Numbered from the stretch's first letter, positions 1 to 64,000 are shown. The stretch is DNA of 64,000 nucleotides from Alphaproteobacteria bacterium (GCA_964291395.2 OZ219856.1:768001-832000); one strand, 5' to 3'. The notes: generated by a model from the sequence alone, not told the origin. Translations and numbers: made by a program.

Positions 1-3000
1 CGGCCCCGGCCGCCCCCGCAGGGATGTCGATGCGGGCGCCGTCGGAGAAGACGACCCTGATCGCCCCGCCCGACAGGGTGGTGGTCGAGGAGATGTCGAT
101 GGATGTTCCGTCCGCGCCGTCCTGCACCGTGAAGCTGTCGCTTGACGCAGTTGTCGGTGTAGCGGATCGTCACCAGGCCTGTCGTCGAGCGGTCGATCGA
201 GCTGATGCCGACGCCGTCGGCGCCGTCCGCCAACGTGAAGGTCGCGGACGCCGAGCCGTCGTCGTAGGCCACCGTGACCACGCCGGTGGTGCTGTTGCGC
301 GTGATCGACCTGATGCCCCGCCCCGCCTGGCCGGCGCTGATGGTGAAGCTCGTCCCGTCCGAGAAGGTGACCGTCACGTTCCCTTCGGTGTCGGTCGCGA
401 AGCCGGCGGTGATGCTGGAGCCGTCCGCGCCGTCGACGACCGTGAAGGTATCCGTCGTGCCGTCGTCGAAGGTCAGCGTGACGACGCCGGTGTCCTCGTC
501 GCGCGAGACGCTGAGGATGCCCCTGCCTTCGAGCAGCGTGGGCGCCCCCCAGTTGAACTGCCGACCCGCCCCGGACGCGGACGCCGATGCTGACCCAGAT
601 GCGCCCCCGCCCGGCCGGCACGCTCGACACCCGGTCGTACCAGCCGGCCGGGACGCCGTTCGAGTTGGCCGGCTCCGCCGGCTTCGACGCCGCGCGCCTG
701 TAGATGATGTTGATGGCGCCCTCGTCGGACACCAGGACCGGCCCGACCCAGTCGTTCCCGTCCGCGTTCCAGGTGTCCCGGCGGGTGCCGTCGGCGGCCT
801 CGTCCGACGCGGTCGCCGTGATCGCCCAGACCGCCTCGCTCTGCGTGCGGCCGGGCCATGGGAACACCCATCCCGCAGGCGGCGTGAAGACCCCGGTGCG
901 GAAGTCGAAGGACCCTCTCGCTCCCGGGTTCGCCGGCGCCGCCGCGGTGACGCTCTGCTTGCGGTAGGCGGTGAGCTCCTTCCGGCTCACGGCGTCCTGG
1001 CCCTCGAGCTGGGTCGGCAGCCCCCACACGTAGTTCTCCGAGCCGCGCCGGCGGACGCCGATCGACACGTAGATGGGGTGGGCCCCCGCGGGCACGTCGC
1101 CGACGAGATCGTGCCAGCCGGCCGGTATCCCCTGGGAGGGAGCCGGGGCCTCCTCCGGCTGCGCCTCGAACCGCCTGTAGATGATGTTGAGGTCGTCGGC
1201 GTCCCCGACGACGACCGGTTCCGACCAGTCGTCCTCGTCAGGCGCTCCAGATGTCGCCCTCGCCCCGGTCGGCGGTGGCCGTGGAGGCATAGACGACCTG
1301 CGACCTGTCGTAGGCCGGGAACTTCGGCCCCACCCAGCCCGCCGGCGGGGTCAGGGCCCGCCCCGCGAAGTCGTAGCTGCCGCCGGTCGGGCGGTCGGGC
1401 GCCTCGGAGCCGGCCTCCTGCACCCTGTACACCTCGACTTCCTCGAAGTCCGTGCCCTTGCGCGGCAGCGGCCCCAGGGCGGCGGTCACGAACGTCGGAA
1501 GCGTCCGGCGGCCGTCGGCGAGGACGGCGGCGATGGCGAAGCGCCACGTCCCGGCGCCCGGGCGGTCCATGAACTCCGCCGGCGAGGACAGCAGCAGACC
1601 GTCGTGCAGGTCCGCCATGCTGTCCCATTCCGCTGCGGCGGCGGTCCCGTCCTCGGCGTAGCGGATGCGGTACCCGACCACGTCCGGCGACGGGTGCCGG
1701 CTCCAGGTCGCGATCCGCACGCCGAGCGCGTTGTCGGTGACGGAGAACCCGCCCACCGGCTCCAGGTGGGGATCGGCGGCGCCGGCGAGCGGGTTCCACG
1801 TCAGGTCGGCCGTCCGGTGCCCGTAGTAGGCGTCGACCTCGTCGCGGGCGATGAAGCGCAGCCGGTCCTCGCCGGCCGGCTCCTTGCCGGTGATCCGGAG
1901 CTTCACGAGGTCCGCCTCGGCCGTGAAGCACATGAAGCGGTAGGCGTGCGGGTCGTCGTCCACGCCCATGGGCGCGGCCGGCAGCGCCGCGTCCAGCACG
2001 ATCGCGCCGGCGCCGGCCCGCGTGTAGGCGCGCTTCAGGACCGCGTCGTCGAGGTCCCAGATCCAGGCGAACCCGTCGCCGGCGACGTCCCGCGAGAGCG
2101 TGCATGTGCGCCGGTCGGCCGAGATCGCCAGGAGGCGGCCGCCGGCGCCCGAGCCCACGAGGCCGTGGCTCATGCCGACGACGTCGCCGCGCGCGATGCC
2201 CATCCCCTCTCCGATGTGCATCTCCCAGCCGATCGTGCGGATGTGGTAGAACTGCGCCGCCACCGCCCGGTTGAGCTCCTTGGCCGCGTGGTCGCCGTCG
2301 GTGATGCCGTCGAGCTCGACCGTGACCGGCCGCTCCGGGGTCGCCGCGCCGGGCACCGAACGCCGGATCTGGTTGACCTGGTAATCGCTCGTCCGGTCGA
2401 TGAAGTTGCCGACCACCTCGTCGGCGAGTCCCTCGTTGTCGTAGGTGACCCCGAGGGTGCCTGCCACCACGTTGGCGGGCGTCACGAGCGACGTCATCGG
2501 CCGGCCGGCGTCCTCCCACAGCACTCCCCATTTGCCGGACTGCCTGTCTATCGCCCCCCAGCCGCACTGGCAGATGAGCTCGAGGGCGGCCGCGTGGTCG
2601 CGGCCGTCCTCGATGACGAGGTTGCACTCGAGGCCTTGCGCCCTGCAGTGCTCGGCGAAGCCCTGGATCGAGGGGAAGTCGATGCGGCTGTCGGGGAGGC
2701 CCATGCCGGCGACGAGCCGCCCGTCGATCCGCCAGCCCCGGAGGTAGCGGAGCAGCACGTCGCCGCAGTTCCCGGTGACCTGGCCGGGCACCCACCGCGT
2801 GCCGTCCCAATGGGCGGCCCGCTGCGAGGCGATGGCGTTGACCGCCTCCATCCGGCCGTAGAGCTGTCCCGTGGCCTTGGCCCGGACGGCGAGGGGATTG
2901 CGGCCGTCGAAGTCCGTCGCGTCGTCCTGGAACGCCCGGAAGGCGGCGACGCTGGCCCGGAAGATCAGGCGGTCGTCCTCCTCGTCGTGCTCGGTGAGCA

Positions 3001-4102
3001 GCGTGGCGCGCACGTCCCACGCCGCGGCGCGGCCGGTGGCGAACCTGAACGACCTGCGGACGGCGTTGCGCGCCTCGGCGCCGTCCGGTGTGACGAGGAC
3101 GAGGTCGCGCGACTGCCAGGGGCCCGCGGTGCCCGACTCCCGCCACTCGGCGCGGATCTCCGTATCGCGGCCGTCGAGGCTGCCGTTGCCCTGGGTGCGG
3201 AAGTGCTGCGCGGTGAGATCGAAGGCGACGGCCGTCGTGTCCGCGGCCGTCGTCCTCTGGAGCGGCGCGTCGTGCTCGAGGTCGCCGCCGGGGATGGTGT
3301 CGACGTTGCCGGCGACGAGCGTGACGCGGGAGACGTCCTGCTGGGTCCGGACGTCGTCGAAACTGCCGAAGGCGGTCTCGCCCATGTGCAGCGTGCCGAC
3401 GTCGAGGTCGCCGATCCCGAAATCGAAGATCTGATTCAGATACTGGTCGCCCTCCTCGTCGAACTCGGTGTATTCCCGCGCCGCGAGGTCCGGGAACACC
3501 CGGTGCGTGCCGAGCACGAGCTGGAGCGGCTCGTAGGGCCGCGCGCGGTTGGCGCCGCCGGAGATGCTGTACTGCGGCCTGGGCTGGCCGGTGTCCTGCG
3601 GTTTGGGCAGGCGGGGCGGGAACAGCGAGTTGACGATCAGCAGCCCGCCGAGGCCGATGGCCGCGGTGAGGAGCTGGCCGGCGATCGGTCTCCGCCGCCA
3701 CGATCGCCCGAACGAGCCGAAGCCGGCACCCAGAATGCCGCCCGCCAGGTACGGCGCCGCCACGAGCACCGCGATCGAGAGGATCACGGCGATGGGGTTG
3801 GAGCCCTCGCCGCCGGCGACGGCGGCGCGCACGTTGACGACGTCGCCCTCGCGCAAGGTGACGTCCCGCCACGCCGCGCGCGCGACGAGGGCGCCGTTGA
3901 CCGAGGCCACGGCCGGCTCCCACTCGGGCAGGCGGTCGCGGAACACCTCGTCGAGCGTCTGGCCCGCCACGGCGACGACCGCGCACCGGCCCTCGGTGGT
4001 GATCGGGTGCGGCCGGAAGTCGGCGAGGATCTCGGCGCCGGTCTTCGGACGGGACGCGTCATGCGTCCCGCGCATGTCGCGGGGCGGCATGGTCAGGTCC
4101 AT
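1..4102 (-). pseudogene. Phage tail tip / host-specificity protein (lambda J-like) with repeat-rich C-terminal extension; frameshifted, runs off window start
   Basis: ORF 1238..4102 has J-type N-terminus (QYSISGGANRARPYEPLQLVLGTHRVFPDLAA). Protein-like reading continues after apparent single-base insertions near 1240, 570 and 150 (WSA|DEDDWSEPVVVGDADDLNIIYRR; QFNWGAPTLLEGRGILSVSRD; SDSFTVQDGADG). Confidence 0.8.
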
Positions 4103-4482
4103 CTGTAGAATCCCACGAGCTCGAGGTTGACGGTCGCCAGCCGCCGCAGCGGCGTGAATATCGCCCCCGTCCCGGCGAGGTTGTGCAGGACCCACCCCTC
4201 GTTACCGGTCTCGGCATACACGCCGATGTGGCTCCCCAGCGACCGGCGGGAGCCGAGGACGCGCATCAGCACGGCGTCGTGCTCGCGCGGGCTCTCCGTG
4301 GGCACGGCCCATTCCGCGCCGAGCCCGGCCACCCGCTCGGGCGGCATCCGCCGCCACTCCCGCTCGGAGGGGAGCGCGATCTCGATGCCGAGCCGGTCGT
4401 GGACGACGTCGCGCACCAGGTCCGCGCAGTCGTACCTTCCCGCCTCCCACGGCCGCCCGAGATAGGCCTCCGTCCAGTGCAT
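4093..4482 (-). CDS. NlpC/P60-family tail tip protein (gpK-like)
   Basis: MHWTEAYLGRPW...YDCADLV...HIGVY...VLHN...GFYRW; catalytic Cys/His pattern; lies between DUF1833 gene and J. Confidence 0.85.
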   Translation of the reverse strand: MHWTEAYLGRPWEAGRYDCADLVRDVVHDRLGIEIALPSEREWRRMPPERVAGLGAEWAVPTESPREHDAVLMRVLGSRRSLGSHIGVYAETGNEGWVLHNLAGTGAIFTPLRRLATVNLELVGFYRWT

Positions 4483-6671
4483 CAGAACAGCCCCGGCGAG
4501 GTCGCGGGGTCGTGGCGCATGATCACGGCCGGCCGGCCGAAGATCGGCTCGTCGGTAAGCGAGACGGTGACGTACTCGTTCGTGACCTCCGCGACGCCGA
4601 CCGACATCTCGACCTCCCAGGCGACCACGCTTTCGTCGCCGTCCGCGACCGGCGGGATCAGCCGCAGCACCCGCATCGAGGCGCCGCGGCCGCCGTCCGA
4701 GGCATCGACCCATTCCATCAGCTCCTCGCCGACGTTGTCGATCCGCAGCACGGCGTTCCGGACCTCGCCCTCCCTGGATTGGGGCACCCGGGCGTGAAAG
4801 GCCAGCGGGATGTAGCGGTTGCCCTCGACGGTGTGCTCCGCGGTGTCCGCCACGATGCGGGCGGGCTCGGTGATGTCGGGATGCTCGATCTCCAGCGCGA
4901 ACACCTGGTCGCGCCCGGCGAGCGACCGGGCAGTCTCCCGCGCGGTGCCGGCGGCAGCCGGGTCGAGACCTGCGACCCGCCCGGCCGGCCGGCCGAGGCG
5001 GGCGCGGGCGGCCAGCGCCTCCCTCGGAACCGGGTCGACGAGCGCGATCGGACGACCGAGACGGGCGCGTGCGGCCAGCGCCGCCGGGTCCGCCTCGACG
5101 AGAACGACCGGGGGATCGAGGCGCGCGCGGGCGGCGATCGGCGCGGGGACCGCCTCGACCGCGGCAACCGGACGGTCGAGGGTTGCGCGCGCGGTCAGCT
5201 CCCCCGGAACCGCCTCGACTTCGGCGATCGGCCGGGCGGTGCGGGCGCGCACGACGATCGGCGCGGGGATGGCCTCGACCTCGGCGACCGGCCGGCCCAG
5301 GCGCGCACGCGCGGTCAGCGTCTCCGGGAGCGGCTCGACCAGTGCGACCGGGCGGCCGAGGCGGGCGCGGGCGGTGAGCGCCTCCGGCTCGGGATCGACG
5401 ACCCCGATCGGGCGGCCCAGGGCCGCGCGCGCGGTGAGGGGGTGCGGCAGGGCGCCTTCTGAGATGCGCAGGCGGGCGATGCCGGGCCGGGCGGTCAGGG
5501 GCCGGGGAACGGCCTCCACCTCGGCCGCCGGCCGCCCCAGGCGCGCCCGCGCCGTGAGGTCCCCGGCGGGCACCGGCATCAGCATGACCTCGCCGGAGAG
5601 CGTGCCGTCCAGGCCTCCCGCGACCGGCCCCTCGATGTCGAGAGGCGGATGGGGCCGCCAGAAGGCGACGATGAAGCGGATGCCCTCGACGATCGCGTGG
5701 AGGTCGGCCACGTGGCCGCTCTCGTCGAAGTTGGCGAAGTTCGGCCCGCCGCCCTGGTAGGGCAGCGTGAACTCGCCGGCGTCCCGGGTCTGGATCGTCA
5801 GGTTGAGGTCGGCGCCGGCGCCGCCCTCGTGGAGGAAGCCTCCCGCGCCTCCGAGGGCGTCGCCGCTCGGGTTGTCCCACAGGCGAAATTCCCGGCCGCC
5901 GCGCCGGATTCTGATCCGCGTGATCGACTGGCCGGGCCGGAGCTCGAGGTCGGAGCCCGCGTGGACCGTGCCTGCGGGGTCGCCGTTGTCGGCGTCGCGG
6001 TAGACGTCGTCCCGTTCGCCCGCCGTGATGAGCGCGAGCACGACCGTCCGGCGCCCGACGGTGTTGAATTCCCCGAGGGTCAGCTCGGCGGTGACGGTGC
6101 CGGAGAGCGCCCCCGAGAGCCCGCCGGCGATGGTGCCCGTGATCCGCAGCGGGACGTGGCCGAGGGTGACCGGGCCGGCGAGCGTTCCCGAGAGGCCGCC
6201 CGCGATCGTGCCGGTGATCTCGAGAGCCTGGTCGTCGTCCAGGACGGCGGTGAAGTCCGGGGTCCCGGTGAGGGCTGCGACGTTCGTCAGGAACGTTCGA
6301 AGCTCGGCCACCCTGCTGCCGACCAGCGTCCACGCATACGCCTCCGTCGGGTCTCGCAAATCCGCCCGCACGAGAGGGCTGTTGGGGCCGGGAATGACCA
6401 GTTCATGGCCTCCGACACTGACGATGAGCGCCTTGGCCGACTGTTCCCACTCTGCGGTAAGCTCGTCGCCTGACCAGTAGGGGTTTTCGGTCCGGCTCGA
6501 CCCGACGGCGACGTAGATGTCGCCATACGACTGGATATAGATCTCGCGCAGGCGGTAGCCGGACGCCCCGCCGGAGACGAGACCCGGGTCGATCGCGAGA
6601 TTGAATTGGAAACGCAGATCGGACGCCGTGCGCGTGATCGGCGCCGGAAGATCGAAGACCTGTCGTGCCAT
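4482..6671 (-). CDS. DUF1833-like tail tip protein with long N-terminal extension and 20-aa repeats
   Basis: C-terminal ~150 aa (FALEIEHPDITEPARIVAD...LRIDNVGEEL...DPATSPGLF) is typical of DUF1833; preceded by about 10 LTARARLGRPxAxVE repeats. Confidence 0.75.
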   Translation of the reverse strand: MARQVFDLPAPITRTASDLRFQFNLAIDPGLVSGGASGYRLREIYIQSYGDIYVAVGSSRTENPYWSGDELTAEWEQSAKALIVSVGGHELVIPGPNSPLVRADLRDPTEAYAWTLVGSRVAELRTFLTNVAALTGTPDFTAVLDDDQALEITGTIAGGLSGTLAGPVTLGHVPLRITGTIAGGLSGALSGTVTAELTLGEFNTVGRRTVVLALITAGERDDVYRDADNGDPAGTVHAGSDLELRPGQSITRIRIRRGGREFRLWDNPSGDALGGAGGFLHEGGAGADLNLTIQTRDAGEFTLPYQGGGPNFANFDESGHVADLHAIVEGIRFIVAFWRPHPPLDIEGPVAGGLDGTLSGEVMLMPVPAGDLTARARLGRPAAEVEAVPRPLTARPGIARLRISEGALPHPLTARAALGRPIGVVDPEPEALTARARLGRPVALVEPLPETLTARARLGRPVAEVEAIPAPIVVRARTARPIAEVEAVPGELTARATLDRPVAAVEAVPAPIAARARLDPPVVLVEADPAALAARARLGRPIALVDPVPREALAARARLGRPAGRVAGLDPAAAGTARETARSLAGRDQVFALEIEHPDITEPARIVADTAEHTVEGNRYIPLAFHARVPQSREGEVRNAVLRIDNVGEELMEWVDASDGGRGASMRVLRLIPPVADGDESVVAWEVEMSVGVAEVTNEYVTVSLTDEPIFGRPAVIMRHDPATSPGLF
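4975..5562 (-). repeat. Degenerate ~60-bp in-frame tandem repeat, about 10 units
   Basis: LTARAALGRPIGVVDPEPEA / LTARARLGRPVALVEPLPET / LTARARLGRPVAEVEAIPAP etc. Confidence 0.9.
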
Positions 6672-6704
6672 CGGGGACGGACCTCAGACCGGGAGCGGGC
6701 CGGG

Positions 6705-7097
6705 CTAGACCGTGATCCGGAACCCGTTGGCGATCTGCACCGGCTGGCCCTGCCGGGGCGCCGCGATGTCGGGGTACTGGAACCAGCCCGTGAGCTGGTT
6801 GCCGGCAACGGCCGCGTCGAAGAACGCGATGTGGGTGGCGTCCACGGCGTTCCCGGTGTTGGGCGTGTAGATCGTCACCGCCTTGTTGAAGGCGATCGAG
6901 GAGCCGTCCGCCGCCACCGTCAGGTCGGCCACCGGGATCTGCTTCCGCGCGTAGCCGTTGGCGGCCGCGATCTCGGCGACGGCCGTCCCCCCGGAGGGGA
7001 CCGCGCCGAGGGCCGCGTGGACGCCGGCGATCCGCTGGTTGGCGCCGGTCGCGAACAGGTCGCCGACCTTCTTCTTGAAATGGTTGGTCCAGGCCAT
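6705..7097 (-). CDS. Small virion/tail-associated protein
   Basis: 130 aa, E...GYARKQI...THIAFFDAAVAGN motif common in phage minor tail proteins; RBS GGAGG. Confidence 0.65.
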   Translation of the reverse strand: MAWTNHFKKKVGDLFATGANQRIAGVHAALGAVPSGGTAVAEIAAANGYARKQIPVADLTVAADGSSIAFNKAVTIYTPNTGNAVDATHIAFFDAAVAGNQLTGWFQYPDIAAPRQGQPVQIANGFRITV

Positions 7098-7114
7098 GGG
7101 GCTGCCTCCTTTGC

Positions 7115-7498
7115 CTAGCGGGCGAGCACGAGGTCGAGGGTGCCGGCGGCGATGCGGAACGGCCGGCCCGTCACCAGGGTCACCGGCGCCACCAGCTCCA
7201 TCCGCCCGTACCAGGTGTTGCCGAAGCGGATGCCGAGGTGGTTCACCACGGTGCCCGCCTCGGCGGCCGCCGGCGTGAAGACGTCGATGGCGTTGTCATT
7301 GTCGGACGTCGCCGCGTTCGCCGACCAGCCGGCCGCCGCCTCGGTGTGGCGGGCGTAGTTCCGGCCGGCGCCGGTCGCGAGCTCGTTGTCCGCGCCGGCC
7401 GCGCCGGGGTCGTCGGTGTGGACGCTGATGGTCACCGACCGGGTCGCGAGGTAGGCCGCCAGGAAGGCGAGCCCGCTGTCGTCTACTTGGGTGGTCAT
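7115..7498 (-). CDS. Small virion/tail-associated protein, paralog of neighbour
   Basis: SVHTDDPGAAGADNEL...NYAR...FRIAAGTL; RBS GGAGGAG. Confidence 0.65.
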   Translation of the reverse strand: MTTQVDDSGLAFLAAYLATRSVTISVHTDDPGAAGADNELATGAGRNYARHTEAAAGWSANAATSDNDNAIDVFTPAAAEAGTVVNHLGIRFGNTWYGRMELVAPVTLVTGRPFRIAAGTLDLVLAR

Positions 7499-7510
7499 AG
7501 TCTCCTCCGT

Positions 7511-7866
7511 CTAGTGAAACCCCTCGAGCTCCAGCTCGAAGTCCCATGTGCGCTTCGCCCGCCGCGCACCCGCGCGGTGTAGCGGATCGCCCCGGCGCCG
7601 CCCCGGACGCGCACGCGGCGCGTCACGGCGTCCTCGGTGTCGCGCCAGTCGAACCAGGCGTGCGCGCTCTCCCGCGCCCAGGCCCGGAAGCGCACCAGGT
7701 CCGCGTCCGAGGCGAGCCAGCCCCGCACGCGCCTGAGGTCGAGCGCGCGGGTGTGCCGCTTGCCCTGGCGGACCGCGCCGTCGTCGAACCTGGTGCGCGC
7801 GACGTCCGCATCCTGGCCGAGTCCGTAGCCGTCAGCCGCGACGTTCGCGTAGGCCGGCCAGGTCAC
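7511..7866 (-). pseudogene. Distal tail (gpM/Dit-like) protein with frameshift near its C-terminus
   Basis: MTWP...RTRFDDGAVRQ...WFDWRD directly after tape measure; natural-looking end KRTWDFELELEGFH* lies in another frame (stop 7511-7513). Confidence 0.65.
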
Positions 7867-10427
7867 GGCCGCCTCGACACGGCGTGGCGGAAGGCCTGCG
7901 TCACCGGGCCGTTCCCCCGGGCGTCGCGGAGCAGCACGGTGACGATGAACTTCTCGCCGTCCCAGCGGACGCCGTCGTCCGTGGCCTCCTGGGGGGTGCC
8001 GCCCTCGTTGATCAGCCGCACCTCGAGGTTGGGCGCCCCGCCCATGGCCCGCATCTGCTCCGGCGTGAACACGCCCTCGCCGCGGCGCAGGATCGCCGGG
8101 ACCTCGTCGGAGGCCAATCCGCCATGGGGGAAGCGCGGCGCGCCGGCGAAGGCGCGCGGGTCGACGCCGTGGCGCACGCTGCCGCCGGGGGCGCCGGCGA
8201 CGCCGCCCGCGTGGAGGAACAGGTGCCCGCCGACCTCGCTCACGCCGCGGAACGAGCCGCCGCCGAGGCCGAGCAGGCCGCCGAGGGCGGCCGAGAGCGG
8301 GCCGGTGATGGCCCGCTGGACGGCGATGCGCGCGAGGTCCGCGATGATGGAATCGGCGAGCGAGCGGAACTCGATCTCGCCGGTGCGCGCGAAGTTCACC
8401 AGCGCGTCCTCCATGCCGCGCGCGGCGTCGGCCGTCGCCCGCTCGATCTCGTCGAAGGTGTCGAGAGCGTCATCGGCATAGCGTGAGAGTGCGCCGGAGA
8501 TTGCCTCGCTCCCGCCCGCCGCCGCCCCGGCCTGGGCCTCGGCCACCTGCCGCGCGGCAGCGGTGATGTGCTCCGCCGCGATTCGGTGCACCTCCGCGGC
8601 GCGCTCGGCGTAGTCCTCATGGGCCGGCAGCAGCTCGCGTAGGGCCACCAGGGTCCCGGTCCGCCAGCGGTCGGTCTCGACGAGGGTGCGGTCGAACGGC
8701 GTCGCGAGGGCCAGTGCCATGTCCGCGAGCCCGCGCTCGAGGTCGGCGAGCCGCGCGGCCTCCTCCTCGTAACGCGCGCGGTCGCGTGCCGCGTCCTCCT
8801 CGGCGACCGCCTCGCGCTCGAGCCGCGCCTTCCGGCGCACCGCCAGGACCGCCACCTCGATCGCGGCCTCGTCGTGCTTGCCGGCCTGGCGGAGCGCCGC
8901 GAGTTCCTCGAGCTGCTGCCGCTCGGCCCGATCGACGAGGTGGATGCGGTCGAGGGTGAGCCGCGCGACCGCGTCCTCGGCGCGCCTGCGGATGGCGAGC
9001 ACAGCCGCCGCCCGCTCGGCGTCCCGCGCGGCATCGCCGTCGTCGCCTCCGCGCTGCTGCTGCAGCGGCGCCGGCGGGAAGGTGAAGTCGGGGTCGTCAG
9101 GCAGGATGGAGAGGACGCGGAATCGGGGCTCGAGGGCGGCGTCGCGCAGGCGCCGGAGCTCCTCGATCTGCCGGCGCAGCGGCTCGATGGTGCCGCGCCG
9201 CCTCCCCCGGGGATCCGGACGATCGGCCACTGCCTCCAGTCTGTCGATCCGCTCCTGAAGCCGGTCGATCTCTTGCGCCGCCCGGTTGGCGATCGCCTCG
9301 AGCGCCGCGGCGCCGGCGTCGCCGGAGGTCATCAGGCGGCGCTCGACCTCCTCCAGTTCGACGGCCGCCGTCCGCGCCAGGGTCAGGGTCGGCCTGGGGC
9401 CGCGCGGTCCTTGCGCCGGCCTATCGAGGGCATCGCGCAGCTCGATGTAGCGCTCCAGGTCGTGCTGCACGGCGTCGGGCACCGGGGTGTGGCCCGAGAG
9501 CGCATCGATGAACCGTGTGGCCAGGTCCGTGGCCTTCGCAAGATTTTCCAACAGGCCGGACCGGGCGAACGATTCCCGCAGCCGCTCGATGGCGTTACCG
9601 AGCCGGGCGAAGCTGGCCTCGGCGTCCTGCGTCGCGTAGGGGACGCCTTCGGCCACGTGCTCGCGCAGCGCCCGGGCGAAGCGCGGCAGGAACTCGTCGG
9701 ACAGCAGCTCGCCGGCGGCGAGCATGCGGTCGAGCTCGCGCGTCGATACGCCTATGGCGCGGGCTGCCACCTGGAAGGCGTCCGGCAGCCGCTCGCCGAG
9801 CTGCCCGCGCAGATCCTCGGCTGAGACCTTGCCTTTCGACATGATCTGCTCGAGGGCCAGCAGGGCGCCGGACTGCTGCTCGGCGCTGAGCCCCATGACC
9901 CGGCCGGCCTCGGCGACGGCGAGGAAGATCTCCCGGGTCGCCTGCCCCTCGAGCGCCGTCCCGCGCGAGGCGTTGGCGAGCCCGGAATAGGCGTTCGCCG
10001 TGGTGAGGAAGTCGATGCCGAGGCGGTCCGCTTCCCGGCGCACGAACTGCAGCTCGCGGGCGCCCGCGGCGATCGAGCCGGCGGCGAAGCGGAAGCGCCG
10101 GTCCAGGCGCTCGGCCGCCAGGCCGCTCTCGATCAGCGCCTCGGGGAGCTCGGCCAGCGTCGCAATCCCGCGCGAGAGCGCGGCGGCCGAAAGGCCGGCG
10201 GCGAAGTTCCCGAAAAATATGTCCATCCGCGACAGCGACCGGCTCGCTTTCCTGGCCTCGCGGTCGATGCGCTCGATGCCGCGGGCCGCTTGCCCGGCCT
10301 GCCTCCCCGCCCGCCCGGCGGCCGTGCCGGTGCCGCGCAGCTCCCTTTCCAGCCGGTCAAGTTGGCGGACCGCCTGGTTCAGGTCGGCGCGGACCCGGAG
10401 AGCGAGGTTGAGGTTGCGGTCGGGCAC
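7863..10427 (-). CDS. Tail tape measure protein
   Basis: 854 aa Ala/Arg-rich; ALEQIMSKGKVSAEDLRGQLGERLP motif; lambda-type C-terminus (MEDALVNFARTG...SIIADLARI; DEVPAILRRGEGV). Confidence 0.93.
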   Translation of the reverse strand: MPDRNLNLALRVRADLNQAVRQLDRLERELRGTGTAAGRAGRQAGQAARGIERIDREARKASRSLSRMDIFFGNFAAGLSAAALSRGIATLAELPEALIESGLAAERLDRRFRFAAGSIAAGARELQFVRREADRLGIDFLTTANAYSGLANASRGTALEGQATREIFLAVAEAGRVMGLSAEQQSGALLALEQIMSKGKVSAEDLRGQLGERLPDAFQVAARAIGVSTRELDRMLAAGELLSDEFLPRFARALREHVAEGVPYATQDAEASFARLGNAIERLRESFARSGLLENLAKATDLATRFIDALSGHTPVPDAVQHDLERYIELRDALDRPAQGPRGPRPTLTLARTAAVELEEVERRLMTSGDAGAAALEAIANRAAQEIDRLQERIDRLEAVADRPDPRGRRRGTIEPLRRQIEELRRLRDAALEPRFRVLSILPDDPDFTFPPAPLQQQRGGDDGDAARDAERAAAVLAIRRRAEDAVARLTLDRIHLVDRAERQQLEELAALRQAGKHDEAAIEVAVLAVRRKARLEREAVAEEDAARDRARYEEEAARLADLERGLADMALALATPFDRTLVETDRWRTGTLVALRELLPAHEDYAERAAEVHRIAAEHITAAARQVAEAQAGAAAGGSEAISGALSRYADDALDTFDEIERATADAARGMEDALVNFARTGEIEFRSLADSIIADLARIAVQRAITGPLSAALGGLLGLGGGSFRGVSEVGGHLFLHAGGVAGAPGGSVRHGVDPRAFAGAPRFPHGGLASDEVPAILRRGEGVFTPEQMRAMGGAPNLEVRLINEGGTPQEATDDGVRWDGEKFIVTVLLRDARGNGPVTQAFRHAVSRRP

Positions 10428-10448
10428 GTCAGCACCTATATGCGAAAC

Positions 10449-10571
10449 ATGAGCGAATACACCAGGGAATGGGCTCGGGTGGCGGCCCTCGCCATCGCTA
10501 TCGGGATCGGAGGCCCCGTCGCCTTCGCCGTCCTGATGGGCCTCGCCCTGTTCATGGTGTCGATCCTGTAG
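10449..10571 (+). CDS. 40-aa single-pass membrane protein antisense within the tail operon (moron-like)
   Basis: MSEYTREWARVAALAIAIGIGGPVAFAVLMGLALFMVSIL fills the chaperone-tape measure gap. Confidence 0.5.
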   Translation: MSEYTREWARVAALAIAIGIGGPVAFAVLMGLALFMVSIL

Positions 10572-10652
10572 CGAGCCAGGACGGCGGCCGCATTCGCCGG
10601 CGCTCCTCGCACCGCCAGAACGCCTCGATCTGCCGCCATGTCAAGCGGTCGC

Positions 10653-11123
10653 TCACGTCGGCGTGCCCCCGTCCGTGTCCGGCCCGGACGAGGGCGTCGA
10701 GGACCTCCGCGAGTCCGACTGCGTCCGCTTGCGCGCCGCCGCGACGGCGACGCGCCGCGAGAAAAAACCGGAATTCGCGCTCCACATCGCCTCCGAGACG
10801 GCCTCGCCGTCGGCGTCCGAGAGCCGCGCCAGCCACTCCGGATCGCGCCCGCAAGCGCGCCCGGCGAGGGTCAGCCAGAGATCGGCGTGCTCTCCCAGGA
10901 TGCCGGCGATGCCGCCCGCGTTGATGTCCTCGTCCTCCGCGACCAGCTCCGCCAGCGCCTCGATCAGGGGCCGCGCCAGCGCTTGGGCTTCCAGACTCTC
11001 GCGGAAGCGGAACTCCCGCATCGTGAGCGTGACATCCTCGCCGGTGTCCGGGTCCCGGACGGTGAGCTCGACGTCTGGAAAGAGGATCTCGAGCTCCTCG
11101 GCGGGATCGGGGCGGTCCGTCAT
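10653..11123 (-). CDS. Tail assembly chaperone (G); -1 frameshift product GT extends to 10552
   Basis: ELEILFPD...WSANSGFF between tail tube and TMP; in-frame slippery T-TTT-TTC at 10767-10761; -1 frame gives LAEVLDALVRAGH...LTWRQIEAF. Confidence 0.8.
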   Translation of the reverse strand: MTDRPDPAEELEILFPDVELTVRDPDTGEDVTLTMREFRFRESLEAQALARPLIEALAELVAEDEDINAGGIAGILGEHADLWLTLAGRACGRDPEWLARLSDADGEAVSEAMWSANSGFFSRRVAVAAARKRTQSDSRRSSTPSSGPDTDGGTPT

Positions 11124-11175
11124 CAGACGGCCTCCCCGTCGGTCATGATCCCGGTCTCCGTCGCGGGGCCGGCCA

Positions 11176-12129
11176 TCAGCTCTCGACTCCGTCGATCAGC
11201 AGCACCGGATGTGCGCCGCCCGGCTCGACGATCGCGGCGATCAGCGTGGCCTGCTGCTCGGTATCGCGGCTCTTCAGCGCGAAGTCGCCACCCGGCCGGA
11301 TGTTGCACTTGCGGGCGTAGACGTGGCGGCCCTTGGCGCCGATGGCGTCATCGCCGTCCTCCAGGTACCGCACGGCGGCCGTGATCTGGCCGGGCGAGGT
11401 GACCTCGACCTTCTTGCGGTCGGCCACCGCGACGGCGTCGTAGAGCACGACGATCTCGGCCTCGGCCTCGTTGGCCGCGACGACGTTGGTGCTGCCGGGC
11501 TCGATGTAGATCCGCCCCCGCTCGTGGTCGACCTGGAAATCGTTCGTCGCCTTGTCGGGATCCGTGGTCTCGGAGAGCGCCGCCCCGATGCCGCTGCCGG
11601 CGACGGCGCCGTTGGCCTTCAACTGCGCGAGCGTCGCGTTGCCGAAATTCCCGGCGTTGGTGATCTTGCGCAGCTTCAGCTTGCCGGCCTTGTCCGAGAC
11701 CCTGGCATGGCCTTCGACCGAGCCCGCCGCGGCCTTGTCCGCGCCGTTGAAGCTCTGGCCGCTCAGCCCGAGCTGGTACCAGCGGCCCTTCCGCACGGTG
11801 ATGCGGTCGTACTGCTCGGCCGCCGCGGCCGCGGCGGCCGCGACCGCGTCGCCGCCGAAGAACAGCCTCGCGTTCTCCAGCGACTGGTCGTGCAGGACGA
11901 TCGTCAGCGTGCGGGCGACCGAGCGCTGCTGCTGCACCAGGCTCTGCGCGACCGCGCCGTCGCCGCTCTGGATCGTGACCTCGTCGGCGGTGATGCCGAT
12001 GGTGGCGCTCACGCTGTCGCCGAGGTAGCGCTCGCCGCTGCGGTCGCCGTCGGCGTCCAGCAGGTCGAGATAGATCTCCCCGGCACCCAGGAAGACGTTG
12101 TTTTCGTGCCGTTCTCTCGCGAGTGTCAT
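11176..12129 (-). CDS. Major tail tube protein, D3112/B3-like siphophage type
   Basis: NVFLGAGEIY...GERYLGD...DFQVDHERGRIYI...IRPGGDFALKS; no sheath gene present. Confidence 0.8.
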   Translation of the reverse strand: MTLARERHENNVFLGAGEIYLDLLDADGDRSGERYLGDSVSATIGITADEVTIQSGDGAVAQSLVQQQRSVARTLTIVLHDQSLENARLFFGGDAVAAAAAAAAEQYDRITVRKGRWYQLGLSGQSFNGADKAAAGSVEGHARVSDKAGKLKLRKITNAGNFGNATLAQLKANGAVAGSGIGAALSETTDPDKATNDFQVDHERGRIYIEPGSTNVVAANEAEAEIVVLYDAVAVADRKKVEVTSPGQITAAVRYLEDGDDAIGAKGRHVYARKCNIRPGGDFALKSRDTEQQATLIAAIVEPGGAHPVLLIDGVES

Positions 12130-12151
12130 GGTTGCCTCCATAAGGGTGGGT

Positions 12152-12607
12152 TCATGGTTTCGTGCTCAGGGTCCAGGGCATCACGTAGGTGTCGCTCCAG
12201 TAGACCTGTCCCTCGCCGATCTCCTCCAGCCGGCCGGAGCGGCCGGGGTTGAGCTGCAGCGGCGCGTCGGCGCCGCCGGGCGTCCAGCCGAGCAGCTCCC
12301 CGCGCGTGGCCGCGACGATGCGCCCGAGCTCGGCGCGGGCGTTCGCGCCTTGCGGGTCGTTGGGCGCTCCGATCACGTGGAGGACCGCGATCAGCCCGGA
12401 CATCTTCTGCAGGGCCCGGGCGCGGCCGCCGAGGTTGCCGGCGGCCTGGTCGGCCACCGGGTAGACGATCGCCGCTGGCAGCTTGGGCTGGCGGTTCCGG
12501 GCGGCCTCGAGCACGCTTTCGACCGACTTGAGATCCTCCACCGTCGTGGCGAGCCGGTCGCGGATCTGCTCGACCGCGTCGAACGTGGCGTCGAGACGGG
12601 GGCTCAC
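12152..12607 (-). CDS. Tail terminator / Mu gp37-like
   Basis: Position after gp36; PAAIVYP and LLGWTP motifs. Confidence 0.7.
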   Translation of the reverse strand: MSPRLDATFDAVEQIRDRLATTVEDLKSVESVLEAARNRQPKLPAAIVYPVADQAAGNLGGRARALQKMSGLIAVLHVIGAPNDPQGANARAELGRIVAATRGELLGWTPGGADAPLQLNPGRSGRLEEIGEGQVYWSDTYVMPWTLSTKP

Positions 12608-12620
12608 GGCGCGCCCTCCA

Positions 12621-13028
12621 TCACCAGCCCCCGAGCCGGTCCCGGGTGAAGGTCCGGCGCCCCGGCGTCGCCGTGCCCGCGTCGGCGCGGACCGCCGGCC
12701 GCCCCTGCGAGTCGACGAGACGGACGCTGCCGTCCGCGATGTCGCCGAGCTGCTTGCGGGCCGCCGCGGCGTTGGCGCTCACCCGCTCCGGCGGGGCGTC
12801 GTCGTAGAGCAGGCCGCGGGCGAGGTCGCACTGAATCCTGAGGAGCGTCGGCCACGCGCCGGCGGGCAGGGGCAGGCGGAAGGCCGGCGCCAGGCGGCCG
12901 TCGATCTCCGCCGCCGCGTCGGCGAGCACCGCCGTGATCCGGGCGGCGCCGTCCGCGCCGTCGGCGAGCTTGAGGATCTCGGCGGCGCCGAAGCGGCTTT
13001 CCAGGTCCCGGCGCGTGGCGTAGGTCAT
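12621..13028 (-). CDS. Mu gp36-like head-tail connector (DUF1320)
   Basis: MTYATRRDLESRFG...DAAAEIDGRL...CDLARGLLY...FTRDRL. Confidence 0.88.
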   Translation of the reverse strand: MTYATRRDLESRFGAAEILKLADGADGAARITAVLADAAAEIDGRLAPAFRLPLPAGAWPTLLRIQCDLARGLLYDDAPPERVSANAAAARKQLGDIADGSVRLVDSQGRPAVRADAGTATPGRRTFTRDRLGGW

Positions 13029-13448
13029 GCCGCGGCCGCCGTCTGCCGGTGGTCCTCCCAGGCCGCGTCGCGCTCGGCCGCGCTGACGCCTTGGTCAGGC
13101 CGCTGGCGGCTTCCAGCGCCCGGACCCCGGGCTTGCCCGACCTGGTGAAGTGATCGGGGTTGTCGGGATCGAGCCCGGCGCCGCGGCGACCAGCCGGGAC
13201 CGGCGGCCGGCCGCGGCGCCGATCTCGGCGAATTTCTTCGGATCCTCCGACAGGTGCTTGAGGATTTTCTGGACCTCGCCGGCCGTGTCCGCGACGACGA
13301 GCATCGGCTCGGCGCGGAGCCGTTCGAGCTGCTCCTCGCTCCAGTGCCCGGCCGGGTACTCGACCGGGCTGGCCGGGTGCGGGACGCCGCAGCGGTGGAA
13401 ACCGTCGCGGCGGGCGGTGACGGTCACCGCGGGGGTGGCGTGTTCCAT
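13025..13448 (-). pseudogene. Mu gp35 / HI1506-like protein with two frameshifts
   Basis: RDGFHRCG...LRAEPMLVV N-terminus; C-terminal DHFTRSGKP...VSAAERDAAW is spread over two other frames. Confidence 0.7.
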
Positions 13449-13458
13449 GCGGGCCTCC

Positions 13459-14361
13459 CTAGGCGAGCCAGGGAACGACGACGAGCTCGGCGGTGCCGCG
13501 CCAGACGTTGGTCGCCCCGTTCGCGTCGCGCTCCGCGTTGAGGATTTCGAGCCCCGCTTCCCGCAGCGCCGGCGGCACCACCAGATGCGTCGGCACGATG
13601 CCGAGGGGGCGGCCGTAATCGCCCTTCATGCCTTCGAGGGCCTGGTAGGCCGCCTTGAAGTTGGCCTTGTCGAGGGTCTGCTTCGAGCCGTAGGCCTTCT
13701 GCCAGAGACCGAAGCCGACGTTGGACCGCGCGTGCACGCCGTAGAGAAACTCCCGGCGCATGAAGACGTTATCGTCCTCCTCGCGGTCCTTGCGGACGAT
13801 GTTGTCGGCGCGCTTGCGCTGCTGGAAGACGAGCGGCTTCGCCGTCCCCCGCAGATCCATCAGGAACCAGGCGGTGCCGTTGCCGCCGCCCGAATTGGAA
13901 ACGGTGGTCGCGCCGCCGTCCGCCTCGAGCACCGGATGGTCGGTGTCGAAGAAGTACTGGCCGTCGTAGCAGGTCTTGGCGAAGCCGTCCTTGAGCAGCT
14001 TCCACACGAGCTCGTCGGGATGGGCCGCGACCGCCTCGCCCAGCGCCGTGAACATCGGCGCGTAGACGCCGTACCTGTCGTCCTCGATGTGGTTGCGGTC
14101 GACCTCGATCGTGTCCTCGAAGTCGCGGTTGCGCAGCGTGTAGCCGTGCTGGCGCAGGTTCTCGATCACGCGCTCGCCGACCCATTCCTTGAGGCCCGGG
14201 ATCTTGCCGAGCCAGGCGTAGACCTCCTCGGCCGTGCTCGACGGCACGGTCATTGCGACCTGCGTGTACTGGCTGTTCGCCTGCATGGCGGCGAGGCCCG
14301 TCCTGAAGGCGGCGTTGTAGCTGGCGAACAGGGTGTCCATGTTGGCGCGGTTGATGAGCAT
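13459..14361 (-). CDS. Mu-like major capsid protein gpT
   Basis: MTVPSSTAEEVYAWLGKIPGLKEWVGER, CYDGQYFFDTDHPV, GFGLWQKAYGS, VVVPWL. Confidence 0.96.
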   Translation of the reverse strand: MLINRANMDTLFASYNAAFRTGLAAMQANSQYTQVAMTVPSSTAEEVYAWLGKIPGLKEWVGERVIENLRQHGYTLRNRDFEDTIEVDRNHIEDDRYGVYAPMFTALGEAVAAHPDELVWKLLKDGFAKTCYDGQYFFDTDHPVLEADGGATTVSNSGGGNGTAWFLMDLRGTAKPLVFQQRKRADNIVRKDREEDDNVFMRREFLYGVHARSNVGFGLWQKAYGSKQTLDKANFKAAYQALEGMKGDYGRPLGIVPTHLVVPPALREAGLEILNAERDANGATNVWRGTAELVVVPWLA

Positions 14362-14379
14362 CTTGCGAGGGCCCTCCGC

Positions 14380-14811
14380 TCAGGAGTTGAAGAAAATGCC
14401 GGTGGCGACCCAGGCGCCCCGGTCGTCGACGTCGACCAGCCGTCCGGCGGGCGTGGCGTTCGCGTTCTGGCTCTTGCGGACGGTCTGGTCGTCCTCGACG
14501 TAGACCTTGTCGCCGATCTCGGCGATCGCGACCTTGTCGGTCGCCAGGTTGTCCCAGAGGAAGATGCCGGTGCGCACCCGCACGCTCCGGTCGCCGTTCG
14601 AGTCGGCCGCCGGGCTGGTCACCGTCTCCTCGGCGCGGCCGACGGTGACCTGGTCGGCCGCCTTCGACGCCGGGATCAGGTAGCCGTCCGCGTCGAGCTG
14701 GACGAGCGATCCGGCATGGATGGTGTCGCCCTTCTTCATGCCGTAGGCGCGGACGAAGTCGATGCCGCCGCCGAGCCGCCTGGTGTCGCGGTCCCTGGTG
14801 AGCGCCGCCAT
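14380..14811 (-). CDS. Capsid cement/decoration protein (DUF2190-like)
   Basis: MAALTRDRDT...GRAEETV...VYVEDDQTV...GAWV between protease and capsid. Confidence 0.8.
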   Translation of the reverse strand: MAALTRDRDTRRLGGGIDFVRAYGMKKGDTIHAGSLVQLDADGYLIPASKAADQVTVGRAEETVTSPAADSNGDRSVRVRTGIFLWDNLATDKVAIAEIGDKVYVEDDQTVRKSQNANATPAGRLVDVDDRGAWVATGIFFNS

Positions 14812-14812
14812 G

Positions 14813-15766
14813 TCAGGCCTCCTCGGTCTGCGCCGCGAGCGCCTTCCGGGACGCCCGGAAGTCCTCCTCGCTGACGCCGGTGGCGCGGCAGACCGCGCGT
14901 TCCTCGGCGGTGAGCGCGTCGCCGCCTTCGCCCGGCGCGGCCGCGGGAACCGCCCGCCCGTCGCCGAGGATCGCCGGCGCGCCCTCGACGAACTCGGCGA
15001 AGCCGGCCGCGTCCTTCCTGGCGTAGCCGAGCGCCCAGTCCCGGCTCGCCGGCGTGACCTTGCCGGCCTTCACCGCCGCGTCGACGGCGGCTGTCGCGCG
15101 CGCCTCGGCGCCCTCGGTCTCGAGCCGGGCCAGCGTCTCGCGCAGCCGGTCGAACTCGGCGCGCGGCACGAACTCGTCGGGGTCGGGGTCGGGGTCGCCG
15201 CCGGCCGCGGCGGCGGCCTCGAGGATCTCCGCCTCGCCGGCCTCGTCGGCGAGGCCCAGGGCCGTCCTGAGCTTGTCGAGGTCCATGTCGGTCTCCGTTC
15301 GTGGTTGGGTGGATGCGATCGCCCGCATGAACATCGCGGGATCGTTGGTGAGCGCGGCGCCGGTGATGCGGCGCACGACGCGGGTGGCGGTCTCGTAGCG
15401 GAACACCGGGCTGACGAAGCGGTACTCGCGGGCCCCGATCATCGCGGCGGCGCGCTCGGTCCACTCGACCTCGCCCCACACCGCCCCGTCGCGCTCGAAC
15501 ACCCGCCTGATCCAGCCGGCCGCCGGCGCGGGCTGGCCGTTGGCGGCGCTGCGGTCGCTCTGGTGGTCGTAGTCGACCGCCAGATCGAGGGCCAGCTCGC
15601 GGGTCGCCGCGACCACGGCGCCGGCGTCCGGATTGTGCCAGGGCGGGCGGCCGTCGTGGGGCCGGGTCGGGATCTCGCCCGCCGGCAGCAGCAGGATCTC
15701 GCGGGGAGGCTGGGCTGCGGCCGGCAGTGCCACCGCCGCGGCCGCGCGTGGGTGTTTCGGGTCCAT
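14813..15766 (-). CDS. Mu-like prohead protease gpI / scaffold
   Basis: DYDHQS, PAPAAGWI, VEWTERA, EYRFVSPVF, GAALTNDP. Confidence 0.94.
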   Translation of the reverse strand: MDPKHPRAAAAVALPAAAQPPREILLLPAGEIPTRPHDGRPPWHNPDAGAVVAATRELALDLAVDYDHQSDRSAANGQPAPAAGWIRRVFERDGAVWGEVEWTERAAAMIGAREYRFVSPVFRYETATRVVRRITGAALTNDPAMFMRAIASTQPRTETDMDLDKLRTALGLADEAGEAEILEAAAAAGGDPDPDPDEFVPRAEFDRLRETLARLETEGAEARATAAVDAAVKAGKVTPASRDWALGYARKDAAGFAEFVEGAPAILGDGRAVPAAAPGEGGDALTAEERAVCRATGVSEEDFRASRKALAAQTEEA

Positions 15767-15774
15767 GGGCGGCG

Positions 15775-15820
15775 ATTATCGGCCCGGCCGCCGAACCGCG
15801 TCAGGGGAACATGTTCCCCC
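15775..15820 (-). promoter_or_regulatory. Late promoter 1: palindrome GGGGAACATGTTCCCC + TGACGC-N17-GATAAT
   Basis: 23 bp identical to 39183-39205 with the same 17-bp spacing; -10 lies 8 nt before the gpI ATG (near-leaderless). Confidence 0.8.
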
Positions 15821-15966
15821 GAGGCGGGGCGGGGGAGAGGGAGCGATCTCGCGTCTCGTCGCGGGGGGCGGCTTGATCCTCTCCTATGGAGAGCTCAAGG
15901 GCAGGATGTCTGTCTGCGCGCGCTCGAGCAGGTCCCGAGCGAATGGCCTGTGCCGGCGCCGAACTG

Positions 15967-16715
15967 CTACTGCCGCGCTCCTCCAGTCAGCGACCGCGCG
16001 GTCCATATGACCTCGCCGACGGTCTCCGCGTCGTCGGGCCAGGGCACCGGCGCCCAGGCCGGATGATCGCTCTCCAGAAGCCAGCCGCCGCCGTCGTCCT
16101 TGCCGGCGCGCTTGGCGATCAGGCCGTCCCCGGTTCTCAGCACGTAGACGCGGCCCCGGCGCACAGGCGCCGCCGCGTGCGCGTGCGATCCACCAGGATC
16201 GAGCAGCCGTCCGGCAAGGCCGGTTCCATCGATTCGCCCGTCACCCCGATCACCACGCAGCGGGCCGGATCGAGGCCGCGCCGGTCCAGCCAGTCGCGGC
16301 GGAACCAGAGCCGGCCCACCACCTCCTCCGACGCCGCGTCCGCGCCGCCGCCCGCGGCGGCGGCCAGTTCGACGACGTCCACCGGGCGGGCGCCGGCAAC
16401 GTCGTCCGCGTCGTTCGCCGGCGCCAGGTCCGCGGCCCGGGCGGCCCGCGCCTGCAGCCGCTCCAGCTCGGCGGCGACCTCGCGCAACTGCTTCCTGATC
16501 GCGCCGTGGTCCGGCCCCGCGCGCGGCGGGCCGACGTAGAACTCGAGACCGAGGGCGTCCGCCAGCTCGACGGCGCGCGAGAGACGCGGGTCGTGGCCGA
16601 CCAGGACGCTGCGGATGGCGTCCCTGGGCAGCCCCGCCTCCACGGCGGTTCCGGCGAGCGACCGGTCGGCCAGCGCCGTCCTCAGGGCTTCCCGAAACTC
16701 CTCCAGCACGCTCAT
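15967..16715 (-). pseudogene. CI-like HTH + S24 peptidase repressor, frameshifted between catalytic Ser and Lys
   Basis: HTH N-terminus and GESMEP in one frame; RVYV...LIAKR...LESDHP...VGEVIW in another; shift near 16160. Confidence 0.85.
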
Positions 16716-16718
16716 GCA

Positions 16719-16815
16719 TGGCATATATGCCACGATCAGGGGGGAAACGAAAGGCGTCGAAAAAATTCCATTCCCTCTTGCGCGTATGTCGAATGTATGC
16801 AATATATCGTTGCAT
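16719..16815. promoter_or_regulatory. Divergent repressor/Mor promoter region with candidate operators
   Basis: Perfect palindrome TGGCATATATGCCA 16719-16732; ATGCAA-N7-TTGCAT 16797-16815; locally AT-rich. Confidence 0.55.
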
Positions 16816-16934
16816 GTTTTCGACGGACCGGATCGAATGCCTGACCGCGCTTTACCTCGGGGCGGGCGGCTGCGGGCGCGGCCCGGCGGGATCGTCGACG
16901 ATGTCCGGGCGGCCGCCTCGGGTGCCGCGGGGCC

Positions 16935-17303
16935 ATGGCTGACGCGCCGCTGCCCGGCGTGCTCGCCGAGGTCGAGACGGTCGCCGGACGCGAGGCGGCC
17001 CTCGGCCTCGCGCTGGCGCTCGGCGGCCAGTCGATCCACGTCCCGCGGCCGGAAAATCTCCACGCCGGTCATCCCCTGGCCGTGGCGGCCGGGGCGGGCG
17101 CCGGGGCGATCGCCGAGTACTTCGCGGGCGAGAGCGTCTACGTGCCGCACGCGAGGTCCGCGCTCGTCCTGCACCTGACCGAAATCGGGCACGGCACCCG
17201 CCAGATCGCCGCCCGCCTCGGCATTTCCCCCCGCGCCGTGCGCCAGCACCGCCGTCGGCAGCGCGGGGGCGTGTTACCCTCTCACGGGTCCACGGCCTCG
17301 TAG
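16935..17303 (+). CDS. Mor/C-like late transcription activator
   Basis: LPGVLAEV...GREAAL...GGQSIHVP...C-terminal HTH TRQIAARLGISPRAVR. Confidence 0.8.
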   Translation: MADAPLPGVLAEVETVAGREAALGLALALGGQSIHVPRPENLHAGHPLAVAAGAGAGAIAEYFAGESVYVPHARSALVLHLTEIGHGTRQIAARLGISPRAVRQHRRRQRGGVLPSHGSTAS

Positions 17304-17376
17304 CGCGCGCCGTTCGGCCGGTCGACCCCGTTGCGGGAGGAGGGCGCGCGTGCGCCTTCGCGACCTTGGAGACGCG

Positions 17377-17868
17377 ATGATGAACGAGTTTGCGGAGATG
17401 TATGCGCCGCGGGACGAACGTCCCTTCGAGGCCAGATACCGGGCCGCTTGCCACTGCGAGGCGGTGCGCTACGAAGTCTGCGCCGATCCGGTCGACGCCA
17501 AGATCTGTCACTGCCCCGTCTGCCGGAAATTGCACGGCGCGCCGATGCAGTGGGCGGCGATCTTTCACAAGCACCACGTCAGGTTCGTGGCGGGGATCGA
17601 TCGCCTTCGCTTCTACAACAGCGGTCTCGACGAGCCGGCGAGGCTCCTCCCGTGCAAGGTCGGTTGCGCCCTGTGCGGCACGCCGATCGCCGACGAGGGC
17701 CGCCGGATGTGGCTGGCGTTTCCCTCGCTCTTCGATTTCGGGGCGCCGCCGCAGGTCCCGGAGCCCTTCAGGCCGACCTGTCACATCTTCTACGGCGCCC
17801 GCATGATCGACGTGCACGACGGTCTGCCCAAATGGTCGGGCCACAGGAACGACTCGGTCCTCCTGTAG
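17377..17868 (+). CDS. GFA (CENP-V) family protein
   Basis: CHCEAV, CHCPVCRKLHG, CALCGT, PTCHIFY. Confidence 0.88.
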   Translation: MMNEFAEMYAPRDERPFEARYRAACHCEAVRYEVCADPVDAKICHCPVCRKLHGAPMQWAAIFHKHHVRFVAGIDRLRFYNSGLDEPARLLPCKVGCALCGTPIADEGRRMWLAFPSLFDFGAPPQVPEPFRPTCHIFYGARMIDVHDGLPKWSGHRNDSVLL

Positions 17869-18020
17869 GCTTGTCCGCGCGCACGCCCCGACACGCAACC
17901 ATCACGAATTCGTCACTGAACCGCAACGGTTCGTCGCTATTAGGAACGACGGGAGCCGCGACCGCGCGGGCCCGTCTCGTTTTCGTTCCGACCATTCAAG
18001 TCGCCTCAGGGGAGTGGAGA

Positions 18021-19928
18021 ATGCCAGCTAAGAGAATCGTTGAATCCGAAGAGATTTCTTTCGACGAGTTCGATGAAATCAACAATCCTCCGCCGGCGGA
18101 AACCGATTTCAGCGAGCTCGCCGAAAAGGCCATTTCGCGCCGCGGTCTTCTCGGCACCGGCATGGCGTTCGGCACGGCTGCGTTGGTCATGGGCACGTCG
18201 GGCCTGACCCCGGTGTCGGCGCTCGCCGCAACCCGGCGCGTCGGTTTTGAGCCTGTCGCCGCCAACGGTCTCGACACCGTCACCGTACCCAAGGGTTACA
18301 GCTGGCATATCGTCGCCAGATGGGGTGATCCGATGTGGTCGAATTCAATCGAATTCGACCAGGCCACGCGCGGCAGCGGCGCCAGCCAGGAGCTCGCGTT
18401 CGGCGACAACTGCGACGGCATGGCGCTGTTTGCCGACGGCGGCAGGAGCGTACTGGCGGTCAACAACGAGTACGTCAATCGGAGCATCATCTACGGCGGC
18501 GTCGGCACGGGCGAGCCGCAGAACGCCGACGACGTGCGCAAGGGCAAGGCCGGCCACGGAGTCTCGGTGATCGAAATCGCCCAGGTCGACGGTAGATGGT
18601 CGATCGTCAAGGATTCACCCTACAACCGTCGCATCACCGCCGATACGCCGATGGAGATCACCGGCCCGGCGCGCGGTCACGATCTCATGAAAACCGCCGC
18701 CGACCCGTCGGGCACCGGGTCCAAGGGCACGTGGAACAACTGCGGCAACGGCCGCACGCCCTGGGGCACGTACCTGACCTGCGAGGAGAACTTCAACGGC
18801 TATTTCTCGTCGAGCGACCCCGACCTTGAGATCGGTGCCGAATTGAAGCGCTACGGCGTCGGCCTCGAAGACTGGGGTTACGCCTGGGCCACCGCGGACG
18901 AACGCTTCGATGTCGCCACGCACCCCAATGAACCCAACCGCGCCGGCTATGTCGTGGAGATCGACCCGCTGGACCCGACGTCGACGCCCAGGAAGCGCAC
19001 GGCGCTGGGCCGCTTCAAGCATGAGAACGCCGACGTCGTCCTCGCCGCAAGCGGCCAGGTGGTCGTTTACATGGGCGACGACGAGCGCGGCGAGTTCCTC
19101 TACAAATTCGTCAGCGACGGCCACTACGTCGAGGGCGGCGACAACGCGGACCTGCTGGAAACGGGAAAGTTGTACGTTGCGAAGTTCGCCGACGGCGGCC
19201 GTGGCGAATGGGTCGAATTGACACCCGCGTCGGCCGGCATGAAATCGCAGGCCGAGATCTGCATCCACACCCGGCAGGCCGCATCCGCGGTCGGTGCGAC
19301 GACCATGGACCGGCCCGAGTGGATCGCCTCCAACCCGCACAGGGCCGAAACCTATTGCTGCCTCACCAACAACAAGAATCGTGGCGTCAAGCCCAACGCC
19401 GGCGGCGACGCGACCCCGGTCGGCGGTCCCAACCCGCGCGAGAAGAACCTCTATGGGCAGATCGTGCGCTGGATTCCGGACGGCGGCGATCACCTCGCCG
19501 GCACCTTCGCCTGGGACCTGTACGTGATCGCCGGCAACCCGTCGGTATACGACGACGCGAGAGGGGGCTCGAAGAACGTCAACGCGGGCAACATGTTCAA
19601 CTCGCCCGACGGTCTTGCGTTCGACGGGAACGGCATGCTGTGGATCCAGACCGACGGCGACTACTCCAACGACAAGGACTTCGCCGGCCAGGGCAACAAC
19701 CAGATGTTGGTGGGCGATCCGGCGACGGGGGAGATCTGCCGCTTCCTCGTCGGCCCCAGGCAGTGCGAGGTCACCGGAATAACCTGGAGCGCAGACCGCA
19801 AGACCATGTTTGTCGGCATCCAGCACCCGGGCGAACGCGGCGACAGCCGTTTCCCCGACGGCGGCGGCACCGCGCCGCGGTCGGCGGTGATAGCGATCAC
19901 CAGGGACGATGGCGGCCTGATCGGCTGA
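18021..19928 (+). CDS. phoX: PhoX-family alkaline phosphatase, Tat-exported
   Basis: SRRGLL Tat motif; NNCGNGRTPWGTYLTCEEN, LGRFKHE, MDRPEW, SPDGL, IQHPG. Confidence 0.93.
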   Translation: MPAKRIVESEEISFDEFDEINNPPPAETDFSELAEKAISRRGLLGTGMAFGTAALVMGTSGLTPVSALAATRRVGFEPVAANGLDTVTVPKGYSWHIVARWGDPMWSNSIEFDQATRGSGASQELAFGDNCDGMALFADGGRSVLAVNNEYVNRSIIYGGVGTGEPQNADDVRKGKAGHGVSVIEIAQVDGRWSIVKDSPYNRRITADTPMEITGPARGHDLMKTAADPSGTGSKGTWNNCGNGRTPWGTYLTCEENFNGYFSSSDPDLEIGAELKRYGVGLEDWGYAWATADERFDVATHPNEPNRAGYVVEIDPLDPTSTPRKRTALGRFKHENADVVLAASGQVVVYMGDDERGEFLYKFVSDGHYVEGGDNADLLETGKLYVAKFADGGRGEWVELTPASAGMKSQAEICIHTRQAASAVGATTMDRPEWIASNPHRAETYCCLTNNKNRGVKPNAGGDATPVGGPNPREKNLYGQIVRWIPDGGDHLAGTFAWDLYVIAGNPSVYDDARGGSKNVNAGNMFNSPDGLAFDGNGMLWIQTDGDYSNDKDFAGQGNNQMLVGDPATGEICRFLVGPRQCEVTGITWSADRKTMFVGIQHPGERGDSRFPDGGGTAPRSAVIAITRDDGGLIG

Positions 19929-20272
19929 TTGCGGCCGGCTCCACGGACCGCCGGGCGGGGTTCACCGCACGGTCGAGGGCGGAGACATCCCGGGTCCGGG
20001 TAGTGGGTCGGTTTGAAAATGGTTGGGGGGCGCCAAGGCGCCCCCTCGCTCGTCTTTCCCGCAATTCGTATCACTCGGCTGGTCTTCCCGACGCACCTTC
20101 GCGGCCACGCTCGCGACCCGCGACCTGATCCATCGCTCCTGAATGCGCACCCGGCAATCTTGAGTCGGTTTCCGCGATGGGTTTTCGAGCGGTGATCGCG
20201 AACTGGACGAGCCGGGTCAAGTGTCATACCTTGTCGGACATCCTGCCGATTGCGGCACGAAGGACTCCCGGT

Positions 20273-20557
20273 GTGACGAGCGAACGGCTCAGCCTGCGAA
20301 TCGACGCAGACCTTAAACGGCGCCTGGAACGAGAGGCAAGGCGCGAGGAGCGTTCCGCGTCCTACCTTGCCGTCAAGGCGATCGAGGCGCTGCTGCGCGG
20401 TCGGGAGGAGAAGAGGAAAGCGATTCGGACGGCCATCGCGGAGGCCGCCGAAGGCGCCTTCATCTCCCAGGATGCCATGGATGCGTGGATTTCCTCTTGG
20501 GATACGGAGTCCGAGTTGCCGCCGCCCGAGCCCGATATCCGCTTCGATTCAAAGTGA
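20273..20557 (+). CDS. CopG/RHH antitoxin
   Basis: SLRIDADLKRRLE...SWDTESELPPP upstream of ParE. Confidence 0.8.
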   Translation: MTSERLSLRIDADLKRRLEREARREERSASYLAVKAIEALLRGREEKRKAIRTAIAEAAEGAFISQDAMDAWISSWDTESELPPPEPDIRFDSK

Positions 20558-20560
20558 TCG

Positions 20561-20848
20561 ATGAAGCTCGTTTTCCTGCCGTCCACGCGTCCGGATCTGC
20601 TGTGGATGCGCACCTACTACACTCAGATATTCCCGGACGGCGCGAAGCGCGCCGCCGAACACTATGGCAGGGCCTGCCGCGCAATCCGGGACAATCCCTC
20701 GATCGGCCACCCCGTCGAGGACATGGCGGAGATACGAGAGTTCTCGATCCCGCGCACCCCCTTCTCGTTTATCTACCGGGTCGTCGAGGATCGGATAGAA
20801 GTGTTGCGGGTCTGGGATCAACGCGGCGATCGTTCGAGGCTCGGCTGA
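20561..20848 (+). CDS. RelE/ParE toxin
   Basis: 95 aa; PFSFIYRV...IEVLRVWDQR. Confidence 0.85.
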   Translation: MKLVFLPSTRPDLLWMRTYYTQIFPDGAKRAAEHYGRACRAIRDNPSIGHPVEDMAEIREFSIPRTPFSFIYRVVEDRIEVLRVWDQRGDRSRLG

Positions 20849-20910
20849 GCGTCCGGAAAACGACCGTCCGGCCGGTGCGGCCGCTGTCCCGTCCGGCGGC
20901 CCGGGCACCC

Positions 20911-21249
20911 TCAGGCATCGAGGGCGGCAAGCGCCTCCGCCCTGGACGGGTGAATGGGGATGAACTGGTCGAAGCCGCTTATCGTGATGACCTTCCGGAC
21001 TTGCTCCGACACGGTGCAGAACGCCACCGCGGTCTCCCGGCGCAGAAGATCCCTGATGAGCATGAGGAGGACGCGAAGGCCCGTGCTGCTGATGTAGGTG
21101 AGGTTCTCGAGGTCCATGATCACGGCGCGGTCGCCGTCCTCGACCACGGCCCTGACGGCCTCCTCGAACTGGGGAGCGTTGAAGCCGTCGACGCGGCCGC
21201 TCACCAGGATCGACAGGACGTCGTCCAGCCGTTCCGTCGTCACATTCAT
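20911..21249 (-). CDS. STAS anti-sigma factor antagonist
   Basis: GRVDG...YISSTGLRVLL...ISGF. Confidence 0.9.
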   Translation of the reverse strand: MNVTTERLDDVLSILVSGRVDGFNAPQFEEAVRAVVEDGDRAVIMDLENLTYISSTGLRVLLMLIRDLLRRETAVAFCTVSEQVRKVITISGFDQFIPIHPSRAEALAALDA

Positions 21250-21334
21250 CGCTTTACCCCTCCCGGGTCCCGCCCGGCATGATTATGCCGTCCAGGGGTC
21301 GCGTCGGGCAACTTCCGGCCGATTGCCGGCCGGG

Positions 21335-22717
21335 CTATGCCTCGGAGAGCCGGGCGACGAACCGCCTGTGCCAGACCTCGACGCTGTTCGATCGGAGAAC
21401 GTGCATCGACCCCCGCCAGCGCTCCCGCCGTTCCTCCAGGGGCATGGTCAGCGCCGCTTGGATGGTCTTGGCCGCGCCCTCCACGTCGTAAGGATTGACG
21501 ATCAGCGCGTCCGGCAGGGATTGGGCCGCGCCCGCGAAACGCGAGAGCACCAGGACTCCCGGATCCTCCGGCGCCTGGGCGGCGAGATACTCCATCGCGA
21601 CGAGGTTCATGCCGTCCCGCAGCGGCGTGACCAGACCGACCCGCGCGAGACGCAGGAAGCCGAAGAGGGTGCGCCGGCCGAAGCTCTTGTTGAGATATCT
21701 GATCGGCACCCAGTCGAAGTCCGCCAGCGCGCCGTTCACGTGTCCGGCGAGGGCCTCGAGGGTGCGGCGGATTTCGGTGTATTCGGGCACGCCGCCGCGC
21801 GTCGGCGGCGCGATCTGCATCAGGGACACGCGGTTGAGGTTGCGGGGATAGGCCCGCAGAAGATGGGCGAAGGCCTCGAAGCGCTGCGGCAGGCCCTTGG
21901 TGTAGTCGAGCCGGTCGACGCCGATGATCAGACGGCGGCCGCCGAGGCTGGCCTGAAGGCGCTCGACCTCCCGGCTGTTCTCGGTGCTGGCGGCGCTATG
22001 CTCGACATGGCGGGTGTCGATGCCGATCGGATGGGCCTCGACCCTGAACGTCCGCCGGAACGCCCGAACGACCGCTCCTCCCTCGCGCTCCTCCACCCGG
22101 GCGTCCGCCTCGCGGACCAGATAGTCCAACAGGTGGCCGCGGTCCGTCTCCGTCTGGAAGCCGACGAGGTCGAAGAAGGAAAAGCAGCGCATGAGCTCCC
22201 CGTGCACGGGCAGGGTCGCCAGGAGCTCCCGGGGCGGCAGGGGCGTGTGCAGAAAGAAGCCTATGCGGTTCCGGACGCCGAGCCGCCGCAATTCTTCGCC
22301 GAGGGGAATCAGGTGGTAGTCGTGAACCCAGATCATGTCGTCGGGCCGCAGCACGCCGGTCAGCTTGCGGGCGAAATCCGCGTTGACGCGCCGATAGCCG
22401 GCGTAGGTCCCGCGGTCGAAGTTGACGAGATCGACGCGGTAATGGAAAAGCGGCCAGAGCGTGGCGTTGGCGAAGCGGTTGTAATACTCCTCGTGGTCGC
22501 GTTCGCTGAGATCCACGGTGGCGCGGCTGAGCCGTCCGCTCTCGGTCACGCGCACGGTCTCGTCGGGAGCGGCGGCGACCTCGCCGCTCCAGCCGAACCA
22601 GACGCCCCCGGAGCGCCTCAGAGCGGCGAGCACGGCGACGGCCAGACCGCCCGCGGCGGTCTTGCCCTCGTTGACCGGCGCCACGCGGTTCGAAACGACG
22701 ACGATACGATTCGTCAT
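21335..22717 (-). CDS. otsA: Trehalose-6-phosphate synthase
   Basis: [42 protein letters not shown]. Confidence 0.96.
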
Positions 22718-22730
22718 GCGCCCCCCGGGG

Positions 22731-24509
22731 CTAGAACGCGTCCTCCCAGGGCTGAGAGAGCTTGATCGCCGATGCGATCAGGCCGACCATGCTGTAGGTC
22801 TGCGGGAAGTTGCCCCACAGCTCCCCCGTTTTCGGATCCAGATCCTCCGACAGGAGGCCCATCGAATTGCAGGACGCCAGCATGTTTTCGAACAGCCGGC
22901 GCGCCTCCTTCCATTTGCCGACGGCCGCGAGGGCGTCGATGTACCAGAACGTGCACACGTTGAAGGCGTTTTCCGGCGCGCCGAAATCGTCCGTCTCGAC
23001 GTAACGGAAGACGTGGTCGCCGCGGCGCAGCTCGCGCTCGACCGCGGCGACGGTGCCGATGAAGCGCGGATCGCGGGCGCTGCAGAAGGAAATCTCGTGC
23101 ATGAGCAGCAGTGCCGCGTCGATCTCGCTGCCGCCGAAGGCGCTCACATAGCTGTGTTTTTCGTCGTTCCAGGCCTCGCGCTCGATGCACTCGCGGATCG
23201 TGTCGGCGCGCGCCTCCCACAGATCGGCCCGGTCCGCGAGTCCGAGACGGCGGGCGATGCGGCCCAGACGGTCACAGGCCGCCCAGCACATGAGCGCCGA
23301 AAAGGTGTGGACGCGCTCACGCCCGCGCAGTTCCCAGATCCCCGCGTCCTCCTTGTCGTAAAGCCGGGCCGCCACTTCGCCGACCCGCTCCAGAACCCGG
23401 AACAAACTCTCGTCCCCGCGCAGATCGAGGCGCTCGTCGAAGAACGCCTGTGCGCAGGCGAGGATGACGGTCCCGTAGACGTCGTTCTGGGTCTGGACAT
23501 AGGCGAGATTGCCCGCCCTCACCGGCTGGTGGCCGCGATACCCCTGGAGCGTGTCGATCTCGCGCTCGGCGAGGTCGGTCTCCATCTGGATGCCGAAAAC
23601 CGGTTGAAGCGTGCCGTCCGGGCTCGCCGCGACGATGTTCAGGATGTAGCGAAGGTACTCCTCCATCGTTCGGGTGACGCCCAGGCGATTGAAGGCACGG
23701 ATGACGAAATAGGTATCGCGCAACCAGCAATAGCGGTAGTCCCAGGTGCGCGAGGTGCCGTTTGCTTCGGGGATCGACGTGGTGATCGCGGCCAGGACGG
23801 CGCCCGTCTCCTCGACCTCGCACAGCTTGAGCGTGATGGCCGCCCGGATCACCGGGCTCTGCCATTCGAAGGGCAGGGCGAGGTAACGGACCCATTCCCG
23901 CCAATAGTCGTCCGTCCTTTCCAGGAACTCCCGGGCAAGCTCGGCGATGTCCCGCTCTATGGGGTCGTCCGGGCCGAGTATGAGATCGAACGAGCGGTTC
24001 AGCAGGAACGCCGTTTCCTCGAGTATGAAGGAGACCGGCGCGTTCGTCGTGAGTCGCAGGATGTGGTCGGGCAGGACGTAGCGCAGATGGTTGCTGCCGC
24101 GCGTGACGACCGGCTTCTCCGCCCCGTAGTTCCCGGCCGGCCGCAGCCTGATGCGGACGTGCGGGGTGCCGGAGAGCGGGATCAGTCTGCGGACCAGCGT
24201 CAGGGGGCGGGCGATGCGGCCGTGCCGCTTGAAGCGCGGCGCGAAGTCCTGGATCTTCAGCGCATCGCCGGTCTTCGTGCGGAGGGTCGTCTCGACGATC
24301 GCGGTGTTCGGCAGATAGCGCTGTTCGCTCGTCGCGAGATCGGCGAGCTCGACCTCGTAGAAGCCGACGGGCTCGGTGGGCTGCAGCAGATCGCAGAAGA
24401 CGGGGTTGCCGTCGAAGCGGGGCATGCACGCCCAAACCAGGCGCGCCCGCGGGTCGAGCAGCCCCGCATAGCTGCAGTTCCCCACCATGGCGAGATCGAG
24501 CGACTGCAT
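22731..24509 (-). CDS. GH15 trehalase/glucoamylase-like
   Basis: AAITTSIPE, WDYRYCWLRD, GIWELR, GLLSED, GNFPQTYS. Confidence 0.93.
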   Translation of the reverse strand: MQSLDLAMVGNCSYAGLLDPRARLVWACMPRFDGNPVFCDLLQPTEPVGFYEVELADLATSEQRYLPNTAIVETTLRTKTGDALKIQDFAPRFKRHGRIARPLTLVRRLIPLSGTPHVRIRLRPAGNYGAEKPVVTRGSNHLRYVLPDHILRLTTNAPVSFILEETAFLLNRSFDLILGPDDPIERDIAELAREFLERTDDYWREWVRYLALPFEWQSPVIRAAITLKLCEVEETGAVLAAITTSIPEANGTSRTWDYRYCWLRDTYFVIRAFNRLGVTRTMEEYLRYILNIVAASPDGTLQPVFGIQMETDLAEREIDTLQGYRGHQPVRAGNLAYVQTQNDVYGTVILACAQAFFDERLDLRGDESLFRVLERVGEVAARLYDKEDAGIWELRGRERVHTFSALMCWAACDRLGRIARRLGLADRADLWEARADTIRECIEREAWNDEKHSYVSAFGGSEIDAALLLMHEISFCSARDPRFIGTVAAVERELRRGDHVFRYVETDDFGAPENAFNVCTFWYIDALAAVGKWKEARRLFENMLASCNSMGLLSEDLDPKTGELWGNFPQTYSMVGLIASAIKLSQPWEDAF

Positions 24510-24732
24510 CTCAGGCCGTCGCCTGGGCGCTGTGCGCCGCGATCCGTTCGAGCCGGTCGGCCAGGCGTTCCCGTAACTCCGGATCATGCAATGGATGGTG
24601 TGTCACGCTGACAGCATATCACACCAATAGTATCGAGCGGGCCGCTCGACCGATTCCCTGCTCGTTTCGCCTCGTGGCGTGGCTTGCGCCGGCCATGCGC
24701 CGCGCCTGCGCCCGGACATCGCCGAGGCGCGC

Positions 24733-25050
24733 TCAGTCGATGGGGTCGAGGGTGATGGCCAGGCGCTTCCCGAGCAGCGGCCGGACCTTGTCCGCCCATT
24801 CGCCGGTGCGGATGGCGGTCTGCCAGGCTTCCGAAGACCTCGTTTCGGCGGAGTCGACCTCGTACAGCGCGAAATACGTGGGTACGTCCAGGTCGCCGTC
24901 GACACCGTTCAACTTGTAGCGCTTCGCCCCGTGCACGCCGGGGATGCTCAACAGCGCCGGGATATGGCTTTCGTTGTAGAGACGGTTGAACTCCTCTTCG
25001 CTGACGCCGTCGGGCTTTTCCATCATTATCATGAGCAACGTCTTCGACAT
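24733..25050 (-). CDS. EthD/DUF4286-like protein
   Basis: EEEFNRLYNESHIPALLSIPG...YFALYE. Confidence 0.7.
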   Translation of the reverse strand: MSKTLLMIMMEKPDGVSEEEFNRLYNESHIPALLSIPGVHGAKRYKLNGVDGDLDVPTYFALYEVDSAETRSSEAWQTAIRTGEWADKVRPLLGKRLAITLDPID

Positions 25051-25098
25051 CTGTCCTCTCCCTTGTTGCGCGTTCACTCGATCAAGATCGGCTTGGGG

Positions 25099-26307
25099 TC
25101 ACGACACCAGGAGCCCGCCGGACCCCTTGAGATTGTCGATCTCGTCTTCCCGGTACCCCAACTCCCTCAAAACCTCGGCGCCGTGCTCTCCATGGCGCGG
25201 CGCATGCCGGTGGATGGATGCGGGCGTCCCCGAGAACCGAACCGTCGGTCTGGTCAGGACGGTCGCGCCCTCGCTCGGATGCGTCGAACGGTGAAAGAAG
25301 CCAACCGCTTGCAGGTGCTCGTCCTCGAACAGGTCATCGAGCGTGTTCACCGGTGCCCAGGGGATCTGCGCCCGGTCGCAAAGCTCGGCCCACGCGGCAA
25401 CCGTCCGCTCTGCGACCGCCTCCCCCACCATGGCGTAGAGCGCATCGACGTTCTTGATGCGTGAGGCGTAGTCGCGGAATCGGGAATCTTCCCGCATGTC
25501 CGCCCGACCGGATATCTCGAAGAAGGCGGACCATTGCTTCTCCGTATACGGCATGATGCAGATGTAGCCGTCCTTGGCTCTGGCCGGTTTGCGATGCGGT
25601 GACGTGATGCGGGCATATCCCGCGCCTCCCAAAGGCGGCTCGAATGCGCGCCCATTGATGTGCTCGGCCAGCAGGAAGGCCGCCATCGTCTCGAACATCG
25701 GCACCTCGATCTCCTGGCCCTCTCCGGTCTGCGACCGATGGAACAGCGCGCCGAGGATGGCCTGGCTCGCCGTCAGACCGACGATCTTGTCGACCAGGAT
25801 GGTCGGCGTGTAGCGCGGTGCGCCGTCCGCATCTGCGCCGAGTACGGCAAGACCCGACGATCCCTGAATGAGGTCGTCGTAGGCAGGCTTGGCGGCGTAG
25901 GGCCCCTTCTCCGAGTAGCCATACGCGCCGCAGTAGACGATGTCCGACTTCAGAATCTTCACCGCCCCGTAGTCGAACCCGAGCCGCGCGATGGCTTGCG
26001 GCCGCATGTTGTGGAAAAAGACGTCCGCTGTCGGGATGAGGCGCCGCAGGGCTTCCTTCGCCTCCTCCTGCTTGAGATCGAGGACGACGCTCCGCTTGTT
26101 GCGGTTCACGTTGAGGAAGATCCCTGCCATGCCGTCGCTGCGCTTGGGACCCGCGTGGCGGATGGGATCGCCTGCGCCCGGAGCCTCGATCTTGATGACG
26201 TCCGCGCCGAGGTCGCCGAGGAGCTGCGTCGCATAGGGGCCCAGGACGATCGTCGTGATGTCGATCACGCGAACGCCGGAAAGAGGCCCGGTGGGTCGGT
26301 CGGTCAT
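25099..26307 (-). CDS. CaiB/BaiF class III CoA-transferase
   Basis: GPLSGVRVID, LGDLGADVIKIE, NRNKRS, YDDLIQ. Confidence 0.95.
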   Translation of the reverse strand: MTDRPTGPLSGVRVIDITTIVLGPYATQLLGDLGADVIKIEAPGAGDPIRHAGPKRSDGMAGIFLNVNRNKRSVVLDLKQEEAKEALRRLIPTADVFFHNMRPQAIARLGFDYGAVKILKSDIVYCGAYGYSEKGPYAAKPAYDDLIQGSSGLAVLGADADGAPRYTPTILVDKIVGLTASQAILGALFHRSQTGEGQEIEVPMFETMAAFLLAEHINGRAFEPPLGGAGYARITSPHRKPARAKDGYICIMPYTEKQWSAFFEISGRADMREDSRFRDYASRIKNVDALYAMVGEAVAERTVAAWAELCDRAQIPWAPVNTLDDLFEDEHLQAVGFFHRSTHPSEGATVLTRPTVRFSGTPASIHRHAPRHGEHGAEVLRELGYREDEIDNLKGSGGLLVS

Positions 26308-26496
26308 GGTGCGGAACTACGAAGGGTGTGCGGTCTCCAAGGGGCCGCCTACCGTACGTTTCCGGGCCCCATTGATCGGTTCCCGAACATTGCCTCTCCT
26401 TCCGGTTGCCGACACGGTTTGCCGGACCCGGGCAGGCTAGCTTCGGGCGATAGGTTCAGTCAAAACAGTATTGCTGAACCATATCTTCAAAATAAT

Positions 26497-27552
26497 TTAT
26501 GTTGATGCTTTTTGGGAGGATGTCTGTCGGCGCTGGCGCCGGACCGTCGTCGGGTCGGGAATCTCCCGGACCCGGTGGCCGGCGTCGGGAGCAAGTCCGA
26601 CCGGCCATGCACCGACGTCGAGACCGGACCGGTTGGGGGGGAGCCGGTCAGGCGACCTGCGCTCTCGTGTCGCCGTTCGTTGCCACCCCGTTGCCACCCC
26701 GCACAATGCGTCGTACATCGCGTCCAGAAACTTCGGCCGGCGGGTCTCGCGCTTCTGAACCAGGGAAACCGTGCGTTGTATGGCGGGCGAACCGAATGAA
26801 ACCAGGTAGAGGTCGTCCAGGTATCGCTCTCCGATCGTGGACCTCGGGTTGATCCCGACCGCAAGACCATGCAGCACCATCATCAGGAGGGTTTCCACGG
26901 TATCGAACTCCATGAGCGGATCGATCTTGATTCTGCGTTTCTTCAGAGCCTGTTCGATCAGGCGGCTGACCTCCGAGTTCCGGTTCGGACCGACGTACGG
27001 ATTGCTGGTCAGGATCTCGATGTCGCTCCGGCCGGCATGGCTGCGGGGAGCGACCACGACCAACGTGTCGGTCAGGATCGGCCTGCTGATCAATTCGGCA
27101 TCGAGTTCCGGAAACTGGGTGATGACCGCCGCGTCCAGACGGCCTCGCACGACCGAGTGCGCCAGGTCGCTCGCGTAGCCGGTGACGATTTGCACCTGCA
27201 AGTGACCGTACCTCTTGCGAAGATCGCTGAGCGTCTGGGGAAAGAAGTGCGATAGGCCCGTCACCGCGCCGATCTTGATGGATCCCCTGAGCTCGCTGGA
27301 AACCGGCGCCGAGTCCTTGAACTTCTCGCACATGTCGACGATTTCCCTGGCTTGGTCCAGGATCAGCAAGCCGGCGTTGTTGAGACGCGGCGGCCTGACC
27401 GATCGCTCGAAAAGCTCGAACCCGAGCCATTCCTCCAGGCGCTTGATTTGCATGCTGATCGCCGCCTGGGTCAGCCCCAGTTTGGCGGCGGCCGAGTTGA
27501 AACCGCCCGTGTCGACGATGGCGACGAGAGCCCTGAGATGATTGAGTTGCAT
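26497..27552 (-). CDS. LysR regulator; C-terminus extended by an 11-bp duplication
   Basis: FNSAAAKLGLTQAAISMQIKRLE; CGTTGCCACCC x2 at 26678-26699 bypasses the TGA at 26648. Confidence 0.9.
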   Translation of the reverse strand: MQLNHLRALVAIVDTGGFNSAAAKLGLTQAAISMQIKRLEEWLGFELFERSVRPPRLNNAGLLILDQAREIVDMCEKFKDSAPVSSELRGSIKIGAVTGLSHFFPQTLSDLRKRYGHLQVQIVTGYASDLAHSVVRGRLDAAVITQFPELDAELISRPILTDTLVVVAPRSHAGRSDIEILTSNPYVGPNRNSEVSRLIEQALKKRRIKIDPLMEFDTVETLLMMVLHGLAVGINPRSTIGERYLDDLYLVSFGSPAIQRTVSLVQKRETRRPKFLDAMYDALCGVATGWQRTATRERRSPDRLPPNRSGLDVGAWPVGLAPDAGHRVREIPDPTTVRRQRRQTSSQKAST

Positions 27553-27668
27553 GGTCGAGTCCGAGACGTGCCGGATGTTTCGGCGTGATGCGGAGGTGGC
27601 GACGCCACGCGGCGCGGACCGTGGCGCCGAACGGGAGTCCGGAGCTTCAGCCGATCGGTACGGCCTAT

Positions 27669-27690
27669 CATAACGGTTTTTGAAGTTATG
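27669..27690. promoter_or_regulatory. Candidate LysR binding site CATAAC-N10-GTTATG
   Basis: Inverted repeat in the divergent LysR/dioxygenase intergenic region. Confidence 0.45.
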
Positions 27691-27815
27691 GTTAAGTGAA
27701 ATTAGTTGGCCTGAACCAGTACCCGCATGTAGTGTGGGCGTTCGTGGGTTCGCGCCGATCCGAGGATCGAGCGGCCGGACGGCTGCAGCTTGATGCCACC
27801 CGCTGGGAGGTGTTC

Positions 27816-29174
27816 ATGTCAGACACTAGCATCCACGATCTGGTCAGGGTCGACGACGGGCTGATCAGCCGCAGGATCTTCGTCGATCCCGACATCTATC
27901 GGACCGAGCTGGAGAACATCTTCGCCAGGTGCTGGCTCTTTCTCGCGCACGAAAGCCAGATCCCCGATCCGGGAGACTACACGACGAATTACATGGGCGA
28001 AGACCCGGTGCTGATCTGGCGGGGCCTGGACGGCAAGGTTCGCGCCTTCCTCAACTCGTGCCGTCACCGGGGTATGCGTGTCTGCCGTACCGACACCGGC
28101 AACGCCCGCCAGTTCGCCTGCCCGTTCCACGGCTGGACCTACGGCAGCAATGGCGAGCTCAAGACGGTGCCGAGCTTCGAAGACAGCTATTTCGGCGACC
28201 TCGACAAGGAGAACTGGGGCCTCCACGAGGTGCCGCGGCTTGCCAGCTACGGCGGGTTCATCTTCGGCAACTGGGACGAAGACGCCGAGAGCCTGGACGA
28301 CTACCTTGGAAATACGCGCTGGTACCTGGACATCGTGATAGAGCGGGCGATCGGCGGTATCGAGGTGTTTCCCGGGCAGCAGCGCTATTCCGTCGACGGC
28401 AACTGGAAGATCGCGTCGGAGACCTTCGTCGGCGACGGGTACCACATCCCCCAAAGCCACGGGTCGGCGTTCTCGCTCCCCGTTCGCCCACTCAACCCCG
28501 CCAATCCCTTCAGCGGCTACAGGGGCAAGCTGACCTACTACGACGTTGGCCTCGACAACGGCCACGGCTTCTCGCAGGCCACGCTGGCGGGGGAACGAAT
28601 CGAGGTGGACCGCATGGAGGCCGAGGAGATGGGCCCCGAGGTCGTCGAGTACGTCGAGGAGTGCTATGCCAGGCTGGTCAAGCTCTCGCAGGCCCAGGCG
28701 GACGTTTACGCGTGGACTTTCGGCAACCTGTTCCCCAACTTCTCGATCAATAACTTCAGCGCGCTCCGGCCGATTGGCCTCATGCTCTGGACTCCCAAGG
28801 GTCCGGGACGCCTCGAGGTCTGGCAGTGGGGCGCGACCGACAGGGATGCCCCCAAGATCCTGAAGGACCGGGTCCGTCACGATTTCATCCGCAATCAGGC
28901 GTCCGTGGGAGTCCTGGCGCAGGACGACACGGAGAACTTCGAGCAGGTGACGGCGTCGACCGCCGGGGTCGTCGCCCAGCGTCTCGACTTCAACTACCAG
29001 ATGACCCTGAATCGGGGCCCGGTCTCGGGCTTCGACGAGTTCCCGGGATACATCTCCACCTATTGCTCGGAGGAGAATCATCGCCGTTTCTACAGGCGCT
29101 ATGCCGAGCTGATGGACGGCGGGGAAGGCGCGCGGCAGGCTTATGAGGGACCGCGGTTGGCCGCGCAGGGCTGA
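27816..29174 (+). CDS. Aromatic ring-hydroxylating dioxygenase alpha subunit
   Basis: Rieske CRHRG...CPFHGW; GDGYH...SH and QDD iron ligands. Confidence 0.95.
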   Translation: MSDTSIHDLVRVDDGLISRRIFVDPDIYRTELENIFARCWLFLAHESQIPDPGDYTTNYMGEDPVLIWRGLDGKVRAFLNSCRHRGMRVCRTDTGNARQFACPFHGWTYGSNGELKTVPSFEDSYFGDLDKENWGLHEVPRLASYGGFIFGNWDEDAESLDDYLGNTRWYLDIVIERAIGGIEVFPGQQRYSVDGNWKIASETFVGDGYHIPQSHGSAFSLPVRPLNPANPFSGYRGKLTYYDVGLDNGHGFSQATLAGERIEVDRMEAEEMGPEVVEYVEECYARLVKLSQAQADVYAWTFGNLFPNFSINNFSALRPIGLMLWTPKGPGRLEVWQWGATDRDAPKILKDRVRHDFIRNQASVGVLAQDDTENFEQVTASTAGVVAQRLDFNYQMTLNRGPVSGFDEFPGYISTYCSEENHRRFYRRYAELMDGGEGARQAYEGPRLAAQG

Positions 29175-29218
29175 CCGGCTCCGACCGGATGGACGGCGGA
29201 AGGGGGCGCCGCGGAATC

Positions 29219-29725
29219 ATGACGAGCCCGGACTTGCAGCACGAGGTCGAGCAGTTCCTTTATCGCGAGGTCCGCATGCTTGCGGAGGGTCGTTTCGAAG
29301 AGTGGCTCGATCTCTTCACCGAGGATTCGCGCTACCTGATGCCGATCCGTGAGACGACCGCCACGCGCGAGGAGTCTGAGCGCGGCGAGGAGTTCCTGCC
29401 GCACGTCGACGACGACAAGGATTTCATGCGGGCCCGCGTCCAGCGGCTGCGCCACCACTTGGCGCACGCGGAGCAGCCGCCCTCGCGGTTGCGCTACTTC
29501 GTCTCGAACATCGAGGTCGAGGACGCGGACGGCGGAGAGGCCGGTGATCTCGACGTGCGTTGCAATCTCATGGTCTATCAGTCGCGGCTCGAGCGGACGG
29601 AGAAGATCTTCGTCGGCCGGCGGGAGGACAGGCTGCGGTCCGAAAACGGAAGCTACCGGATCGCCGGCCGCACGGTCGTTCTCGACCAGTCGTTGCTCCC
29701 CCGGAGCATCACGATCTTCTTCTAG
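29219..29725 (+). CDS. Ring-hydroxylating dioxygenase beta subunit
   Basis: EVEQFLYRE...WLDLF...AEQPPSR...REDRLR. Confidence 0.93.
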   Translation: MTSPDLQHEVEQFLYREVRMLAEGRFEEWLDLFTEDSRYLMPIRETTATREESERGEEFLPHVDDDKDFMRARVQRLRHHLAHAEQPPSRLRYFVSNIEVEDADGGEAGDLDVRCNLMVYQSRLERTEKIFVGRREDRLRSENGSYRIAGRTVVLDQSLLPRSITIFF

Positions 29726-29753
29726 GCCGTCTCGCCCCGCCTCGCAGAATTCG

Positions 29754-31439
29754 GTGTCGGACACGAGCAGTCACGGTGGAGGTGCGGGCGCTCGGCCCGA
29801 GTGCGTCGATGTCGTCGTCGTCGGTGCGGGGTTTGCCGGCCTCTACGCTCTCTATGGCCTGCGCGAGCGCGGACTCGCCGCCCGCGGATTCGAGGCGGGC
29901 GGCGACGTCGGCGGCACTTGGTACTGGAACCGCTACCCCGGCGCCCGGGTCGACATCGAGAGCCTGCAGTACTGTTTCCACTTCTCCCCCGAGATCCGCG
30001 AGGAGTGGTTCTGGTCGGAGCGGTTCGCCTCCCAGCCGGAACTCCTCCGTTACTTCAACTACGTGGCCGACCGCTTCGACCTGCGCCGCGACATCGAGTT
30101 CAATACGCGGGTCGTCTCCGCGGTGTTCGACGACGTCACGAACCTGTGGACCGTCGGGACCGACAAGGGCGATACCGTCGAGGCGACCTATTGCATCATG
30201 GGGACGGGCCTCCTGTCGGCGCCTTACAGCCCCCCGTTTCCCGGTGTCGAGGACTTCCGGGGCGAGTGGTACCACAGCAGCAGATGGCCGCATGAGGAGG
30301 TCGACCTCTCGGGCAGGCGGGTGGGAGTCATCGGCACGGGCTCGACGGGTATCCAGATCGTTCAGACCATCGCGCCCGAGGTGGAACACTTGACCGTGTT
30401 TCAGCGCACGGCGAACTACACCACGCCGGGAATCAACCGGCCGCTCTCCAAGGAGGAACAGCGCGCGTTCAACTCCCGCCATGACGACTGGCTCGCGGAA
30501 GTGCATGGCATGTTCAGTGGCCAGACGAGCGAGTTTCCCGCCCCGACGAAGTCGGCGTTGGAGGATTCTGCCGAGGAACGCTGGCAGTGGCTCGACGAAC
30601 GGTGGGTGAGGGGCGGCCATCCGCAAACCCTTCTCTACGCCTACAACGACTTGATGGCCAACCGGGAATCGAACGACGCCCTGTGCGACTTCGTGCGGGC
30701 AAAGATCCGCTCCATCGTCAAGAACCCCGAGACCGCCGAGCTCTTGTGTCCGAAGGACCAGCCTATGGGAGCCAAGCGCGTCCCGCTCGAGTTCGGCTAC
30801 TTCGAAACCTTCAACCGGGACAACGTCACCCTCGTCGACGTGAAAAGCGCGCCGATCGAGCGCTTCACGGCGAGCGGACTGCGCACCGGAGGCGCGGAGT
30901 ACGAACTCGACGTCATCATCTTCGCGACGGGTTTCGATGCCATAACCGGCGCCATGTTGGCGATCGACATCCGGCGTGAGGGTGGTCCCGCCTTGGAGGA
31001 GCTCTGGGCCGACGGGCCGAAGAACTACCTCGGGCTCATGGTTGCGGGGCTGCCCAATCTCTTCGTCATCAATGGCCCCGGCAGCGCCGGGATCAAGGCC
31101 AACAACGTGCTGGGCGTCGAGCACGGCATCGAATGGGCCATGAATTGCCTCGACCACCTCGTCGCCAACGGCTTCGACCGCATCGAGGCGGTGGAGCAGG
31201 CCCAGGAGGAATGGATAGCGCATTCGAACGAGGTCGCCGAAGCGTCGTTGGTATCCAAGGCCGGCTCCTGGTACACCGGCGCCAACATCCCCGGCAAGCC
31301 CCGGGTCTACATGCCTTACTTCGGCGGGTGGGATCGCTACCTCAAGATCTGTGAAGAGGCTGTTGCGGACGGATATCGCGGGTTTTGCCTGTCGCGCACG
31401 AGCGGGAAGGCGGATAGGCCGACGATCGCCGCGCAGTAG
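29754..31439 (+). CDS. Baeyer-Villiger monooxygenase 1
   Basis: GAGFAG, GGTWYWNRYPGA, FRGEWYHSSRWP fingerprint, GTGSTG, ATGF. Confidence 0.94.
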   Translation: MSDTSSHGGGAGARPECVDVVVVGAGFAGLYALYGLRERGLAARGFEAGGDVGGTWYWNRYPGARVDIESLQYCFHFSPEIREEWFWSERFASQPELLRYFNYVADRFDLRRDIEFNTRVVSAVFDDVTNLWTVGTDKGDTVEATYCIMGTGLLSAPYSPPFPGVEDFRGEWYHSSRWPHEEVDLSGRRVGVIGTGSTGIQIVQTIAPEVEHLTVFQRTANYTTPGINRPLSKEEQRAFNSRHDDWLAEVHGMFSGQTSEFPAPTKSALEDSAEERWQWLDERWVRGGHPQTLLYAYNDLMANRESNDALCDFVRAKIRSIVKNPETAELLCPKDQPMGAKRVPLEFGYFETFNRDNVTLVDVKSAPIERFTASGLRTGGAEYELDVIIFATGFDAITGAMLAIDIRREGGPALEELWADGPKNYLGLMVAGLPNLFVINGPGSAGIKANNVLGVEHGIEWAMNCLDHLVANGFDRIEAVEQAQEEWIAHSNEVAEASLVSKAGSWYTGANIPGKPRVYMPYFGGWDRYLKICEEAVADGYRGFCLSRTSGKADRPTIAAQ

Positions 31440-31475
31440 GGCGCACCTTGTTCAATGGGTCTCGGGAGATATTCC

Positions 31476-33113
31476 ATGTCAGACACGAGCATCCACGACG
31501 GCGATGCGGGCCCGGGACCCGAGCGCGTCGACGTCCTCGTCGTGGGCATGGGGTTCGCCGGCATGTACGTCCTTTACTGCGCGCGCCGGCGGGGCCTGAC
31601 GGCGCGCGCATTCGAAGCCGGCGGCGACGTCGGCGGCACCTGGTTCTGGAACCGCTATCCTGGCTGCCGAGTCGACGTCGACAGCGTACAGTACAGCTAC
31701 CATTTTTCGGGCGAACTCGCGAAGGAGTGGCGGTGGACGGAGAAATTCGCCGCCCAGCCGGAGCTTCTACGCTACTGCAACTACGTCGCCGACCGCTTCG
31801 ACCTGCGCCGGGACGCGAAGTTCAATACACGCGTCACCTCGGCCGTCTTCGACGACGGGACGAACCTGTGGACGCTCAGGACCGACAAGGGAGATGTCGC
31901 TTCGGCGCCGTACTGCATCATGGCGACGGGCAGCCTGTCGACGCCCTACAGGCCACCCTATCCCGGGATCGAGGACTTCCGCGGCGACTGGTATCACACC
32001 GGCACCTGGCCCCACCGAGAGGTCAGCTTCGCCGGCAAACGCGTCGGAATCGTCGGTACGGGCTCGACGGGCATCCAGGCCATCCCCGTCATCGCCCGGG
32101 AAGCGAAGCACCTGACCGTGTTCCAGCGCACGCCCCAATACACGTCGCCCGCCCGCAACCGGCCCATGGCGCCCGGCGAGCAGGAGGCGTTCAACGCGCG
32201 CCACGACGATTGGCGCGACGAGGCGATGCACACCTTCAACGCCATAACCGACTATCCGCCCCCCACCAGGCACCATCACGAGGACACGCCCGAAGAACGC
32301 CGCGCCTATCTCGAAGGACGGTGGGAAGAAGGAGGCATGCCGCAGGCCATGCTGGAGACTTACAAGAACGTCACCGTCGACGAGGCGGCCAACAAGGTGG
32401 TGGCGGACTTCGTGCGCGGCAAGATTCGAGAGATCGTCAGGGACCCCGAGGTCGCGGAGAGGCTGTGTCCGCCTGAAGACCTGCCGATCGGATCGAAGCG
32501 CCCGCCGATCGACACGGACTACTACGAGACTTTCAACCGTGACAACGTCACCCTGGTCGACATCAAGAGCGTGCCGATCGAAAGCATCACGGCGGATGGC
32601 GTCAAGACGGGTGATGTGGAGTACGAACTCGACGCCATCGTCTTCGCGACCGGCTTCGACGCCATGACCGGGTCCTTGCTGGCGATCGACATCAGGACCA
32701 GCACGGGCGCCTCGCTGAAGGACGCCTGGTCGGACGGACCGGACACGTACCTGGGACTGATGGTCGCGGGTCTGCCCAACCTGTTCATGATCAACGGACC
32801 GGGCAGTCCGTCGGTGAAGGCCAACATGATCATGGCCATCGAGCACCATACGGATTGGATCATGGACCTGCTGGACCATCTCCGCGAACACGGGCTCGAC
32901 CGGATCGAGGCGCAGAAACAGGCCCAGGACGAGTGGGTCGAGCATGCCCGCGAGGTCGCCGAGGCGACGCTGATGCCCGTGGCCGACTCCTGGTACGTCG
33001 GCGCCAACGTGCCCGGCAAGACGCGCGTCTACATGCCCTACTTCGGCGGGTTCGACCGCTACGTCAGGATCTGTGAAGAGGTGGTTGCCGACGGGTATCG
33101 CGGGTTTCGCTGA
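31476..33113 (+). CDS. Baeyer-Villiger monooxygenase 2
   Basis: GGTWFWNRYPG, FRGDWYHTGTWP, SWYVGANVPGK. Confidence 0.94.
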   Translation: MSDTSIHDGDAGPGPERVDVLVVGMGFAGMYVLYCARRRGLTARAFEAGGDVGGTWFWNRYPGCRVDVDSVQYSYHFSGELAKEWRWTEKFAAQPELLRYCNYVADRFDLRRDAKFNTRVTSAVFDDGTNLWTLRTDKGDVASAPYCIMATGSLSTPYRPPYPGIEDFRGDWYHTGTWPHREVSFAGKRVGIVGTGSTGIQAIPVIAREAKHLTVFQRTPQYTSPARNRPMAPGEQEAFNARHDDWRDEAMHTFNAITDYPPPTRHHHEDTPEERRAYLEGRWEEGGMPQAMLETYKNVTVDEAANKVVADFVRGKIREIVRDPEVAERLCPPEDLPIGSKRPPIDTDYYETFNRDNVTLVDIKSVPIESITADGVKTGDVEYELDAIVFATGFDAMTGSLLAIDIRTSTGASLKDAWSDGPDTYLGLMVAGLPNLFMINGPGSPSVKANMIMAIEHHTDWIMDLLDHLREHGLDRIEAQKQAQDEWVEHAREVAEATLMPVADSWYVGANVPGKTRVYMPYFGGFDRYVRICEEVVADGYRGFR

Positions 33114-33275
33114 TCCTCGTGGACCGGACGGAGACGGGCGATCCTGCCCTGGACCCCTTCTCGTTCGACATCGATCGCCATCTGCCTCCGCGCGACGAGC
33201 ACCGCAGCCCCGGCTTGGCCGGGAAACCGTCAGTGCGTTAACGTTCGAGCCGGACCACTCGGCGGGGGCGGGTCA

Positions 33276-34619
33276 ATGGCGGCCAACGGCATCTATCGCA
33301 TCGCCACGGGGGCGGGGTTCTCGTCGGACCGGCTCGACCCCGCCGTGGACCTGGTGAGACGCGGGCGGCTCGACGCCATCGTCTTCGAGTGCATCGGCGA
33401 GCGCACGCTGGCCTTCGGTCACCGGGACCGGCAGGCCGATGCGGACAAGGGATATACTCCGCTGCTCGAGCGGCGCATGCGGGCGATGCTGCCGCTCTGC
33501 CGCGAACACGGCACCCGGCTGATCACCAACATGGGGGTGGCCAACGTGCGGGGGGCCGCCGAGGCGACGGCGGCCGTGGCCCGCGACTTCGGGCTCGCTG
33601 GAATGAAGATCGCCGCCGTGCTGGGCGACGACGTGTCCGACGCCATACCCGACGATGCCCGATTGTCCGAGCCCGGCTGCACCGTGGGAGAGGTCGGCCG
33701 GCCCTTCATCGGCGCCAACGCCTATCTCGGCGCCGACGCCCTCCTGCCGGCCCTCGAAGCGGATGCCGACGTGGTCATCGCCGGGCGCGTCGCCGACCCG
33801 TCCCTGTTCCTGGCGCCGCTGCGCCAGCGCTTCGCCTGGCGGGGCGACGACTGGCCCGTCCTCGGTGCCGGCGCCTTGGTCGGCCATCTGATGGAGTGCG
33901 CGGCCCTGGTGACCGGCGGTTACTTCGCCGACCCCGGGGTCAAGGACGTGGCCGACCTGGCCGCCGTCGGCTTCCCGCTGGCCGAGGTCGCCGCCGACGG
34001 CAGCGCCGTGATCACCAAGCTGCCCGGTACCGGCGGGCGGGTCGACGAGCAGGTGGTGAAGGAGCAGCTCCTCTACGAGGTCCATGACCCGGCCGCCTAC
34101 GCGACGCCCGACGTGCTGGCCGATTTCTCCACCGCCGAACTGCAAGAGGCCGGAGCCGACCGGGTGCGCGTCAGCGGCGGCACGGGCGCCGTCCGGCCCG
34201 AAAAGCTCAAGGTGACGGTGGCCTTCGACGGCGGTTACCTCGCCGAGGCCGAGGTCTCGTACGCGGGCGCCAACGCCGCGGCGCGGGCCCGCCTCGCCGG
34301 CGACGTCGTCGAGGAGCGTTTGGCCCGCGTGCACGGCAGCAACGCGCCCCGGCGCGTCGATCTCATCGGGGTCGCTTCCGTTCACGCCAGCGCCGTGACC
34401 GGCCCCGACGAGAGCCGCGACGTGCGCCTGCGCTGCGCCCTGCGCGCCCAGAGCCGCGAGGAGGCCGAGGACCTGTTGTGGGAGGTCGAGTCGCTCCTGA
34501 ACTGCGGGCCTTCCGGCGGCGGCGGGTACCGCGGACACGTGACGCCGAGCGTGATGACCTATTCGACGTTCATCGGGCGGGACCGGGTCTCGCCGTCGGT
34601 GGAGGTCATCGAGACATGA
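33276..34619 (+). CDS. atuA: Acyclic terpene utilization AtuA family (DUF1446)
   Basis: GAGFSSDR, FECIGERT, GRVADPS, GHLMEC, EQLLYEVHDP. Confidence 0.88.
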   Translation: MAANGIYRIATGAGFSSDRLDPAVDLVRRGRLDAIVFECIGERTLAFGHRDRQADADKGYTPLLERRMRAMLPLCREHGTRLITNMGVANVRGAAEATAAVARDFGLAGMKIAAVLGDDVSDAIPDDARLSEPGCTVGEVGRPFIGANAYLGADALLPALEADADVVIAGRVADPSLFLAPLRQRFAWRGDDWPVLGAGALVGHLMECAALVTGGYFADPGVKDVADLAAVGFPLAEVAADGSAVITKLPGTGGRVDEQVVKEQLLYEVHDPAAYATPDVLADFSTAELQEAGADRVRVSGGTGAVRPEKLKVTVAFDGGYLAEAEVSYAGANAAARARLAGDVVEERLARVHGSNAPRRVDLIGVASVHASAVTGPDESRDVRLRCALRAQSREEAEDLLWEVESLLNCGPSGGGGYRGHVTPSVMTYSTFIGRDRVSPSVEVIET

Positions 34620-34933
34620 GCCGCCGCCCCCTGCGCGAGATCGCCCATGCCCGCGCCGGCGACAAGGGCAACCGCTCCAACGTCTCCGTCTTCGCCTATG
34701 CGGCCGAGCATTATCCGGTGCTCCTCGCGGAAGTCACGCCGGCCCGGTTGAAGCGGGAATTCGGCGGCGTGCTGCGCGGCGAGATCGTCCGCTACGAGCT
34801 GCCCAACCTGAACGGCATCAACCTGGTCATGGACCGGGCACTGGAGGGCGGCGTGAACGAATCGCTCAACCTCGACGGCCATGGCAAGTCGTGGAGCTCG
34901 TTGATCCTCGGAATGGAGATCGAGGTGCCCTGA
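34616..34933 (+). CDS. AtuA-related small ferredoxin-fold protein
   Basis: AHARAGDKGN...LEGGV...LDGHGKS. Confidence 0.85.
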   Translation: MSRRPLREIAHARAGDKGNRSNVSVFAYAAEHYPVLLAEVTPARLKREFGGVLRGEIVRYELPNLNGINLVMDRALEGGVNESLNLDGHGKSWSSLILGMEIEVP

Positions 34934-35354
34934 CGGATTGTCGGGGATCTCCGGTAGAGCCGGTGGCCGGATCCTGATGCTGTCGTCTCGGAAGTTGGCG
35001 CAGTGGCACGAGGAGGTGGGGTGCGTGGCCGAAGACGCCGCTGAAACGCTGGCCTTGGGATCCGGCACGGAGTTCACGGACCTCGTGCGGCGGGAGACCA
35101 CGGAGATCCATGCGCTGCCGTGAGGTCCGTTACCGCGCCGCGTTCAGCAGAGACATTGGAAAGACAGCGCTACGGGGCCAAAATTCCCGAAGACTCTCGT
35201 CTTTTGGTAGTGACCTTTTCGGCGTCACGGCGGCGTCCGGAGTCGTCAGGACCGAACTGCCCCCGAGTGGCTGAATTGAGGGTGTCAGGCCGGTTCGCCC
35301 GATCCGGACTCCACGTTCATGTGAGTCGGGCCGATGCCTGTATGACCCGCGGTT

Positions 35355-36590
35355 TTAAGCATCCTCCGGGTCGATCGAAATTTGAGTCTGGCTTCGTGGC
35401 ACCAGAATGTGCAATCCCATGCCCCGCATGGTGTGATCGTCACTGGCCAGGCAGATAGGTTGAAGGGCGAGAAAAACATCGGCAAGAACGGTTGAATTCC
35501 AGAACCAGGCCTCTAAATCAGCCCGGCTGGGCGTACCCGGTTGAGCCGTGACTGCCTCGAAATAAAAGGTTTTGAGGTCGTCACAGGCTAGCTTCAGGAC
35601 ATCACCGGAAGTCAGCCCATCTCGAGGGCTTTCGTCCGGTGGGTTTTCCAGGAAGGACAGTATGTACTTGCCGGCCTCCTCCATGCCAAAACCGCTGATC
35701 CCTACCGTCGTCCGTCCTCGGCGTTCGACAGCCAGGTCGTACCACGGCGTCATCTGCCCGATCTCGCGCCTCAACGCAGCCTTGAGACTTCCCTCGTCTT
35801 CATCTTCCGGCGCCCCGAAATTGACTGGGCAGGCCCACCCCTCCATCTCTTCTTCCGTTGGTGCAGGCGCGTCTTCACGGTAGTCGACGATAAGGGGACC
35901 CGAGTCCGCTTCGAATAGATCGAGCGCCGCTTTCAGGACCCGGGTCTGGAAGGCGGCGTCGCCCGGAGCTCCGAAGGGACGGCCAAGTTCAAACGGCACC
36001 CATAGCGCTCGTGGCGGGCGAGAGATTTCTGTGTGCGGACGGATAAGGCTGATCTGCGACGTCGCCACGCCTTCGTCTTCAATATATAGTCCCAGCCCGC
36101 CTACGGCGCGCGTGCAGGCCGGTCATATGGGCACAAGAAGAACGGCGTCGACATTATCGTCCTTGAGAACGCCGGCCAATTGGCGGGCCGTGGTCTCCAT
36201 CTTGGCCGGTGGGGTCGCTCCCAGGAACGAGTAATGATAGTCAGCGACGGACCCGATGATACCTTCCGCAGCCATTTCGTGGAGACGGTCGATCGGGAAG
36301 ACAACGTTTAGGTCCTCCTGGAAGCCGGTACGATCGAAATTGATCGAGATGTGGCTCATCACCAAATCGGCGGCGTCGTAATCGCCCGGGATGATACGGA
36401 AATCACCCGCTCCCTTGGTAAACGGTCGGTCGCCGCGGCGCTGCAATCCGGCCGTCGTGACAATTGCGACCCGGCGCTCGGCCAATGGCACTCCCGTGAC
36501 CCAAGGTGCCGGTTCAAGGGTAATGCAGTTCTCGGCGATAAGGGCCATTGCGTCCTGCTCATAGTCAGGAAGATCTGTCCAGCGGACCAT
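35355..36590 (-). CDS. PrdB/GrdB-like selenoprotein B with in-frame UGA (Sec)
   Basis: ORFs 36123..36599 and 35355..36068 share one frame, joined by TGA at 36125-36123 in VPI-U-PAC (UxxC); a hairpin follows. Confidence 0.85.
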
Positions 36591-37046
36591 GTGACTCACC
36601 CGGCCAGTTTGATGACACCGATACGGTATCCTTCTCGAGAACGATCCACAAGGAATGGATCTGAGCCTGCCACTGACTAGCCCGCATCCCTGGACAGGAC
36701 GGGGCGCCGGTCTTCAAGAAGCGACTTGCAGTTGGCGGGCGAGGTGCCCGCGCTGGCGTTCGGCTCATCTACTGCCTTGACGAGCACTGCGTGGTGGCGT
36801 TGTTCGTTTACGCCGAGAACGGGAAGGCTGACGTTCCTGTTCCGGAGATCGGGGCCGCTTGAGCCGTGGCCGACCTGCTCGCATCGGTTCGAGAGTTGAG
36901 ATCTCCCGTTTCATTGAAGCAGAACCGCAAATTCCGTAGAATTCGCACGATTCGCAAATCCGGAGGAATTTCGGGACGCAACCCGGTCCCGGATGGCCGC
37001 GGCGTGGGGAGCGGACCTCTTCCGGTGTCGGGAAACGAGGATCTTC

Positions 37047-37988
37047 ATGACCATTACCGAAGGCGTTGAAAAGTCACGCAAGACATCGCGGGGCACATCC
37101 TCTCGGAAGCGCAACGAGAGGGCTGCGAAATCGGCAAAGCCCGAGATCAGGCGCGTATCGCCCGCCCTCGGCGCGGAGGTCCTCGACGTGGACCTCAGGG
37201 AGGACTTGCCGGACGAGACCATCGCCGAGATGAGAAAGGCCCTGAGCGAGAACTGCCTCCTCCTGATCCGGGATCAGGACATTACGCCGGAACAGCATGT
37301 GGCGTTCAGTCGCCGGTTCGGCGAGCTCGAGATTCACGTGTTGACCGAATACCTCCTGCCGGATCAGCCGGAAGTCCTGGTGCTGTCCAACGTCAAGAAG
37401 AACGGCAAGATCGTGGGCCGGGCCGGGGTCGGCGAATATTGGCATTCCGATCTGCAGTACCTCGCCAGGCCCTCGCTGGGATCGATCATGCATGCCATCG
37501 AGGTGCCCGAGATCGGTGGCGACACCATGTTCGCCAACCAGTTCGCGGCCTACGACGCGTTGTCGGACGGCATGAAGGATCTGCTCGGCGGCCTGGAGGT
37601 CGTGCACCACTTTGCCAAGGCGCGGTACAATTCCGTCCAGGTGGGCTATGCCCGGCCGTACAGCGACGAGGAGCTGAAGAAGACTCCGCCCGTCACGCAT
37701 CCCGCCGTGCGCACCCATCCCGAGACGGGCAGGAAGGCGCTCTATGCCAGTCCCGGTTTTGCGCTCAATTTCGTCGGCATGACGGAGGAGGAGAGCCGGC
37801 CGCTCCTCGAATTCCTGTACCGGCACGCGGTCAATCCGCGCTTCCTCTACCGTCACAAATGGCGGGCCAACGATATCGTGTTCTGGGACAACCGCAGCCT
37901 CATGCACTACGCCGTGCAGGATTACGATCACGCCAACGACCGCCGCCACATGCACCGCACGACGATCTCGGGCGACGAGCCGTATTGA
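37047..37988 (+). CDS. TauD/TfdA alpha-ketoglutarate dioxygenase
   Basis: WHSD, GGDTMFA, HPAVRTHPETGRKALY, WDNR..H, MHRTT. Confidence 0.93.
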   Translation: MTITEGVEKSRKTSRGTSSRKRNERAAKSAKPEIRRVSPALGAEVLDVDLREDLPDETIAEMRKALSENCLLLIRDQDITPEQHVAFSRRFGELEIHVLTEYLLPDQPEVLVLSNVKKNGKIVGRAGVGEYWHSDLQYLARPSLGSIMHAIEVPEIGGDTMFANQFAAYDALSDGMKDLLGGLEVVHHFAKARYNSVQVGYARPYSDEELKKTPPVTHPAVRTHPETGRKALYASPGFALNFVGMTEEESRPLLEFLYRHAVNPRFLYRHKWRANDIVFWDNRSLMHYAVQDYDHANDRRHMHRTTISGDEPY

Positions 37989-38018
37989 GGTCTCCGCTGC
38001 CCCCGTCCTCCGGTCGGC

Positions 38019-38918
38019 TCACCCTTTCCGGTTCTCCTGCCAGATGTCGTTGACCACGTTGTAGAGGTCGCTCCAGTCGTTGTCGCCGTGGCCCCGCTCC
38101 AGGGCGGCGTCGTAGGCCGCCAGCGCGGCGGGCGCGGTGTAGCAGGGCAGGCCCTCGCGCTCCATCATCGTGCGCGCGATGTTGACGTCCTTGCGGGCAT
38201 GCTTGATGGCGAAGCCGGGGTCGAGGTCGCCGGCCAGCGCCTTGTTCGGGAAATGCTGCCTCGAGTGCCCGTTGCCGGCCAGGGTGTCGTTGACGATCTC
38301 GAGCGTCTTGTCCGGGCCGACTCCGCCCGCTTCGGCGAGGCGCAGCGCCTCCGCGACCATCACGGCGCCGGCCGTGGCCATGAAGTTGTTGACGATCTTG
38401 CAGGTCATGCCGTGACCCACGTCGCCGCAGTCGATGATCGTCGTGCCCATCGCCTCGAGCGCCGGCATGGCGGCGGCCTTGTCCTCCGTCGAACCCGCGA
38501 CCATGAGCATGGAGTTGCCTTGGCGGGCGTCGTCGGCGGTCCGGCCCACCGGCGAGTCGACATAGCCCCAGCCCGCCGCCTTGGCCTGCGCCGCGAACTT
38601 CGGCACGGCGCCCGGGTCGATGGTGCACATCACCATGACGACGCGCCCCTCGCCGGGGCTCTTCAGCAGCCCGTCGTCGCCGTTCAGCACGGCGTCGACC
38701 TCGGGCACGTCGGGCACCATGACGATGACGAGCTGCGAACCCTCGCCGGTGGCGCCGGGCGTGTCGACCATCTCGCCGCCGTTCGCCTTCACTTCATCGC
38801 CGGCGCCGGGAAGGGGGTCGTACCCTTTCACCTTGAAGCCCGCCCCGAGCAGGGCGCTCGACATCGCCGTGCCCATCAGGCCGAGGCCGATGAAGCCCAC
38901 TTGTTCGATCTCACCCAT
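38019..38918 (-). CDS. Beta-hydroxyacid dehydrogenase (3-HIBADH family)
   Basis: GFIGLGLMG, DSPVG, KIVNN, KD motif. Confidence 0.9.
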   Translation of the reverse strand: MGEIEQVGFIGLGLMGTAMSSALLGAGFKVKGYDPLPGAGDEVKANGGEMVDTPGATGEGSQLVIVMVPDVPEVDAVLNGDDGLLKSPGEGRVVMVMCTIDPGAVPKFAAQAKAAGWGYVDSPVGRTADDARQGNSMLMVAGSTEDKAAAMPALEAMGTTIIDCGDVGHGMTCKIVNNFMATAGAVMVAEALRLAEAGGVGPDKTLEIVNDTLAGNGHSRQHFPNKALAGDLDPGFAIKHARKDVNIARTMMEREGLPCYTAPAALAAYDAALERGHGDNDWSDLYNVVNDIWQENRKG

Positions 38919-39182
38919 CTGTCCTTCCCCCCTGGAACCGTTGCTTTCCGCGCCGGCCGGCGTGCCGGGGCGCGTGAACCTACACGGCGCGGGTTGCCGC
39001 TTCAACGCGCGGCGCTTGGCCTTGGCGATGGCCGTCCCGCGCTGAAACGAGACGATCGGCTCGCGGGCGACAGAGGGTTGCCCTCGACCGCCTGTAGACG
39101 CGCGGCCTCGGCCTGCCGCTCGTTCATGACCGCGCCCCGACGGCCGACTTCATGCATCGCCCTGTTCATGCGGTGAGACGTT

Positions 39183-39228
39183 GGGGGAACATGTTCCCCT
39201 GACGCCCGGCCGCGGGTCTTCCGATACT
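39183..39228 (+). promoter_or_regulatory. Late promoter 2: palindrome + TGACGC-N17-GATACT
   Basis: Same 23-bp motif and spacing as 15775-15820. Confidence 0.8.
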
Positions 39229-39330
39229 CCTCGCCGGCGCCGCGGCGATGCGGGACGGGACACGTCCTCCATGCCCGGCATCGCGGTCTCGTCCGCGGCG
39301 CCCCGTCGACGCCGATCGGGAACGCACGCC

Positions 39331-39771
39331 ATGATCATGAAGAGGGCCCTGCTCCGCCGCGACACGGAGGGCGACCACGGCACCCTCGGGGTGCTCGCCG
39401 CTCCCGGCCTGCCGGACCCGCTCCAGGTCATGGAGCCGCCGTGGCGCGACAACCGCCGCAACCGCTCCCGCATCCCGCCCGGCATCTACGAGGTGCTGCC
39501 CCATCTGTCGCCGCGTTTCCGTTCCTGCCTGCTGGTCTCGGGCGTGCCGGAGCGCAGCCATATCCTGTTCCACGCGGGCAACGTCGGAGGGGACGTCGAG
39601 CAGGGCTGGCACACCCACACCCACGGCTGCCTGCTGCCGGGTATGCGCCGCGGCCGGATCGAGGTGCGCGGCCGCGTCCAGGCGGCGGTGCTCTCGTCCC
39701 GGACCGCGTTCCGGCACCTCATGACCTGGTGCGCCGGCGCGCCCTTCACCCTGGAGATCGTCGATGCTTGA
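39331..39771 (+). CDS. DUF5675-like putative endolysin
   Basis: GTLG...EPPWRDN...SRIPPGIY...VPERSHILFHAGN...GCLLPG, in the lysin position. Confidence 0.75.
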   Translation: MIMKRALLRRDTEGDHGTLGVLAAPGLPDPLQVMEPPWRDNRRNRSRIPPGIYEVLPHLSPRFRSCLLVSGVPERSHILFHAGNVGGDVEQGWHTHTHGCLLPGMRRGRIEVRGRVQAAVLSSRTAFRHLMTWCAGAPFTLEIVDA

Positions 39772-40279
39772 CCTGCTGACCTCGATCCTGACCGGCGGCG
39801 CGACCGGCCTGCTCGGCACCGCCCTTTCCTTTGCCACCAGCCATTTCCAGGCCCGGCAGCGCCACGCCCAGGAGCTCGAATTGCGCCGGCTCGACATGGA
39901 GCTCGCCGAGGTCGAAGCGGCCGGCGCCGAGCGGGTCGCCGCGCTCGAGCTGGAGGGCGGGACGGCCCGGGCCGAGCTCGCGGCCTTCCGCGAGTCCTAC
40001 CGCGAGGCGGCGCGGCGCTGGAGCCGCCCCGGCGACGGCTGGCTCATGCGGTTCGTCGATTTCGTGCGGGGCATGACGCGGCCGGCCCTCACCTGGGGGT
40101 TCGTCGCGCTCACCGGCGCCATCTACTTCACGATGGGCGACGCGGACGCCGTCGTCGACGGCACCGCCGTCAAGGCGCGGATCGTCGACACCGTGCTCTA
40201 TCTCACCACCACCTGCGTGCTGTGGTGGTTCGGCGCTCGCCAGATCGCCAAGGGCGCGCGTCCGGCGGGGACGGGCTGA
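39764..40279 (+). CDS. Holin-like membrane protein
   Basis: RGMTRPALT, two TM segments, WWFGAR. Confidence 0.7.
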   Translation: MLDLLTSILTGGATGLLGTALSFATSHFQARQRHAQELELRRLDMELAEVEAAGAERVAALELEGGTARAELAAFRESYREAARRWSRPGDGWLMRFVDFVRGMTRPALTWGFVALTGAIYFTMGDADAVVDGTAVKARIVDTVLYLTTTCVLWWFGARQIAKGARPAGTG

Positions 40280-40605
40280 TGCCGGGGGCGGAAGCCTGGC
40301 AGGCGTTCGGCGGCGTCGTCACGGTCCTGATCTTCCTCGGCGGCGGCGCCTTCGCGCTGAAGCGCCTCGGCATCGTCGGCGCCCGCGCCGCGGCGGCGCC
40401 GGCCCGCGGCGGACCCGCCGAGGGCGACCTCGCGGACCGCGTCGTCGGGCTCGAGCGCGGGCTCGGCGACCTGCGCCTGCACGTCGCCGAGAATTACGTG
40501 CGCCGCGACGACTACATCCCCAACGAAAGCCGGGTCATCGGCCTGTTGGAGACCCACGGCGTGATGCTGGCGCGGCTCGAGGAGAGGATCGGAGGGGGAC
40601 CATGA
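40279..40605 (+). CDS. Mu gp25-like membrane-anchored protein
   Basis: N-terminal TM, VAENYVRRDD, coiled coil. Confidence 0.6.
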   Translation: MPGAEAWQAFGGVVTVLIFLGGGAFALKRLGIVGARAAAAPARGGPAEGDLADRVVGLERGLGDLRLHVAENYVRRDDYIPNESRVIGLLETHGVMLARLEERIGGGP

Positions 40606-40922
40606 GGGACAACCTGAGCCAGGACCACATCGCCGCCCTGCGCTGGACGATCCTGCGCACGTTGATGGTGGGCGGCCACCTCGGGGCGACCGACAAGATG
40701 TGCCTCGACGTCGCCCGCGCCGAATACATCGGCGTCACGATGCAGCGCATCCATACCGAGTTCGACTATCTGGAGTCGCGCAAGCTGATCGAGACGGAGC
40801 GCTCCGAGCTCCGCGCCTGGCGGGCCAAGCTCACGCGCCACGGCCGGGACGTCGTGGACTACGAGGTCGGCGTCGAGCCCGGCATCACCCGGCCGCCCTT
40901 TCTCGATCCGCGCGCGGGCTGA
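40602..40922 (+). CDS. Mu gp26-like protein
   Basis: LRWTIL...DYLE...LTRHGRDVV...PGITRP. Confidence 0.75.
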   Translation: MRDNLSQDHIAALRWTILRTLMVGGHLGATDKMCLDVARAEYIGVTMQRIHTEFDYLESRKLIETERSELRAWRAKLTRHGRDVVDYEVGVEPGITRPPFLDPRAG

Positions 40923-40926
40923 CGCC

Positions 40927-41442
40927 GTGCCGCCGCGCTCCAAGGTGGCGGGCCTGCCCTCCGAGGTCCGGGACGAGCTCGACCGCCGGCTCTCCGAGGG
41001 CGGGTTCCGCGACTACAGGAGCCACGCCGAATGGCTGACCGAGCTCGGTCATCCGGTGTCGCACACCTCCGTGCACCGCTACGGGTCCAGGCTCGAGCGG
41101 CGCATCGAGTCGCTCCGCGTGTCGAGCGAGATGGCGGCCGCCCTCGTCGCCGCCTCGCCCGACGACGCCGTTGCCATGGCCGACGCGTCGATCCAACTGG
41201 TCCAGGAGCGCATGTTCCAGCTCCTGCTGGCCTCCGAGGAGGGGGATTTGGAGGAGATGACGATAGCCGCCCGGGCGCTCGCCGAGGCGGCGCGGGCCAG
41301 CATCGCCATCCGCGCCGACCGGCGCAAGGCGCTGGCCGAGGCCGCCGAGCGTGCGGGCAAAGCCTCCAAGAAGGCCGGGCTGTCGAAGAACACCGCGGCC
41401 GCGATCCGGGCCGCGATCCAGGGCGGCGAGGAGGCCGCATGA
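40927..41442 (+). CDS. Mu gp27-like small terminase (DUF3486)
   Basis: MPPRSKV..LP...GHPVSHTSVHRYG...KAGLS. Confidence 0.85.
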   Translation: MPPRSKVAGLPSEVRDELDRRLSEGGFRDYRSHAEWLTELGHPVSHTSVHRYGSRLERRIESLRVSSEMAAALVAASPDDAVAMADASIQLVQERMFQLLLASEEGDLEEMTIAARALAEAARASIAIRADRRKALAEAAERAGKASKKAGLSKNTAAAIRAAIQGGEEAA

Positions 41443-42857
41443 AGCGTTCGCTCCTGCCTTACCAGAAGCGCTGGGTGGACGACCGGGCGCAGCTCAAGGT
41501 GATCGAGAAGAGCCGGCGCATCGGCCTCTCCTGGTGCGAAGCCTTCGATGCCGTCATGCACGCGGCGGAGGACGCCGGCGACGTCTACTACCAGTCGTTC
41601 GACCAGGAGATGACGCGCGGCTTCATCGACGACTGCGCCGACTGGGCGGAGGACCTCAACGTCGTCGCCTCGGCGGTGGGCGAGACCCTGATCGCCGACG
41701 GCGACAGGCAGGTCCGGGCGTTCCGCATCGTCTTCGACAACGGCCGCGAGATCGTCGCGATGACCTCGGCGCCGCGCGCCTTCCGCTCCAAGGGCCGCCC
41801 GGGCGATCTCGGCATCGTCGACGAGGCGGCCTTCGTCGACGACCTCGAGGAGGTGCTGAAGGCGGCGCTGGCGTTCCTGGTCTGGGGCGGGCGCATCCAT
41901 GTCCTGTCCACGCACAACGGCGAGGGCAACCCCTTCAACGGGCTGTGCGGGGACATCCGCTCGGGCAGGCAGCCGGGCTCGCTGCACACGGTCACCTTCG
42001 ACGGCGCCTTGGCCGACGGCCTCGCGGCCCGGGTTCTCGAGGTGCGGGGCCGCCCTCCCTCCCGCGAGGCGATGGAGGAATGGGCGCGCGGCATCCGGCG
42101 CGTCTACCGCCGCAACGCGGCCGAGGAGCTCGACTGCGTCCCCGCCGCCGGCTCGGGAACCTTCCTCACCTGGGACATGATCCGGCAGTGCCGGCACGCC
42201 GACGCCGGGAAGCCGGAGCTCTATGAGGGCGGGTTTTCCTATCTCGGGATCGACGTCGCGCGCCGCAGGCACCTCTGGGTGGCGACCGCCTTCGAGATGG
42301 TCGGGGACGTGCTTTGGGCGCGGGAAATGGAGATCCTGCGGGACAGGCGGTTTTCGGAGCAGCGGGCGGTGGTCCGCCGGATGGTGCGCCGGTTCAGGTG
42401 CATCCGTATCGGCATCGACCAGACCGGCATGGGCGAGGGTCTGTTCGAGCAGCTCCAGGACGATCACGGAACGCAACGGGTCGAAGGGTTCCTGCTGACC
42501 GGCCCGACCAGGCTGGCGCTCGCGACCTCGCTGCTCACCCGTTTCGAGGACGGCCGCATCCGCATTCCCGACGACGAGGACACCGAGGCGGACCTGCGGT
42601 CGGTCAGGCGCGAGGGCGCCGCCGCCGGCCCGCCGCGCCTGGTCTCCGACGAGAGCGGGACGGACGGCCACGCCGACCGCTTCTGGTCGTTCGCGATCGC
42701 CTGCCACGTTTCCGAGGCGGGCCCGGCCGAATTCGACTATGTAGCGGCGCCTCCGCGCCGCGGCGCCCGCGTCGACGACGGCCCGGCGCCGGGCCGGGGC
42801 TGGCTCCGCCCCGACCACGGCGGCGACTTCCGGCGCCCGGCGAGGGGAGGCTGGTGA
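41439..42857 (+). CDS. Mu gp28-like large terminase
   Basis: LLPYQ, KSRRIGLS, VDEAAF, STHNG, GIDVAR, DQTGMG, GHAD. Confidence 0.94.
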   Translation: MKRSLLPYQKRWVDDRAQLKVIEKSRRIGLSWCEAFDAVMHAAEDAGDVYYQSFDQEMTRGFIDDCADWAEDLNVVASAVGETLIADGDRQVRAFRIVFDNGREIVAMTSAPRAFRSKGRPGDLGIVDEAAFVDDLEEVLKAALAFLVWGGRIHVLSTHNGEGNPFNGLCGDIRSGRQPGSLHTVTFDGALADGLAARVLEVRGRPPSREAMEEWARGIRRVYRRNAAEELDCVPAAGSGTFLTWDMIRQCRHADAGKPELYEGGFSYLGIDVARRRHLWVATAFEMVGDVLWAREMEILRDRRFSEQRAVVRRMVRRFRCIRIGIDQTGMGEGLFEQLQDDHGTQRVEGFLLTGPTRLALATSLLTRFEDGRIRIPDDEDTEADLRSVRREGAAAGPPRLVSDESGTDGHADRFWSFAIACHVSEAGPAEFDYVAAPPRRGARVDDGPAPGRGWLRPDHGGDFRRPARGGW

Positions 42858-44116
42858 TGGCGATCCTCGACCGGTACGGGAATCCGGTCCGCGCGTCCGA
42901 TCTCGGGCGCGAGCTCGCCGGGCCGACCGTCTCGGGCGTGCGCTCGATCCTCTCGGAGCATCCGGCCCAGGGCCTCACGCCCGGGCGCCTCGGGGCGCTG
43001 CTGCGCGAGGCCGAGCAGGGCGATTCGCGAAGCTATCTCGAGCTCGCCGAGGAGATGGAGGAGAAGAACCTCCACTATCTCGCCGTGCTCGGCACCCGCA
43101 AGCGCCAGGTCGCGCAGCTCGACGTGCGCGTGGTGCCGGCGGACGACGGCGCCGAGGCCGCGCGCGACGCCGATCTCGTGCGCGACTGGCTCGCCTCCGA
43201 GCCCCTCGAGGACGAGCTGATCGACGTCCTCGACGCGCTGGGCAAGGGCTATTCGGTGACCGAGATCATGTGGGAGTTCTCCGAGCGCCGGTGGTGGCCC
43301 GTGCGCCTCGAGCACCGCGACCCGCGCTGGTTCGCGTTCGATCGCGCGGACGGGCGCACCCTGCGCCTGCGCGGCCTCGACGGCCGGGAGCGGCCGCTCG
43401 CCCCGTTCAAGTTCGTGGTGCACCGCTTCCAGGCCAAGTCCGGCCTGCCCATCCGCGCCGGATTCGCCCGCATGGTCGCCTGGTGGTACCTGTTCGCCAA
43501 CTACGCGGTGAAGGACTGGGTCCAGTTCATCGAGACCTACGGCCAGCCGACGCGGATCGGCAAGTACCCGCCCAACGCCAGCCCCGAGGACCGGGACGTC
43601 CTGCTGCGGGCGCTCACCAATCTCGGGGCCGACGCCGCGGCGATGATCCCCGAGTCCATGATGATCGAGCTCGTCGAGACCAGGCAGAGCGGCGGCGGCC
43701 GGTCGTCGGCCCACGGCGCGCTGCTCGCCTACGTCGACGCCCTGATCTCCAAGGCGGTGCTCGGCCAGACGCTCACGACGGAGGCCGGCGAGCGCGGCGC
43801 CCGGTCGCTGGGCGAGGTGCACGACGAGGTGCGGCGCGACATCGAGCGCTCCGACGCCCTCGCCCTCGGCCAGACGCTGACCCGCGACGTCGCGCGCCCC
43901 CTCGTGGCGCTCAACCACGGCGAGCGCAGACGCTATCCGCGGATCGCGGTCGGCCGCGAGGAGACCCTCGACGTCGCCCGGGTCTCCGAGGCGCTGGCGA
44001 AGCTGGTGCCGCTGGGCCTGCGCGTGGCCGAGGCGGACGTGCGCGACATGCTCGGTTTCGCGGCGCCGGAGGACGGCGACGAGCTCCTCGGCACGAGCCC
44101 GCCGCCGGGCGGTTGA
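42857..44116 (+). CDS. Mu gp29-like portal (DUF935), 419 aa, possibly C-terminally shortened
   Basis: HPAQGLTP, EEMEEK, YGQPTRIGKY, SKAVLGQTLT; ends abruptly before AT-rich hipBA promoter; no gpF/gpG follow. Confidence 0.9.
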   Translation: MAILDRYGNPVRASDLGRELAGPTVSGVRSILSEHPAQGLTPGRLGALLREAEQGDSRSYLELAEEMEEKNLHYLAVLGTRKRQVAQLDVRVVPADDGAEAARDADLVRDWLASEPLEDELIDVLDALGKGYSVTEIMWEFSERRWWPVRLEHRDPRWFAFDRADGRTLRLRGLDGRERPLAPFKFVVHRFQAKSGLPIRAGFARMVAWWYLFANYAVKDWVQFIETYGQPTRIGKYPPNASPEDRDVLLRALTNLGADAAAMIPESMMIELVETRQSGGGRSSAHGALLAYVDALISKAVLGQTLTTEAGERGARSLGEVHDEVRRDIERSDALALGQTLTRDVARPLVALNHGERRRYPRIAVGREETLDVARVSEALAKLVPLGLRVAEADVRDMLGFAAPEDGDELLGTSPPPGG

Positions 44117-44187
44117 TCTACTTAACTATATCACATTATGTATATGATCTGATTTAACATATCAAACCTCGACATCCTCTTTTCGAT

Positions 44188-44240
44188 TCGATATATTTTC
44201 CTATATTATATTCTCAATATGATATAGGACAATATATCGA
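44188..44240. promoter_or_regulatory. hipBA operator: 25-bp-arm AT-rich inverted repeat
   Basis: TCGATATATTTTCCTATATTATATT-ctc-AATATGATATAGGACAATATATCGA, 2 mismatches. Confidence 0.75.
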
Positions 44241-44241
44241 C

Positions 44242-44541
44242 ATGACCTATGCCACCGAGCATGTCGCCCGCACGCTCAGAAACGCCCGCGAAGCCCGGGG
44301 GCTGAGCCAGCGCGCGCTCGGCGCTAGGGCCGGCATACCCCAAAGCCATATCTCCAAGATCGAGAACGGTGCGGTCGATCTCCGGGTCTCGAGCCTCGTC
44401 GAGCTCGCCCGCGTCCTGGATCTGGACCTTGTGCTCGTGCCCCGCAAGGCCGTCTCCGCCGTGCACGCGATAGTCCGGCGGCGCGACGAAAGCGAGACGG
44501 CGCGGCCCGCCTACAGCCTGGACGACGACGACCATGGCTGA
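44242..44541 (+). CDS. hipB: HipB-like XRE antitoxin
   Basis: GLSQRALG...QSHISKIENG; overlaps hipA. Confidence 0.85.
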   Translation: MTYATEHVARTLRNAREARGLSQRALGARAGIPQSHISKIENGAVDLRVSSLVELARVLDLDLVLVPRKAVSAVHAIVRRRDESETARPAYSLDDDDHG

Positions 44542-45754
44542 CGTTCGCGTCCTCGACGTCCTGCTTCACGGCGCCCCCGTCGGCACGCTGACGCACGCGC
44601 CGGGGGACCGCACGCTGTTCGCGTTCGCCGAGGACTACGTGGCGGACGAACGCCGGCCCGTCCTCGGGCTCTCCTTCAAGGACCGGCTCGGGGAGCCGAT
44701 CACCGACTTCGGGCCGACGCGGACCAGGCTGCTGCCGTTCTTCTCGAACCTGCTGCCGGAAGGGCGCATGCGCGGCTATCTGGCCGCGCGCGCCGGCGTG
44801 AGCAAGGTGCGCGAGTTCTTCCTGCTGTGGGCGTTGGGCAGCGACCTGCCGGGAGCCGTCACCGTCGCGCCGGCCTCCGGCGAGGCCTGGCCGCCCGATG
44901 TCGACGATCGCGATGAGCCGGATCGTCACGGGCGCGGGAATGCGCTGCGCTTTTCGCTGGCCGGCGTCCAGTTGAAGTTTTCCGCGGTCGAAGCGGCGAG
45001 GGGCGGGCTGACGATCCCGGTCCGCGGCGTGGGCGGATCGTGGATCGTCAAGCTGCCCTCGCGCGAATTCGAGGGCGTGCCCGAAAACGAATTCGCCATG
45101 ATGACGCTTGCCCGGCTGATCGGCATGGACGTGCCGGCGCTCCGACTCGTCGATCTGGACTCGATAGGGAACCTGCCCGAAGGAATCGGTGCGCTGAACG
45201 GACGGGCCCTCGCCATACGGCGCTTCGACCGGCTTGAGGACGGCGCTCTCGTGCACATCGAGGACTTCGCCCAGGTCTTCGGAGTCTATCCCGAGAACAA
45301 GTACGAGAAGGCCGGCGCGCGCAGCATCGCCGGCGTCATCGGCGCCGAGGGAAGCGATGTCGACATCGTCGAATTCATTCGCCGGCTCACCTTCAACGCC
45401 CTGATCGGCAATGCCGACATGCACCTCAAGAACTGGTCTCTGATCTATCCCGACGGGCGCCGCGCGGCGCTCGCGCCCGCCTATGACTTCGTCTCCACGA
45501 TTCCCTATGTCCCGGACGACGAGGCGGCGCTCAATTTCAGCCGAACCAGGCGCTTCGATCGGTTCTCCGAGGACGAGCTTTCTCATCTCGCCGCCAAGGC
45601 GCGCCTGCCGACCAGGCTCGTCCTCGACACCGCCCGCGAGACGGTGGCGCTCTTCCGCCAGCACTGGAACTCCGAGAAGGCGCACCTGCCGCTCGTCGCC
45701 GCGGTCGTCGATGCCGTCGAGAGACACCTGGAGACCGTGCCGATCGCCGGGTAG
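44534..45754 (+). CDS. hipA: HipA kinase toxin
   Basis: PFFSNLLPEG, SLAGVQLK, EDFAQ, GNADMHLKN, LAPAYD. Confidence 0.94.
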   Translation: MADVRVLDVLLHGAPVGTLTHAPGDRTLFAFAEDYVADERRPVLGLSFKDRLGEPITDFGPTRTRLLPFFSNLLPEGRMRGYLAARAGVSKVREFFLLWALGSDLPGAVTVAPASGEAWPPDVDDRDEPDRHGRGNALRFSLAGVQLKFSAVEAARGGLTIPVRGVGGSWIVKLPSREFEGVPENEFAMMTLARLIGMDVPALRLVDLDSIGNLPEGIGALNGRALAIRRFDRLEDGALVHIEDFAQVFGVYPENKYEKAGARSIAGVIGAEGSDVDIVEFIRRLTFNALIGNADMHLKNWSLIYPDGRRAALAPAYDFVSTIPYVPDDEAALNFSRTRRFDRFSEDELSHLAAKARLPTRLVLDTARETVALFRQHWNSEKAHLPLVAAVVDAVERHLETVPIAG

Positions 45755-45795
45755 GGCGCCTTCACCGGGCCGCCGCCGGGCGCTAGTCTTGCGCC

Positions 45796-46488
45796 ATGTG
45801 CGGGCGGTTCACCCAGCGCTACGCCTGGTCCGAGGTCCTGGCCGCGTTCGACCTGAGCGGCCCGGCCGCGAACCTGCGGCCGCGCTACAACGTGGCGCCG
45901 AGCCAGGACGTGGCGGCGGTGCGCCGCCACGCGGACGGCCGCCGCCTCTCGCCGCTCCGCTGGGGCCTGATCCCCTCCTGGGCCAGGGAGCCGTTCCCCG
46001 GCCGCGGGCTGATCAACGCCCGGGCCGAGACGGCGCATGCCAAGCCGGCGTTCCGCGCCGCCTGGCGGGCCCGGCGCTGCCTGATCCCGGCCGACGGCTT
46101 CTACGAGTGGACGCGCCGCGGCGGGGAGAAGCGGCCGTGGCTGATCGAGCCCGCGGACGGCGTGCCGTTCGCCTTCGCCGGGTTGTGGGAGCGCTGGACG
46201 GTGCCCCGGGGCGTCGCGCTGACGGGATCGCTGGCCCGGTTCGGGCCGGGCGACGTCGTCGAGACCTGCACCGTGCTCACCACCGCCGCCAACGAGGTCG
46301 TGGCGCCGATCCACGACCGCATGCCGGTGATCCTGGACCGGCAGGCGTTCGATCCCTGGCTCGCTGGCGCGGCGGTGCCGCTGGGTCCGTGCCCGCCGCG
46401 GGGCATGATCGCCCGCCCGGTGAGCACCGCGGTCAACAGCCCGGCGAACGACGATCCCCGCTGCGTAGCGCCCTTGCCCGCCGCGTAG
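45796..46488 (+). CDS. SOS response-associated peptidase (SRAP)
   Basis: MCGRF, RYNVAP, NARAET, DGFYEW, HDRMPVIL. Confidence 0.94.
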   Translation: MCGRFTQRYAWSEVLAAFDLSGPAANLRPRYNVAPSQDVAAVRRHADGRRLSPLRWGLIPSWAREPFPGRGLINARAETAHAKPAFRAAWRARRCLIPADGFYEWTRRGGEKRPWLIEPADGVPFAFAGLWERWTVPRGVALTGSLARFGPGDVVETCTVLTTAANEVVAPIHDRMPVILDRQAFDPWLAGAAVPLGPCPPRGMIARPVSTAVNSPANDDPRCVAPLPAA

Positions 46489-46550
46489 GGACAAGGGGCG
46501 GTCGCGGGCGGGCGCGCAGGCGTCGCGTGTGCCGGCGTCCGCCTTGTCTT

Positions 46551-46571
46551 GGTTATCAGGAAGTGATAACC
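46551..46571. promoter_or_regulatory. TA operator GGTTATCA-N5-TGATAACC
   Basis: Perfect inverted repeat just before the toxin remnant. Confidence 0.65.
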
Positions 46572-46583
46572 TAATGATACTTT

Positions 46584-46688
46584 ATGTCGATGAAGGCGCC
46601 TGATCGCGACCCCGGTCTCGACACGTTGCTGGAGGATTTCTGGAACGCGGTGGATGCGGTACTGAAAGAAAGGGGATCGATCCCATGA
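46584..46688 (+). pseudogene. DUF6516/TumE-like toxin with large internal deletion
   Basis: 34 aa: N-terminus DRDPGLDTLL fused to C-terminus EDFWNAVDAVLKERG; ATGA overlap with antitoxin. Confidence 0.65.
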
Positions 46689-47062
46689 GGACGCTGAAGA
46701 TCGGCATTGCCGGGTACGACGGGATGAAGGCGCGCACGATGGCGATCGCCCGCGGGGAACGCAGGCCCGCCGAGGGCGAGCCGACGGTCTGGTTCACCTC
46801 CATCGAGAGCTTCGCCAAGGTGCTTTCCGGGCGCAACCGCGAGTTGCTCGCGCTGATTGCCCGGGAGAAACCGGACTCGCTTACCGAGCTCGCGGAGCTC
46901 GCGGGACGCAACAAGTCGAATCTCTCGCGGACGCTCAAGACGATGTCGCGCTACGGTCTCGTGGAATTGACGGCGGGAGAGCGCGGCACGGTGATCCCGC
47001 GGGTTCCCTACGACCGGGTGAGCCTGGACGTTTCGTTGAGGTCGCGGCCGCAGGCGGCGTGA
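46685..47062 (+). CDS. HTH antitoxin (HVO_A0114/TumA-like)
   Basis: PTVWFTSIESFAKVLS..NRELL...SNLSRTLKTM. Confidence 0.85.
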   Translation: MRTLKIGIAGYDGMKARTMAIARGERRPAEGEPTVWFTSIESFAKVLSGRNRELLALIAREKPDSLTELAELAGRNKSNLSRTLKTMSRYGLVELTAGERGTVIPRVPYDRVSLDVSLRSRPQAA

Positions 47063-47127
47063 ACGTCACCGGGACGATCGGCGACACGCCCGCTGGTCGC
47101 CCCGCTGGGCGGAAGCGCCGGTTCGTC
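47055..47127 (+). repeat. 73-bp direct repeat, copy 1
   Basis: Identical to 52255-52327. Confidence 0.92.
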
Positions 47128-47234
47128 AGCCTCGGCCCGGATGTTCATGTCGATCAATATCTTGATGCCCCCCTCGGTCACGACGAGAGTCATGTCGCCG
47201 TTGCCGACGGGGAAGAACGAGAGAGATGCAGTCA
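47120..47234 (-). pseudogene. MBL/ComEC-like metallohydrolase N-terminal remnant
   Basis: TASLSFFPVGNGDMTLV...ILIDMNIR, cut off at the 73-bp repeat. Confidence 0.6.
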
Positions 47235-47365
47235 CGGCTTCGACCTCCAACACAAAGCACAGGTTCGCCCCACCACATGGGAACGCCCCCAACCCGTTTC
47301 AAGCCCTGTATTTGACAATTCTTGGAAATATATGGAAAATGTCAACTCGGGCGAGGGAGGAGAAA

Positions 47366-48473
47366 ATGTCTATAGGCCAGAGGATTAGAGTATCACGCCG
47401 TGCGGTGGGCCTGTCTCTTCGTGATCTTGAAGACAGAATCGACAACCGCGTCACGGCACAGGCGATCAAGTACGAGCGCGACGAGTCCATGCCGAGCTCT
47501 GGCGTTCTCATCGTGCTCGCGAACGCTCTCGGCGTGTCTGTCGATTACCTGGCCAGCGACAGCGAGATCTCCCTGGAAGCCGTCGACTTCCGGAGAAAGC
47601 GGCTGACGAGCAAACGGGAAGAGGCCCAGGTCGAGGCTAGGGTCCTCGATCTGCTGGAACGCTATCTCTCGGTTGAAGAGATTCTCGGCCTGCCCACCGT
47701 CGCCCGGGACATGCCCAGATGTCCCGACCGGAAAAGAGCTCGGCGCGACGCCCCCTGGCCCGTGCTCCACGACGTGGCGGAGGCGGAACAGGCAGCGCTC
47801 GGCCTCCGCGGCCACTGGGGACTCGGCCTCGATCCGATCCCGAATCTCGTCGAGCTTCTCGAGGAACGCGGCATCAAGGTCCTTTCGATGCCTCTTGCCA
47901 ACATCGACGGTCTCACGGCCGGCGTGCGCCGCGAAGACCGGAGCATCGCATCGGTGATCGTCGTCAATCGACGGGGCTGGGGAGAACGCCAGCGATTCAC
48001 GGTCGCTCATGAACTCGGCCACATGGTGCTGGACATTGCACCGAAAGTCGATGACGAGAAGGCCGCTCACCGCTTTGCTGGCGCCTTCCTCATGCCAGCT
48101 GAGATCCTGCGCGCCGAGATCGGCAAGCATCGCCAATCCATTGGCTGGAGTGAACTGTTCGACCTCAAGCGGATCTTCGGAGTCAGCGTGCAGGCCCTCA
48201 CCTATCGCTGCAAGGACCTGGGAATCTTCGGCAATCCACCGGCAGCTTTTCAACGAGTTTAGCCATAGGGGTTGGCGCAAACCGCCCTATAGGGAGCCGG
48301 GGGCAATGGACGGCGAAGAGCCCAGGCGTTTCGAGCGCCTCTGCTTCCGTGCCCTGGCGGAAGGGGTCATCTCCGAATCCAGGGCCGCCGAGCTCCTCGG
48401 ACACTCGGTCCACGAACTCATCCGGCTAATGGACGAACCGCCCGGCGTCGAAGCCGCCTCCGTCGGCACCTGA
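47366..48473 (+). pseudogene. XRE-HTH + ImmA/IrrE metallopeptidase, frameshifted near 48240
   Basis: HTH, RQRFTVAHELGH, AHRFAGAFLMP; C-terminus RFERLCFRALAEGVISESRAAELL in another frame. Confidence 0.8.
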
Positions 48474-48484
48474 ATTGCACGCCG

Positions 48485-48994
48485 GTGCTCGTCTCCGACA
48501 CCTCCGTATTGATCGACCTTGAACGCGGTGCATTCCTGCGACCCGTCTTTCGCCTGCCGTATGAGTTCGCCGTGCCCGACTTGCTCTACGAACGCGAACT
48601 CAGGGATCACGGCGGGCCTGCACTGATCGACATGGGCCTCCGCGTCGAGGAACTGGACGGCACTGCGGTCACCCTCGCTCTTGAGTACCGCCGCGCACGT
48701 CGTAGCCTTTCTCTTCCTGACAGCTTCGCGCTCGCGCTATCCAAGACGAACTCATGGACGCTGCTCTCAGGCGACGGCACCCTGCGCGCCTTGGCACTCC
48801 AGAGGCAGTTCAATGCCACGGCGTCCTTTGGCTGCTCGATCGCCTGCATGAGCAGGGGATACTCAGCCGCACACCTTGACCGCTGGACTCCGGCAAATCG
48901 CCGAACATCCTCGTTGCCGGCTGCCTCACGCGGAAATCCGCGCCAGGCTCCGTGCATTTGCCAAATTGTGAGAGCGCCGATTTGCAATCGCTAG
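48485..48994 (+). pseudogene. PIN-domain partner of IrrE gene, frameshifted
   Basis: LVSDTSVLIDL, LSLPDSFALAL, LLSGD; HGVLWLLD...HPRCRLP continue out of frame. Confidence 0.7.
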
Positions 48995-49488
48995 CAATTG
49001 CCAATTCACACCTACAGCGTGTTTTGTTGCGCACTCTTCCTGTGGCTTCGAATGCAGGTATACGTCCCGCTGACCGGCTCCCACTGAGTGGTCCAGTTTC
49101 AATGTTAGTTGAGCTCGGTCGGTGAGGCCATGGTTGGGGTGGCCGGCCGAGCGCTCTCAAGCGCCGGCGAGGCCGGCCACGATCACGACGCCCGAGAGCG
49201 CCAGAATGTTCCGCCGATATCGCTGCGCGACGTCGTCTTCCTTCAGGATCTCCCATGGACCGTTGCGCTTGAGCCCCGGTGGCCAGCTCGACAAGCCCAA
49301 CGTGAGATTCAGCTGATAGAGAACCCTCACCCCGCCTCCCAAAAGAAGTTGACAATGTCCTTTATGCAAACACGCGGCCGCCAGACGGGGGAAGTTTGCG
49401 AAAACCCCGTCCGGCGGCCTGGACGCCCTCAGGCCCATCCTGACAACCTTCGGGCGCCTATCTGATCCCTTGCTGCTCACGTGGGACG

Positions 49489-49707
49489 TCAGCGAGGGTA
49501 ATCGTCGTGTCCGCTCCGCGCACTGTAGAAGACCAGGAACATCAGCCCGACGCCGACCACGAGACTTAAGACCACGCCGAGAATGAGGGCGGACGTGCCG
49601 TGAAACCCCAATTCCACATCACGGAGCTCCCACCAGATAAGCCCCGACGCGGCCACAACGACAGCCAGCAAACCAAGGAGGCTGACAACGAGGACGGTGG
49701 TTCTCAC
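49489..49707 (-). CDS. Small two-TM protein
   Basis: GVGLMFLVFYSARSGHDD. Confidence 0.7.
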   Translation of the reverse strand: MRTTVLVVSLLGLLAVVVAASGLIWWELRDVELGFHGTSALILGVVLSLVVGVGLMFLVFYSARSGHDDYPR

Positions 49708-49840
49708 TGCGCGGCCACCTGCCGCTTTTGGCCCGCTTCCGTCGGATCGCCGTCGCGATGCGCAACATGGCCCGGTCCATCTTGCGCGGTCGCCCGCCAG
49801 CCCGGCCCCGGGCCCGGGCGGCAGCGAGGCCGGCGCGGGC

Positions 49841-50578
49841 TCACTCGGCGATCGCGCAGCGGTCCGCCGTGACGCGGACGAAGCCGCGGCTAGCGCCGTT
49901 CACGACGCTGAAGCGGTATTCCCAATCACCCGAGACGACCGCGTGGTGCAAGGGCAGCGGCCCGGCCGTTTCGCTCCGACGGCCGTTGAGGGCGATCACC
50001 CGCAGGGTTATCGGCTTCGAGGGATCGAACCATGCTTCCCGATTGCCGGCGGCGTCGGTCGCGGATTCGCCCGCCGCCGTCACCGTGAGCGTGTTGGCAG
50101 CGAAGGTCACGGCGTCGTTGGGACCCGCATAAAGGGGCGTGCGCACGAGAAACCGCTTGGTGCGGGGGTCGTTGTCGCAGACCGGTGGACGCGCACCCGC
50201 GCTGATGAACAATTCGAGCCGTTCGGGGTTGGCGCCAGCGGCGAGATGCGCCTGGATAAGAGCCAGCAGGTCCTTGGCCTTTCCGGTCGGAACCTCCTGG
50301 CTGTGACGGTCGCGCCACTCCCGTTCGCGTGCCTGCGAGGCCTTCGCCAGTGCCTCCAAGCGTTTGTTGCTCTGGGTCAGCAGCGTGATCTGTTCGCTCA
50401 GCTCCGTGTTGGCGTTTTGAAGGCGCGAGACGTCTTGGCGCGCGAGCTCGCTCCCGCTGCGATAGGCGATCACGCCAAGGCCGAACAGCACCACGGCGAT
50501 CAGAACGACGCGGAAGAAGCGCCTTCGCCAAGACGTACGCCGGGCACCACCTCTGCTCTCGCCAAGCCCCAAGGACAT
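49841..50578 (-). CDS. Membrane-anchored coiled-coil hypothetical protein
   Basis: 245 aa, TM then coiled coil, EAWFDP, TADRC. Confidence 0.7.
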   Translation of the reverse strand: MSLGLGESRGGARRTSWRRRFFRVVLIAVVLFGLGVIAYRSGSELARQDVSRLQNANTELSEQITLLTQSNKRLEALAKASQAREREWRDRHSQEVPTGKAKDLLALIQAHLAAGANPERLELFISAGARPPVCDNDPRTKRFLVRTPLYAGPNDAVTFAANTLTVTAAGESATDAAGNREAWFDPSKPITLRVIALNGRRSETAGPLPLHHAVVSGDWEYRFSVVNGASRGFVRVTADRCAIAE

Positions 50579-50656
50579 CTCAAATCCGAAACTTCACGAC
50601 GGACAGGTTGCGATACGCGCCGCTATCATGCCGCATAACGCGGTGCGCCACCATTC

Positions 50657-50807
50657 GTCCGTGGCCAGGGCACGACACTCCGGCCGCAGCGACGAACGAA
50701 CGCCGCCGAGGCGATCTCACCAAGGACGGTAAATCGAAAGCCAGCCGGCCTTCTTGACCGCGGTGGAGGTTCAAACGGAGTGTGGTTCCGGTCCTGGCCT
50801 CCACCGC
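50657..50807 (+). ncRNA. ssrS: Probable 6S RNA
   Basis: ~150-nt rod: GGCCAGG/CCTGGCC and ACACTCCG/CGGAGTGT closing stem, central bubble, apical stem, TTGACC..GGTTCAA hairpin on 3' side. Confidence 0.6.
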
Positions 50808-50817
50808 TTTCTTAAAT

Positions 50818-51168
50818 TCATGATTTAGCTACCTTTTTTTCAAGGTGCGGGGCGTCCGGAACCAAGGTGCGGGGAATGCTGTTCTGGATTTGGTCCGCAA
50901 CGATCTCCGAAGTCTGCTTCCCGAGCCGCGCCCGGTCGGCACCCTTCGTATAGACCTCGGCTTGCGCGATCTTGCTCCAGCCGTATTGAGCCATGAGCTG
51001 ATGAGCCGCCGCGCCGCCGCGCCGCCTTCGGCCGCGAGTGTCGCGGACAACTTGCGGAGACCGTGCGCGCTCTTCTCGATACCAGCCTCGCGGCACCGGT
51101 CACGGAACCAGTTGCCGAAACTATCGACCGCGAACGGGCGTCCATGCTCGTTGACAACGAAGTGCATG
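50818..51168 (-). pseudogene. Tyrosine integrase C-terminal remnant
   Basis: FGNWFRDRC...SAHGLRK...YGW...AEVYT; frameshift from an 8-bp GCCGCCGC duplication. Confidence 0.8.
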
Positions 51169-51428
51169 CCTTCTGGGCCGCCTGGCGAGCGCGCCGCTGC
51201 CTGATCCCGGCCGACGGCTTCTACGAGTGGACCCGCCGGGGCGGGGAGATGCAGCCGTGGCTGTTCGGGCTGAAGGACGGCGGGCCGTTCGCCTTCGCCG
51301 GGCTGTGGGAGCATTGGACGGTGCCCGAGGGGGCGGCGTACACGGGATCGCTGGCCGAATGGGCGCCGGGAGAGGCGATCGAGACCTGCACGATCCTCAC
51401 GACCGTGGCCAACGCGGCCGTTGAGTGA
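51165..51428 (+). pseudogene. SRAP internal fragment (second copy)
   Basis: AAWRARRCLIPADGFYEWTRRGGE nearly identical to 46055-46130. Confidence 0.85.
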
Positions 51429-51497
51429 CATGGGACCAAACCCGGCTGTTGGCGGCCCGCACATCGTGGTCGTGGGAGCTGGTGCGGCCGGTCGCGC

Positions 51498-51908
51498 TCA
51501 CTCCAGGACGGATCCGAGGAACTCCGCGACCGTTTGAACGAGAATGCCGGATGTCTCCTCCGGCCGGTTCATGAAGGGGCCGAAATCCCTCAGGTCACCG
51601 GTCAAAAGATGAGTTGCCTGGCAGGTGACCGCCGCCTGGAAGATGGGCCGGTCCTTTTCGGCGAGCGCGGCGGGAAACGGGAGACCGGGACGGAGCTCGA
51701 CGAGCGGAATGTCCCGCAGCAGCGCGTTCAGGCCATCCAGGGATCGAGGAAACTTCCGCGCGAGGTTGCGGCGGGCCTCCTCGGACGCATGGAGACTTGT
51801 CGCAAGCGCCCAGTGCCCACGCTTGCCGAGCTCGATGGTCAATGCCGCCTTGCCATGCGGATTGTGCGCGGCGGTGAAGAGCACGTTGGCGTCGAGAAAA
51901 AGCCTCAC
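51498..51908 (-). CDS. VapC/PIN toxin
   Basis: LFLDANVLF, KDRPI, LLTGD. Confidence 0.88.
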   Translation of the reverse strand: MRLFLDANVLFTAAHNPHGKAALTIELGKRGHWALATSLHASEEARRNLARKFPRSLDGLNALLRDIPLVELRPGLPFPAALAEKDRPIFQAAVTCQATHLLTGDLRDFGPFMNRPEETSGILVQTVAEFLGSVLE

Positions 51909-52150
51909 CCGGTCACGGCATTCAGGATGCGCGCCCGCTCCTCATCCTCGAGCTTGTCGTCGTCGTCCCAGCGGGCGACCTCCTCCTCGCTGTAGTGCTG
52001 GATTTCGAGAACCACGCCGGGTTTGAGGACGATCTCGCTGCCGCGATCTTCAAGAATCACGACGTCGCCGCCGCTGATCCCCAAGCGTTTGCGAATTGCG
52101 GCCGGCAGGGTGATCTGGCCGCGGCTGGACACGACGAGTGTCTCGGGCAT
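51905..52150 (-). CDS. AbrB/MazE antitoxin
   Basis: SSRGQITLPAAIRKRLGI. Confidence 0.88.
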   Translation of the reverse strand: MPETLVVSSRGQITLPAAIRKRLGISGGDVVILEDRGSEIVLKPGVVLEIQHYSEEEVARWDDDDKLEDEERARILNAVTG

Positions 52151-52254
52151 GCTGAGCCTCCTGAAGTACGGCAGTGGGCGGCGGACGCGACGACATATTT
52201 GCGGAATATCGGAAAATATACAACTGTACCGGTGCTCGAAAATCGACCCTTCTC

Positions 52255-52327
52255 CGGCGTGAACGTCACCGGGACGATCGGCGACACGCCCGCTGGTCGC
52301 CCCGCTGGGCGGAAGCGCCGGTTCGTC
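52255..52327 (+). repeat. 73-bp direct repeat, copy 2
   Basis: Identical to 47055-47127. Confidence 0.92.
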
Positions 52328-52464
52328 GTCCGCTCCAGGTTCAGGGCGCCCTATGAAGAGCCCCGCCCATCCCGGCGGGTCCGCGAACCGGGCGATCGTC
52401 AGGGTTCGCCCCTGTCCATGAAACCGGTTGAGTGTCGGCTGGCAGAAGCGGTTATACTGCGGGT

Positions 52465-52701
52465 ATGAAGACGGCGGTATCAATTCCCGACGACATCTTC
52501 GAACGGGCCGAACGCCTGGCTTCCCAAGAGCAGCGGTCCCGGAGCGACCTGTATGCGGCCGCGCTCGACCAATACCTGGCGCGTCATGCACGCGACGAGA
52601 TCACCGAGACGATGAACCGCGTATGCGACGAGGTTGGCGAAAACGACGATGCCTTCCTCGCCGCCGCCGGCCGGCGCGTGCTCGACCGCGTCGAATGGTG
52701 A
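52465..52701 (+). CDS. RHH antitoxin
   Basis: MKTAVSIPDDIF...SRSDLY...VEW. Confidence 0.85.
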   Translation: MKTAVSIPDDIFERAERLASQEQRSRSDLYAAALDQYLARHARDEITETMNRVCDEVGENDDAFLAAAGRRVLDRVEW

Positions 52702-53039
52702 TCTCCCAAGGGGACGTTTGCTGGGCCGAATTGCCCGAGCCCACAGGTTCAGGACCAGGATTTCGGAGGCCGGTCGTCGTCGTCCAGGAGGATGCCTTGA
52801 ATCGAAGCCGGGTGGGCACGGTGGTCTGCGTGCCGCTCACAAGCAATCTGCGGTGGGCGGACGCGCCGGGCAACGTGCTGCTGACGGCGTCGATGACGGG
52901 CCTGCCGAGAGACTCGGTCGCGAACGTGTCACAGGTCGTCGCCCTTGACCGGACGCTCCTCGAAGAGCGCGTGGGCCAGATCCCGCGGGCGAAGATCGAC
53001 TTGCTCCTTGCCGGCCTCGACGTCGTCCTCGGTCGGTAA
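52695..53039 (+). CDS. mazF: MazF/PemK toxin
   Basis: GSGPGFRRPVVVVQ, PLTSN, DSVANVSQ. Confidence 0.9.
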   Translation: MVISQGDVCWAELPEPTGSGPGFRRPVVVVQEDALNRSRVGTVVCVPLTSNLRWADAPGNVLLTASMTGLPRDSVANVSQVVALDRTLLEERVGQIPRAKIDLLLAGLDVVLGR

Positions 53040-53051
53040 CCCGTTACGGAT

Positions 53052-53243
53052 CTAAGGGGCTGGGCCGACGATCTTCGCCCGGGTCGCGACGCTTGGCGCG
53101 AACGCCGCCCGGAGTTCGGCTTCCAGCAGGTTGGAAGAGATCAGGCGGGCGAAGTCGTCCAGCCGCCGCGCATGTGCCGCCGCGCCCGGCTCGTCGAAGG
53201 CGATGGCGGTCGACACCGAGGTATCGACGTACGCGACGCTCAT
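53052..53243 (-). pseudogene. Truncated PIN toxin
   Basis: AYVDTS...SSNLLEAELRAAF, then homology is lost. Confidence 0.7.
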
Positions 53244-53517
53244 TCGCCGCGCTCGGCGAGAAACCTCGCCAGGGCGCCGGGCCGCCGGTCCACCGGCCGG
53301 AACGTCCGCCTCGGAACCGTCGGGCGAACCAGGGAGCCGCCGCGCTCCAGGTCGTTCAGCCGCTCGTCGAGCGTCGGCTCCTGCCGCCGTTCGATCGAAC
53401 GGATCTCCGCCACCGGTTCCCCCGATAGGAGACGGTGACGGTCTTGCCTTCGCGCACTTGCCGAATGACCTCGGAGAAACGCGCTTTCGCTTCGTGGACC
53501 GAGTAGTTGAGCGCCAT
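53240..53517 (-). pseudogene. Phd/YefM antitoxin, frameshifted
   Basis: YSVHEAKARFSEV...SYRG|EPVAEI...GALARFLAER. Confidence 0.75.
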
Positions 53518-53772
53518 GACCTCATCTTGGCTAGTCAGACCGGTCATCACAACCGCGAGCGCCGGGACAGGACTTCCATGATGTCTGGATTCTCAACCGG
53601 TCCTTTTCGTTCGACAACGATAGGCCGTCCCGCGCGATGGCGGCCACATTCCCGTGGCGCCGAACGGGAGTTCCGGCCGAACTACCCGCTGCGCTTTCCC
53701 CAGCCTTTGCGGCAACCGAAGCGGTCGACTCCTATGGTACATATGATCCCGAGGTCCTGAACGGAGGGAGCC

Positions 53773-55527
53773 ATGGCCGACACGTCACCGGAGCTGGTGC
53801 TGCACAACGGCAAGATCGTCACGGTCGACGATGATTTCTCGATCGTGCAGGCGCTCGCCGTCGCGGGCGAGCGCATCGTCGCGACCGGGACCGACGCCGA
53901 CGTGCTGGCCGGCGCCGGGCCCGGCACGGAACGCATCGATCTCGGCGGCCGCACCGTGGTGCCGGGGCTGATCGACGGCCACCCGCACATGGACAGCTGG
54001 CGCGGCCGCTTCCCGCGCCTCGCGGGCGCGAAGAACATGGCCGACATCCGGGCCCGCGTCGCCCGCGCCGTCGCCGACGTCCGGGAGAAGGGCCGGCCGG
54101 GCGCCTGGGTGGTGCTCCAGCTCCTGGCCGACCCCGAGACCCGGGCCCCGGCGTGCTTCGAGGAAGGGCGCTATCCCAACCGCCACGATCTCGACCCGGT
54201 CTCGCCGGACAATCCGGTGTGGATCCGGGGCACCTACAGGACGCCGTCCATCGTCAACAGCCGGGCGCTCGAGCTGGCCGGGATCACCGCCGAGACGCCC
54301 CAGCCCGAACGCCTGGCGCCGATCCTCGACTGGCGCTCGGGCGACACCGTCCTCTCGCCCGGCGGCGAGATCGAGAAGGACCCGGCCACCGGCGAGCCGA
54401 CCGGCGTGCTGCGGGACAACGACACGCTGATCGCCCGCCCCGCGACCGGCCGGCTGTGGGAGCTCGCGCCGCGTCCCACCCTGGAGGCGTGCATCGCCAA
54501 CCTCGAGGACAAGATCGCCGAGTTCAACCGCCTGGGGCTCACCGCCATCTACGAGGGCCACGGCCTCGAGGATCCCGTCGAGGAGGGTACCCTGGCGCTG
54601 CTCAAGGTGTGGTCGGAAGGCAGGCTCACGGTGCGCGTCCAGATGGTGCCCAACCTGAGCACCTCGGGGACGCTCGAGGACGTCTCGGCGCGCCTGGGCG
54701 GCTATGCCTACGCCGCCCACGACGGGGCCGGCGACGACCGGCTGCGCTTCGCCGGGGTCAACGTCACCCTCGACGGACCCGGCGGCGGCCTCGACGCCGT
54801 GCAGCCGAAGCAGCCCTCCTGGCCCGGCCCGCACGACGAGATCCGCGACGGCATCTGCCGCGTTCCCCTCGACAAGTTCCGCCACGTGGCGCGCGAGGCC
54901 GCCCGCCGGGGCGTGCGGCTGGCCACCAAGGCCGACGGCGAGGCCATGATCGACTGGGTCATCGACGTCTACGGCGAGGCGGACGCGGAGTTCGGCATCC
55001 GCGACCGGCGCTGGGTCATGATGCACAGCAAGTTCACCACCCCGGCCCAGATGGCGCGCCTGCGCGAGCTCGGCGTCGTGCCGACGACCTGCGCGACGTT
55101 CGTCTGGCATCACGGCAAGAACCTGGCGCGCGCCTACGGCGAGGCGGTGGCCCGTCGCGCGGTGCCCCTGCGCGGCTTCCTCGACGCCGGCCTGCCGGTG
55201 TCCAACGGCTCCGACGAATATCCCTGGAACCCGTTCTTCTCGCTCTGGCTCATGGTGACGCGCACCGACGGGGAGACCGGCGCGCAGCTCGGCGGCGGCG
55301 AATGCGTCTCGCGCGAGGAGGCGCTGCGCATCTACACCAACAACGGCGCCTGGCTCCTGCGCATGGAGGACCGGCTGGGTTCCCTCGAGGCCGGCAAGTA
55401 CGCCGACCTGCTCGTCCTCTCCGACGATTACCTCACCGTCGAGGCGGGGCGGATCAAGGACATCTCCCCCGTCATGACCGTCGTCGGCGGCCGGATCGTC
55501 CACGCCGACCCCGACGCCGGTCTCTGA
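53773..55527 (+). CDS. Amidohydrolase 3 family (YtcJ-like)
   Basis: PGLIDGHPH, GEPTGVL, GSD, GSLEAGKYADL. Confidence 0.9.
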   Translation: MADTSPELVLHNGKIVTVDDDFSIVQALAVAGERIVATGTDADVLAGAGPGTERIDLGGRTVVPGLIDGHPHMDSWRGRFPRLAGAKNMADIRARVARAVADVREKGRPGAWVVLQLLADPETRAPACFEEGRYPNRHDLDPVSPDNPVWIRGTYRTPSIVNSRALELAGITAETPQPERLAPILDWRSGDTVLSPGGEIEKDPATGEPTGVLRDNDTLIARPATGRLWELAPRPTLEACIANLEDKIAEFNRLGLTAIYEGHGLEDPVEEGTLALLKVWSEGRLTVRVQMVPNLSTSGTLEDVSARLGGYAYAAHDGAGDDRLRFAGVNVTLDGPGGGLDAVQPKQPSWPGPHDEIRDGICRVPLDKFRHVAREAARRGVRLATKADGEAMIDWVIDVYGEADAEFGIRDRRWVMMHSKFTTPAQMARLRELGVVPTTCATFVWHHGKNLARAYGEAVARRAVPLRGFLDAGLPVSNGSDEYPWNPFFSLWLMVTRTDGETGAQLGGGECVSREEALRIYTNNGAWLLRMEDRLGSLEAGKYADLLVLSDDYLTVEAGRIKDISPVMTVVGGRIVHADPDAGL

Positions 55528-55772
55528 CCGGAAGATGCCGGCGGCGGGCGCGCGCAGCGGGCGTTTCGGCACGGGAAACCGCGGGTTTCCAAAGTCGAGT
55601 TCCGGGACGGCGAATCCGGCTCCGGCGGAGCGCCTCTGAGTCCCCGCGTGGCGGGACTTGTGCGACACTCGCTCCGCAATCGGCAGATCGGAGGTTCCAG
55701 TCCTCTCTGCGGCACCGCTTTTTCCGGTACGATGGTGCCAGCGACCTGACGGCAACTCGCTGGAGCGCCTCC

Positions 55773-56705
55773 ATGGACCTGCCCATCTCGGGTATCTGCA
55801 GTTTCGCCAAGCAACCGATCTGCACGGACCTGGATCGGCTCGATGCCGATGTCGCGATCCTGGGGGCTCCTCTGGACATGGGAACGATGTATCGATCCGG
55901 AGCGCGGTTCGGTCCACGGGCGATCCGCGAGGCGTCGACCCTGTATGCCTTTGGTCCCGAGGGAGCCTACTCGCCCGAAGACGACCAGTATCATCTTTCG
56001 CGTGAGTCGGTGCGGATCGTCGATGCCGGCGATGCGGATATCATTCACACCGATGTTGCGGGCAGCTTCGCCAACATCGAGAAAGCCGTCCGCAAAATTC
56101 TGGCCCGTGGTGCTTTGCCCGTCGTTCTTGGCGGCGACCATTCCGTTCACATTCCCTGTATTCGCGCCTTTTCGGACCGGCCGCCGGTTCATGTCGTTCA
56201 GGTAGACGCCCATCTCGACTTCGGAAAGGACCAGGAGGGAGTGACCTTTGGTCACAACCAACCTCTGCGGCGGACGTCGGAGCTTTCTCATGTCACGGGC
56301 ATGACTCAGATCGGCATCCGGAATTTCACGTTCTCCGGCCGCGGCAGTTACGAAGAGGCTCGAGCCGCGGGATCCGAGATCGTGACGATGCGCAGGGCAC
56401 GCGAACTGGGTATGGCAGGCGTGTTGCAGCTCATACCGGAAGGGCGGCGATACTATTGCACCATCGACATCGACGGGCTTGATCCCGCGGTTGCGCCCGG
56501 CACCGGTTCGCCCAGCCCCGGCGGTTTCCTGTACGACGAGGTGATCGACCTTTTGCGCGGCCTGGCAAGGCGCGGGCAGGTCGTCGGTGTTGATCTGGTC
56601 GAAGTCGCGCCGCCCTACGATGCGACCGGCGCGACGTCCCTGCTGGCGGCGCAACTGCTTCTGCGGTTTCTGGGCTACGTTTTCGTTGAAAAGGGCGGCA
56701 CCTAG
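55773..56705 (+). CDS. speB: Agmatinase / ureohydrolase
   Basis: GARFGPRAIR, GGDHS, DAHLD, DIDGLDPAVAPGTG, VEVAP. Confidence 0.88.
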   Translation: MDLPISGICSFAKQPICTDLDRLDADVAILGAPLDMGTMYRSGARFGPRAIREASTLYAFGPEGAYSPEDDQYHLSRESVRIVDAGDADIIHTDVAGSFANIEKAVRKILARGALPVVLGGDHSVHIPCIRAFSDRPPVHVVQVDAHLDFGKDQEGVTFGHNQPLRRTSELSHVTGMTQIGIRNFTFSGRGSYEEARAAGSEIVTMRRARELGMAGVLQLIPEGRRYYCTIDIDGLDPAVAPGTGSPSPGGFLYDEVIDLLRGLARRGQVVGVDLVEVAPPYDATGATSLLAAQLLLRFLGYVFVEKGGT

Positions 56706-56724
56706 CCCTCTTCACTCACGAACA

Positions 56725-56934
56725 GGACTGGCCGCCCTGTGCGAGCCGGTCGACATATCCTTCCGGATACGGCCGATGTTGCGCGACGCCGACGACGAAA
56801 TGGTTCTTGAGGTGGCACTGAGCGGACGAGCCGACGCTATCGTCGCGCATAACGTCAGGGACTTTGCATCGGCTCGGCCTTTAGGCGTCGAGATCGCGGC
56901 TCCCGGCGACATCCTGAGGAGATTGACCTCATGA
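56725..56934 (+). pseudogene. PIN toxin C-terminal remnant
   Basis: RPMLRDADDEMVLEVA...HNVRDF; 5' half missing. Confidence 0.7.
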
Positions 56935-57194
56935 CGGACACCCGGCGCTACAAGTACCCCTTGCAATTGCCGGCATCGCTGAAAGACACGGCGGCGCGCC
57001 TGGCCCGGGAGGATGGCGTATCCCTCAATCAGTGGATCGTCGCCGCGGTCGCCCAGAAGATCGGCGCTGTCGAAACCGCGGAGACGTTCCTCCGGGAACG
57101 AGCGGCAGGTGCGGCGTCGGACGATTTGGCGCGCTATCTGGAAAAGGCGCCGGACACGCCGCCCGAGCCGGGCGACGAGCTGCCGCGCCGCTAA
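56931..57194 (+). CDS. HicB-like RHH antitoxin
   Basis: YPLQLPASLK...GVSLNQWIVAAVAQK. Confidence 0.8.
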   Translation: MTDTRRYKYPLQLPASLKDTAARLAREDGVSLNQWIVAAVAQKIGAVETAETFLRERAAGAASDDLARYLEKAPDTPPEPGDELPRR

Positions 57195-57247
57195 GAGTGA
57201 ACCGTTGGAAGCGGGTGAGCTCCCGGAGGCAACATGCCCGTGGCTTG

Positions 57248-57307
57248 CGGGAACCGCCCGCGAGCCTTCGCCGTCGGGACCGTGGGGTCAGGCGTCGGGG
57301 ATCACGG
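57248..57307 (+). repeat. 60-bp copy of the RidA 3' end and downstream DNA
   Basis: Matches 58445-58504 with 3 mismatches. Confidence 0.88.
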
Positions 57308-57431
57308 AATGGTGCCGTCGACACCCCGGCGGCACGGCCGTGGGCAGACTCGCAGGACAAAACTTGATAAAAAACATTTACAAGTGTAAGTACAGCCATG
57401 CCGCTCTTCCTTTGAGCATGGGGAGCCGGGG

Positions 57432-58013
57432 ATGGCCAGGCAAGACAGGAACGGACAGGACAGCAAGCCAATCCACGCCGAGGTGCTTGCCGCGGCCCAG
57501 CGGCTCTGCCGCCGGGAGGATTGGACATTCAGGCCTCACCAGGTCGTCGGTGCCCTGCCGCACTTGAACGAAAGCTCGGTTCGAACGCACATCGTGAGCC
57601 GGTGCTGCGAGAACGCACCCGAGAACCATGCGCACCGATGGCCGTATTTTCGTCGCGTCGGTCGGGGTGTCTACGAGATTTTACCGCCATTCCGGCGAAC
57701 GGAACGCGGCGGGTCGGAATCACGCGAACGAGCCGCCGGTGACAGTCGGAGCGGTGATGGGACGGGGCCCGACGGGATGGCGGGAGGCCGGCAATCCGCG
57801 ATTCATGCCGTGGTTTCGGACAGCGAAGGCTGGTACGTGGCGGAGTGTCTGGAGGTTGCGGTGGTTACCCAGGGCCGGTCGCTGGATGAGGCGTTGGCGA
57901 ACTTGCGGAGCGCGCTGGAGTTGCATCTCGACGACGATGAGCTGGCGCGGGCTGGTCTCCCGTCGACGCCGCGCCTCGTGGTGAACTACGAGACTTCGGC
58001 CTTCGCCGCCTGA
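57432..58013 (+). CDS. hicB: HicB antitoxin with extra N-terminal HTH-like domain
   Basis: C-terminal YVAECLEVAVVTQGRSLDEALANL; N-terminal SVRTHIVSRCC...RRVGRGVY domain. Confidence 0.75.
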   Translation: MARQDRNGQDSKPIHAEVLAAAQRLCRREDWTFRPHQVVGALPHLNESSVRTHIVSRCCENAPENHAHRWPYFRRVGRGVYEILPPFRRTERGGSESRERAAGDSRSGDGTGPDGMAGGRQSAIHAVVSDSEGWYVAECLEVAVVTQGRSLDEALANLRSALELHLDDDELARAGLPSTPRLVVNYETSAFAA

Positions 58014-58258
58014 TGCCGCGCCTGAGACGGCTGACGTCGAGAGAGGTGTTGAGGATTCTCGGCGGTTTCGGTTTCGAAGTCGTCTCGATCCGGGGCAGCC
58101 ACGCCAAACTCGTTCGCGTATCGGACTCTGGCGAACGGCAGGTTCTGACGGTCCCGATGCACTCGCAACTGGTGATCGGCACTGTGCGCGCGATCTACCG
58201 GCAGGCGGCCCGCTTCATTCCGGGCGACGAGCTGCGGTCGCATTTCTTTTCCGATTGA
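58013..58258 (+). CDS. hicA: HicA toxin
   Basis: GFEVVSIRGSHAKL...TVPMH...GTVRAI. Confidence 0.9.
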   Translation: MPRLRRLTSREVLRILGGFGFEVVSIRGSHAKLVRVSDSGERQVLTVPMHSQLVIGTVRAIYRQAARFIPGDELRSHFFSD

Positions 58259-58484
58259 GAGGCGGGGCACGCAGGGGCACGCGACATCCGGATTGTCGAT
58301 GGTTGCCGGGAATGCGCGAAGCGGCGGAGAGGCCTGCAGGGCTGGCTTCATGAGCCTGATTTGCACGAGTACAACGCCTGCTTGGGATCTCCCCGCTTCG
58401 GCATTCCAGAGTGCGGCGCGGACGCCGGGAAACTGGTGGGGCGTCGGGAACCGCTCGCGAGCCTTCGCCGTCGGGACCGCGGGG

Positions 58485-58877
58485 TCAGGCGTCGGGGATG
58501 ACGGCGATGGCCTCGATTTCGACCTGGGCGTTCTGCTCGAGTTGGGTCACGCCGACCCCGGTCGTCGCCGGAGGATCGGATTTCCAGATCTCCCGTCGGA
58601 CCTTGTCGAAGACGGGCCACTGGGTCTCGCGGTCCACGAAGTACATGGTCATTTTCACGATATCCTGCAGCGTGGCGCCGTGCGCCTGCAGGATCATGTC
58701 GAGGCCCTCGAAGATTCTGCGGACCTGGGCCTCGATATCCGGCAGGATCTTGCCGGTTTCCAGGTCCCAGCCGATCAGGCCGCTGGTGTAGACGGTATTG
58801 CCCACGCGCACGCCCGGTGACAGCCAGCCTTCGAACATCGGACCGATTTCCGGGACGGGATTTCTGACGGGCTTCAT
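58485..58877 (-). CDS. RidA family protein
   Basis: VYTSG, DIVKMT, PPATT, VEIEAIA. Confidence 0.9.
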   Translation of the reverse strand: MKPVRNPVPEIGPMFEGWLSPGVRVGNTVYTSGLIGWDLETGKILPDIEAQVRRIFEGLDMILQAHGATLQDIVKMTMYFVDRETQWPVFDKVRREIWKSDPPATTGVGVTQLEQNAQVEIEAIAVIPDA

Positions 58878-58937
58878 GCTGCGCCCTCCTTGCTGTTTGG
58901 ATTTGGGAACGTCGAAGACCTGACGCTCACGGCGAGG

Positions 58938-59162
58938 TTAATCGATGACCGCGGCGGCGTCGATTTCGACCGACGGCTCGGGGCAGGCCGGAGCCCGGGC
59001 GCCGCCTTCTACTTGGCGATGTTGCGATCCTGGGGGCTCCTCTGGACATGGGAACGGTGTATCGATCCGGAGCGCGGTTCGGTCCACGGGCGATCCGCGA
59101 GGCGTCGACCCTGTGTGCCTTTGGTCCCGAGGGAGCCTACTCGCCCGAGGACGACCGGTATC
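58938..59162. pseudogene. Mosaic of a RidA 3' remnant (minus, 58938-59005) and a 146-bp agmatinase fragment (plus, 59017-59162)
   Basis: PEPSVEIDAAAVID* resembles the 60794 RidA end; 59017-59162 matches 55847-55992 with 5 mismatches. Confidence 0.85.
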
Positions 59163-59274
59163 GTTTTTTTCCTGCGCGGCATTCCTGATCGCTGCGTCGG
59201 AGACCGGTTCGGATATATTCCGAGGACGGGGTTCGCCGTCGATGGCGGGTCGCGGCTGAAGCGGGAGCGGAAAG

Positions 59275-60735
59275 ATGGCCAGGAAGATCGAGTTTTGGGA
59301 GACCGCGTTGCGCGATGCGCACCAAAGCCTTTGGGCGACGCGCATGACCATGGAGATGATGGAGGACATCCTCCCGAACATGGACGCGACCGGCTACAGG
59401 TACATGGCCATCCTCGGCTCGGCCGGGCTCGAGGCCAACGTCTACTACCTCGGGGAGGATCCCTGGGAGCGCCTTGACATGATCGAGCGGGGCGCTCCGA
59501 AGACGACCAAGTGCGTCTGGGTGCGGGCGCTCAACATGCTGGGCTGGGACCTGTTCTCGGATGACGTCTTCGACCTGACGCTCGGCGTGCTGGCGCGCCA
59601 CGGTCTCGGCGCCAGCGCCGTCATGGACGCCAACAACGACACCCGGAATCTCGTGCCGGGAATCGAGGCCTCGAAGAAGGCCGGCATGAAGGCGTTCGCC
59701 TCCCTGGTCTACAGCGTGAGCCCGGTGCACACGGACGACTACTATGTCGAGCGCGTGAAGGAGATCGTCGAGCTTGGGGTCGACGGTATCCAGATCAAGG
59801 ATTCGGGGGCGCTGCTCACGCCGGACCGCGTGCGGACGTTGACGCCGGCCTTCCGCGAGGCGATGGGTCCGGGCCTCGAGCTTCATTTTCACACGCACTG
59901 CACGTCGGGTCTCGGTCCGCTCTGCGCCCTCGAGGCGCTCGACTTCGACATCGACGTCATGCACGCGGCGATCACGCCCCTGGCCCACGGCAACTCCAAT
60001 CCCCCGCTGGAGATGGTGGCGCGCGAGGCCGTCAACATGGGCTGGGAGGTCGGCCTCGACTTCGAGTGCCTGGAGCGCACGGCCGAGCACTTCCGCCAGC
60101 AGGCCATCCGTTTCGGCAAGCCGCTCGGTCGGCCCAAGGCCTATGATCCCAACCTCTATCGCCACCAGGTGCCGGGCGGCATGCGCAGCAATCTCGAGGC
60201 GCAGCTCGAGACGCTCGGTCTCAGCGACAGGCTGCCGGCGGTGCTGGAGGAGATTTCCCGTATTCGCGAGGAACTCGGCTGGCCCATCATGGTCAGTCCG
60301 CTCAGCCAGTACTGCGGCGTGCAGGCGCTGTTCAACGTCGTGGAGGGCGAGCGCTACCGCACCGTGCAGACGGAGCTGAAGAAGTACGCGACCGGCTGGT
60401 ACGGCCGCACCCCGGCGCCGATCGATCCCGACATCCAGGACCGCCTGTCCGAAGGCGATGACGTGATCGCCGGGCGGCCGGGCTCGCTCATCGAGCCCAT
60501 GGTGGAGAAGTGCCGCAGGGAGCGCGGACCGTTCGCCACCGACGAGGACCTCGTGCTCGCGCTGCACTTCAAGCCGAAAGTGCTGGACGACTGGAAGGCC
60601 GCGCGCAAGGTCCGCGAGGCCGAGGCGACGGCCTCCACGCCGATGGCCCACCTCGTGAGGGAGCTCTCGGCCCGTCCGGAGGTCTCCTACTTCTTCTTCG
60701 AGAAGGACGACACGCGCGTCACCCACGCCATGTAG
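59275..60735 (+). CDS. Pyruvate carboxylase B / OadA-like carboxyltransferase lacking a biotin domain
   Basis: LRDAHQSL, EDPWERL, IKDSG, HTHCTSG, HQVPGGM, MVSPLSQ; no AMKM. Confidence 0.88.
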   Translation: MARKIEFWETALRDAHQSLWATRMTMEMMEDILPNMDATGYRYMAILGSAGLEANVYYLGEDPWERLDMIERGAPKTTKCVWVRALNMLGWDLFSDDVFDLTLGVLARHGLGASAVMDANNDTRNLVPGIEASKKAGMKAFASLVYSVSPVHTDDYYVERVKEIVELGVDGIQIKDSGALLTPDRVRTLTPAFREAMGPGLELHFHTHCTSGLGPLCALEALDFDIDVMHAAITPLAHGNSNPPLEMVAREAVNMGWEVGLDFECLERTAEHFRQQAIRFGKPLGRPKAYDPNLYRHQVPGGMRSNLEAQLETLGLSDRLPAVLEEISRIREELGWPIMVSPLSQYCGVQALFNVVEGERYRTVQTELKKYATGWYGRTPAPIDPDIQDRLSEGDDVIAGRPGSLIEPMVEKCRRERGPFATDEDLVLALHFKPKVLDDWKAARKVREAEATASTPMAHLVRELSARPEVSYFFFEKDDTRVTHAM

Positions 60736-60793
60736 GGCGCCGTCGGGACGCGGAGGAGGGGCGTGCGGCTGGCCGCCAGGGCCGGCGGCGGGG

Positions 60794-61195
60794 TCAGTCG
60801 ACGACCGCGACGCCGTCGATTTCGACCAGCAGCTCGGGGTAGGCCAGGGCCTGGACGCCGAGCAGGGTGGACGGCGGCCGGTGCTCCGGCGGAATGAACT
60901 CGGACATGACGTTCAGGAGGATGTCCCGGTGCGCGACCTCGTACCCGACGACGTAGAACGTCAGCATGACCAGATCCTCCAGGGCCGCGCCGCCGGCGGC
61001 GAGCGCCGTCTTCAGGTTCCGGAAGGTGTATCGGGTCTGTTCCTCGAGGCTGTCGCCCCCGAGCAGGTTGCGGTCGCGGTCCCACGCCGCCTGCCCGGCG
61101 ACGCGAACCGTCTTGCCCCCTTCGCTGACGCTGACGTGATGATAGAACTCGGTCTGTCTGAGCGAGTCGTGCTTGATGAGCGTTCTGGTCGCCAT
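60794..61195 (-). CDS. RidA family protein
   Basis: VAGQ, PPSTLLGVQALAYPELLVEID. Confidence 0.9.
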   Translation of the reverse strand: MATRTLIKHDSLRQTEFYHHVSVSEGGKTVRVAGQAAWDRDRNLLGGDSLEEQTRYTFRNLKTALAAGGAALEDLVMLTFYVVGYEVAHRDILLNVMSEFIPPEHRPPSTLLGVQALAYPELLVEIDGVAVVD

Positions 61196-61339
61196 GGTCG
61201 CGCCTCCCGCGCTGCGGTTGGTGACGGTCGGGACGGCGGATGCCGCCGCCCGGCCGCGACAGGATGCCGCATTCGGGCGGTGCGCCGCCACGGAGACGGC
61301 GGCCGACCGGCGGCGCCCGGTCTTCGCCGGTCGCGCGGA

Positions 61340-61951
61340 TCACTGGTCGAACGTCGGCGCTCCGTCCGCCAGGTAGCGCAGCTCTTCCTCGGTGGACTCC
61401 CGGCCGAGGATGCGGTTGCGGTGCGGAAACCGGCCGAACCGTTCGACGATATCGTGATGCAGGCGCGCGTAGCGCGCGTTCTCGGCAAAGCGGTCGCGCC
61501 AGGCGTCGTCCGCTTCGGCCGCGAGCGACTCGAACCGCTCGACGGACCGGCGCTGGAGACCGGGGTCCTCGGCATGCTGGAGCGGCATGTACAGAAAGAG
61601 CCGCTCGACCGGGTGCAGGGAGCGGTCCTGTCCGGACTCGATGCCGGCGACGCAGTGGGCGGCCGCCTGCGTGTCGTGCGCGAAGGCGGCCGGGGAGCCG
61701 CGATGGATGTTGCGGGGCATCTGGTCGAGCAGGATCACCAGCGCGAGCCGCCCATGCGGCGTGTCGGCCCAGCCGTCGAGGAGACCCGCCGCCGCGTCCT
61801 CGAGCGGGGCGGCGAAGCGGGCCGCGCACTCGCGGTCGAACGCGTGGTCGGCGCCGAACCACACCGTCCCGCGGCGCTCCAGCGCCTCGGGGCTGGCCGT
61901 CGCGTCTCCGAACCAGAAATCCACCACGTCCTTCGGTACCGTCTCGCTCAT
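61340..61951 (-). CDS. DUF924 family protein
   Basis: DFWFG, ILLDQMPRN, YMPLQHAE, RFGRFPHRN. Confidence 0.92.
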   Translation of the reverse strand: MSETVPKDVVDFWFGDATASPEALERRGTVWFGADHAFDRECAARFAAPLEDAAAGLLDGWADTPHGRLALVILLDQMPRNIHRGSPAAFAHDTQAAAHCVAGIESGQDRSLHPVERLFLYMPLQHAEDPGLQRRSVERFESLAAEADDAWRDRFAENARYARLHHDIVERFGRFPHRNRILGRESTEEELRYLADGAPTFDQ

Positions 61952-62120
61952 GGCGTCTCCTCCCGTGCCTCCTCCAATCCCGCTGGGGTTGGGCTCGGCG
62001 GTCGTTCCAGCCCACCCCGCGTAGCCGGACGGCGGTTCGGTCAGCGCGCCCGCCGGCAGCGGATCGCGGGGATGGCCGGCCAGCGCCGTGCAGATCAGGC
62101 GTTCGAACTTGTTTCCGACG

Positions 62121-62432
62121 TCACTCGACCCGGATGGGCACCTCGACGATCTCTCCGCGCCGTACCGACGCGATCGCCTGGCTGATTTCACTGGCGCGGA
62201 GACGAACCTGGGACCACGCCGTGGCCATCAAAACAACGACGCCGATTTGCCTGTCCGCCAGGTCTTGCTGGTGGCGAAGGCTCTGGTCGGTCGTCACAAA
62301 GACCTCGTATCCCTCTCGTTCCGCAAGGTCGAGCAACTCGCCGTTGTCCTTGTCCGACCAGCCCTTTTCCGCCAACGTGTCCACGGAGTGCTTTGGGAGG
62401 AGGTTCCGTAGAGGCGCTGGCGTTCCCTGATG
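62121..62432 (-). pseudogene. DUF5615/VapC45-like PIN toxin, 5'-truncated
   Basis: QGTPAPLR...NGELL...VTTDQSLRHQQ; start missing. Confidence 0.7.
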
Positions 62433-62531
62433 CCTCAAGGCGCCGCTTCCGCCCTAAGCGGCTTGGAACCGCCGTCGCGCGCATGCGATACTGCCCGCAC
62501 GTTCGCGCCACAGGACCGGGAAGCCGTGCAT

Positions 62532-63226
62532 ATGCTGAGATTCGCGGAAGAAATGATGCTGCTTCTGCTCGCGCCACAGGACCGGGAAGCCGTGCATATG
62601 CGATGCTTCTGCTCGATGACGAAGGCGGGAAGTTCATCGACGTGCCCACGGTGTCGCTCGAGCATGCGCTTGCCGGCTCGGTTCTCATGGACCTGGCCCT
62701 GGAGCGCCGAATAGATACCGATCCGAAACAACTCTTCGTGGTCGACCCGACTCCGACCGGCGATGACCTGCTGGACCCGACGCTTGCCCGCATCGTCCAG
62801 GCGGAGGAGACGTATGACTGCGGTCACTGGATCAAGGCATCGGCGGTCCATGCCGACGAGATTCGCGAACGCGCGCTCGAACGTCTCGTCGAGCGCGGCA
62901 TTCTGCGGCGCGAGGAGGACCGCTTCATGTGGGTGCTCCCGACGCGACGCTATCCGATCATCGACGACAAGACCGTCCGGGAGGTCAAGCTGCGGATCAT
63001 GGAGGTCCTGTTCAGCGACGAAATCCCGGACGCGCGCGACATCATCATCATTTCCCTCTCCGACGTGTGCGGTATTCTGAACAGCCTGCTTTCCAGTCGG
63101 GAGTTGAAGACCACCGCCCAACGCGTCGATCAGGTCCGCAAGATGGATCTGATCGGCCGGGAAGTCTCGGAGACGGTGTGGGACATCCAGTCGTCCCTCG
63201 CCATGGCCATGGTGCCGATGCACTGA
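62532..63226 (+). CDS. GPP34/GOLPH3 family protein, 5' end disrupted by a local duplication
   Basis: MLRFAEEMMLLLL interrupted by a 44-nt insert; resumes MLLLDDEGG...GSVLMDLALERRID...RRYP. Confidence 0.8.
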
Positions 63227-63310
63227 CGCGCGGCGATTCCGCCGCATTTTCTTGGAGAGACACGGGAGGCGTGCCGCGACGGCTGCGCGGTATGGCGGCA
63301 GGCCGGTCGC

Positions 63311-64000
63311 TTACGCGGCGTGGTGTTGGTGCCAGTGGCGGGCGATCTCCTCGCGATGGCACAGCCAGACGTCGGAATGCGCCTCGACGTGATCCAGGAA
63401 GCGGGTGAGGGCGCCGATGCGGCCCGGACGGCCGATCATGCGGCAGTGCATGGCGACGGTCAGGAGCTTGGGCGCCCGTTCGCCTTCGCGATAGAGCCAG
63501 TCGAAGGCGTCCCGCATGTAGGTGAACCAGTCACCGGCGGTGGCGAAGCCCTGTCCCCGTGTGAAGCGGCCGTCGTTGGAGTCGAACGTGTGGCAGATGA
63601 CCAGGTGCCGTTTGCCGTCGACGGTCACCCAATAGGGCAGGTCGTCGTTGATGGCGTCGCAGTCGTAGAGGAAGCCGCCTTCCTCTACGACGAGCCGCCG
63701 CGTGTTGAGGCTGGGCCGGCCGGTGAACCAGCCGAGCGGCCGTCTGCCCGTGAGCCGCTCGATCGTCTCGACGCAGCGGGCGATGTGCTCGCGCTCTTCG
63801 TCTTCCGGCATGCCGTAGTAGTCGATCCAGCGCCAGCCGTGTCCGACGTAGTCGCAGCCCATCCGGGCGGTCTCCTCCGCGACCGCCGGATTGCGCTCGA
63901 GTGCGCTGCCGACCCCGTAGATCGTGAGCGGCAGCCGGCGCTCGGCGAACACCCCGAGAATCCGCCAGACGCCGGCCCGGCTGCCGTACTCGTACGATGA
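63311..64000 (-). CDS. puuE: Allantoinase PuuE-like polysaccharide deacetylase family, partial
   Basis: YEYGSRAGVWR, HGWRWIDY, DDLPYW, DAFDWLYREG, HCRMIGRPGR. Confidence 0.85.
   Translation of the reverse strand, partial: SSYEYGSRAGVWRILGVFAERRLPLTIYGVGSALERNPAVAEETARMGCDYVGHGWRWIDYYGMPEDEEREHIARCVETIERLTGRRPLGWFTGRPSLNTRRLVVEEGGFLYDCDAINDDLPYWVTVDGKRHLVICHTFDSNDGRFTRGQGFATAGDWFTYMRDAFDWLYREGERAPKLLTVAMHCRMIGRPGRIGALTRFLDHVEAHSDVWLCHREEIARHWHQHHAA

Follow-up and report, generated by a model that had tools for sequence, protein, structure and literature searches.

In phage Mu, the activators Mor and C act on dyad sites at about -43.5 of the promoters Pm, Plys, PI, PP and Pmom. The isolated relatives of the element described here are Rhodobacter phage RC1, Rhodovulum phages RS1 and vB_RhkS_P1, vB_ThpS-P1 and vB_PeaS-P1, to which its portal protein is 45-46% identical, while closer relatives are uncultured (loci L192, L014, L015, L017 and L110; portal identity 73-78%). 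These five loci keep the canonical order MuA-MuB-Gam-MTA70-GemA-Mor-lysis-Gp27-TerL-portal-MuF::ART-gpG-Dam-gpI-gpT, and 127 loci have a portal gene flanked by 6 kb or more on each side, with head genes downstream on the same strand in 100 of them. Gene transfer agents (GTAs), which are defined as agents unable to transfer all of their own genes, show vertical inheritance spanning genera or orders, with host regulators in control.

We analysed a window of 64,000 nucleotides from an uncultured, sponge-associated alphaproteobacterium. Gene content and order, junctions, promoter architecture, missing genes and the layout in other samples were observed directly. The element in this window is probably an immobilised Mu-like prophage remnant, which is transposition-dead, rearranged and slowly decaying. 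The remnant derives from a Mu-like siphovirus of the RC1/RS1/vB_ThpS-P1 type of marine Alphaproteobacteria. A decaying prophage fits the evidence better than a domesticated GTA, and a GTA-like role for the element is unsupported.

Gene content and arrangement

Pfam and PHROGs scans confirmed the preliminary description of Mu-type head-tail genes on the minus strand (to 15766) and lysis, terminase and portal genes on the plus strand (39331-44116), separated by about 22 kb of host genes (21.7 kb in our analysis; Table 1). Four genes at 39331..40922 form a putative lysis cassette, judged from position and hydrophobicity; their proteins had no sequence match in the PDB. The portal lacks the C-terminal tail of 50-120 aa found in relatives and is cut at one identical point in all 15 alleles listed. 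The phage DNA has its right-hand junction at the hipBA region, at 44117.

Table 1. Features of the element, with positions in the window and the basis of each assignment.
Feature	Position	Strand	Basis or description
gpJ-like tail tip protein	1..4090	minus	Pfam FNIII-A_GpJ, phrog_31
729-aa tail ORF, C-terminal DUF1833 domain	4482..6671	minus	Pfam/PHROGs scans
Gp80-like small tail/virion gene	6705-7097	minus	Pfam/PHROGs scans
Gp80-like small tail/virion gene	7115-7498	minus	Pfam/PHROGs scans
phrog_384 small tail/virion gene	7495-7866	minus	PHROGs
Tape measure protein, 854 aa, intact here	7863..10427	minus	TMP_3, Tape_meas_lam_C (Pfam)
Tail assembly chaperone	10653-11123	minus	Pfam/PHROGs scans
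Major tail protein	11176-12141	minus	Pfam/PHROGs scans
Tail terminator (Tterm)	12152-12607	minus	Pfam/PHROGs scans
Gp36 head-tail adaptor	12621-13028	minus	Pfam/PHROGs scans
FluMu_N protein	13095-13448	minus	Pfam/PHROGs scans
gpT major head	13459-14361	minus	Mu-like_gpT, E 2.5e-125 (Pfam)
Cement/decoration	14380-14811	minus	Pfam/PHROGs scans
gpI protease-scaffold	14813-15766	minus	Mu-like_Pro, E 5e-67 (Pfam)
PI-type late promoter	15775..15819	minus	dyad GGGGAACATGTTCCCC 15804-15819, 23-nt spacer, GATAAT 15775-15780
Flank downstream of repressor, 147 bp	15820..15966		phage left end occupies the equivalent position in canonical relatives
LexA-like S24 repressor	15967..16715	minus	Pfam and PHROGs scans
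Divergent control region	16716..16934		AT-rich, short palindromes
Mor/C-family late activator, 122 aa	16935..17303	plus	phrog_836
Host-like gene mosaic, ~21.7 kb	17343..39015		GFA, PhoX, ParDE, STAS, OtsA, GH15, EthD-to-FMO cluster, AtuA, 2-kb insert, TauD-HIBADH
Plys-type late promoter	39184..39228	plus	dyad as at 15804-15819, 39184-39199; 23-nt spacer; GATACT 39223-39228
DUF5675	39331-39771	plus	Pfam/PHROGs scans
171-aa protein with hydrophobic stretches	39764-40279	plus	sequence
Single-TM protein	40222-40605	plus	sequence
phrog_436 protein (p40602)	40602-40922	plus	PHROGs
Gp27 small-terminase-like	40927-41442	plus	Pfam/PHROGs scans
TerL	41439-42857	plus	Pfam/PHROGs scans
Mu-type portal, 419 aa	42857-44116	plus	Pfam/PHROGs scans
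AT-rich 125-bp promoter region and hipBA toxin-antitoxin pair	44117..45754	plus	abuts portal stop codon

Frameshifts had been reported for several genes. They affect the repressor and the C-terminal third of gpJ, but not TerL and the portal gene, which are unbroken and whose long overlapping ORFs are high-GC artefacts. The repressor frame is broken in this assembly by an 8-nt insertion near 16159-16166; these 8 nt are absent from the contigs of runs X1 and X2, where the repressor is intact. The N-terminal 950 codons of gpJ (1241-4090) are intact, and the C-terminal third (1-1239) consists of four further frame pieces and extends about 290 bp beyond the left edge of the window. A tblastn search with a contiguous, 93%-identical homologue of 1457 aa (P0290) placed these five pieces in frames -3, -1, -2, -3 and -1. 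Four of the five frame breaks of the genome fall within a repetitive 1.5-kb part of gpJ, and such clustered breaks could be strain-mixture or assembly errors. The neighbouring 729-aa tail ORF contains about ten tandem repeats of 60 nt (20 aa) at 4973-5558, and its G014 relative matches the last 140 aa only.

MuA, MuB, Gam, GemA, MuF and gpG were not found anywhere in the genome, which extends the earlier observation that gpF and gpG are absent and answers the question of whether MuA or MuB lie elsewhere. The full 731-aa MuA of G014 matched only 25% over 100 aa in the whole 4.16-Mb genome, and the same tblastn query, run as a positive control, found the MuA of G015 at 62%. MuB queries from L014 and L017 gave no homologue in the 4.16 Mb by tblastn, Pfam Phage_Mu_F had no match genome-wide, and 14 early and morphogenesis ORFs of the relatives' loci together yielded one 45-aa match (local tblastn). 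Compared with a functional Mu-like transposable phage, the element thus has neither MuA nor MuB, and its head module is incomplete, with portal, gpI and gpT present and MuF and gpG absent.

The interior also contains a Rieske dioxygenase and FMOs between 17343 and about 39015. Its G+C content is 62-68%, and that of the element is 72-75% versus 64% for the genome. By its G+C content and distribution, the element is foreign and recent. It sits in a hypervariable, toxin-antitoxin-rich island, with conserved flanks 65 kb apart here versus 7.3-12 kb apart in G003-G005. Blocks of the host-like interior DNA occur elsewhere in relatives; in G003, AtuA-TauD-HIBADH occupies a position left empty in this genome.

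Four changes set the element apart from the canonical relatives. Nothing remains of the early region (MuA to GemA) that separates the repressor from the Mor/C-type activator, and the MuF-gpG-Dam stretch is lost, as is the portal gene's 3' end. The head-tail block has been inverted and is now located behind the repressor, and about 21.7 kb of host-like gene blocks separate the activator from the lysis promoter.

The late switch and its promoters

The S24 repressor and the divergent Mor-like gene are 219 bp apart with no early Mu gene between them, as the preliminary description had it (about 220 bp). The region between them contains the palindrome GGCATATATGCC at 16720-16731 (direct reading) and may act as operator. 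The activator matches phrog_836 'late transcriptional activator' over its full length (E 6.5e-15, PHROGs scan), and its Pfam Mor score is 19 bits, below the cut-off of 24.9. It is 47-56% identical to the activators preceding the lysis genes in the five canonical relatives, with 29 invariant columns in the alignment. A degenerate dyad copy lies at the 3' end of the activator gene (~17264-17279). No Mu-end motif was recognised in the 147-bp repressor flank, and no common motif was found among the repressor 3' flank, the left-end regions of relatives and the tail-side boundary.

A 23-nt dyad box is identical and perfect at both late blocks, each time with a -10-like hexamer, and these are the only two dyad boxes in the genome. 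The gpI start codon (ATG) lies 8 nt past GATAAT of the PI-type promoter. The dyad-to-hexamer spacing is 23 nt in eight of the ten promoters compared and 22 nt in the two L110 promoters; the L017 lysis promoter lacks a clear hexamer. All five canonical relatives share the dyad design. Four of them (L014, L015, L017 and L110) have a site pair with co-varying sequence, and L192 has the Mor-end site on a contig that stops before gpI. With an activator and a dyad at fixed distance from the -10 at both late operons, a Mor/C regulon is predicted. The proposed circuit of a repressor, Mor and two operons with a shared box therefore stands as regards the adjacent pair and the identical box, but not as a PrtN-like circuit, as the box corresponds to Plys/PI of the canonical relatives. 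Since these relatives have the same dyad design, the shared-box regulon is the inherited Mu design with ordinary Plys and PI promoters, and not a new circuit.

The remnant would thus retain the late-switch wiring of the phage, and the phage repressor, not a host regulator, is predicted to still control it. The LexA-like repressor would control the divergent promoter, and with the early region deleted this promoter would now drive the activator directly. The activator would bind the dyad site at about -43.5 before the lysis-packaging block and before the head-tail block. Induction would presumably still express lysis and structural genes of an element that is itself probably incapable of moving or replicating, and that seems to decay slowly without serving the host.

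Distribution, conservation and alternative explanations

The expectation of a syntenic, vertically inherited layout in related genomes was not borne out. In total, gpT was absent from all five other species of the genus, and only one of 12 genomes of the family had a partial match (37%). The junction DNA was absent from the genus apart from the GFA gene, and conservation of the element is confined to one species-level group. Hence, there is no clade-wide vertical inheritance.

One might suspect that two unrelated prophage fragments, or two strains, were wrongly joined in a MAG-like genome with 9% contamination by marker genes. The same junctions, however, recur in other data, so that the layout is not unique to this assembly, as the earlier interpretation required. 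Contigs of X1, X2 and X3 bridge the gpI-repressor junction, contigs of X1 and X2 bridge the Mor-GFA junction, and one 5748-nt contig of X2 spans gpT to PhoX. In an independent NCBI MAG, Mor adjoins GFA by consecutive accessions, and single contigs carry TauD, DUF5675 and the portal in this order. Moreover, the phage genes are all single copy, and both fragments share G+C content and the 23-nt box. The layout is not an assembly artefact, and we give a mis-join almost no credence. Scarcely more probable is a still-viable transposable phage with a 'divergent-arm' order like the G016 element (repressor, box, lysis arm; Mor, box, head-tail arm). G016:C7:187-227 kb, L016 and L071 have a lysis-portal-MuF-gpG arm behind the repressor, together with MuA and MuB, and the order in the window departs from that of this type in a single respect, the inverted segment between the two boxes. 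Against such a phage speak the genome-wide absence of MuA, MuB, Gam, GemA, MuF and gpG, the host-like DNA inside the element, and a total span of about 46 kb versus 38.8-40.2 kb for the five closest isolated marine relatives.

A more serious alternative, though still an unlikely one, is that the late genes are maintained as a domesticated regulon, in which repressor cleavage would release the Mor/C activator, the two late operons, lysis and host-serving capsids or tailed particles. In its strongest form, this would be a GTA-like agent packaging chromosomal DNA by Mu-type headful packaging. The recurrence of layout and junctions favours it, as do the intact promoters with their fixed spacing and the inability of the element to transfer all of its own genes. 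About 15-24 protein alleles were found for portal, capsid, Mor and lysis genes, nearly all full length. Among the alleles listed (at least 90% identity), all 15 were full length for each of Mor, DUF5675, cement and p40602, versus 14/15 for portal, 13/15 for gpT and 5/6 for Gp27. Across the same assemblies, structural proteins were more conserved (portal 97.1-98.6%, gpT 98.3-99.3%, Gp27 97.7-98.2%) than the adjoining host-like enzymes (PhoX 94.3-95.3%, GFA 93.6-94.5%, TauD 94.6-97.1%), and both indels in Tterm and gpI were in frame. Full-length alleles, higher structural-protein conservation, intact promoters and repressor, and in-frame indels are compatible with purifying selection acting across much of the element, a pattern not expected under simple neutral decay. 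In contrast, the listed X2 differences in gpT, cement and gpI (15 listed out of 25) comprise seven synonymous and eight non-synonymous changes, which indicates only weak constraint. The tape measure of the window is the sole member of its own 90% cluster; one other assembly has a 379-aa C-terminal piece, and a second has a 676-aa form that is 45% identical. Retention of the tail genes is thus not uniform: gpJ is broken in this genome, and other strains have a truncated or replaced tape measure. The restriction to one species-level group, the location in a hypervariable island, a G+C content unshifted towards the host value, the missing MuF and gpG, the cut portal tail, control by a phage repressor and the existence of a more decayed remnant in another MAG also argue against domestication. 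Of the suggested domesticated, non-replicating derivative, the lack of transposition and replication genes was thus upheld; domestication was not, given foreign G+C, relatives without the element and gene lesions. An ordinary decaying prophage, raised at the outset as a caveat, is our preferred reading, based on the missing genes, the gpJ and tape-measure lesions and the remnant L074 described below.

Comparison with known systems

The element resembles marine Mu-like siphoviruses in its late gene families and their internal order (lysis, Gp27, TerL, Mu portal; gpI, cement, gpT, Gp36, lambda-like tail) and in its activator type, which in relatives is encoded just before the lysis genes. Unlike these phages, it lacks MuA, MuB, Gam, MT-A70, GemA, MuF::ART, gpG and Dam, its head-tail block is inverted, host-like DNA lies inside it, and its portal tail is cut. 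The late design of phage Mu recurs before the lysis genes and before gpI, with a 16-nt dyad that precedes a -10-like hexamer by 23 nt and without a -35 element; there is, however, one activator and no Mor-to-C cascade.

Like the GTAs RcGTA, BaGTA and VSH-1, the element has phage-derived particle genes in more than one operon that are not self-mobilising; genome-wide tblastn indicates that they are unable to transfer or replicate themselves. It differs from GTAs in its confinement to one species-level group, foreign G+C, phage repressor, lack of head-completion genes and tail gene lesions. A complete, intact set of head and tail genes is not present (no MuF or gpG, short portal, gpJ in five pieces, tape-measure lesions elsewhere). 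With PrtR/PrtN of R- and F-type pyocins it shares an autocleavable S24 repressor, an activator and a shared promoter box; however, the activator belongs to the Mor/C family, with no PrtN relationship found, and the box comes from the parent phage. A tailocin was ruled out, since capsid, terminase and portal genes (gpT, gpI, TerL, portal) are present.

A parallel in layout is L074 (identical to L162), a decayed Mu-like remnant in a Rhodospirillaceae MAG. Both have gpI and the repressor on the minus strand followed by TerL and portal on the plus strand, without early genes, and the left part shows the same inversion with respect to the head-tail block in both. L074 differs in its breakpoints, in MuF after the portal and Dam kept beside gpI, in the loss of gpT, Mor and lysis genes, and in tail genes reduced to fragments. 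Its proteins are only 50-65% identical and it therefore represents an independent event; L074 is a later stage of decay.

Anatomy of the element and the genes it lacks

The source genome, G000, comprises 4.16 Mb in three contigs, with 64% G+C, and the window corresponds to C1:768001-832000. Scans with Pfam and PHROGs identified a Mu-type head and a lambda-like tail module on the minus strand, a divergent repressor-activator pair, a stretch of host-like DNA, and a lysis-TerL-portal block on the plus strand. G+C content is 72-75% in the phage parts and 62-68% in the host-like DNA. Over its whole length, the Mor-like protein agrees with PHROG 836 ('late transcriptional activator', E 6.5e-15), and against Pfam Mor it scores only 19 bits, under the cut-off; in an alignment, it has kept all 29 columns that are invariant among its relatives. 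The starts of TerL and portal overlap the stop codons of the genes before them, and an AT-rich hipBA promoter directly adjoins the portal stop codon. For DUF5675, comparison with PDB sequences returned nothing meaningful. The preliminary description had reported frameshifts in several genes. They are present in gpJ, which lies in five pieces (frames -3, -1, -2, -3, -1, with just one break at a C6 run), and in the repressor (8 nt), but the frames of TerL and portal are intact. The relative of the 729-aa ORF in genome G014 consists of the 140-aa DUF1833 part only.

Features of the element and its surroundings, with positions in the window
Feature	Position	Strand	Remarks
gpJ	from 4090 leftwards beyond the window edge	-	
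Three small genes, then 729-aa DUF1833 protein	left of tape measure	-	
Tandem repeats	4973-5558		about ten repeats of 60 nt (20 aa), inside the 729-aa ORF ending in DUF1833
Tape measure	7863-10427	-	Pfam/PHROGs
FluMu_N protein, Gp36 adaptor, tail terminator, major tail protein, chaperone	between gpT and tape measure	-	
gpT	13459-14361	-	Pfam/PHROGs
Cement	14380-14811	-	Pfam/PHROGs
gpI	14813-15766	-	Pfam/PHROGs
Inverted repeat, gpI copy	15768-15820		
Repressor	16715 to 15967	-	LexA-like, S24
Mor-like gene	16935-17303	+	122 aa; divergent from the repressor, 219 bp apart
Host-like genes	17343 to about 39015		GFA, PhoX, ParDE, OtsA, GH15, Rieske dioxygenase, FMOs, AtuA, TauD, HIBADH
ParDE	20177-20848		within the host-like DNA
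STAS-domain gene	20914-21249		
AtuA-TauD-HIBADH block	33278-38940		
Low-GC insert in that block	34940-36973		2 kb, uncharacterised genes
Inverted repeat, lysis copy	39183-39235		
DUF5675	from 39331	+	followed by three small genes and Gp27
TerL	41439-42857	+	
Mu portal	42857-44116	+	
Toxin-antitoxin and stress genes	44117-53500		right of portal
Right flank of the island	62.4-64 kb		

MuA, MuB, gam and gemA had been described as absent between the repressor and Mor, and gpF and gpG as absent from the phage genes, and searches of the whole genome bear this out. Fourteen early and morphogenesis proteins of the closest relatives, including the MuA C-terminus, MuB, Gam, MT-A70, GemA, MuF, gpG and Dam, were compared with the genome by local tblastn and gave just one match of 45 aa. 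The full MuA of G014 found only a 25% match over 100 aa; as a positive control, the same query matched the MuA of genome G015 at 62%. Pfam Phage_Mu_F had no match in the genome either. A search with Pfam DDE_2 says nothing, because its control was also silent in every genome. In canonical relatives, MuF is fused to an NAD:arginine ADP-ribosyltransferase (ART) domain, presumably an ejected effector (L014:11302-13746, L015:11624-13708, L017:11320-13779, L273:6016-8421), and the window has lost this MuF::ART gene as well. Furthermore, the portal is 50-120 residues shorter at its end than the portals of nine relatives.

All retained phage genes are single copy in the genome, except for one lone Gp27-like gene elsewhere. 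This second gene (G000:C1:1869023-1869679; L191:6023-6676) is 34% identical and lies in a stretch of odd G+C (0.49-0.70). Its neighbours there are a DUF4143 ATPase, an IS256-family transposase that is split, and defence genes of the GmrSD and AAA types.

The late-promoter box and gene order in relatives

The longest inverted repeat within positions 1-46000 pairs the stretch before gpI with that before DUF5675, with 23 nt identical. Two copies of its 14-nt core were found in the window, where 0.17 matches would be expected, and these are the only two in the whole genome. Both copies consist of the 16-nt dyad GGGGAACATGTTCCCC, a 23-nt spacer, and then GATACT (lysis) or GATAAT (gpI). The gpI ATG lies 8 nt past the hexamer (15764-15780), and 7-8 nt past it in four relatives, a distance that implies a leaderless or near-leaderless mRNA for the predicted head operon. 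The dyad is centred near -43.5, which is the known position for activators of the Mor/C type.

A search with the portal retrieved 79 loci from genomes, 80 from metagenomes and 80 from IMG/VR (239 in all). The closest portals were 78% (L192) and 71-75% (L014, L017, L110, L015, L071) identical, and the nearest isolated phages, Rhodobacter RC1, Rhodovulum RS1, vB_ThpS-P1 and similar, reached 45-46%. In JGI metagenome contigs and IMG/VR, searched with records of the same genome possibly excluded, portals reached at most 74% and 78% identity, and no near-identical copy was found. L014, L015, L017, L110 and L192 share a canonical order, MuA-MuB-Gam-MT-A70-GemA-Mor-lysis-Gp27-TerL-portal-MuF::ART-gpG-(Dam)-gpI-cement-gpT-tail, with the repressor outermost at the left end and divergent from MuA in G014 and G015. 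Among the 127 loci with at least 6 kb on either side of the portal, gpI or gpT lay downstream on the same strand in 100; the remaining 27 were mostly of a distant Binatia type, whose head genes may escape the queries. In contrast to the canonical relatives, the window lacks the early region between repressor and Mor as well as MuF-gpG-Dam, its head-tail block is inverted behind the repressor, and host-like DNA separates Mor from the lysis genes.

The relatives have such a box pair too: in L014, L015, L017 and L110, one copy lies where Mor ends and the other ahead of gpI, and L192 shows the copy at Mor. From one phage to the next, the sequence of the dyad co-varies. The spacing was 23 nt in 8 of the 10 promoters compared and 22 nt in both promoters of L110; the lysis promoter of L017 has no clear hexamer. 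These results imply that the two-operon regulon with a shared box is the Plys/PI design of the parent phage.

A second arrangement occurs in G016 (C7:187-227 kb), L016 and L071. One strand carries the repressor, the box and lysis-TerL-portal-MuF-gpG; in G016, the other strand carries MuA-MuB...Mor, then the box, then head-tail. In the 21-kb loci, only MuA/MuB was seen in L016 and only the repressor arm in L071. The order in the window is that of the G016 type with the stretch from box to box inverted. The G016 locus (L272/L273, G016:C7:187001-227000) is a gene-complete Mu-like prophage in unconventional order, with MuA, MuB, Gam, MT-A70, GemA, Mor, portal, MuF::ART and gpG, and the same box as the window. 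A further gene of this prophage has an Acb2/Tad1-like hairpin domain and possibly encodes an anti-CBASS/Thoeris sponge. An inversion of the same kind as in the window is found in L074 (99.98% identical to L162), where positions 1-14407 hold gpI(-), Dam(+), the repressor(-) and TerL-portal-MuF(+). There, gpT has been lost, and MTP, TAC, Gp80 and gpJ survive only as fragments; L074 would be a remnant of this type that arose independently in a different lineage and is further advanced in decay.

Several routes to the present order were considered. A single inversion does not restore the canonical order: a signed-order search requires at least three inversions if the 21.7 kb is taken as outside host DNA, and otherwise a minimum of one inversion, an insertion and two deletions. 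Homology to relatives begins at the box in both blocks, and Mor retains a degenerate copy of the box at its 3' end. The repressor-box junction could have been explained by a third dyad at the left end of the phage. This was rejected, as only two boxes were found genome-wide in G013 and G016 (at most one mismatch), and only two in the G014 and G015 constructs (at most three mismatches). One idea is that self-integration by the transposase brought the repressor flank against the gpI box. In search of a Mu-end motif, the 3' flank of the repressor was compared by short-word BLAST with the left-end regions of relatives and with the tail-side boundary, and only chance words matched; against G016, this flank aligned over the coding part and the box only. 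When the junction stretches were compared with all relatives by tblastx, nothing but GC-rich noise and the box itself came up.

The locus in natural populations

The idea that related genomes share this layout found no backing within the genus, where gpT was absent from all five other species (one genome per species) and the only junction DNA with a match was the GFA gene. In the family, sampled likewise, 1 of 12 genomes had a gpT match, which was partial (37%).

For a 3-kb junction stretch, one sequencing run contained 0.91 of the sampled words. A further 21 runs, mostly sponge metagenomes, contained 0.32-0.46, which is no proof of layout in the 18 runs known by such shares alone; all 22 runs together derive from 17 studies. 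Four runs were compared with the window at contig level. Contigs of X1 span the gpI-repressor and Mor-GFA junctions, and X3 spans the former. In X2, one contig of 5748 nt covers gpT through PhoX and shows 25 differences over 2.3 kb, followed by 106 over the next 2.6 kb. Its divergence from window positions 13634-18549 is 1.1% over gpT-gpI and 4.1% over repressor-Mor-GFA-PhoX, and hence the head genes share a more recent cross-strain ancestry than their neighbours. It shows 9 differences in 25 nt at the repressor 3' end. The repressor frame is continuous in X1 and X2, with 8 nt fewer near 16159-16166. The metatranscriptome X16 has contigs that fall on gpI, Mor, GFA and the control region; contigs from an RNA library do not show transcription.

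Clusters at 90% identity contain many alleles from elsewhere, on contigs of up to 5.28 Mb. All portal alleles listed end at one homologous point, with two different short endings. The tape measure is the sole member of its cluster; its counterparts elsewhere are a C-terminal piece of 379 aa (95% identical) and a form of 676 aa that is only 45% identical. An unbroken gpJ (1457 aa, 93% identical) exists on another contig. Consecutive accessions of an NCBI MAG place Mor next to GFA, and one 22-kb contig has TauD, DUF5675, p40602 and portal in order, with contigs equated across clusters by their lengths. This order supports both junctions of the host-like DNA; the junctions at 39.0-39.2 kb and 44.1 kb rest on it.

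Alleles of the element and neighbouring genes: clusters at 90% identity, lengths of the alleles listed, and identity to the window allele across the same assemblies
Gene	Cluster members	Lengths	Identity (%)
Portal	21	15 listed: 419 aa (1), 420 aa (7), 431 aa (6), 365 aa (1)	97.1-98.6
gpT	17	15 listed: 300 aa (13), 492 aa (1), 188 aa (1)	98.3-99.3
Mor	16	15 of 15 listed: 122 aa	92-98
DUF5675	24	15 of 15 listed: 146 aa	92-95
Cement	19	15 of 15 listed: 143 aa	
p40602	16	15 of 15 listed: 106 aa	
Gp27	6	171 aa (5), 103 aa (1)	97.7-98.2
PhoX			94.3-95.3
GFA			93.6-94.5
TauD			94.6-97.1

The locus is a plastic island. Its flanks, malate synthase on the left and the end of the window on the right, are 7.3-12 kb apart in G003, G004 and G005 versus 65 kb in G000, the source genome. 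Blocks of the host-like DNA sit at other sites in relatives. The AtuA-TauD-HIBADH block has an 88-92% identical counterpart in G003, whose site is precisely empty in G000 (C1:1731806-1731814, flanking genes directly adjacent); the block has moved, or was lost and then regained. Right of portal, toxin-antitoxin and stress genes are densely packed: hipBA, a full SRAP gene and a SRAP fragment, a regulator of the HTH-M78 (IrrE-like) kind, and genes of the PIN, MazE/MazF and HicB types. The STAS-domain gene has DNA matches of 75-77% at five other sites in the genome, and copies also adjoin the conserved island flanks in G003-G005.

Remnant or maintained regulon

We favour, with moderate confidence, a Mu-like prophage, immobilised and now slowly decaying, whose entry was into a single species-level lineage of an alphaproteobacterium associated with sponges. 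It would have been disarmed by loss of the early region and an internal inversion, and may then have picked up host-like blocks in the plastic island, with slow decay leaving different lesions in different strains. The retained circuit would comprise the repressor, the divergent promoter, the Mor/C activator and the two dyad promoters, and probably still fires. A maintained regulon, or an element resembling a gene transfer agent (GTA), is a considerably weaker candidate. The many intact alleles and the stronger conservation of the structural proteins relative to the neighbouring enzymes speak for it. However, MuF and gpG are missing, the tail carries lesions (gpJ is broken up in the window, and the tape measure, alone in its cluster, is shortened or divergent elsewhere), the G+C is foreign and the distribution narrow. 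Moreover, the X2 differences in gpT, cement and gpI comprise 7 synonymous and 8 non-synonymous changes among the 15 listed of 25, a small, selected subset. GTA-like transfer proper is improbable. A viable phage of unconventional order, like the prophage of G016, is very unlikely here, and so is mis-assembly, given the contigs across the junctions.

A more specific proposal, likewise a long shot, is an SOS-switched, Mu-derived particle regulon kept by selection in a sponge-symbiont species group as a GTA-like, cargo-biased transducing agent. Lacking the transposase, Mu-type headful packaging would start from a left-end remnant beside the repressor and proceed rightwards over about 39 kb. This stretch would cover Mor, the metabolic cargo of 21.7 kb, the block for lysis and packaging, and the island of toxin-antitoxin genes, and the agent would be unable to carry its own head-tail genes. 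On a side reading, the palindromic late-promoter dyads may double as breakpoints, with late modules flipping around the repressor-early core.

If the locus is only a remnant, it offers a well-documented snapshot of a transposable phage being disarmed, with its early region lost and its termini disrupted by an internal inversion, yet with an intact repressor-activator-promoter circuit and most structural genes kept across a natural sponge-symbiont population. If the GTA-like reading were true, this would be the first Mu-derived GTA-like element and a gene-exchange route among uncultured sponge symbionts; among the titles listed by a literature search, which are no proof of absence from print, there was no Mu-derived GTA. 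The Mor/C promoters of Mu, GTAs and pyocin control enter these comparisons as general background. The preliminary description had pointed to the analogous PrtR/PrtN circuit of pyocins with its shared box, and had proposed a domesticated Mu derivative. With the box pair present in the relatives too, the shared-box regulon in such remnants is no evidence of domestication, and represents the inherited design of the phage.
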